Numbered from the stretch's first letter, positions 1 to 22,864 are shown. The stretch: 22,864 nt of DNA from an uncultured Deinococcales bacterium (GCA_964247135.1 CAXTTL010000055.1:1-22864), one strand, 5' to 3'. A program made the numbers and translations. Notes: generated from the sequence alone by a model not told the origin.

Positions 1-280
1 TTTTGACGGCGACCTCTCGGCTTTGATTGAACGCTCCAGCCCTGCCAAAATCGTCAAACTCGAGCTTTCCAAAGTTATTCCTCGAGAAATTCTGGAATCG
101 TATGCACCGGTCAAAAGCATCGATGGTCTGTTCGCGGAACTGCTCGTACCGCGCCTCGAGACGAGCAAAGTCTCTGGGCGGCTTCTGTCCGAACTACCAG
201 TGGCAGACGTGACGATTGAAGACCCAGACATTGAAGCCATCATTGGCGAACTGTTTCAAAGTAATGCGGTGAAACCATGA
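1..280 (+). CDS. ABC transporter ATP-binding protein, C-terminal part (5'-truncated by window)
   Basis: Frame is open from base 2 (FDGDLSALIERS...DVTIEDPDIEAIIGELF), a typical C-terminal tail of ABC-2-type ATPases. Stop overlaps the next ATG (ATGA at 277-280), and two permeases follow. Confidence 0.8.
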   Translation, partial: FDGDLSALIERSSPAKIVKLELSKVIPREILESYAPVKSIDGLFAELLVPRLETSKVSGRLLSELPVADVTIEDPDIEAIIGELFQSNAVKP

Positions 281-1113
281 AACTCAAGACTGGAACCCAA
301 ATGGGTTTATTTGAGAACATGTGGCGCAAATCCAGAGCCATGTTCACGGTGTATTTCGCGCACATGACCATCTACCGCGCCGAGATTTTGATCTGGATGC
401 TCTCGGGCGTCGTGCCCTTAATCATGATGAGTGTCTGGATCGGCAAGGCGAGCGCCAACGGTGGCAGCCTCTCGAGTTTCAGTCCTGCGAGCTTTGCCGC
501 GTACTTCCTGGCGGCTTGGGTCTCGCAACAACTGACCGTGGCTTGGGTCGCGTATGAACTCGATTTTCAAATTCGGCAAGGTGAACTTTCCTCGAGGCTC
601 CTGCGCCCGATGGACCCGTTCTGGGAGCAGTTCTTTCGGCATTTCACCGAACGTTTTGTGCGCGGTCCATTTATTCTGGCGTTCGTGATCGCCGGAACGT
701 TTATTGTCCCAGGCACCCGCCTCAGCCCAGATATTTGGCATGTGCTCGAGTATCTTTTGGTGATTCAAATGGCGTTTTTGATGCGTTTTATGATCGCCTT
801 TTGCATCGGTACGCTGTGCTTCTGGTTTGAAAACGCCACCGCTTTCGACGAATTTTATTACGTACTTTTAACCTTTCTGGCGGGCGGTTTTGCACCGCTC
901 GAGTTTTTCCCGCCCGCACTCCGCGCCGTGGTCGAATGGACACCATTTCCGTACATGGTCTATTACCCCGCCAAAGTCCTCACTGGTGCACTCGAGCCAA
1001 GCCAAACCCTGCGCCTGATCGGTATTTTGCTGGCTTGGATTGTCTTTTTCACCATCTTGCGAGCTGTCCTCTGGCGGGCAGGATTGAAAAAGTACGGCGC
1101 GGTGGGCGCATGA
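277..1113 (+). CDS. ABC-2 family transporter permease (DUF990-like)
   Basis: 278 aa, multiple hydrophobic segments, motifs YRAE, IRQGELSSRLLRP, PLEFFP, PF.YM.Y.P. Confidence 0.85.
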   Translation: MKLKTGTQMGLFENMWRKSRAMFTVYFAHMTIYRAEILIWMLSGVVPLIMMSVWIGKASANGGSLSSFSPASFAAYFLAAWVSQQLTVAWVAYELDFQIRQGELSSRLLRPMDPFWEQFFRHFTERFVRGPFILAFVIAGTFIVPGTRLSPDIWHVLEYLLVIQMAFLMRFMIAFCIGTLCFWFENATAFDEFYYVLLTFLAGGFAPLEFFPPALRAVVEWTPFPYMVYYPAKVLTGALEPSQTLRLIGILLAWIVFFTILRAVLWRAGLKKYGAVGA

Positions 1114-1895
1114 AACGCTACTTTCGCCTGATCTCCATTTTTGCTGGCTCGAGCATTGCCGCTCAACTCGAGTACCGCGCTAATTTTATTGTCAACTTGG
1201 TTGGATCGCTGTTTACGGCTGTCGGCAGCTTGTTTGGTTTGTCGGTGCTGCTCTCAAACGGCTCGAGCCTCGGCGGTTGGAATCAACTCGAGGCGATTGT
1301 GGTGGTTGGCGTGTTCACATTGATTGAAGGCTACATGGGCATGTTCTTGTACCCAAACCTCAATAAAATTGCCGAGGGCGTCCGCACGGGCAGCATGGAT
1401 TTTACGCTCTTAAAACCGCTCGACTCGCAATTTCTGGTCTCGAGCCTCAACGTCAATATTTTGCGCGTCGCCGATCTGTTCATTGGCACGGGTTTAATCG
1501 TTTACGCCAGCCTGAAACTCTCGAGCGTGCAAGCGCCTGGAATTCTGATTGCGGTCTTGCTGATTCTGGCTGGTTTTGCATCCGTCTATTCGATCTGGCT
1601 GATGCTCTGCACCACCGCTTTTTGGTGGGTCGGCGTCGAAAACATCACCGAATTGTTCTGGGGTTTCTTTCGCGCTGGACAATTCCCCGTGACCGCCTTC
1701 CCAGGTTGGGGACGCATTTTGTTTACCTTCGTGATTCCCGTGGCATTCATCACCACCGTTCCCGCCGAAGCTTTGATTGGACGCGGGAAACTCGAGACGG
1801 CGATTGGCGCTTTGGGTGTGGCGTTGTTGTTGCTGGTGGTCTCGAGGTTGTTCTGGAAATTTGCGCTTCGGAATTACACCAGCGCGAGTTCGTGA
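1110..1895 (+). CDS. ABC-2 family transporter permease (DUF990-like), second subunit
   Basis: Start moved to ATG 1110 (MKRYFRL), overlapping the upstream stop (ATGA). Motifs EYRANF, GGW, VRTGSMDFTLLKP.D.QF, FITTVPA, YTSASS. Confidence 0.85.
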   Translation: MKRYFRLISIFAGSSIAAQLEYRANFIVNLVGSLFTAVGSLFGLSVLLSNGSSLGGWNQLEAIVVVGVFTLIEGYMGMFLYPNLNKIAEGVRTGSMDFTLLKPLDSQFLVSSLNVNILRVADLFIGTGLIVYASLKLSSVQAPGILIAVLLILAGFASVYSIWLMLCTTAFWWVGVENITELFWGFFRAGQFPVTAFPGWGRILFTFVIPVAFITTVPAEALIGRGKLETAIGALGVALLLLVVSRLFWKFALRNYTSASS

Positions 1896-1957
1896 CAGCT
1901 TTAACCCTGACGTGCACATCTCATCCTCGAGCCATTAACGCCCTTTAAACTCGAGCC

Positions 1958-2659
1958 ATGAAAACGCTAATGACACTGTTGTTTATGCTTGGCACTGTAT
2001 TCGCAGCCTCTTCGCTCGAGGATGCCAAAACTTTGTTCAACAACGGCAAGTTCTCAGAAGCCGCCAAAGTCGCCCTGACGCTCGAGAGCAGCGCGGGTTA
2101 TGCGTTTGCTGCCCGAAGCTTGTTTGAATATTCCAACCAGCAACCCAAAGAATCCCGTTTGGCAATTCTCGAGCAAGCCGAAAAATACGCTCAAAAAGCC
2201 GTGAAGCTTGACGATAAAAATGCCGACGCGTACTTCGAGGTGGGATCAACGGCTGGGCAACTCGGGGTTTTGCGCGGCGCGGCTTATGCCTTTGCCTCGG
2301 GCGTGGCGGTGACCGTGCGCGAGAGTTTTGAGAAAGCCATCGCGCTCGACCCGAAGCACGTTCAATCCATGATCGCACTTGGGTCATGGCACGCCGAAGT
2401 TGTCTCTCGAGGGGTTGGGTTTTTGTACGGTGGCAACCTCGAGAAGGTGTTTTCGTTATTTGAAACTGCCGTTCAAGTCGCACCAAAATCAGTTACGGTG
2501 CGTTTGGTTTACGCCAAAGCCCTGCTCAAACTGGACGAACAAAAATACCGCAATCAAGCCAAAAACCAACTCGAGCTGGCGGTCAAACTCGAAGCTGAAA
2601 CCTATCTCGAGAAACGCGCTTTGGAAAATGCGAAAGACATGCTGGCTGATTTAAAATGA
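1958..2659 (+). CDS. secreted TPR-repeat protein
   Basis: N-terminal signal peptide (MKTLMTLLFMLGTVFA) and repeated TPR-like units (AQKAVKLDDKNADAY, FEKAIALDPKHVQSM, FETAVQVAPKSVTVR). Confidence 0.75.
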   Translation: MKTLMTLLFMLGTVFAASSLEDAKTLFNNGKFSEAAKVALTLESSAGYAFAARSLFEYSNQQPKESRLAILEQAEKYAQKAVKLDDKNADAYFEVGSTAGQLGVLRGAAYAFASGVAVTVRESFEKAIALDPKHVQSMIALGSWHAEVVSRGVGFLYGGNLEKVFSLFETAVQVAPKSVTVRLVYAKALLKLDEQKYRNQAKNQLELAVKLEAETYLEKRALENAKDMLADLK

Positions 2660-2663
2660 ATCT

Positions 2664-3479
2664 TCAGACTGACATTTCCGAATGTTTGAGTGCTGCAACC
2701 CTGACCAGAACACCCATTTTGTGAGGTTGAGCTTGCACCGTTGGCTTAAATCCAAGCTCGAGGATCGCCTCATCGCAGGCAGGTCCAATGCTGGCAATTC
2801 GGAGCTTCTCGAGCGCGGTTTTGAAGTCCGTGATTAAACCCAAAGTTCTGGCAAAATCGACCGCGTGCCAGAGTTGGACGCCACTCGTTAACAGCAACCA
2901 TTTAAACTTGCCCGCGATCACATCACGCACGGCTCGCTCGAGTGGCGCGGTGTTTTCGGGCAACGCCCAACGGTAGACAGGCAGCAAGTGAACCCTCGCG
3001 CCAAGATTCTGAAGGGCGGTGACAAAGGCTTTGGGCGTATCCTCGCCAAACTCGGCAATAAAAATATGGCGTTGCTCGAGGTTACCGATGTTCTGGTAAT
3101 ACTCGAGCACCTCATGCCAGGTGTGCGGTTCGCTAACGAGCGTTCCAGTCAGATCGTGTTCGCGCAAGACCGCCACGGCTTTGTTGCTGCGCAAGACCAA
3201 ATTCACATTTTTGAGTGCGGCGATGGCTTCGGGCGTCAATTGGCGAAGCAAAAATTTTGTGCCCACACCAGTCATGCAGACCAAATCTGTGATCGTTTGT
3301 TGCTTTAACGCATCACTCAACTCGAGCAATTCCGCATTGTCCTCGAGCGGCACTTCACGGATGCTGGGCGCAACCGTGGCAACCCCGCCCAAACTTTCAA
3401 TCAGGGTTTGCATGTCGCTGGCACGACGGCTCTCGAGGGCGAGAACGGTTGCGCCATTAAAATTTGCGGTGACAGTCAT
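2664..3479 (-). CDS. hemD: uroporphyrinogen-III synthase (HemD family)
   Basis: Motifs LESRRA, APSIREVP, MTGVG, LPVYRW.LP, IASIGP.C; follows nirD by 9 nt on the same strand. Confidence 0.8.
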   Translation of the reverse strand: MTVTANFNGATVLALESRRASDMQTLIESLGGVATVAPSIREVPLEDNAELLELSDALKQQTITDLVCMTGVGTKFLLRQLTPEAIAALKNVNLVLRSNKAVAVLREHDLTGTLVSEPHTWHEVLEYYQNIGNLEQRHIFIAEFGEDTPKAFVTALQNLGARVHLLPVYRWALPENTAPLERAVRDVIAGKFKWLLLTSGVQLWHAVDFARTLGLITDFKTALEKLRIASIGPACDEAILELGFKPTVQAQPHKMGVLVRVAALKHSEMSV

Positions 3480-3488
3480 AAACGCAGT

Positions 3489-3857
3489 TTACTGTACGCC
3501 AACCAAAACCCGCCCCGCCTCGAGTTTCACGTTAAAAACCCGCAAGAACACGCTTGGGTCATCGAAGCTCTGACCCGTCTCGAGGTCAAACGTGTGCTTT
3601 AAAATCGGTGAAGCAATCTTGTAAACATCGCGTCCATCGCGTTTGGTGCTGCCAAAAATCCCCCTGGACATGACGTTGGCTTTGGAAAACGGGTCAAAAT
3701 TGGAAACCGCAAACAACTTGTTCTCCCTGGTGCGAAACACCGCGACTTGGGTGTTTTCGACCAGGGCATTCACGCCGCCAGCCACGGGGATTTGCTCGAG
3801 TTTGCAGATGTCCGTCCAGGTGGTTTCGAGTGGTTTTGCTGCGATTGTGGTGGGCAT
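3489..3857 (-). CDS. nirD: nitrite reductase small subunit (Rieske-like)
   Basis: QVAVFR, N.DPFSKANVMSRG, IASPILKHTFDLETG; RBS AAAGGAG upstream; downstream of nirB. Confidence 0.93.
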   Translation of the reverse strand: MPTTIAAKPLETTWTDICKLEQIPVAGGVNALVENTQVAVFRTRENKLFAVSNFDPFSKANVMSRGIFGSTKRDGRDVYKIASPILKHTFDLETGQSFDDPSVFLRVFNVKLEAGRVLVGVQ

Positions 3858-3889
3858 GTGGACTCCTTTTGGGTTTGGTTGCTTTCTCT

Positions 3890-3933
3890 CCTCTCATCCC
3901 CGACCCTTCTCTCCCAGGAGAGAAGGGAGTTTT
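3890..3933. repeat. palindromic intergenic repeat, CCTCTCATCCCCGACCCTTCTCTCC-N-GGAGAGAAGGG family
   Basis: Hairpin CCCTTCTCTCC-CA-GGAGAGAAGGG; a near-identical reverse-complement copy lies at 14588-14670, interrupted by a 40-nt insert. Confidence 0.85.
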
Positions 3934-3970
3934 ATTGCTTTCTCGAGAAACGGGAATTTGGTGTTTTGAA

Positions 3971-4023
3971 CCCTCTTTCGCGCAGCGAGAGAGGGTGACG
4001 AGCCTCGGCGAGTCGGGTGAGAG
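3971..4023. repeat. second palindromic element of CCCTCT...AGAGGG type, facing the 3890-3933 element
   Basis: Hairpin CCCTCTTTCGC-GCA-GCGAGAGAGGG, then a second imperfect hairpin GACGAGCCTCGGCGAGTC and GGGTGAGAG. Confidence 0.6.
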
Positions 4024-4053
4024 CTTCAGGTGAGATCGTGGACATTTTTTGTA

Positions 4054-6576
4054 TCAATCGTTGGCAATGTTCAACATCGGCAGCGCCTCGAGCCTTTCAA
4101 AATCGTAGATCGGGCGGTGTTGGTCGCGGTCTTTGACAAAAACGATGTTGTCGTCTTGCAGGTCAGAGTTGACAAAGTGTTTGAAGGTCGCCATCTTTTC
4201 TGGATTCTCGAGCGTCGCAGCCCACTCACATTGGTAATTTTGAACGTGCTTTTCCATGTCGGCTTCGAGTTCGGCACAAATGCCGAGCGAATCCTCGAGA
4301 ATCACTTGTTTGAGGTATTCGATGCCGCCTGGCATTTTCTCGAGCCAGACGCTGGTGCGTTGCAGGCGGTCGGCGGTGCGGATGTAAAACATCAAAAAGC
4401 GGTCAATGTAACGAATCAAGGTTTCGTCGTCGAGGTCGCTGGCAAAGAGGTCGGCGTGACGCGGGCGCATTCCGCCGTTGCCGCAGACGAACAGGTTGTA
4501 ACCGCGTTCGGTGGCGATGATGCCGAAGTCTTTGCTTTGGGCTTCGGCGCATTCTCGAGTACACCCCGAAACCGCGCTTTTGAGTTTGTGCGGGGCGCGT
4601 AAACCCTTGTACCGATTCTCGAGCAAGACCGCCATCGCCGTGCTGTCTTGCACGCCGTAGCGACACCAAGTGCTGCCAACGCAGCTTTTCACGGTACGCA
4701 AGGCTTTGCCGTAAGCGTGTCCGCTCTCAAAACCTGCTTCAATCAATTCTTGCCAAATGTAAGGCAGTTGCTCGAGCCTCGCGCCGAACATGTCCACGCG
4801 TTGCCCGCCGGTCAGTTTGGTGTACAAACCGTATTTTTTGGCGACGCTGCCGACGGCGATCAAACCTTCGGGCGTGACCTCGCCGCCCGCCATGCGCGGC
4901 ACGACGCTGTACGTGCCGTCGCGCTGCATGTTGGCGAGGAAGCGGTCGTTGGTGTCTTGCAGCACCTCGAGTCCGTCTTTGAGGATGTATTCCTCATACA
5001 AACTGGCGAGGATGCTGGCAACGGCAGGTTTGCAAATTTCGCAGCCTTCACCATGTCCATGATGCTCGAGGACTTGATCAAAGTTTTGGTATTGGCGCAC
5101 GCGGATGATGTCGTAGAGTTCTTGTCTCGAGTATTCAAAGTGTTCGCACAGGTGGTTGTTGACGGTTTGCCCCATTGCCACGAGTTCGGCATTGAGGACA
5201 TCTTTGCAGAGCGCCGCACAACCGCCGCAACCTGTGCAGGCTTTGGTCGAAGTTTTGATGCCAGCCATATCACTCGCACCGTCACGAATGGCAGTCACAA
5301 TTGCGCCTTTGGAAACGTTCTCGCAGGAGCAAATCATGGCGCTGTCAGGCAATGCGGCTTTGACTCGAGCACCGTCAAAACTTGGCACGATCAATTCGGC
5401 TGGGTTGCTCAGAACAGTGTTGGCTTGCACTTGAGCCACCAATGCACCGTAATCGCTGGTGTCACCCACCAGCACGCCGCCGAGCAATGTTGTGCCGTCG
5501 CTCGAGAGTACAATTTTTTTGTACGAACCCTTAATTGGGTCAATGAAACTCATCTCTTCCGCGCCTGGAGTCTTGGCAAACGAATCACCGAACGAGGCGA
5601 CATCGACGCCCAAAAGTTTGAGTTTGGTGCTCAGGTCAGCGCCCTCAAAGCGTTGCTCGCCGCCCGTCAGCACATCGGCTAAAACCCGAGCCATCGTGTA
5701 ACCAGGGGCGACCAGACCGTAAATTCGTCCAGAGTGCAAAGCGCATTCGCCAATCGCGTAAATGCTGGGGTCGCTGGTGCGGCAGGAATCGTTGATGACA
5801 ATGCCGCCGCGTTCGCCGACTTCAATGCCCGAAGCTCGAGCCAGCTCGTCCCTGGGGCGAATGCCCGCGCTGAAGACCACCATGTCGGTCTCGAGCGTTT
5901 GACCATCGGCAAATTTCAAGCCTGCGACCCTGCCCGAGTCGTCCGCGTCAAAAATACATTCGGTGCTTTTGGCAACGTGAACGCCAATGCCCATGTCCTC
6001 GATTTTGCGTTTCAGCATTTTGCCGCCGGCTTCGTCCACCTGAACGGGCATCAAACGCGGTGCAAATTCGACGACGTGCGCGGTCAATCCAAGGTTTTTC
6101 AGTGCACCCGCCGCCTCGAGTCCCAGCAATCCGCCGCCGATCACCACGCCGACCTTGCTGTTCTGGCTGTAATTTCTGATCTTGTCCAAATCCTCGAGGG
6201 TACGGTAGACAAAAACACCGTTTAAATCTTTGCCTGGAACAGGCGGCACGAACGGGAATGAACCCGTCGCCAGCACCAAAATGTCGTAAGGAAAACGCTG
6301 GTCGCCGACGTAAACGTTTTTGGTCTCGCGGTCGATGCTGCTGGCTTTTCCCCAGGCGACCTTGACGCCCCAGGCTTCGTAATCGGCGGTCCGCCCAAGG
6401 CTTAAATCTGGGGCGGGCGTCTCGAAGTACGAGCTAAGGTGAACGCGGTCATACGCCAAGTGTGCCTCTTCGTTGATGATGGTGATGTCAAAGCGCTGTC
6501 CCGAACCCATCAGGGACTCGAGGAACTTGTGTCCGACCATGCCGTTGCCGATCACAACGATTGCTTGATGCGCCAT
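4054..6576 (-). CDS. nirB: NAD(P)H-dependent assimilatory nitrite reductase large subunit
   Basis: Start moved to ATG 6576 (MAHQAIVVIGNGMVG) with RBS AGGAGG. FAD/NAD motifs, BFD-like [2Fe-2S] motifs (CSCENV...CTGCGGC; LCEHF...GCEICKP), siroheme/[4Fe-4S] motifs (CVGSTWC, SGCTRECAE). Confidence 0.97.
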   Translation of the reverse strand: MAHQAIVVIGNGMVGHKFLESLMGSGQRFDITIINEEAHLAYDRVHLSSYFETPAPDLSLGRTADYEAWGVKVAWGKASSIDRETKNVYVGDQRFPYDILVLATGSFPFVPPVPGKDLNGVFVYRTLEDLDKIRNYSQNSKVGVVIGGGLLGLEAAGALKNLGLTAHVVEFAPRLMPVQVDEAGGKMLKRKIEDMGIGVHVAKSTECIFDADDSGRVAGLKFADGQTLETDMVVFSAGIRPRDELARASGIEVGERGGIVINDSCRTSDPSIYAIGECALHSGRIYGLVAPGYTMARVLADVLTGGEQRFEGADLSTKLKLLGVDVASFGDSFAKTPGAEEMSFIDPIKGSYKKIVLSSDGTTLLGGVLVGDTSDYGALVAQVQANTVLSNPAELIVPSFDGARVKAALPDSAMICSCENVSKGAIVTAIRDGASDMAGIKTSTKACTGCGGCAALCKDVLNAELVAMGQTVNNHLCEHFEYSRQELYDIIRVRQYQNFDQVLEHHGHGEGCEICKPAVASILASLYEEYILKDGLEVLQDTNDRFLANMQRDGTYSVVPRMAGGEVTPEGLIAVGSVAKKYGLYTKLTGGQRVDMFGARLEQLPYIWQELIEAGFESGHAYGKALRTVKSCVGSTWCRYGVQDSTAMAVLLENRYKGLRAPHKLKSAVSGCTRECAEAQSKDFGIIATERGYNLFVCGNGGMRPRHADLFASDLDDETLIRYIDRFLMFYIRTADRLQRTSVWLEKMPGGIEYLKQVILEDSLGICAELEADMEKHVQNYQCEWAATLENPEKMATFKHFVNSDLQDDNIVFVKDRDQHRPIYDFERLEALPMLNIAND

Positions 6577-6616
6577 TTTTGACCTCCTGCCACGCGTAAA
6601 TCGTGACCTTGGATAC

Positions 6617-6645
6617 ATGTTAGTCAAATTTTTGCAAACTGTCAA
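6617..6645 (-). promoter_or_regulatory. sigma70-like promoter for nirB-nirD-hemD
   Basis: Minus strand reads TTGACA (6645-6640), 17-nt spacer, TAACAT (6622-6617), about 40 nt upstream of the nirB ATG. Confidence 0.65.
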
Positions 6646-6883
6646 TCAAAATATGCACAAGTGTCACTTTATGATGTACACCCCAAGTCAAAGCTTTATG
6701 CTTCTTTCAGGCTCGAGATTTATAAAAATTTTCTCGAGAATTTAGATATTTGGTGGCATTCAAGGCTTATTTTTGGTTTTTTATCCAAGTTTTGAGCGAC
6801 TCAAGCGACCAAATCGACTCGAATCCGCCAATTTTGCATTTGCAATTTGTACATCAATTTTTGTACACAATGCAAGTTTTTGC

Positions 6884-6912
6884 TTGACACTTTGCAATTG
6901 TTGTTTTAGATT
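6884..6912 (+). promoter_or_regulatory. sigma70-like promoter for nasA-nrtABD
   Basis: TTGACA (6884-6889), 17-nt spacer, TAGATT (6907-6912). Confidence 0.65.
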
Positions 6913-6986
6913 GACCTCGAGAAGATTTTTGTATACCAAATCACAAAAATTCTAAAAAATACCGTTCAAAACGAAGGAAATTATTC

Positions 6987-7034
6987 ATGACCTCGAGTCT
7001 GCGCACGCCAAAAACCAAGCAAGGTCAAGCGTGA
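6987..7034 (+). CDS. candidate 15-aa leader peptide MTSSLRTPKTKQGQA
   Basis: RBS-like AAGGAAA at 6974-6980; ATG at 6987; TGA stop overlaps the nasA GTG (GTGA). Confidence 0.3.
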   Translation: MTSSLRTPKTKQGQA

Positions 7035-9139
7035 GCGCCGCATTGCTCGAAGTTTCTCCAGTGGTATTGGCACAACGCACATCAACTCGCACGACCTGCC
7101 CTTACTGCGCGGTGCAATGCAGTTTTGACATTGCCGTTGAGACTGGCGCAGCCGTTGCCATGAAACCCACCAAAGATTGCCCCGTGGCGGGTGGTTCGGT
7201 CTGCAAAAAAGGCTTGAATGCGCTCGAGTTGGTCAACCACCCAGAGCGCCTTCTCACCCCACTGGTGCGCAAAAATGGGACCCTTGAGCCTGCAACTTGG
7301 GAAGAAGCCCTGACCAAAGTTGTGGACGGCATGAAATCCGTTCGGGCGGCACACGGCGCCAACGCTTATGGCGTGTTTGGCGGCGGCAGCCTCAGCAACG
7401 AACACGTTTACCTACTTTCAAAATTCGCTCGAGTCGCCATGCAGACCGCCAACATCGATTACAATGGACGCTTTTGCATGAGCACCGCCGCCGCCGCGAT
7501 GCGAGCCGTTTACGGCATGGATCGCGGTTTGCCGTTTCCGCTCGAGAAACTGACCGAAAAAGACTGCATCGTGCTGTGGGGTGCGAACCTCGCCGAAACC
7601 TTGCCGCCCGTTTCCCAGTACATTTTGAAAGCCAGAAAAGCGGGAGCGCCGATCATCGTGATCGACCCGCGCCCAACCCGCACCTCGAGCCTGGCGACGC
7701 ATTATTTGCCGGTCAAACCAGGCGGCGATTTGGCGTTGGCGTTGGCGTTGCTGCACGTGATTGTTGCCGAAGCCCGCGAACACTGGGCGTTCCTCGAGAA
7801 ACGCACGGTCGGCTGGGAATCTGTTATGAAATCTGTAATCGATTGCAGCCCAGAATGGGCGAGCGAAAAGTGTGGACTGGACGCCCAAGTTATTCGTGAT
7901 ACCGCACGTCTGATGGCTCGAGCCGTCAGTGCGCCCGATGCGAGATTCGGCGGTCTGGTGATTCTCTCCGGGCGCGGTCCTGAGCAGCAATCCAAGGGTG
8001 TGGACACGATCAAGGCGATCATCAACCTGGCACTCAGTTTGGGCGGCATTTACGCGCCGTTGACGGGTCAGGGCAACGGTCAGGGCGGGCGCGAGCACGG
8101 TCAGAAAGCCGACCAACTGCCAGGTTACCGCAGCATTCAAGACCCGTTGGCTCGAGGTTATTTTGCCGCACATTGGGGCATCGACGAGGACGACTTGCCC
8201 GGCAAGGGATTGAGCGCCCAGGAGATGCTCGAGGCGTGTGGCGGCAGCGTCAAAGGTTTGTTCGTGATTGGCTCGAACGTCGTGGTCAGCGCCCCCGACG
8301 CAAGCAAACTCGAGGTAAACCTGAAAAAACTCGAGCATCTGGTGGTGGTGGATTTTTTCCTGTCCGAAACCGCCGCACTTGCCGAAGTCGTGCTGCCAGG
8401 GTCGATGTGGCTCGAGACAGACGGCACGATGACCAACCTCGAGGGGCGCGTCTTGCGTCGCCGCAAGGTGCAAGACACCCCAGGCGAAGCTCGAGAAGAC
8501 TGGAAAATCCTTTGCGAAATTGGCGCGAGGCTGGGGCATCCAGAGAAATTCTTGTACCAAAGTGTTGAAGAGATTTTTCAGGATTTTGTGGTTTCAACTC
8601 GAGGTGCGCCAGCCGATTACTCGGGTTTGACCTTCGAGAAAATCGGGACGAAAGGCGTGTTTTGGCCTTGTCCGCACCCGAATCATCCAGGCACGCCAGA
8701 ACCTTTTGCCAAATTTTTCGCCCATCAAGACGGACGGGCGCACTTGGCGGTCGTCGAATACCGTGACAGCGCGGAAATACCGAACCTCGAGTACCCACTT
8801 TTTTTAACCACTGGGCGCGATGTCAACCATTACCAAAGCGGCACGCAAACGCGGCGCAGCAGTTTAAACGCCAAAAGCCCGCACGCCCTGGCGCAAATGC
8901 ACCCCAGCCTCGCATCGCAACACAAACTCGAGAATGGCGCAGCAGTGCAACTCGAGACAAGGCGTGGCGTGGGCGATTTTAAAGTTTTATACGACGAGAA
9001 GATGCGAATAGACACCGTGTTCGTTTCCTTTCATTACGCGGGAACCCAAGCCATCAACCGTTTGACCTCACCCGCCCTTGATCCAACCTCGAGAATGCCC
9101 GAATTTAAGGTTTGTGCCGTAAAAATCGTCGTCCCGTAG
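7031..9139 (+). CDS. nasA: assimilatory nitrate reductase catalytic subunit (Mo-bisPGD)
   Basis: [4Fe-4S] motif TCPYCAVQC...CKKG; NIDYNGRFCMSTA; LTGQGNGQGGRE; LTTGR; C-terminal ALDPTSRMPEFKVCAV. Confidence 0.93.
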   Translation: MSAALLEVSPVVLAQRTSTRTTCPYCAVQCSFDIAVETGAAVAMKPTKDCPVAGGSVCKKGLNALELVNHPERLLTPLVRKNGTLEPATWEEALTKVVDGMKSVRAAHGANAYGVFGGGSLSNEHVYLLSKFARVAMQTANIDYNGRFCMSTAAAAMRAVYGMDRGLPFPLEKLTEKDCIVLWGANLAETLPPVSQYILKARKAGAPIIVIDPRPTRTSSLATHYLPVKPGGDLALALALLHVIVAEAREHWAFLEKRTVGWESVMKSVIDCSPEWASEKCGLDAQVIRDTARLMARAVSAPDARFGGLVILSGRGPEQQSKGVDTIKAIINLALSLGGIYAPLTGQGNGQGGREHGQKADQLPGYRSIQDPLARGYFAAHWGIDEDDLPGKGLSAQEMLEACGGSVKGLFVIGSNVVVSAPDASKLEVNLKKLEHLVVVDFFLSETAALAEVVLPGSMWLETDGTMTNLEGRVLRRRKVQDTPGEAREDWKILCEIGARLGHPEKFLYQSVEEIFQDFVVSTRGAPADYSGLTFEKIGTKGVFWPCPHPNHPGTPEPFAKFFAHQDGRAHLAVVEYRDSAEIPNLEYPLFLTTGRDVNHYQSGTQTRRSSLNAKSPHALAQMHPSLASQHKLENGAAVQLETRRGVGDFKVLYDEKMRIDTVFVSFHYAGTQAINRLTSPALDPTSRMPEFKVCAVKIVVP

Positions 9140-9160
9140 GGGATGGAAACCATCCCCTAC
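9136..9160. repeat. GTAG-type REP-like palindrome
   Basis: GTAGGGGATGG-AAA-CCATCCCCTAC with perfect 11-bp arms; same arms as the copies at 18264 and 22522. Confidence 0.85.
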
Positions 9161-9180
9161 ATCAATCCAAAGGAGTTTCC

Positions 9181-10428
9181 ATGACCAAGAAAAAAGTGTT
9201 GCTCGAGTCCCGTGTTTCCCGCCGTGATTTTTTGAAGGTCGCGGCTGGAACGGCTGCCAGTTTCGCCCTGCCGAACATCTGGATTCAATCCAAAGCCGCC
9301 AGTACGATCAAACTGGGTTTTATCGCCCTGACCGATTCCGCCAGCATCATCATGGCGAAAGAATTGGGTTTGTACAAAAAGTACGGCGTCGATGTCGAGG
9401 TCGTGAAGCAGGCATCATGGGCTGCGCTTCGTGACGGTGTTTTAAACGGCGACATTCAAGGTGCGCACTGTCTGTTTGGAATGCCGTTCAGTGTTTACTC
9501 GGGCATTGGCGGGCAGGCGGGCAAGGAAATGCCGATTGCCATGATTTTGAGCAACAACGGTCAAGGCATTACCTTGGCAAACGCCCTCGGTGAAGTTGGA
9601 CGCGATCCGAAAAAACTCAAGGGGGCGCTCGAGAAACTCGTCGCGGACGGCAAAGACACCACCTTTGCCATGACCTTCCCAGGTGGCACGCACGACATGT
9701 GGTTGCGCAATTACCTCGAGTTCGCGGGCGTTGATGCCAGCGTGACCGGCAAGCAACGCATCATCACGATTCCACCGCCGCAGATGGTGGCGAACATGAA
9801 GGTCGGGAACATGATCGGTTATTCGGTAGGTGAGCCTTGGAACGGTGTTGCGGTGCAACAAAAAATTGGTTTTACCGCCATCACCAGCCAAGAAATCTGG
9901 AAGCATCACCCCGAAAAAGCCTTGGTTTTAAACAAAGCCTTCAGCAGCCAAAAAGATGAAGTCAAAGCGATCATGAAAGCCGTGCTCGAGGCGTCTGCCT
10001 GGCTCGATGAGGTCGGTAACATTCGCAAAGCCGCCACCACCATTGGTTCGGCGCAGTACGTCAACGCCAGCCCCGATGTGATCGGTGCGAGGCTCGAGGG
10101 ACGTTACGATTTGGGCAACGGGCTTGGGACAAAGCAATTTTTGGATGACCGCATGTTGTTCTCGCGCGGCGGCAAGGTTTCGATGCCTCGCTTGGCGCAC
10201 GGCATTTGGTTTCTGGCGCAGTACGCCCGATTTGGGTATAAACCCTTCCCAGCGGATGCCAAAGCCATTGCCGACAAACTCATCATGCAAGACCTTTACG
10301 CCGAGGTCGCCAAAGAGGTTGGCTTGAGCCTGCCGACCGACGACATGAAACCCTGGACGATGACCCTGGACAAATCCAAGTTCGATCCGAACAACCCAGC
10401 CGCCTACCTCAAAGACGCCAGCAAGTAA
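9181..10428 (+). CDS. nrtA: nitrate/nitrite ABC transporter substrate-binding protein (NrtA/CmpA family), Tat signal
   Basis: Start moved to ATG 9181 after RBS AAGGAG. SRRDFLK twin-arginine motif; LGFIALTDSA, FAMTFPGGTHD, IPPPQMVANM, GEPWN, HPEK. Confidence 0.9.
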   Translation: MTKKKVLLESRVSRRDFLKVAAGTAASFALPNIWIQSKAASTIKLGFIALTDSASIIMAKELGLYKKYGVDVEVVKQASWAALRDGVLNGDIQGAHCLFGMPFSVYSGIGGQAGKEMPIAMILSNNGQGITLANALGEVGRDPKKLKGALEKLVADGKDTTFAMTFPGGTHDMWLRNYLEFAGVDASVTGKQRIITIPPPQMVANMKVGNMIGYSVGEPWNGVAVQQKIGFTAITSQEIWKHHPEKALVLNKAFSSQKDEVKAIMKAVLEASAWLDEVGNIRKAATTIGSAQYVNASPDVIGARLEGRYDLGNGLGTKQFLDDRMLFSRGGKVSMPRLAHGIWFLAQYARFGYKPFPADAKAIADKLIMQDLYAEVAKEVGLSLPTDDMKPWTMTLDKSKFDPNNPAAYLKDASK

Positions 10429-10440
10429 GAAAGGAGCGCC

Positions 10441-11280
10441 ATGAACCGAGAAATCAGCCGTTCAAACTCCAACCTCGAGACGCCCAAAGCCCCCGCCTTA
10501 CCCGCCTGGTTGCGCTCGAGCCTCACGACCCTGGCGTTCACGCTCGGCAGCTTGAGCCTGATTGTGGCGGTCTGGTTGATCGTGCGGGCTTTTGTTGGCA
10601 CCGATTTGCCCTCGCCGCTGGCAACGGTTGCTGTCTTTTGGGATTTGATCAAAAACCCATTCCATTACGGCGGACCCAACGACCAAGGGGTTGGCTTGCT
10701 GTTGCTCTCGAGTTTGGAGCGCGTCGGTTTGGGTTGGTTTCTGGGCGCGGTGGTTGCCGTGCCGCTCGGGATTTTGATGGGTTCGGTGCAATTTGTTCAT
10801 CGGCTGGTCAACCCGATTGTGCAAGTGCTGCGCCCCGTCTCGCCGCTGGCTTGGTATCCGCTCGCGCTCGTCGCCATCAAAAGTGCGCCCAATGCCCTGG
10901 TCTTCGTGATTTTCATTACCAGTTTGTGGCCAACTGTTATTAACACCTATTTTGGCGTGGCAGCCGTGCCAAAAGATTTTAAGAACGTTGCCAAAGTCTT
11001 CAATTTCTCGAGCGACCGTTACGTGCGCCGCGTGCTCTTACCGTTTGCCATGCCGCACATCGTGACTGGCTTGCGCGTTAGCCTTGGCATTGCCTGGATG
11101 GTCATTGTCGCCGCCGAAATGCTTTCCGGCGCGAGTGGTATCGGGTTTTTCGCCTGGGATTCGTATAACGCCTTAAGTTACGAAAAAGTCATCAGCGCCA
11201 TTGCCTTAATTGGCTTGACCGGTTTGCTGTTCGACAAGGGTTTCGATTGGCTCTCGAGAAAAGTTTCTTACGGCGGATAA
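10441..11280 (+). CDS. nrtB: nitrate ABC transporter permease
   Basis: RBS AAAGGAG; SL.RV, QVLRPVSPLAWYP, WPTVINT, LGIAWMVIVAAEML, GIGFFAWD.YN. Confidence 0.92.
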   Translation: MNREISRSNSNLETPKAPALPAWLRSSLTTLAFTLGSLSLIVAVWLIVRAFVGTDLPSPLATVAVFWDLIKNPFHYGGPNDQGVGLLLLSSLERVGLGWFLGAVVAVPLGILMGSVQFVHRLVNPIVQVLRPVSPLAWYPLALVAIKSAPNALVFVIFITSLWPTVINTYFGVAAVPKDFKNVAKVFNFSSDRYVRRVLLPFAMPHIVTGLRVSLGIAWMVIVAAEMLSGASGIGFFAWDSYNALSYEKVISAIALIGLTGLLFDKGFDWLSRKVSYGG

Positions 11281-11290
11281 TCGGTGTCAT

Positions 11291-11317
11291 GTAGGGGCTA
11301 GACGCGTCTTGCCCTAC
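11291..11317. repeat. GTAG-type REP-like palindrome
   Basis: GTAGGGGCTAGACGCGTCTTGCCCTAC, an imperfect palindrome with GTAG at both ends. Confidence 0.75.
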
Positions 11318-11391
11318 GCGGAAATTTCATATTTTGTGCGTCATTTTTTGGGTTTGAATTACAGCGTTATCAAACCAATGTATCGGAGTTT

Positions 11392-11488
11392 GTAGGGTGC
11401 GCCCCGCGCACCGACATTCACGTGAACAATGGTGCGCGAGGCGACCATGCCCGCAAGGTGCATTTTATGGTCAAGACGCGCACCCTAC
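11392..11488. repeat. inverted REP doublet (REPIN-like) with a 37-nt insert in the right REP
   Basis: Left REP GTAGGGTGCGCCCCGCGCACC (11392-11412). Right REP GGTGCGCGAG[insert 11441-11477]GCGCACCCTAC is the reverse complement of the left with one mismatch once the insert is removed. Confidence 0.8.
11441..11477 (+). mobile_element. 37-nt structured mini-insert GCG...CAAGAC
   Basis: Interrupts a REP; shares ends, core GCCCG-NN-AGGTGC and fold with the 14614-14653 insert. Confidence 0.6.
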
Positions 11489-11499
11489 CGGAGGATTTC

Positions 11500-12318
11500 A
11501 TGACCTTAAAACTCGAGAAGGCAAACACTGGCATCGAAATCAAAAACCTTTCCAAACACTTTCCTGGCAAGAACGGCGGTTACACCGCGCTCGAGGCGGT
11601 TGATCTCGAGATTGGCGCGGGTGAATTTGTCAGTTTGATCGGGCATTCGGGTTGTGGCAAAAGCACGTTGCTGTCCATGATCGCTGGTCTCGAGAAACCC
11701 AGTACGGGTTTTGTCAAGCTCGAGGGGCAGGAGATCAAAGGTCCTGGTCCAGACCGTGCGGTGGTGTTTCAAAATTATTCGCTCTTGCCGTGGTTGACGG
11801 TTGAATACAACGTGCTCGAGGCGATTGAGGCATCGTGTCCCGAGATGGACAACCTCACGCAGGTCGGACGTTGCGAAGAGTATTTGCGAGCCGTCGGTTT
11901 GTGGCAGCACAGGCACAAACGCCCGCACGAGATTTCGGGCGGCATGAAGCAACGTGTGGCGATTGCCAGGGCGTTTGCGATCAATCCTCGGGTGATGCTG
12001 CTGGACGAGCCGTTTGGGGCGCTGGACGCCCTGACACGCGGTGGTTTGCAGGAGCAACTGAACAAAATGCTCTACGGTGAGTCCAAAGCCGAAACCGTGG
12101 TGATGGTGACGCACGATATCGACGAGGCGATGTATCTGTCTGACCGTATTGTGATTATGAGTAATGGTCCAAAAGCCAGAATTTTTGACGTGATCGACGT
12201 GCCATTTGCCCGTCCTCGCAACCGCACTGAAATGACCAAGACTCTCGAGTATGCCGAGTTGCGCGAGCGTTTGGTCAGGATTTTGACGGTGGATTTGGCG
12301 GTCAAAGAGGCGGCTTGA
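11500..12318 (+). CDS. nrtD: nitrate ABC transporter ATP-binding protein
   Basis: Start moved to ATG 11500 after RBS GGAGGA. Walker A GHSGCGKST, VFQNYSLLPW, ISGGMKQRVAIARA, LLDEPFGALDA; no C-terminal NrtC regulatory domain. Confidence 0.9.
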   Translation: MTLKLEKANTGIEIKNLSKHFPGKNGGYTALEAVDLEIGAGEFVSLIGHSGCGKSTLLSMIAGLEKPSTGFVKLEGQEIKGPGPDRAVVFQNYSLLPWLTVEYNVLEAIEASCPEMDNLTQVGRCEEYLRAVGLWQHRHKRPHEISGGMKQRVAIARAFAINPRVMLLDEPFGALDALTRGGLQEQLNKMLYGESKAETVVMVTHDIDEAMYLSDRIVIMSNGPKARIFDVIDVPFARPRNRTEMTKTLEYAELRERLVRILTVDLAVKEAA

Positions 12319-12320
12319 AT

Positions 12321-12677
12321 TCACTTTAGACTGACTGTGATTGTCGTTGGAGCACTTGAATCACTGCCAATGTATGCGCGAACAGTCACAAACCCAGTTG
12401 CCAATCCTGTGACGATTCCATTTGTGACAGTTGCAATATGTTGATCCTGTGAAATCCAAGTGGTAATCATGCTCATTGAATAGCTTGGCGTTAATGTCAC
12501 ACTTTCACCAACTTTGATTTTGACCTCTTGTGGCATCAGAAAAAAAGGCGGTGGCAAACGAACTCCAGGGCTTAAACAAGACGAACTTAGCAGCACAAAC
12601 CCTAGACATAACCAAAGCAAGTACAACTGTTTAGGAAGTACACCCAAAACGTGGTTTTGAAATTTTTTGGATAACAT
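12321..12677 (-). CDS. small lipoprotein with a bacterial Ig-like (Big_2-like) domain
   Basis: ATG 12677 preceded by GAGAAGGTGG; hydrophobic stretch ending LLSSSC; KVGESVTLT...TW.S.D..IATV.NG.VTG.A.G...V pattern. Confidence 0.6.
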   Translation of the reverse strand: MLSKKFQNHVLGVLPKQLYLLWLCLGFVLLSSSCLSPGVRLPPPFFLMPQEVKIKVGESVTLTPSYSMSMITTWISQDQHIATVTNGIVTGLATGFVTVRAYIGSDSSAPTTITVSLK

Positions 12678-12967
12678 GATCCACCTTCTCAAAATGATTT
12701 TTGAGTTTTCGGTCTAAGGCAAAAAATGAAGCCGTGTTTCGTATTAGACTCTTGCTTTTAAAGCCTGTCAAGCACTGCTCAAATTAAAAAGTCAATAAGA
12801 ACAACACGTCATATTCAACAAATTCTATTCTTTCTTTGGTCGCTCGAGTGTTCCTTCGCTCGAGTGCATTTTTATTGTGCTGCTCGAGATAAACGATGTT
12901 AGGTTTCTCATTCCCCTGGGCTTGTATTCCAGCAAACGAAACTTTGTAGACAAATACGTTTAAGATA

Positions 12968-12980
12968 GACAAAAGTTGTC
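12968..12980. promoter_or_regulatory. candidate operator upstream of the cys operon
   Basis: Palindrome GACAA-AAG-TTGTC within an AT-rich region; TAGACAAA is directly repeated at 12947 and 12966. Confidence 0.3.
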
Positions 12981-13016
12981 AGTTTATAAATCTTGTAAAC
13001 TACATTTAAGGACGCC

Positions 13017-13076
13017 ATGCCCGAGCAACACCACAACACACGAATGTCCACAGTCACACGCTGTTGGGCTTGTTGA
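13017..13076 (+). CDS. candidate Cys-containing leader peptide MPEQHHNTRMSTVTRCWAC
   Basis: RBS AAGGA at 13008-13012; ATG 13017; two TGT codons in the last four codons; upstream of cysC. Confidence 0.4.
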   Translation: MPEQHHNTRMSTVTRCWAC

Positions 13077-13233
13077 CGCTCGAGGTTTTCAAACCATCAA
13101 CCATCACCCAAAAGGCGCAAGGTTTCACGCCCGTTAAAGGAATTTTGATGCCCAGCAAAAAACACCTACGATGTCGAATGCATCAACCCTTCCCGAACTC
13201 AAACCAGCCACAATTTCTTTAAGGAGCAACAAC

Positions 13234-13770
13234 ATGAGCGGAGCAGTCATTTGGTTTACCGGATTATCAGGCGCAGGCAAAACCACCATCGTCAAAGCAC
13301 TCGAACCAGTGCTGCTCGAGGCGGGGCATAAAGTTCAAATCCTCGACGGTGACGCCGTGCGCGAAACACTTTCCAAAGGCTTGGGATTTTCCAGGGAAGA
13401 CCGCGACACCAACATTCGCCGCATTGGATTTGTGGCAAACCTGCTCGCCAAGCACGGCGTGGTGACCCTGGTCAGCGCCATCAGCCCCTACCGCGACACG
13501 CGCCGCGAAGTGCTGGCGGAAGCCGATAAAAGCTTGGAGGTGTTTGTGGATGCCCCACTCGAGACGGTCAGCAGCCGCGATGTGAAGGGCTTGTACAAAA
13601 AAGCCCTCGCAGGCGAAATTCAACATTTCACAGGCGTCAGCGACCCTTACGAAGCCCCAGAAAACCCCGAACTTCACCTTCGCACCGACCTTGAAAGCCT
13701 CGAGCAAAGCGTAGACCGTGTACTCGAGAAACTCGACAGCCTCGGAATTCGAGTCCCAGTCAAAGCATGA
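13234..13770 (+). CDS. cysC: adenylyl-sulfate kinase
   Basis: Start moved to ATG 13234 after [53 protein letters not shown]. Confidence 0.96.
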
Positions 13771-14426
13771 ACACCGTTCTCGAGCCACCTTCAACCAGCC
13801 AAGACCCGCTCGGGTTTATTGGCTGGGCGCTCACGGCTTACCCCGATGTGGTCATGCCGAGCGCGTTTAACCTCAACGGCATCGTGCTGATTGATTTTGC
13901 TGCTCGAGCAGGTTACACGGGAAAAGTGCTTTTTGTCGACACCGATTATCACTTCCGCGAGACGCTGCAAACCCGAGATGTCCTGAAAGCCAAATACCCG
14001 CAACTCGAGTTTGTCACGCTGAATGCAGGCTTACTGCTCGACGATTTGTACTTGACCGACACTGACGCCTGCTGCGCCGCACGCAAAGTTGCGCCACTGC
14101 AAAATTACCTTGCCGAGCACAACCCAACTGCCGTCCTGAACGCCCGCAGCCGTGACCAAGCCAGCACCCGCAGTGAGATTCCCCTGATCGAACACGGCGC
14201 TCGAGTCAAACTCAACCCGCTCGCCAACTGGACAAGGCAAGACCTCGAGGCTTACGCCAGAGAACACGACCTGCCCATCAACCCACTGTACTTCGATGGT
14301 TTTTTAAGCATCGGTTGCGCTCCCTGCACCCGCGCCGTGCGCCCAGGCGAGGACGCTCGAGCGGGACGTTGGGCAGGACAAGGCAAGACCGAATGTGGAC
14401 TTTGGGTTGGGCAAAACGCGATTTGA
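13767..14426 (+). CDS. cysH: (phospho)adenylyl-sulfate reductase, Fe-S type
   Basis: [45 protein letters not shown]. Confidence 0.93.
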
Positions 14427-14512
14427 CGGCATTGATTTAAAATGCAGACACAGCAACAGCAGGGCAACAAAGCAATGACGCGGCAAGAATCAACAACGCA
14501 ACGTCAAAGGCA

Positions 14513-14536
14513 GGGCGCAGCAAGCAGCGCCCCTAC
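14513..14536 (-). repeat. GTAG-type REP-like palindrome
   Basis: Minus strand reads GTAGGGGCGCTGCTTGCTGCGCCC: GTAG followed by an imperfect GC-rich hairpin. Confidence 0.75.
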
Positions 14537-14587
14537 AACAAAACAAAAATCAAAAGACGAACAATGCCACCACACCACATATCAATT

Positions 14588-14670
14588 AAACTCCCTTCTC
14601 TCCTAGGAGAGAAGCGCACCAAGCCCGTCAGGTGCTGCCGTAAGGTGCAAGACGGGTCGGGGATGAGAGG
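14588..14670. repeat. inverted copy of the 3890-3933 repeat carrying a 40-nt insert
   Basis: AAACTCCCTTCTCTCCTAGGAGAGAA[insert]GGGTCGGGGATGAGAGG matches the reverse complement of 3890-3932 with one mismatch outside the insert. Confidence 0.85.
14614..14653 (+). mobile_element. 40-nt structured mini-insert GCG...CAAGAC
   Basis: Absent from the empty copy at 3890-3933; homologous in ends and fold to 11441-11477. Confidence 0.65.
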
Positions 14671-14708
14671 GCAGCGCAACCAGCCTACCCCCGCCACAAA
14701 GGAAACCC

Positions 14709-15878
14709 ATGACCTTGACCTTAGAAACCACAATCCTCGAGAACAGCCTCATCACCCCACTCGGCGGCAAACTGATCAACCGTGTCGAAAACCTTGACCC
14801 GAAAGATTTTGCGCACCTCCCAACCCTCGAGTTGACCGACCGCAATTACGCCGACCTCGAGTTGATCGCCACGGGCGTGTATTCGCCGCTCACAGGTTTT
14901 GTGGGTTCCAAAGACCATGCCAGCATCGTCGAGAATTTACGCCTTGCAAACGGTTTGCCGTGGAGCATTCCGATTACTTTGGGCGTCTCGAGCGAAGCCG
15001 CAAAAACTTTAACGGGTCAAATCCTGCTCAACTACCGCAACGCACCCGTTGGTTTGCTCGAGGTGTCTGAACAGTACACGCCCGACAAGCAAGAAGAGGC
15101 GCTCAAAGTTTACCGCACCACCGACGAAAAGCATCCTGGCGTGGCAGCCTTGCTCGAGCAGGGCGAAGTCAATTTGGCGGGAGACATCACGTTGTTCGAG
15201 GTGTCTCGCGGCGATTATCCCGAGCACCATTACACCCCGCTCGAGACCCGAGAGCAGTTCGCCAAAAAAGGTTGGAAGACCGTGGTGGCATTCCAAACCC
15301 GCAACCCAATTCACCGTGCGCACGAGTATTTGCACAAGGTCGCGCTCGAGACGATTGATGGACTGTTTTTGAATCCGCTGGTTGGCAGCACCAAATCCGA
15401 TGATGTTCCTGCGGCAACTCGAGTGAAAGCCTACGAGGTGCTGCTCGAGGGTTACTACCCAGCAAACCGCGTGTTGTTCGGCGTGTATCCCGCCGCGATG
15501 CGTTACGCCGGACCTCGAGAAGCAATTCTTCACGCGATCTCGAGACGCAATTACGGCTGCACCCATTTTATTGTCGGACGCGACCACGCCGGCGTTGGCA
15601 CATATTACGGCACCTACGACGCCCAAGAAATTTTTAACACGTACAGTAAAGAAGAACTCGGCATTGAAATCATCAAATTCGAGCACACGTTCTACTGCCG
15701 CACCTGCGGTTCGCTCGTCTCGAGCCGCACCTGCCCGCACGACAGCAGCCATCATTTGGTTTTGTCTGGCACGAAAGTCCGCGAGAAACTGACTGCTGGC
15801 GAAGAACTCCCAACCGAATTCACCCGCAAAGAAGTCGCTGAAGTCTTGCGTGCCGCATATCTCGAGGCGAAATCATGA
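14709..15878 (+). CDS. sat: sulfate adenylyltransferase (ATP sulfurylase, Sat type)
   Basis: [53 protein letters not shown], zinc site CRTC...CPH, LSGTKVR. Confidence 0.97.
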
Positions 15879-16618
15879 TTGAGCCGCCCGTACTGGTTGC
15901 CCTGGGAGTGGTCACGGGGTTTTTGATCGGCACGACCGGACTTGGTGGCGGCAGTTTGCTGACCCCTGCCTTGTTGCTGCTTGGGTTGCCAACCCCAGTT
16001 TTGATTGGCACGGACTTGCTGACCGCCAGCATCACCAAAATTGGCGCGTCGTGGCGGCATCATCTCAGCGGCACGATTGATTGGAAAACCGTTGGCTTGC
16101 TGGCGTTGGGCAGCCTTCCCGCAGGTTATGCCACCAGCCTGATGCACCTGAAAGTGGATTTTTTGCTGCGTTTGTTGGCAATTGCTTTGATCTTTACAGG
16201 TGTCGCCATTTTGTGGCGTTGGAAATACCCGCCCAAAGTTGTGAAAGCCATTCCCATTCCATTGCCCCTGATTGGCGCATTGGTCGGCGCACTGGTCGGC
16301 TTAACCAGCATCGGTAGCGGCGCCATGCTCGCGCTGGCACTGACTTTTATCATGCCGCACCTCAAAGTCTCGAGGCTGGCGGGTACAGATGTTGCCCACG
16401 GTGTACTGCTTTCGTTGGTCGCTGCCGCCGGACACGCGCAACGTGCCGCCGTGGACTTCCCTACCGTCGGTTGGTTGCTGCTCGGCGCACTGCCCAGCAC
16501 TTGGCTTGCCAGCGGCTATGCGCCCAAACTCTCCGAGAACATTGCCCGTCCACTTCTTGGTACAGTGCTGTCAATTGTTGGAACAGTGCTGATTCTCAGG
16601 TCGGTGCTGAGCGTCTAG
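15875..16618 (+). CDS. sulfite exporter TauE/SafE family membrane protein
   Basis: Duplicated motifs G.TG.GGG.L.TP and [12 protein letters not shown] twice; highly hydrophobic; overlaps the sat stop. Confidence 0.88.
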
Positions 16619-16657
16619 CGACGGGATCAAACCCGTTGTCTCGAGAGGACAGGGTCA

Positions 16658-18247
16658 ATGGCAAAAACAAACTACATGGAAGAGATCAAGGCGGTCAAAC
16701 CGCCGTATCAGGTGCTGGCAGCCATTTACAATGCCGCCAAAACAGGTTTTGCCAGCATCGCGCCCGATGATCTGGATTTGTTCAAATGGTACGGCTTGTA
16801 CCCGCAACGCCCGCAAGAGGACGGTTTTTTCATGTTGCGCGTCAAGGTCACGGCTGGAAGTTACGACAGCCAGATCATGCGTGTGGTGGTCGGGATTGCC
16901 AACGATTTTGGACGTGGCGTGCTGGACATCACCGACCGGCAGTGCTTTCAATTTCACTGGCTGAAAATTGAAGATGTGCCAGAAATTTTTGCCCGTCTCG
17001 AGAAAGTCGGTTTGCATTCGGTTGGCGCGTGTGGCGACACAGTGCGTAATGTGATTGCCTGCCCGCTCGAGGGTTTGGACGGACGACAAATTCTGGACAC
17101 TCGAGCCTTGTCTCAAACGCTGTCCAATCACTTTTCGGGCAATGTCGAATTTGGCGATTTGCCGCGCAAATTTAAGATTTCCGTGACCGCCTGCCCCGAG
17201 CAATGCGCTTGTCATCACATCAACGACATCGGTTTTATCGCGCATCAACATAGCGACGGGCGAATCGGCTTTGATGTTTGGGTGGGCGGCGGTCTGGGCG
17301 CCATCCCCCACCTCGCCAAACGCCTTGGGGTGTTTGTGATGCCAGAGGACGTGCTCGAGGTTTCACGCGCCATCACGGCGGCATACCGCGATCATGGTTA
17401 TCGGGTCAGCCGCAAGAAAGCCCGCCTGAAGTTTTTGCTTGCCGATTGGGGAGCCGAAAAATTCCGCGATGTGGTCGAACGCGAATATTTGGGACGCAAA
17501 TTTGAAGATGGTCTCGAAGCACCCAGGGCGCCCAGCAACGCCAGCGATCACCTGGGAATCATCCCTCAAAACAACGGGCAGTATGCCATCGGGCTTGCCA
17601 CCACCGTCGGCAGAATCACCACCGCCCACGCCCTCGAGCTAGCCCGCATTGCCGAGACTTACGGTTCTGGCGATCTACGCAACACCCCGCGCCAAAACGT
17701 GATTGTCGTGAATGTCCCCCAAGAAAAACTCGAGGCTGCCATAGCCGAACTCGAGCAAATCGGTTTGTACGCCAACAACTTCTTTCGCGGCAGCACCATC
17801 GCCTGCACGGGCATCGAATTTTGCAGGCTTGCATTGACCGAAACCAAAGCCAAAACCACGCATCTGGTCGAACACCTCGAGTCAAAATTTGGCAACACTT
17901 TTCCGCACGCTTTTAGCATCAACCTCACGGGTTGCTCGAACGCCTGTGCGCGTTATCAAGTTGCCGATCTTGGCTTTATGGGCGCGAACCGCAGCGACGC
18001 CAACGGCGGGCAAGAAGAGGTTTATCAAGTTCACCTCTCGGGCGGTCTGGATAGTGAGGCACGCCTCGGTGACAAACTCAAAAGCGTGATTCCGGCAGCG
18101 CAACTCGAGGAATACTCCGAAAAAGTCTTACTCGGTTTTCTCGAGCATCGGGTCGGTTCTGAAAGCTGGCGCGAATACACCATGCGCATCGGCTCGGGTG
18201 CGTTTGAGCCGTCGGTGGTGCTCGAGCTTGCCCACGCCGCAGATTAA
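16658..18247 (+). CDS. sir: ferredoxin-dependent sulfite reductase (Sir/NirA family hemoprotein)
   Basis: WYGLYPQR, FMLRV, TDRQ..Q.H, ACGDTVRN, LPRKFK; siroheme/[4Fe-4S] cysteines CTGIEFC and TGCSNAC; located within the cys operon. Confidence 0.88.
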   Translation: MAKTNYMEEIKAVKPPYQVLAAIYNAAKTGFASIAPDDLDLFKWYGLYPQRPQEDGFFMLRVKVTAGSYDSQIMRVVVGIANDFGRGVLDITDRQCFQFHWLKIEDVPEIFARLEKVGLHSVGACGDTVRNVIACPLEGLDGRQILDTRALSQTLSNHFSGNVEFGDLPRKFKISVTACPEQCACHHINDIGFIAHQHSDGRIGFDVWVGGGLGAIPHLAKRLGVFVMPEDVLEVSRAITAAYRDHGYRVSRKKARLKFLLADWGAEKFRDVVEREYLGRKFEDGLEAPRAPSNASDHLGIIPQNNGQYAIGLATTVGRITTAHALELARIAETYGSGDLRNTPRQNVIVVNVPQEKLEAAIAELEQIGLYANNFFRGSTIACTGIEFCRLALTETKAKTTHLVEHLESKFGNTFPHAFSINLTGCSNACARYQVADLGFMGANRSDANGGQEEVYQVHLSGGLDSEARLGDKLKSVIPAAQLEEYSEKVLLGFLEHRVGSESWREYTMRIGSGAFEPSVVLELAHAAD

Positions 18248-18263
18248 AAACGATTGTATTCTT

Positions 18264-18292
18264 GTAGGGGATGGTCTGAGACCATCCCCTAC
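18264..18292. repeat. GTAG-type REP-like palindrome
   Basis: GTAGGGGATGGTCT-G-AGACCATCCCCTAC with perfect 14-bp arms; identical to 22522-22550. Confidence 0.9.
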
Positions 18293-18311
18293 GGTATTTT
18301 TGGAGAAAACC

Positions 18312-19025
18312 ATGTCTTATTACCCCGTCATGCTCAACCTCAAAAATCGCAAGGTCTTGTTCGTCGGCGGCGGTTGGGAAACCGAGCATAAAGTACGCGG
18401 GCTGCTCGAGGCTGGCGCGAATTTAACCCTGCTCTCAAAGTACCAGCACCCCGAACTTGATGCGCTCGAGAAAGACGGCAAAATCACTTGGCTGCGGCGC
18501 GGTTTTGAGGCGGGCGATCTGGTTGGCGTCTGGTTGGTCATGTCTCATACCAAAGACAAAGCCGACAACGTTGCTATTTATGCCGAAGCCGAAGCTCGAG
18601 GCGTCCTGTGCAACAGCGTGGACGACCCTGAGCGTTGCTCGTTGATTTTGCCCAGCGTCGTGCGCCGTGGCGATTTGATCATTGGCATTTCAACCAGTGG
18701 CACTGCCCCAGCCTTGGGCGTGCGCATCAAACAAAAACTGAACCTCGAGTACGGCGAGGAGTACACGGAATTTCTGGCAATCCTGCGTTCGATGCGCTCG
18801 AGCATCACGGCGGGTTTTGCGAGTTTTGATCTGCGCAAAAAACTTTGGTACGACCTGATGGACTCGAACGCGTTGCAATTGGTGAAAGAGGGGAGACCTG
18901 AAGCCGCTCGAGCCGAAATCAAACGCGGGGTTCTGGCGCAACGTGAAGCCTGCAAACTCGAGCCATGCAAGGGGTGCACACCCGAAAATTGCGCGGTGTT
19001 TTCTGGACTCGAGATGAACTTGTGA
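18312..19025 (+). CDS. sirC: precorrin-2 dehydrogenase / sirohydrochlorin ferrochelatase (SirC/Met8/CysG-N family)
   Basis: Start moved to ATG 18312 (MSYYPVMLNL) after GGAGA. VGGG, NSVDDPERC...PS.VRRG.L.I.IST.G.AP. Confidence 0.88.
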   Translation: MSYYPVMLNLKNRKVLFVGGGWETEHKVRGLLEAGANLTLLSKYQHPELDALEKDGKITWLRRGFEAGDLVGVWLVMSHTKDKADNVAIYAEAEARGVLCNSVDDPERCSLILPSVVRRGDLIIGISTSGTAPALGVRIKQKLNLEYGEEYTEFLAILRSMRSSITAGFASFDLRKKLWYDLMDSNALQLVKEGRPEAARAEIKRGVLAQREACKLEPCKGCTPENCAVFSGLEMNL

Positions 19026-19753
19026 ATGCGGGCAAAGTCTTTATTGTTGGTGCCGGTCCTGGCGACCCCGAACTCCTGACCATCAAAGCCCTCAAAGCCC
19101 TCGAGAATGCCGATGTGGTGCTCTATGACCGTTTGGTTGGCGCGGCGATTCTCGAGTTGATCCCGAAGACTGCCGAAAAAGTTTACGTCGGCAAAAACCA
19201 CGGCGAGCAAGACAGCGTGCAAACCGAAATCATGGTGCTGCTCGAGCGGTACGCCCTGGCAGGCAAAAATGTGGTGCGCTTGAAAGGCGGCGACCCGTTT
19301 GTGTTTGGGCGCGGTGCAGAAGAATGGGCGTATCTGTCCGCGCTGGGCGTGAGTGTGCAAATTGTGCCTGGGATTAGCTCGAGCCTCGCCGTACCCGCCC
19401 TGGCGGGAATTCCCTTAACCTACCGCAACCTCGCTCGAGGGTTTGCGGTGGTGACCGGACATCACTCCGAGGAATCCGCCCCCGAATGGCGTCATTACGC
19501 CCACGTGGAAACGCTGGTGGTTTTGATGGGCGTGGGCGAACGCGCACACATTGCCCAAAATTTGATCGCCCTCGGACGGGACAAACTCGAGCCTTGCGCC
19601 TTTATTGAACGCGGCAGCACCCCCAGAGAACGTGTGGTGATCTCGAGCTTGGGGGCGGTGGCAAACGGTGAAACCAGTGTTGAAGCGCCAGCCGTGTGGG
19701 TGATCGGGCAGGTGGTCGGTGTGCGCGAACAGTTGATCAATTTCAAACCTTAA
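19022..19753 (+). CDS. cobA: uroporphyrinogen-III C-methyltransferase
   Basis: GTG start overlapping the upstream TGA; VGAGPGDPELLT.KA, VLYDRLV, RLKGGDPFVFGRG.EE, VPGISS, GIPLT.R. Confidence 0.95.
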   Translation: MNAGKVFIVGAGPGDPELLTIKALKALENADVVLYDRLVGAAILELIPKTAEKVYVGKNHGEQDSVQTEIMVLLERYALAGKNVVRLKGGDPFVFGRGAEEWAYLSALGVSVQIVPGISSSLAVPALAGIPLTYRNLARGFAVVTGHHSEESAPEWRHYAHVETLVVLMGVGERAHIAQNLIALGRDKLEPCAFIERGSTPRERVVISSLGAVANGETSVEAPAVWVIGQVVGVREQLINFKP

Positions 19754-19798
19754 AAAACTCAGGATTGCTCGAGACAGATACTCGAGCCAGTTTGACCG

Positions 19799-19829
19799 AA
19801 CCACATGATTGTCCATGTGGTTTTGTGTT
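19799..19829 (+). terminator. probable intrinsic terminator of the cys/siroheme operon
   Basis: AACCACATG-ATTGTC-CATGTGGTT hairpin followed by T-rich TTGTGTT, 45 nt after the cobA stop. Confidence 0.5.
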
Positions 19830-19973
19830 GTCGTTGCCCGCAACTTTAATCTTGTGACCAAAATATGACCGAGGCTCGAGTAGCTTGATTGAACAAGAAG
19901 ACAACTTCATTTCCAAAACACTGCCTTTCTTGAAGCGCTCGGTGGAGGGCAGTTTGATCGAAAGGGGTTTACG

Positions 19974-21392
19974 ATGAAAAACCGATGGATACCGTTCAGT
20001 TTGCTGATTATGGCAGCACTCTGGAGTTGTAATTCAGCCGCACCAAACCAGGCAGATACCAACATCGAGGCTGAGAGCCTGTCCTTTCAAGCTTCTGGCG
20101 ACCCAAACTTGCGTCCGTTTCCCAACTCAAGCGGTTGGTCCAGAACCATCTCGCTCGAGGGAAAAATTGACACGAACGGCGCATTTTTTCAAAGCATTGG
20201 CACAAACGGGCGCAGTTGTGTCACCTGTCATCAACCCAGTGAAGGTTGGACGGTCACGCCGACTGGAGTTCAAAGGCGCTTTGCGTTTTCCCTTGGAACA
20301 GACCCGATTTTCAGGCTGGTGGACGGCGCGAACTCACCCAATGCCGATGTCTCGAGCCTGAACGCCCGCCGCAAAGCCTACAGCATGTTGCTCGAGAAGG
20401 GTTTGATTCGGGTTGGTTTGCCGATTCCAGCCAACGCCGAGTTCACGCTCGAGACGGTCGATGACCCTTACGGCTTTGCCAGCAGCCAAGAGCTTTCGTT
20501 GTTTCGTCGTCCGATGCCGACCACCAACCTGAGTTTTCTCAGTGCCGCCATGTGGGACGGACGCGAAAGCATTGTTGATGCCGCCAAACACATTGACCTG
20601 AACGCTTCGCTCTCGCATCAATCCAACTCTGCCACCCGAGGTCACGCCCAAAGTGCCAGGGATTTAACGAACGCCGAACGTCAGAGCATCGTCAATTTCG
20701 AGACCAAGCTGTTCTCGACCCAAGTTTTTGATTTCGAGGCGGGTCGTTTGGATGCCAAGGGCGCAAACGGTGGACCCGAGGCATTGTCTGCGCAAGAGTT
20801 TTTTATTGGCATCAATGACCCGCTCGGATTAAACCCAAGCGGCAAAGCCTTTGACCCAACTGCAATGACCCTGTTCAATCCTTGGCAAAACCTAACAGGA
20901 GACAATGACCTCAATGAGGCGCGGCGTGCGGTGGCTCGAGGGCAGCAGATTTTTAACACCAAACCCATCAATATTGTTGGCGTCAACGGCTTAAACGACA
21001 ACCTGGGCGTGCCGAGCATTCCTGGCACATGTACCACCTGTCACGATTCGCCAAACGTGGGCAACCACTCGGTGATCGCACCGCTCAACATTGGACTGAC
21101 CGATCTCTCGAGACGCACGCCAGACTTGCCGTTGTACACCCTCAAAAACAAGCTCACCCTCGAGACGCGCCAAACCACCGACCCTGGACGCGCCTTGATT
21201 ACCGGCAAGTGGGCGGACATTGGGAAGTTTAAAGGACCGATTTTGCGCAACTTGGCGGCTCGAGCGCCCTACTTTCACAACGGTTCGGCACCAACCCTGC
21301 GCGATGCGGTCAATTTTTACAACCAACGCTTTTCGATAGGTTTGACCGAATCGGAAACCCAAGATTTGGTGGCTTTCCTGAAAACCATTTAA
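19974..21392 (+). CDS. di-heme cytochrome c lipoprotein, bacterial CcP/MauG superfamily
   Basis: Lipoprotein-type signal (ALWSC); two CxxCH motifs (CVTCH, CTTCH); WDGR; DPGR; FK.P.LR.L...APYFHNG...TL...V.FY. Confidence 0.85.
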   Translation: MKNRWIPFSLLIMAALWSCNSAAPNQADTNIEAESLSFQASGDPNLRPFPNSSGWSRTISLEGKIDTNGAFFQSIGTNGRSCVTCHQPSEGWTVTPTGVQRRFAFSLGTDPIFRLVDGANSPNADVSSLNARRKAYSMLLEKGLIRVGLPIPANAEFTLETVDDPYGFASSQELSLFRRPMPTTNLSFLSAAMWDGRESIVDAAKHIDLNASLSHQSNSATRGHAQSARDLTNAERQSIVNFETKLFSTQVFDFEAGRLDAKGANGGPEALSAQEFFIGINDPLGLNPSGKAFDPTAMTLFNPWQNLTGDNDLNEARRAVARGQQIFNTKPINIVGVNGLNDNLGVPSIPGTCTTCHDSPNVGNHSVIAPLNIGLTDLSRRTPDLPLYTLKNKLTLETRQTTDPGRALITGKWADIGKFKGPILRNLAARAPYFHNGSAPTLRDAVNFYNQRFSIGLTESETQDLVAFLKTI

Positions 21393-21402
21393 AGTTGAAC
21401 CG

Positions 21403-21439
21403 CCCAAGCTCGAGGAAGTGAAAGCTCCTCGAGCTTGGG
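21403..21439. terminator. hairpin after the di-heme gene with CTCGAG in both arms
   Basis: CCCAAGCTCGAGGA, 9-nt loop, TCCTCGAGCTTGGG; no clear U-tract. Confidence 0.5.
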
Positions 21440-21476
21440 TGCGTCAGCGCCCAAGTGGAACATGTAAAATCAAAGC

Positions 21477-22508
21477 ATGAACAAATCAAAACCATTGCGC
21501 CTCCTGCAAATTGGCATGGGTGGCTGGGGACGAAGTTGGGCTGAAAGTGTTGTTCCAAAACTCAAAACTGTTAAAGCTGTTGGCTGGGTCGATGCCAAAC
21601 CAGACGCGCTCGAGGCAGCCCAAAATGTCCTGAAATTACCCAAAAAATCGTGTTTTACAAACCTCAAAAACGCGCTCGAGGTGTTGGATGTTGATGCGGT
21701 CTTGATTACGGCATCGGCGGTGGTTCATGCGCCGATTGCAATTGAAGCTTTAAACGCTGGCTTGCACGTGCTGGTCGAAAAACCTTTCGCCCTGACACTC
21801 GAGGATGCGCGAATTGTAAACGAGGTCGCTCGAGTTCAAAAACGAATTGTGATGGTCAGTCAAAATTACCGATTTCAACCCGCCCCACAACTCGTGGCGC
21901 AACTCGTGCGCGATCAAACCTTGGGGCAAGTTGGCGTGGTTCACGTTGATTTTCGCCGTGACAACATGTATCCATCACCCGACATGCCACACTTGCAATG
22001 GGCGCAACCCTTGCTGCTCGACATGGCAATCCATCACTTTGACCTGATGCGATTTATCCTGCAACAAGATGCGCTCGAGCTTTACGCTCACGCTTGGAAT
22101 CCTGTTTGGAGTTTGTACCGCGACCCCGCCAGCGCCACCGTCAACATTGGATTTGAAAACAATACCGTCGTCAACTACCGAGGCAGTTGGGTCAGCCCTG
22201 GCAAAGTTACCCCCTGGGCAGGCGAATGGAAACTCGAGTGCGAACACGGCGAGATCAGTTTTACCAGCCGTGATAATAATGCGCCAGACATGGTGAAAAT
22301 TCGCAAATTCGGCAAGCGAGAACGAAAACTCGAGCTGCCAAACCTCGAGTTTGTCGGACGTGTGGGAAGTTTGAATGCTTTTGCAGAAGCGATTCGCACG
22401 GGAACAGAACCCGCAACTTCGGGGCGGGACAACATCAAGAGCTTGCAACTTTCGCTCGAGGCGATACGTTCAGCGCAAGAAAAACGCGTGATTTCCATCG
22501 AGAAATAA
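21477..22508 (+). CDS. Gfo/Idh/MocA family NAD(P)-dependent oxidoreductase
   Basis: IGMGGWG Rossmann motif, H...A..AL.AG.HVLVEKP, QNYRF.P, LLDMAIHHFD. Confidence 0.92.
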   Translation: MNKSKPLRLLQIGMGGWGRSWAESVVPKLKTVKAVGWVDAKPDALEAAQNVLKLPKKSCFTNLKNALEVLDVDAVLITASAVVHAPIAIEALNAGLHVLVEKPFALTLEDARIVNEVARVQKRIVMVSQNYRFQPAPQLVAQLVRDQTLGQVGVVHVDFRRDNMYPSPDMPHLQWAQPLLLDMAIHHFDLMRFILQQDALELYAHAWNPVWSLYRDPASATVNIGFENNTVVNYRGSWVSPGKVTPWAGEWKLECEHGEISFTSRDNNAPDMVKIRKFGKRERKLELPNLEFVGRVGSLNAFAEAIRTGTEPATSGRDNIKSLQLSLEAIRSAQEKRVISIEK

Positions 22509-22521
22509 ATCGATGAACGGT

Positions 22522-22550
22522 GTAGGGGATGGTCTGAGACCATCCCCTAC
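22522..22550. repeat. GTAG-type REP-like palindrome between convergent genes
   Basis: Identical to 18264-18292. Confidence 0.9.
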
Positions 22551-22566
22551 GAATCATCCCCACAAA

Positions 22567-22864
22567 TTAAATTGCCATCGAAACGTATTTCACGTACAAG
22601 TATTCCTCGAGTCCAAAATGCCCGCCCTCACGACCAAAACCGCTTTGTTTGATGCCGCCAAATGGCGCTTGGGCGGTGCTGGGAATCGGGTCGTTTAAGC
22701 CAATAATGCCGTACTCGAGTTTTTCTGAAACCCGCACGGCTCGAGACAAATCTTTGGTCCAAACGTAAGCTGCCAAGCCAAATGGTGTGTTGTTGGCGGC
22801 GTACAGAAGTTCGGCTTCGGTGTCGAACACGATCACGGGCGCGACGGGTCCAAAAGTCTCCTCG
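22567..22864 (-). CDS. aldehyde dehydrogenase (succinate-semialdehyde dehydrogenase GabD-like), C-terminal part (truncated by window)
   Basis: Frame is open to the window end: EETFGPVAPV...AN.TPFGLAAY..T.D...APFGGIKQSGFGREG...GLEEYL..KY. Confidence 0.88.
   Translation of the reverse strand, partial: EETFGPVAPVIVFDTEAELLYAANNTPFGLAAYVWTKDLSRAVRVSEKLEYGIIGLNDPIPSTAQAPFGGIKQSGFGREGGHFGLEEYLYVKYVSMAI

Follow-up and report, generated by a model that had tools for sequence, protein, structure and literature searches.

Abundance of CTCGAG in the window and in the source genome

The palindrome CTCGAG stands about once every 131 bp in the 22,864-nucleotide stretch of an uncultured Deinococcales genome analysed here (the window; GCA_964247135.1 CAXTTL010000055.1:1-22864), in genes of both strands as well as between genes, and the question raised by this locus is what process writes a single word so densely into DNA. 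The earlier note on the window, made from the sequence alone, had counted about 174 copies by hand; the exact number is 174, and the span given there (59..22745, not assigned to a strand) also holds, the first copy lying at position 59 and the last at 22740-22745. In 100 dinucleotide-preserving shuffles of the window the mean was 4.43 copies (sd 2.02, maximum 13), and none of the 100 reached 174. The large excess described in the note is thus real, while its size, put there at ~25-fold, comes to about 39-fold over such shuffles.

A genome-wide hexamer tally, proposed in the note as a check, places CTCGAG as the commonest hexamer of the 5.09-Mb source genome, with 33,925 copies in 5,091,702 bp (6.7/kb, about one per 150 bases). 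It is 10 times commoner than the next palindromic hexamer, TTTAAA (3,272), and most other palindromic hexamers are almost wholly avoided. Every contig >5 kb has copies (297/297, at 2.6-10.5/kb), and the word shows the genome-wide, many-fold over-representation of a short palindrome that marks a highly iterated palindrome (HIP). A Markov model of maximal order (order 4) proved unusable, flagging artefacts such as GTCGAA, because the 5-mers themselves are dominated by CTCGAG.

Distribution across the Deinococcota

The comparison across Deinococcota suggested in the earlier note gave a graded picture. All genomes of the uncultured Deinococcales family to which the source genome belongs (19/19) carry CTCGAG at 4.3-6.8/kb; Meiothermus and Calidithermus, cultured members included, have a milder enrichment of about 1-4/kb; in Thermus-sized genomes the count is near that expected from codons; and in Deinococcus the word is avoided (O/E 0.2). 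An artefact of assembly, binning or sequencing, for which no point speaks, is already refuted and can be dismissed, since the excess recurs in the 18/18 other family assemblies (hence in 19/19, one of them single-contig) and in independent genomes, namely named MAGs from several projects and isolates of Calidithermus and Meiothermus, and since the sites are conserved at orthologous positions. A check for prior reports, covering the literature on highly iterated palindromes, Meiothermus and Thermus, found none of a hyper-abundant CTCGAG; the supplementary methylome tables of PMC4752239, perhaps with Meiothermus/Thermus motifs, were outside its scope.

Reading frames and protein sequences

The excess had been claimed to be independent of frame and strand, and per-frame counts and genes of both strands bear this out. 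Under the window's gene model, 102 copies read CTC-GAG, 25 xCT-CGA-G and 21 xxC-TCG-AGx, and 26 are non-coding. The frame examples given earlier agree with the open reading frames (ORFs): site 471, inside ORF 277-1113, and sites 1148 and 1262, in ORF 936-1895, are xxC-TCG-AGx, and the gene for a molybdopterin oxidoreductase resembling assimilatory nitrate reductases (7031..9139, + strand, frames counted from the ORF start) holds out-of-frame copies at 7428, 7917 and 8151 (xCT-CGA-G) and at 7684 (xxC-TCG-AGx). In the whole genome the coding copies by frame number 16,146, 4,105 and 6,093, against 2,889, 288 and 529 under synonymous shuffling (O/E 5.6, 14.3 and 11.5). CTCGAG thereby shares with HIPs an excess beyond codon expectation in every frame and in non-coding DNA.

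Codon, dicodon or amino-acid usage could give rise to the excess, with Leu-Glu written as CTC-GAG, and that frame does hold 61% of the coding copies (16,146/26,344). The idea is nevertheless already refuted and deserves next to no weight: the two out-of-frame phases are 11- to 14-fold above the synonymous null and still 1.8-1.9-fold above a dicodon-preserving expectation, the word is denser in intergenic than in coding DNA, and the reverse dicodon GAG-CTC has a count of 0. Likewise, CTC is not favoured outside CTCGAG (it makes up 24% of Leu codons, 44% of these within the word), and Deinococcus and the outgroups have no Leu-Glu excess.

The proteome itself is distorted. Leu-Glu has an O/E of 2.39 in the source genome and 2.35 at family loci, compared with 0.98 at Deinococcus loci and 1.07 at outgroup loci, and 77% of the Leu-Glu dipeptides of the source genome are written CTCGAG. 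The ATP sulfurylase gene (14709..15878, + strand; assigned by Pfam and aligned with 36 orthologues) holds 14 copies (12/kb), some of them on ancestral Leu-Glu. At conserved LE positions the word is used by 0/14 Deinococcus orthologues and, at nt 147, by 8/8 Thermaceae. Other copies were created by amino-acid replacement, from LA/YA to LE at nt 444, from AE to LE at nt 531 and from VSP to VSS at nt 1010. The DNA-level force on CTCGAG is strong enough to alter protein sequences.

Non-coding copies, hairpins and spacing

The copies that the earlier note listed as non-coding do lie between long ORFs, in 6646-7030, 12693-13170, 19754-19973 and 21393-21476. Genome-wide, short intergenic gaps hold 1,396 copies where 27 are expected (9/kb, 51-fold above composition), and the density is 6.5/kb in coding and 7.2-9.0/kb in non-coding DNA. 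The metagene profile is flat except for a peak after stop codons, 13.4/kb in the first 20 bp.

Three copies (6712, 6733 and 6916; 6712..6921, not assigned to a strand) fall between divergent genes, in the AT-rich region 6646-7030, and three further sites in the window form hairpins. Two copies at 12841..12876 (+ strand) belong to an 11-bp direct repeat (12840-12850 and 12856-12866) followed by a T-rich run; because CTCGAG is palindromic, the direct-repeat copies can pair as a 9-bp stem (predicted fold -17.3 kcal/mol, z -4.5), and the modelled structure appears terminator- or attenuator-like, upstream of sulfate-assimilation genes. Just past ORF 18965-19753, two copies at 19767..19787 (+ strand) make a 7-bp stem with a 7-nt loop (z -4.7), after which comes a second hairpin with a T-run. 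The third is a perfect 14-bp inverted repeat at 21403..21439 (+ strand; arms 21403-21416 and 21426-21439, -34.3 kcal/mol, z -7.0), which has one copy per arm and begins 11 nt past the stop of ORF 19974-21392. Such extended hairpins, with a stem at least 3 bp longer, account for only 11% of close non-coding pairs.

Close pairs of CTCGAG are in deficit, at 0.16 of expectation for 4-10 bp and 0.56 for 10-20 bp; apart from over-dispersion on a scale of 5 kb, this short-range repulsion is all that the spacing shows, and the pair-distance spectrum gave no convincing periodicity beyond the codon period. Flanking bases are weakly and symmetrically biased: -3 favours A (0.40) and +3 favours T (0.41), while -1 favours G and +1 favours C (0.36), with <0.1 bit of information per position. 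A dispersed repeat (REP/MITE) carrying the word is not supported, the flanks being near background and the top 10-mer context covering 478/33,886 copies.

Genome saturation, the deficit of very close pairs, the symmetric flanks and the clade-specific occurrence would all suit a binding site for an abundant chromosomal protein, active in nucleoid organisation, condensation or replication, with each copy under weak selection. We consider this improbable: apart from the peak after stops there is no positional pattern by gene, there is no periodicity beyond that of codons, no candidate protein was found, and ~34,000 weakly selected sites would be a heavy load.

Conservation and turnover

Conservation of the sites in relatives, another check named in the earlier note, is pronounced. 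In a congener at 86.5% identity, 1,558/1,988 copies (78%) are identical, compared with 47% of other hexamers in the same phase, and outside ORFs the figures are 267/350 (76%) and 44.5%; four more congeners gave the same result for the sites of the window. Conservation among relatives beyond background is likewise a property of HIPs. Turnover is also visible: across the 81 site positions that align in four or more of five genomes, 11 copies are gained and 17 lost as singletons.

One-step neighbours of CTCGAG are mostly transitions, at all three symmetric positions. As these differences are about equally common there (108/109/84), a 5-methylcytosine hotspot is not indicated, and the CpG cytosine had no excess of C-to-T changes in the congener comparison. 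Nor do the deviants cluster at the outer positions, which speaks against a special role for an inner core such as TCGA; recognition of TCGA (TaqI-like) or CYCGRG (AvaI-like) was rejected on the even spread of one-step deviants and on CCCGGG numbering only 124. The ln(motif:neighbour) ratio is 2.6-5.0 and alike at every position. A directional force on the DNA itself, acting on all six positions, creates and keeps CTCGAG in any frame and in non-coding DNA despite amino-acid changes, and the copies are eroded by ordinary transition mutations.

The source genome has 18 gaps of at least 1.5 kb free of CTCGAG. Most are sharply bounded islands of low GC content (27-40%), and the gaps carry an O-antigen ligase, an AAA_21 and DUF4276 pair and genes without a family match. 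As a separate observation, some viral contigs with three close copies are motif-rich among the matches listed, with no tblastx link to the source genome.

These patterns might be the functionless by-product of a repair or gene-conversion bias, in which a sequence-specific nuclease or mismatch enzyme resolves heteroduplexes toward the word. Nearly equal density in coding and non-coding DNA, the flat metagene profile, the similar bias at each position, the tolerance of copies at a cost to proteins and their gradual build-up in resident DNA, imports being without them, all agree with such a bias. Against it, the post-stop peak and the hairpins suggest a cellular use for some copies, a candidate enzyme was not found in this analysis, and we know of no enzyme that resolves heteroduplexes in favour of CTCGAG. 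We therefore rate the bias as rather unlikely to be the explanation. Selection, uptake drive and biased repair cannot be separated by conservation and turnover data.

Search for a methyltransferase

The earlier note had proposed an orphan CTCGAG methyltransferase and had placed the responsible gene outside the window. On the second point it was right, as the window, whose genes serve nitrate and sulfate assimilation (Pfam), contains no candidate. The first follows Elhai's model for HIP1: a CTCGAG-specific (orphan) methyltransferase, together with methyl-directed or very-short-patch-like repair, would convert near-matches into the word. CTCGAG is a classical type II site, and the avoidance of most other palindromic hexamers implies, on the methylation reading, that a hyper-abundant CTCGAG must be safe from restriction. 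Each cyanobacterial HIP goes with its own methyltransferase (PMC4390886). An orphan CTCGAG methyltransferase is present in Nocardia (Blow et al. 2016, PMC4752239), where the word has a role apart from restriction; there it is clustered near dnaA, the enzyme is identified, and genome saturation is not reported.

Gene content does not support the proposal. Seven methylase genes of the source genome (G000, 84% complete) served as queries, six of them across 41 relatives; all were patchy and none had orthologues across the family, specificity not being readable from sequence. Five family genomes of 91% completeness or more, among them a closed one, have no common methyltransferase orthogroup in PF00145, PF01555, PF02086, PF02384 or PF07669; PF01555 genes are absent from the closed genome (G011), and PF00145 (C5 methylase) genes from another (G008, 91% complete). 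A conserved methyltransferase for the word or its core, characteristic of HIPs, was thus not found in the family by these comparisons. MmeI-like, HsdM and SNF2-fused enzymes were not considered further, since they would probably not read a 6-bp palindrome. Only one methylase is shared between genera at 73-93% identity (7/19 family genomes), and since it adjoins a SacI-like nuclease it belongs to GAGCTC rather than CTCGAG.

XhoI/PaeR7I-type restriction-modification has the same recognition word, and XhoI-family systems are present in sister families within the order. A search for such enzymes, also advised in the note, came out negative in the family itself: the PF04555 nuclease is found in 0/19 family genomes, as is the pair of PF04555 endonuclease and adjacent methylase that would mark a restriction-modification target, and in 3/22 sister-family genomes by the same search, there with neighbouring methylases. 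These methylases, of both kinds, have no orthologue in the uncultured family, the best matches reaching 25-33% identity over most of the length or sharing short conserved motifs only. Restriction targets are normally avoided, as CTCGAG is in Deinococcus (O/E 0.2), whereas in the uncultured family it is enriched 25- to 50-fold. In E. coli, Dcm/Vsr is a case of methylation-tied repair bias that raises the frequency of CCWGG, modestly and at one position only; here, by contrast, all six positions are driven, and a Vsr gene was not found in the source genome (84% complete). Judged from gene content, the orphan-methyltransferase idea is weakened but not refuted, and we hold methylation to be an unlikely cause that nonetheless retains some credit.

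Likeness to HIP1 and to uptake sequences

In every descriptive respect that could be tested, the HIP-like character claimed in the earlier note holds. Like HIP1 (GCGATCGC) and the alternate cyanobacterial HIPs, CTCGAG is a short, GC-rich, hyper-abundant palindrome that is present in each frame and also outside genes, conserved among relatives beyond background and clade-specific. To our knowledge, HIP1 has been without an explanation for some thirty years. It is conserved beyond expectation (PMC5861425) and is now linked to natural transformation (PMC13756078; bioRxiv 10.1101/2024.09.10.611283). The differences are that CTCGAG has 6 bp and HIP1 8 bp, that the phyla are different, that the cyanobacterial HIPs have a cognate methyltransferase, none conserved being found in the CTCGAG family, and that CTCGAG comes with a very strong dipeptide distortion. 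At ~6.7/kb, against roughly 1/kb for HIPs (PMC4390886), it is denser than any HIP in the literature cited here, and in an unrelated phylum.

The uptake words of the Neisseriaceae and Pasteurellaceae (USS/DUS) offer the second comparison. For these words a bias in uptake has been demonstrated, as has, in Neisseria, the receptor ComP; their accumulation is ascribed to molecular drive with no per-site benefit needed, a mechanism now put forward for HIP1 as well. Together with HIP1 they are among the clearest cases of a DNA-level process overriding protein coding. The peptides that uptake sequences encode are raised about twofold, and genes lacking homologues do not carry the sequences (PMC2817400). 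CTCGAG is similarly over-represented family-wide, about doubles its encoded peptides and is missing from recently acquired genes (the low-GC islands). Hairpins of paired copies after genes, a feature of uptake words, are seen at some sites, though few close non-coding pairs have extended stems. It is unlike USS/DUS, which are non-palindromic, of 9-12 bp and at ~1/kb, in being a 6-bp palindrome and hence in lacking the asymmetry of such words. CTCGAG in Deinococcales thus resembles both HIP1 of cyanobacteria and the uptake words of Neisseria and Haemophilus.

By this analogy, the reading that we favour, with a probability of roughly 40%, is that CTCGAG may serve as a HIP- or uptake-sequence-like self-DNA tag in DNA uptake or recombination, spread by molecular drive and possibly by weak selection; such a tag would fit the anatomy of CTCGAG at least as well as the methyltransferase reading does. 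A two-fold symmetric DNA-binding component of a DNA-uptake or homologous-recombination pathway would read the word, and fragments or alleles carrying it would be preferentially taken up or recombined. CTCGAG would then spread by molecular drive, perhaps aided by weak selection, and newly imported genes would start without copies and gain them over time. ComEC is present in 18/19 family genomes, weak support for uptake because ComEC is near-universal in bacteria. Several observations speak against a tag. At 6 bp and palindromic, the word is poor in information and cannot convey an orientation, in contrast to USS/DUS with their 9-12 bp, the spacing is without clear regularity, and extended hairpins are as few among close non-coding pairs as given above. 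Deinococcus, moreover, avoids CTCGAG though its species are naturally transformable.

A broader claim, which we advance as tentative and on balance doubtful, is that CTCGAG accumulates without a dedicated methyltransferase, and that a sequence-reading component of uptake, recombination or repair drives ~34,000 copies per genome and rewrites thousands of codons, as a second, independent origin of the HIP phenomenon. If true, such an independent and experimentally reachable origin could settle how words of this kind arise; that the system can be reached by experiment follows from its intermediate level in cultured Meiothermus and Calidithermus. Given the graded series from the uncultured family through Meiothermus/Calidithermus and Thermus-sized genomes to Deinococcus, the responsible gene can be sought by phylogenetic profiling, the enrichment measure named for ~200 Deinococcales genomes being the ratio GCTCGAGC : CGAGCTCG or the frame-corrected O/E. 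A regression on protein-family presence, with phylogenetic correction, was used in the HIP1 study (PMC13756078). In family genomes CTCGAG also gives a strong compositional signal, of use in binning and in recognising imported DNA, and XhoI cloning of family DNA would give fragments of about 150 bp.

Abundance and context of CTCGAG

A direct count gave exactly 174 copies of CTCGAG in the window, a number that the earlier note had put at about 174, and 100 dinucleotide-preserving shuffles of the same stretch, whose GC content runs from 49 to 56% along its length, gave 4.43 ± 2.02 copies with a maximum of 13. The excess extends over the remaining genome, with 33,925 copies (6.66/kb) in the assembly GCA_964247135.1 (G000; 5,091,702 bp, 386 contigs, 52.65% GC, 84% completeness), of which the window is contig C55, and 2.6-10.5 copies/kb on all 297 contigs longer than 5 kb. 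No other hexamer reaches half the count of CTCGAG; those ranked next (GCTCGA, TCGAGC and similar) overlap it, the top unrelated hexamer has 6,081 copies, and the second palindromic hexamer, TTTAAA, has 3,272.

Genes were approximated by non-overlapping ORFs of 150 aa or more, the longest being taken (3,674 ORFs, 4.04 Mb), a proxy for a trained gene caller in which some strands or starts are wrong. Within these, CTCGAG occurs 16,146 times as CTC-GAG, 4,105 times as xCT-CGA-G and 6,093 times as xxC-TCG-AGx, compared to 2,889, 288 and 529 after within-gene shuffling of synonymous codons (O/E 5.6, 14.3 and 11.5), and this null is conservative because the codon frequencies that it retains are themselves inflated by the word. 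For the two phases out of frame, an expectation that preserves dicodons reached only 2,254 and 3,261. Outside ORFs the density is 7.2/kb, rising to 9.0/kb at 47% GC in inter-ORF gaps of 30-250 bp, and internal gaps of this size hold 1,396 copies where base composition predicts 27. The frame and intergenic results therefore bear out the earlier note in its view that the enrichment is more than Leu-Glu codon bias and includes non-coding DNA, and the excess survives control for dicodon usage and holds in the rest of the genome.

The word ends at its six bases. Flanking positions carry < 0.1 bit each, with A at -3/T at +3 and G at -1/C at +1 slightly and symmetrically favoured, and the copies are thus not embedded in a longer repeat. 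One-step neighbours do not pile up at any position in G000, which leaves no inner core, TCGA for instance, standing out; transitions are 2- to 3.8-fold over expectation and transversions at or under it, and we read the former as decay products of an abundant word.

Across genes the density is level at 6-7/kb, with a slight rise 20-60 bp 5' of starts and a peak after stops, where the three 20-bp bins nearest the stop codon hold 13.4, 10.3 and 8.8/kb. Being a palindrome, two copies on one strand can base-pair, and three such hairpins lie in the window (fold z -4.5 to -7.0). Genome-wide, the stem is extended by at least 3 bp in 11% of close non-coding pairs versus 2.6% of coding ones, and since this is just 11%, hairpins use CTCGAG without accounting for its abundance. 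Pairs less than 20 bp apart are fewer than expected, and the spacing in G000 has no periodicity beyond the codon period.

Maintenance, turnover and effect on proteins

In 281 kb of the congeneric genome G005 aligned to G000 at 86.5% identity, 1,558 of 1,988 CTCGAG sites (78%) were unchanged compared to 47% for all other same-phase hexamers, and the preference held outside ORFs (267 of 350, 76%, versus 44.5%). Four further congeners aligned to the window kept 50-100% of sites versus 34-49%, depending on class. Sites nevertheless turn over, with 430 found only in G000 and 279 only in G005, and among 81 site positions in a five-genome window alignment, 39 were present in all aligned genomes, 11 were singleton presences and 17 singleton absences. 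Single-step differences between G000 and G005 are nearly all transitions, distributed about equally among the three symmetric positions (108, 109 and 84), and hence do not point to a methylated cytosine that is hypermutable. Comparing intergenic counts of the word with those of its neighbours puts the log bias towards CTCGAG at ~2.6-5.0 per neighbour type (mean 3.9), an equilibrium estimate that presumes composition-based expectations.

The proteome carries the imprint of the word. Leu-Glu is the dipeptide most in excess in G000 (O/E 2.39, n=20,965; Glu-Leu 1.02) and is encoded by CTCGAG in 77% of cases, and 44% of CTC, 44% of GAG, 29% of TCG and 31% of CGA codons lie inside the motif. In locus groups set by record title, with motif densities already known beforehand, Leu-Glu O/E was 2.35 in related MAGs, 1.53 in Calidithermus/Meiothermus, 0.98 in Deinococcus and 1.07 in Chloroflexota. 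The ATP sulfurylase gene of the window holds 14 copies; its conserved Leu-Glu positions are written as CTCGAG in the family of G000 and in Thermaceae and in 0 of 14 Deinococcus orthologues, while several copies fall at residues unlike those of all outgroups (LA/YA to LE, AE to LE, VSP to VSS).

G000 has 18 CTCGAG-free gaps of at least 1.5 kb, mostly low-GC islands with sharp borders, including C13:~12170-14420, C70:14265-16155, C20:7860-9575, C135:1928-3271 and C1:102790-104270 (26-36% GC). Among their products are an O-antigen ligase, a defence-like pair of AAA_21 ATPase and DUF4276, an AAA_16 protein and several others that match no Pfam family, and we take the islands to be imports. One methylase gene of G000 likewise has no CTCGAG in 774 bp.

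Distribution in the Deinococcota

By one conserved protein, G000 groups with uncultured 'Deinococcales bacterium' MAGs. Its family, represented by 19 genomes from five genera and including one closed genome, carries 4.3-6.8 copies/kb throughout, densities that rest on rounded genome sizes; in the order's four remaining families the range is 0.03-0.27/kb (f3) or 0.6-2.9/kb (f2, f4 and f5). Among named loci, Calidithermus (2.9-3.7/kb) and Meiothermus (1.2-3.7/kb) show an excess beyond the synonymous null and also outside ORFs; Deinococcus loci (0-0.2/kb) avoid the word (O/E 0.2). Among 201 Deinococcota genomes, many f2, f4 and f5 genera hold the octamer GCTCGAGC in 4- to 100-fold excess over its reversed control; the large genus g7 has the two about equally often, and in g9 the octamer is depleted. 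We infer that g7 is Deinococcus, g9 Thermus and g13 Meiothermus. The 30 genomes of g9 (1.8-2.5 Mb) hold 2-56 copies of GCTCGAGC and 14-210 of the control, and CTCGAG itself stands at ~1/kb in three g9 genomes despite this 8-bp avoidance. Four IMG/VR loci among the matches listed (L353, L256, L312 and L265; 58-69% GC) share the two-word signature of the family, with 4-6 CTCGAG/kb and zero GAGCTC; no protein similarity of these loci to G000 was found.

Methylases and nucleases

G000 encodes two C5 methylases, four to five of PF01555, one HsdM-like, two MmeI-like and one SNF2-fused enzyme. The five plausible type II methylases, compared to 41 relatives, each have close orthologues in just 2-4 further genomes of the family, and PF01555 is absent from three of the 19 family genomes, the closed genome G011 among them. 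Five family genomes at least 91% complete were scanned with PF02384, PF02086, PF00145 and PF07669, and all-vs-all comparison of the matches gave no orthogroup common to all five; one of them, G008 (91% complete), has no C5 methylase. These searches span mostly incomplete assemblies, specificity is unreadable from sequence, and unrelated methylases could share one. The ~500-aa N6 enzymes among the matches are type I, as HsdM_N is present. Vsr was not found in G000 at 84% completeness.

Only one methylase is shared across genera (73-93% identity, in 7 of the 19 genomes), and it was set aside as the CTCGAG enzyme since it adjoins a SacI-like nuclease and fits the absence of GAGCTC. This D12-class gene (G000:C320, 2155-2985, within locus 1064-2985, minus strand) lies directly upstream of a gene matching PF09566 (E 8e-7), and the two probably form a SacI-type system. 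GAGCTC, which is the SacI site and CTCGAG read in reverse, has 0 copies in 5.09 Mb of G000, as such a nuclease and methylase would fit, and 3-25 in most family genomes. Other palindromes are also extremely scarce in G000 (GGGCCC 1, CGGCCG 3, AGGCCT 4, CGTACG 5, GGATCC 7, CCGCGG 11, CAGCTG 15, GCATGC 17, ACTAGT 18, AGATCT 25, CGATCG 47; an average hexamer is expected ~1,240 times), implying long exposure to many restriction systems.

A search for XhoI-family nuclease genes (PF04555), which the earlier note had named as worth seeking, yielded none in the 19 family genomes and three among 22 genomes from sister families (G021:C1:73699-77256; G033:C11; G031:C1:1094188-1097598), the last interrupted by stop codons. 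Their partners, a 340-aa PF01555 methylase (G021, G033) or a 452-aa Eco57I/TaqI_C methylase (G031), have no orthologues in the family of G000. The three genomes still hold 1.7-2.0 CTCGAG/kb.

Possible role of CTCGAG

We put at about 0.97 the probability that CTCGAG is genuinely a word kept up by active maintenance at the DNA level. The data show a directional force on CTCGAG itself in all contexts, strong enough to double a dipeptide; transition decay offsets it, it affects resident and not newly imported DNA, and it is common to one family with weaker forms in neighbouring lineages. CTCGAG might serve as a self-tag for recombination or uptake, a tentative reading that we place first, by analogy, because no conserved methylase and no 5mC signature were found. 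Uptake sequences are reported to double the peptides that they encode and to be lacking from genes without homologues (PMC2817400), and may accumulate by molecular drive alone (PMC2954483, via PMC6561018), an anatomy that CTCGAG matches point for point. ComEC, which is near-universal in bacteria, was found in 18 of the 19 genomes of the family.

The orphan CTCGAG methyltransferase proposed in the earlier note fares less well. HIP1, the iterated palindrome of cyanobacteria, is reported to be hyper-abundant and conserved (PMC5861425), in which CTCGAG resembles it, and has been linked to methylases and, lately, natural transformation (PMC4390886, PMC13756078; bioRxiv 10.1101/2024.09.10.611283); origin-proximal CTCGAG clusters with an orphan methylase are described in Nocardia (PMC4752239), the only functional case outside restriction in the literature searched. 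The gene content of the family genomes scanned yields no conserved methylase, and the evenly spread transitions carry no 5mC signature, which makes a methylation-coupled force appear unlikely. A functionless repair or conversion bias towards CTCGAG is somewhat less likely still, and a chromosomal-protein site is improbable.

We classify CTCGAG in Deinococcales with the iterated words of HIP and uptake-sequence type. No prior report of its over-representation in Deinococcota was found in a literature search without most subscription journals or supplements, and we claim this rather than that it is unpublished.

Minor features

The 66 tRNA genes of G000 (aragorn) hold 10 CTCGAG compared to 34 expected; eight of them contain the word, and some are tightly clustered (C157, C14). 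On the plus strand of the window, 12834-12882 forms a hairpin followed by a T-rich run, ~290 bp upstream of sulfate-assimilation genes and with no plus-strand gene close upstream, and could act as an attenuator or mark where a small RNA ends. A short dispersed repeat at G000:C1:31590-31780 (locus L104, 11590-11780; core ~40 bp, MITE/REP-like) gave 65 BLAST matches on 54 G000 contigs and well over 100 in G001-G005; this copy has no CTCGAG and its matches average only 2.6/kb. A second repeat, of 51 bp, lies at 4079-4129 of the same locus.

Follow-up and report, generated by a model that had tools for sequence, protein, structure and literature searches.

In 2008, Elhai and colleagues reportedly described small dispersed repeats (SDR1–8) in Nostoc punctiforme and its relatives. 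These Nostoc repeats are 21–27 nt long, share a hairpin with compensatory changes and nest in each other as well as in other repeats. To our knowledge, the way in which such tiny non-coding DNA units move, with neither terminal inverted repeats nor target duplications, has been an open question since then. Deinococcus is the classic model host group for IS200/IS605 single-strand transposition, and the hairpin of IS608 contains a bulged T. Helitron/IS91 elements have short fixed termini, a hairpin near the 3' end, and insert between two specific bases without duplication. Furthermore, the insertion point of SDR5 is located between bases 3 and 4 of HIP1 (PMC4390886), and PMC5861425 reports SDRs from a single cyanobacterial family and SDR-like repeats in no HIP1-rich cyanobacterium outside Nostocaceae.

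The window, that is, the whole 22,864-nt stretch analysed from an uncultured Deinococcales bacterium, contains two copies of a mini-element that belongs to a 36–40-nt family of tiny hairpin-shaped DNA repeats. Copy 1 (11441–11477, plus strand, 37 nt, 'ACCAT' subfamily) is composed of a 5' GC overhang (11441–11442), an outer stem (11443–11448 with 11467–11472), an inner hairpin (11449–11461) with a GCAA loop (11453–11456) and a bulged T (11459), a T-rich linker (11462–11466), and an AAGAC tail (11473–11477). Copy 2 (14614–14653, plus strand, 40 nt, 'CACCAA' subfamily) has its inner hairpin at 14623–14635 and its CAAGAC tail at 14648–14653. Both sit at exactly the coordinates given in the earlier note. 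With the covariance model R1, both are recovered (51.2 bits, E = 1.1e-10 and 44.8 bits, E = 3.7e-9, respectively), and they are the only ones found in the window, the next match having an E value of 0.57. As that note had stated, they share a GCG start, a CAAGAC end and the internal GCCCG-NN-AGGTGC. Their MFE folds contain the outer stem, the inner stem with its bulged T, and a 4-nt loop, with the exception of copy 2 folded as DNA, which adopts a different MFE form; for copy 1, the annotated structure is the MFE fold both as DNA and as RNA. Because the folding z-scores of single copies are weak (−0.2 to −2.2), the structural argument is built on covariation rather than on energy.

Each copy splits another repeat. 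Copy 1 lies in a GTAG-type REP hairpin (11431–11488, minus strand) that reads GTAGGGTGCGC-loop-GCGCACC on the minus strand; its flanks, GGTGCGCGAG (11431–11440) and GCGCACCCTAC (11478–11488), correspond to such a REP read in reverse, and the insertion point is past the loop GAG, immediately 5' of the G with which the 3' arm begins. The intact partner recognized previously, an empty REP of the same family, is located at 11392–11412 (plus strand). Copy 2 occupies a different host, repeat A (14590–14671, plus strand), a hairpin CCCTTCTCTCC...GGAGAGAAGGG followed by TCGGGGATGAGAGGG, which is split at GAGAA^GGGT so that ...CTCCTAGGAGAGAA stands on the left and GGGTCGGGGATGAGAGGG on the right. An empty repeat A, also pointed out in the earlier note, is found at 3890–3933 (minus strand); its reverse complement is identical to the two flanks of copy 2 put together without a gap, and in that of 3890–3929 the two halves abut with zero duplicated bases, in line with the claim that copy 2 has no target duplication. 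The window also contains two further empty sites on the plus strand: a second GTAG-type REP, GGGCGCAGCAA^GCAGCGCCCCTAC (14513–14536, site 14523/14524), and a third host repeat, GAGCCTCGGCGA^GTCGGGTG (4000–4019), whose type of site is filled on four other contigs (C27, C30, C189, and C256).

The genome scan that had been proposed for further copies shows that the count of only two holds for the window but not for the genome. Indeed, the 5.1-Mb draft genome contains at least 172 copies by sequence pattern plus at least three of four stem pairs, and at least 149 by covariance model, with at most 150 candidates scored; 149 contiguous copies pass the pattern without any stem condition. The core GCCCGNNAGGTGC occurs 132 times, against once for a reversed-pattern control, and the family is therefore not due to chance. 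Among the 172 copies, 78 are 37 nt long, 41 are 36 nt, 19 are 40 nt, 17 are 38 nt, 16 are 39 nt, and one is 35 nt. The architecture of the family starts with a 5'-GC overhang and a 5–7-bp outer stem, within which GCCC-G(N)NA-GG(T)GC forms the inner hairpin; a T-rich linker leads on to the second strand of the stem and to AAGAN-3'. The boundaries are consistent, with constant GCG...CAAGAN ends at paralogous and orthologous empty sites and a last base that is A in 131 copies, C in 27, G in 13, and T in one. While the inner hairpin with its bulged T is conserved in sequence, the outer stem varies freely between subfamilies and stays complementary; the family is defined more by shape than by sequence. 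Covariation bears out the compensatory stem changes that were noted from two copies. End-anchored stem pairs are paired in 88.5% of cases among the 149 contiguous copies, compared with a mean of 59.0% and a maximum of 64.0% over 1000 shuffles of the partners. When 67 copies drawn from many MAGs are aligned with MAFFT, independently of the structure, the covariation score is 0.175, versus 0.087 for shuffles (0 of 500 reach 0.175) and at most 0.104 for slid controls, and changes on both sides are seen in five of the six outer-stem pairs. The same outer-stem subfamilies reappear across many MAGs, and 10 copies are identical over all 37 nt in differing contexts (nested, in REP loops, or in tandem).

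Comparison of related genomes reveals presence/absence polymorphism, and we consider it very probable that the element is mobile. Downstream of the PAPS-reductase gene, the site of copy 2 is filled in three of the six genomes of the genus, empty in two, and deleted in one (filled in G005 and G003, empty in G001 and G004). The stems of the three filled congeners differ by paired changes (CACCAA/AAGGTG, CCCCAA/AAGGGG, and CCCAA/AAGGG). The loop of the second GTAG-type REP (14523/14524) is empty in G000, G003, and G001 and holds a nested pair in G005. Furthermore, G017 carries a 38-nt copy between residues 47 and 47 (tblastn) of an otherwise collinear IS200-type TnpA.

Insertion obeys both a target rule and an orientation rule. 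The usual position is directly 5' of the G closing a hairpin loop, with A at −1 and G at +1 each in 141 of the 172 copies and A at −2 in 104; the base on the left is loosely fixed, being G in REP type 1 loops and T at some sites. Targets comprise REP loops, one fixed site in repeat A, and the element's own loop, and head-to-tail arrays also occur; at least five unrelated host repeats carry the 36–40-nt unit. When nested, tandem, and repeat A sites are set aside, 32 of the 71 others fall within a loop closed by a perfect hairpin stem of 5 bp or more, as compared with 5.8% of 5000 intergenic A^G control sites. The tally of filled and empty sites suggested beforehand gives, genome-wide, 9 filled and 109 empty REPs of type 1, the type split by copy 1, every filled one at the same position. 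Repeat A yields 101 empty sites and 24 singly filled ones, all in the same orientation and none inverted. About 10 outer-stem types, on a reading of the listed sites, use this single site, pointing to repeated independent insertions. The flank analysis places 39 copies inside the loop of another copy, and the stricter contiguous-pattern count finds 26 nested copies that are co-oriented and none that is inverted. Once GCG...CAAGAN is removed, the nested hosts have loops of 4 nt (18 of 32), 3 nt (11 of 32), or 5 nt (3 of 32), close to those of uninvaded copies, and 3 of the 32 keep an extra A. All 11 tandem junctions have zero spacer, and no target duplication is seen at three kinds of empty site (paralogous repeat, orthologous site, and tnpA). 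No strand preference could be detected with respect to GC skew, which is itself uninformative here. Neither a single-stranded or circular intermediate nor a recent event was seen; the public runs contained contigs of relatives only.

The reading that we favor, at a probability of roughly 55%, is that of a non-autonomous, shape-defined mobile DNA element moved in trans as a single strand into hairpin loops. The earlier note had already proposed a non-autonomous, structure-defined mobile element aimed at hairpin repeats, which the number of copies, their boundaries, and the split tnpA frame support. The mini-element would be excised or copied as single-stranded DNA, and pairing of the outer stem would bring both ends together. 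Joining would then take place in one orientation and duplicate no target base; its site would be an N^G step (A^G in 82%) at the 3' loop edge of another extruded hairpin, be it a REP, another repeat, or the loop of another copy. With GC(G) at its start and (A)GAA at its end, the element would remake a target-like AA^GC step at both junctions, which would explain nesting and the zero-spacer tandem arrays. Cutting and joining would be carried out by an enzyme supplied in trans, the nearest mechanistic parallel being a single-strand nuclease/ligase of the HUH type. We infer the single-stranded DNA intermediate, the juxtaposition of the ends, and the enzyme class; movement at the DNA (single-strand) level is probable, and the assignment to the HUH type is tentative.

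The inner loop is consistent with a DNA-level process. The GNNA tetraloop noted initially holds for the 4-nt form, but a third of the copies have a 3-nt loop, so that the motif is G(N)NA. Kimoto and Hirao (2026, PMC13037366) describe the C-GNNA-G and C-GNA-G forms, in DNA, as unusually stable, nuclease-resistant mini-hairpins; they name CCGAAAGG and CCGAAGG as examples and give a far lower melting temperature for r(GCGAAAGC). With its closing pair (CC-G(N)NA-GG), the loop of the element matches both the 3-base and the 4-base forms of GCGNAGC / GCGNNAGC; the mini-hairpins of that source are isolated motifs at phage and plasmid origins rather than dispersed mobile repeats. A pyrimidine is present at the third base of 83 of the 120 4-nt loops, and the loop is therefore not GNRA. 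Judging from its sequence, the loop fits the DNA mini-hairpin rule and not the GNRA RNA tetraloop, which suggests DNA rather than RNA.

The element may instead be a host-selected structural module whose spread is secondary, either an intercistronic mRNA hairpin or a ssDNA signal built on a mini-hairpin, for instance one that serves priming or keeps SSB off. REPs are known to protect the upstream message as intercistronic mRNA hairpins. Both window copies are located inside operons and point the same way as the genes, with copy 1 between an ABC permease gene and its ATPase gene and copy 2 between the PAPS reductase and ATP sulfurylase genes. Sense loci outnumber antisense ones (45 versus 28, a weak bias), and more copies lie between convergent genes than between divergent ones (21 versus 9). 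The recurrence of stem subfamilies in many MAGs and the folded element kept at the orthologous site of three congeners, with paired stem changes, speak in the same direction, and ssiA is one of the single-strand initiation signals reported to contain mini-hairpin motifs (PMC13037366). However, the three orthologous copies may equally be independent insertions at a hot spot, 28 loci are antisense, one copy destroys a reading frame, and copies pile up in nests and tandems where one hairpin would do. A function would also leave the precise, oriented insertion unexplained. Rfam 15 returned no match at the gathering score, and the E-value threshold gave only chance-level matches, which argues against a known RNA family. 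The small functional RNA that the earlier note had envisaged is weakened by the 45/28 orientation, the Rfam result, and the rarity of G.U-type pairs. Overall, we regard a host module as unlikely.

Slightly less likely still is a process with no dedicated transposase, in which host replication or repair enzymes would ligate a nuclease-resistant, folded 36–40-nt strand into loop nicks. The search for an enzyme is compatible with it and counts against the favored reading. Among the 19 genomes counted, G000 included, Y1_Tnp is present in 16, with four matches in element-poor G011 and none in element-rich G008 (91% complete) and G006. RVT_1 is found in five and IS110 in nine, and Y2_Tnp in none, a result to be read with the positive control, which likewise gave a signal in 0 of 14 control genomes. 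The Y1, RT, and IS110 genes thus do not track the mini-element across the family, although the absence of a candidate gene is weak evidence in draft MAGs since multi-copy transposase genes often fail to assemble. This genome has four Y1_Tnp loci, and no core motif lies within 3 kb of any of them; the end hairpins of its sole strong IS200 copy are unrelated to the mini-element. No gene was found between the left and right halves of an element, and the only two genes flanked by copies show by eye no transposase-like sequence. RAYT-like loci are flanked by GTAGGG/CCCTAC motifs. No protein gene was found linked to the mini-element, and the suggested HUH/Y1 partner is unsupported by linkage or distribution, leaving a mechanistic analogy. 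The resistance of mini-hairpin DNA to nucleases and denaturation (PMC13037366), the use of hairpin loops as targets, and the variation of about one base at junctions (in the last base and the occasional extra A) would also suit ligation by host enzymes. On the other hand, the single orientation (26 to 0 and 24 to 0) and the constant ends imply specific recognition. Furthermore, R1 matches are found in 17 of 18 genomes of the family and in 0 of 102 from four sister families of the order, a restriction more easily explained by a lineage-specific enzyme. We know of no precedent for host-enzyme ligation of a free folded oligonucleotide into hairpin-loop nicks. The host lineage, an uncultured Deinococcus-group family known so far from MAGs only, is widespread in freshwater and cold habitats.

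Retro-insertion, in which the element would be transcribed, folded as RNA, reverse-transcribed, and integrated, is improbable. Compensating stems in structure-defined families are typical of RNAs, many copies are located in transcribed spacers, and copy 1 folded as RNA has a z-score of −2.15. Against this, RVT_1 is absent from five element-rich, 91–94% complete genomes (G005, G007, G008, G009, and G013), the loop violates GNRA, and G.T pairs occupy 6 of 860 stem cells (<1%). The public runs listed included no RNA data set with the locus, which speaks neither for nor against this route. Finally, while precise loss and precise gain are indistinguishable at any single repeat site, the notion that the host repeats originally included the inserts and lost them by deletion in their short forms can be dismissed because one copy interrupts a conserved tnpA frame whose homologues are collinear across the site, the same unit sits in at least five unrelated hosts and in its own loop, and empty sites exceed filled ones (109 to 9 and 101 to 24).

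The system offers clean rules: fixed ends, one orientation, and a 3'-loop-edge target, together with a core of known biophysics. Within the family, 17 genomes are element-rich, one is poor and one empty, and 102 outside it are empty, a natural contrast with which the enzyme could be sought by phyletic profiling. The copies also interrupt assemblies, the motif being present at 11 of the 772 contig ends. Through their insertions into REPs, into spacers of operons, and into at least one transposase gene, they influence how the genomes of their lineage evolve. More speculatively, the mini-element and the Nostoc SDRs might both belong to a wider, so far unrecognised class of 'loop-hopping' parasites made of single-strand DNA and shorter than 40 nt. 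The nuclease-resistant mini-hairpin would let the element persist as a folded strand, and its two-base overhang pair (GC... / ...GAA) would mimic the target, so that the enzyme could splice it into any extruded loop. This enzyme would be a host enzyme or an undescribed nuclease-ligase outside the four canonical families screened. If so, this would be the smallest self-propagating DNA unit known and would imply either a transposition chemistry not seen before or replication and repair enzymes put to a new use.

Among known systems, integron attC sites have R''/R' boxes (GTTRRRY), and no GTT box is visible in the consensus of the mini-element. A MITE identity was rejected given the lack of target-site duplication at the three kinds of empty site. 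Helitron/IS91 elements share short fixed termini, a 3' hairpin, and the absence of duplication with the mini-element, which is orders of magnitude smaller. The bulged T recalls that of IS608. IS200/IS605 elements (IS608, ISDra2) and the mini-element also have in common the lack of target duplication, oriented insertion by a short flank motif, folded single-strand hairpins, and possible precise excision (in part from PMC6006769). However, IS200/IS605 elements have separate left- and right-end hairpins, whereas the mini-element has one protein-sized inner hairpin and ends paired by the outer stem. IS200/IS605 elements insert 3' of a fixed 4–5-nt target; the flank of the mini-element is biased and loosely conserved on the left. 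A derivative with a cognate Y1 was rejected, no Y1 gene having matching ends and the Y1 distribution not following the element. REP/REPIN-RAYT systems are likewise short extragenic hairpins, in hundreds of copies, non-autonomous and vertically persistent (PMC3116915, PMC3733652). This genome has both genuine GTAG-type REPs and RAYT-like genes, and the mini-element uses REPs as targets; it starts with GCG, has no GTAG or CGTC head, no doublet, and no adjacent RAYT, and was not retained as a REP/REPIN.

The closest analogue appears to be the Nostoc SDRs, compared here by description, beside which the mini-element would stand as a second, richer and apparently unrelated system. Both are very small, dispersed, and non-coding, with a compensated hairpin and nesting in their own kind and in other repeats. 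The mini-element is longer, 35–40 nt versus 21–27 nt, which places it outside the SDR length range, and differs by its phylum, its two-tier stem with a DNA mini-hairpin core, and its zero-spacer tandem arrays. SDR5 (PMC4390886) and the mini-element alike insert with precision at one defined position in a short stretch of host DNA, the target being the HIP1 octamer for the former and the 3' edge of hairpin loops for the latter.

The two copies of the mini-element held by the window are located at 11441-11477 (copy 1, 37 nt, between the flanks GGTGCGCGAG and GCGCACCCTAC) and at 14614-14653 (copy 2, 40 nt, between ...CTCCTAGGAGAGAA and GGGTCGGGGATGAGAGGG), and, as the earlier note had read, they share a GCG start, a CAAGAC end and the internal GCCCG-NN-AGGTGC. 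Once joined, the flanks of copy 1 form a GTAG-type REP in reverse, whose intact partner lies at 11392-11412. The empty version of the repeat hosting copy 2 is the reverse complement of 3890-3929, in which the two halves abut with zero duplicated bases, so that the insertion of copy 2 without target duplication is confirmed as well. Both copies reside in intercistronic spacers and are co-oriented with the genes. Copy 1 separates the gene of an ABC permease from that of its ATPase. Copy 2 is preceded by PAPS reductase and followed by ATP sulfurylase, which belong with APS kinase and a TauE-type exporter to a sulfate-assimilation cluster at 13171-16618, and the spacer before the sulfurylase gene holds one empty REP in addition to copy 2. 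Folding of copy 1 as DNA or RNA and of copy 2 as RNA yields two stems, an outer one and an inner one that carries a bulged T and closes a 4-base loop; the minimum free energy structure of copy 2 as DNA adopts a different form. Taken singly, the copies fold with ordinary energies (z -0.2 to -2.2).

The model search returns only these two copies in the window (next match, E = 0.57), and the statement that only two are visible therefore holds at this scale but not genome-wide. Indeed, in the source genome, a draft of 5.09 Mb and 386 contigs that is 84% complete and in which the window is contig C55, a 13-base core occurs 132 times versus once for the reversed control, and the genome scan that had been proposed, performed with a whole-unit pattern reapplied after cutting out the copies already found, recovered 172 copies, a count that demanded at least 3/4 stem pairs and so leaves out about 14 members of one subfamily whose stem contains a G.A/A.G mismatch. 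Among the 172, 149 are contiguous, 22 came to light once the first copies had been removed and 1 after a second removal. Their length is 37 nt in 78 cases, 36 nt in 41, 40 nt in 19, 38 nt in 17, 39 nt in 16 and 35 nt in one. From 5' to 3', the unit runs through GC, the first arm of a 5-7-bp outer stem, GCCC-G(N)NA-GG(T)GC, a linker rich in T, the second arm and AAGAN; this final N is mostly A (131 copies), otherwise C (27), G (13) or T (1). The GNNA tetraloop proposed from the window is found in 120 of the 172 copies and has to be given up for the other 52, which carry a three-base loop (GAA in 37 of them). A hypermutable loop, whose two free bases would be randomised on transposition, was rejected because 10 dispersed copies and most tandem neighbours keep an identical loop.

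In the mismatch subfamily (GC-GCGAGTA...TACGAGC-AAGAA, with relatives in ACA/TGT or ATA/TAT), the outer stem retains a tandem G.A/A.G mismatch, and the three pairs beside it covary (contig positions C6:61346-61461 and C268:2254-2291 of the source genome, among others). A 36-nt variant in MAGs labelled Truepera or Trueperaceae (loci L032, L045, L056, L085 and L090-L092) has an inner stem one G-C pair longer (GGCCCG-GNA-GGTGCC), a shorter linker and a CAAGAC tail. Gene calls were crude ORF picks, and the 43 copies scored as lying inside ORFs are mostly artefacts of the ORF caller, as judged from six that were inspected, arising from over-extended starts and read-through of repeats. One 39-nt copy of the source genome (C46:947-985) sits in frame within a putative 251-codon ORF, to which it would add 13 residues.

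The structure of the mini-element is supported by covariation, not by folding energy. A sequence-only pattern with no stem condition takes 149 contiguous copies, and their arms were anchored on the fixed ends; standard pairs account for 88.5% of the first five outer-stem pairs, versus a mean of 59.0% and a maximum of 64.0% in 1000 partner shuffles. The 5'-arm tetramers are of 19 kinds, and for 12 of these the commonest partner pairs at 4/4 positions (fully paired examples being ACCA/TGGT, GTTT/CAAA, ATTC/TAAG, ATCC/TAGG, ATGC/TACG and CACC/GTGG). Furthermore, 67 copies, the two of the window and 65 from MAGs labelled Deinococcales or Truepera, were aligned with MAFFT without structure fitting, a set in which the inner stem is invariant because the collecting pattern fixed it. 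There, 81.6% of outer-stem cells are paired versus 74.4% in shuffles, the covariation score is 0.175 versus 0.087 (none of 500 shuffles reaching the observed value, and slid controls scoring at most 0.104), and two-sided changes occur in 5/6 outer-stem pairs. As a negative control, the stem is absent from sequence-only matches outside the lineage, 4/4 pairs being found in none of 17 IMG/VR matches. Copies within a subfamily share descent, and the number of independent events is therefore nearer to that of stem types than to that of copies. The compensatory outer-stem changes noticed between the two inserts recur across the family, which is a structure-defined unit with fixed ends.

Tabulation of filled and empty sites, another of the checks suggested, establishes that the copies are insertions. 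In the source genome, the REP type GGTGCGC-NNN-GCGCACCCTAC is found 109 times empty and 9 times filled, the insert always following directly the three loop bases, and repeat A is empty at GAGAA^GGGT in 101 cases and singly filled in 24, with none inverted. A third host repeat, whose empty site in the window is 4011/4012, carries an insert on four other contigs. Orthologous sites were compared among six genomes of the genus, with coding flanks 79-90% identical. Upstream of the ATP-sulfurylase gene, the source genome, G005 and G003 carry a copy at the repeat-A site, G001 and G004 have the site without an insert, and G002 has lost it by deletion; 90 nt further upstream is a REP loop that is empty in the source genome, G003 and G001, and in G005 contains an element nested in an element. 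The three filled orthologous copies may descend from a single old insertion whose stem drifted in a compensatory manner, or each may be an insertion of its own. About ten stem subfamilies, from a reading of the listings, occupy the same repeat-A site, and repeated insertion therefore took place there. In relative G017, a 38-nt copy interrupts an IS200-type tnpA; residues 1-47 of an intact homologue align to one side of it and residues 47-105 to the other, and joining the flanks restores the reading frame. At this locus (L140, C401:8300-9400), the gene is broken by two mini-elements, both antisense to it, of which one splits the coding sequence (at AGAA^GGGG) and another is just upstream. Ten copies identical over all 37 nt occupy different contexts (nested, REP loops and tandem). 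The suggestion of a mobile element is upheld by the presence/absence polymorphism among congeners and by the split tnpA frame, and the family has been active.

Insertion is precise, duplication-free, in a single orientation and at the 3' edge of hairpin loops. The 172 copies are distributed among the loop of another copy (39), positions abutting another copy (25), GTAG-type REPs (33), site 1 (29) and site 2 (GGGGATGA^GAGGG; 6) of repeat A, and elsewhere (40), so that hairpin repeats are targets as had been anticipated, with the element's own loops alongside those of REPs and repeat A. The base before the insert is A in 141/172 copies and the base after it is G in 141/172. Outside nests, arrays and repeat A, 32 of 71 sites (45%) are loop positions of perfect hairpins with 5 bp or more, versus 5.8% of 5000 random intergenic A^G sites, most commonly with zero or one loop base on the right of the insert. 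Nested copies are co-oriented with their host in 26 cases and inverted in none. Removal of GCG...CAAGAN from 32 nested hosts leaves a loop of 4 bases in 18, 3 in 11 and 5 in 3, and these restored loops resemble those of uninvaded copies. All 11 tandem junctions are without spacer, the longest array counting 4 units. The mini-element starts with GC(G) and ends with (A)GAA, so the preferred step AA^G(C/G) is found again at each of the two new junctions, a regeneration that would explain nesting and arrays.

Repeat A (window 3890-3933, minus strand, and 14590-14671, plus strand) consists of a hairpin CCCTTCTCYC-loop-GRGAGAAGGG followed by TYGGGGATGAGGG, and is itself dispersed, with about 125 or more copies in the source genome (empty and filled at site 1). 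At least two families of GTAG-type REPs coexist (window 11392-11412, 11431-11488 and 14513-14536; also 11295-11322), the second of which, GGGCGCWGCWWGCWGCGCCC, gives 90 matches, taken as about 45 loci because the palindrome matches both strands.

A scan of one genome per species yielded at least 115 loci. Of 80 loci listed, 61 lie in MAGs whose titles name Deinococcales, Deinococcota or Truepera(ceae), and 19 are single matches in unrelated phyla, which we estimate to be about the chance level for the pattern. The covariance model R1 matches 17 of the 18 other genomes of the family, G015 having none, and 0 of 102 genomes in four other families of the order; the compared genomes are drafts of uncultured organisms, and with 55-150 scored candidates per genome, copy counts from these searches are lower bounds. 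In G011, 8 copies are found by R1 and 15 at a looser threshold. The 12-15 copies of this complete 5.1-Mb genome (L162-L173) are mostly of one subfamily, and at least six lie at AGTA^GGGG inside another host repeat (GAGTCACCCCCTGCGAAGTA^GGGGGTCGTCG...). Phage or plasmid carriage was rejected, the IMG/VR matches, two with 3/4 pairs, being read as chance; phage records contain partial chance matches only, and PLSDB plasmids contain none. Among public runs, none of RNA was listed as matching the locus. The best DNA run contains 0.23 of the sampled words, and the contigs of four runs hold pieces of relatives only, with no informative joint at the two window sites.

A transposase or reverse transcriptase gene flanked by the motif, which the earlier note had proposed to look for, was not found in searches for Y1_Tnp, RVT_1 and IS110. 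No gene lies between a left half and a right half in the source genome, which speaks against an autonomous parent there, and pairs 2.7-4.6 kb apart read as separate whole copies. Only two genes have copies on both sides, neither nuclease-like by eye. None of the four Y1_Tnp matches has the core motif within 3 kb; three of them have GTAGGG/CCCTAC motifs nearby and look like RAYT loci, and the single strong IS200 copy ends in hairpins unlike the mini-element in sequence. Among 19 genomes, the source genome included, Y1_Tnp occurs in 16, being absent from the element-rich G008 (91% complete) and G006 (74%) and matched 4 times in the element-poor G011; IS110 occurs in 9, and Y2_Tnp in none, in a search that had no working positive control. 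Y1_Tnp, IS110 and RVT_1 are neither linked to nor co-distributed with the mini-element and were rejected as partners. Such negatives weaken the HUH model and do not kill it, because repeated transposase genes often fail to assemble in MAGs. IS110 relatives target REP-like hairpins; one IS110-type transposase gene (C51:14436-14983 of the source genome; PF01548, 79.6 bits) begins some 90 nt away from a mini-element, an arrangement seen once.

A fold at the DNA level is favoured on several grounds: the loop is of the mini-hairpin type, the third base of 4-base loops is C or T in 83/120 copies, breaking the GNRA rule of RNA tetraloops, G.T pairs fill only 6/860 outer-stem cells, orientation to neighbouring genes is mildly biased (45 sense versus 28 antisense loci in co-directional settings), no Rfam family matches, and reverse transcriptase genes (RVT_1) are found in only 5/19 genomes, the source genome included. 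In other settings, 21 loci are convergent versus 9 divergent, and GC skew proved uninformative as a proxy for the replication strand (51% of coding length on the G-rich strand). Copies sitting in operons may additionally act as RNA hairpins, and that the family is a structural module selected by the host is rather unlikely. Mini-hairpin DNA exists in two forms, C-GNNA-G and C-GNA-G, where N is any base; it has a melting temperature near 65-76 C, withstands nucleases and is present in single-strand origins, and GCGAAAGC made as RNA melts at 39 C (PMC13037366). That a nuclease-resistant hairpin oligonucleotide of this kind is ligated by host repair seems unlikely to us, and retro-insertion somewhat more so. 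Ancestral sequence, with the short forms as deletions, is hardly credible.

For a mobile element defined by its structure, donor and target would both be folded single strands, such as arise in repair or at a replication fork. Pairing of the outer stem would bring the two ends of the element together, and a trans-acting nuclease-ligase could then swap strands between the element junction and the similar AA^G step of the target.

The Nostoc small dispersed repeats (SDRs) of the original 2008 study, the closest known system, are reportedly small, with hairpin covariation and nesting. The nearest known chemistry is the 'peel and paste' of IS200/IS605 (PMC6006769). The mini-element does not qualify as a member of IS200/IS605, and it lies outside the REP/REPIN, MITE and IS200/IS605-derived families. 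The open-access literature searched contains no earlier description of such an element in Deinococcota. SDR5 inserts precisely between bases 3 and 4 of HIP1 (PMC4390886). The mini-element resembles the SDRs by its smallness, hairpin covariation, nesting and precise insertion, and is set apart from their descriptions by its size, phylum, two-tier architecture, loop-edge targeting and tandem arrays. We file the family as a probable variant of the Nostoc SDR kind.
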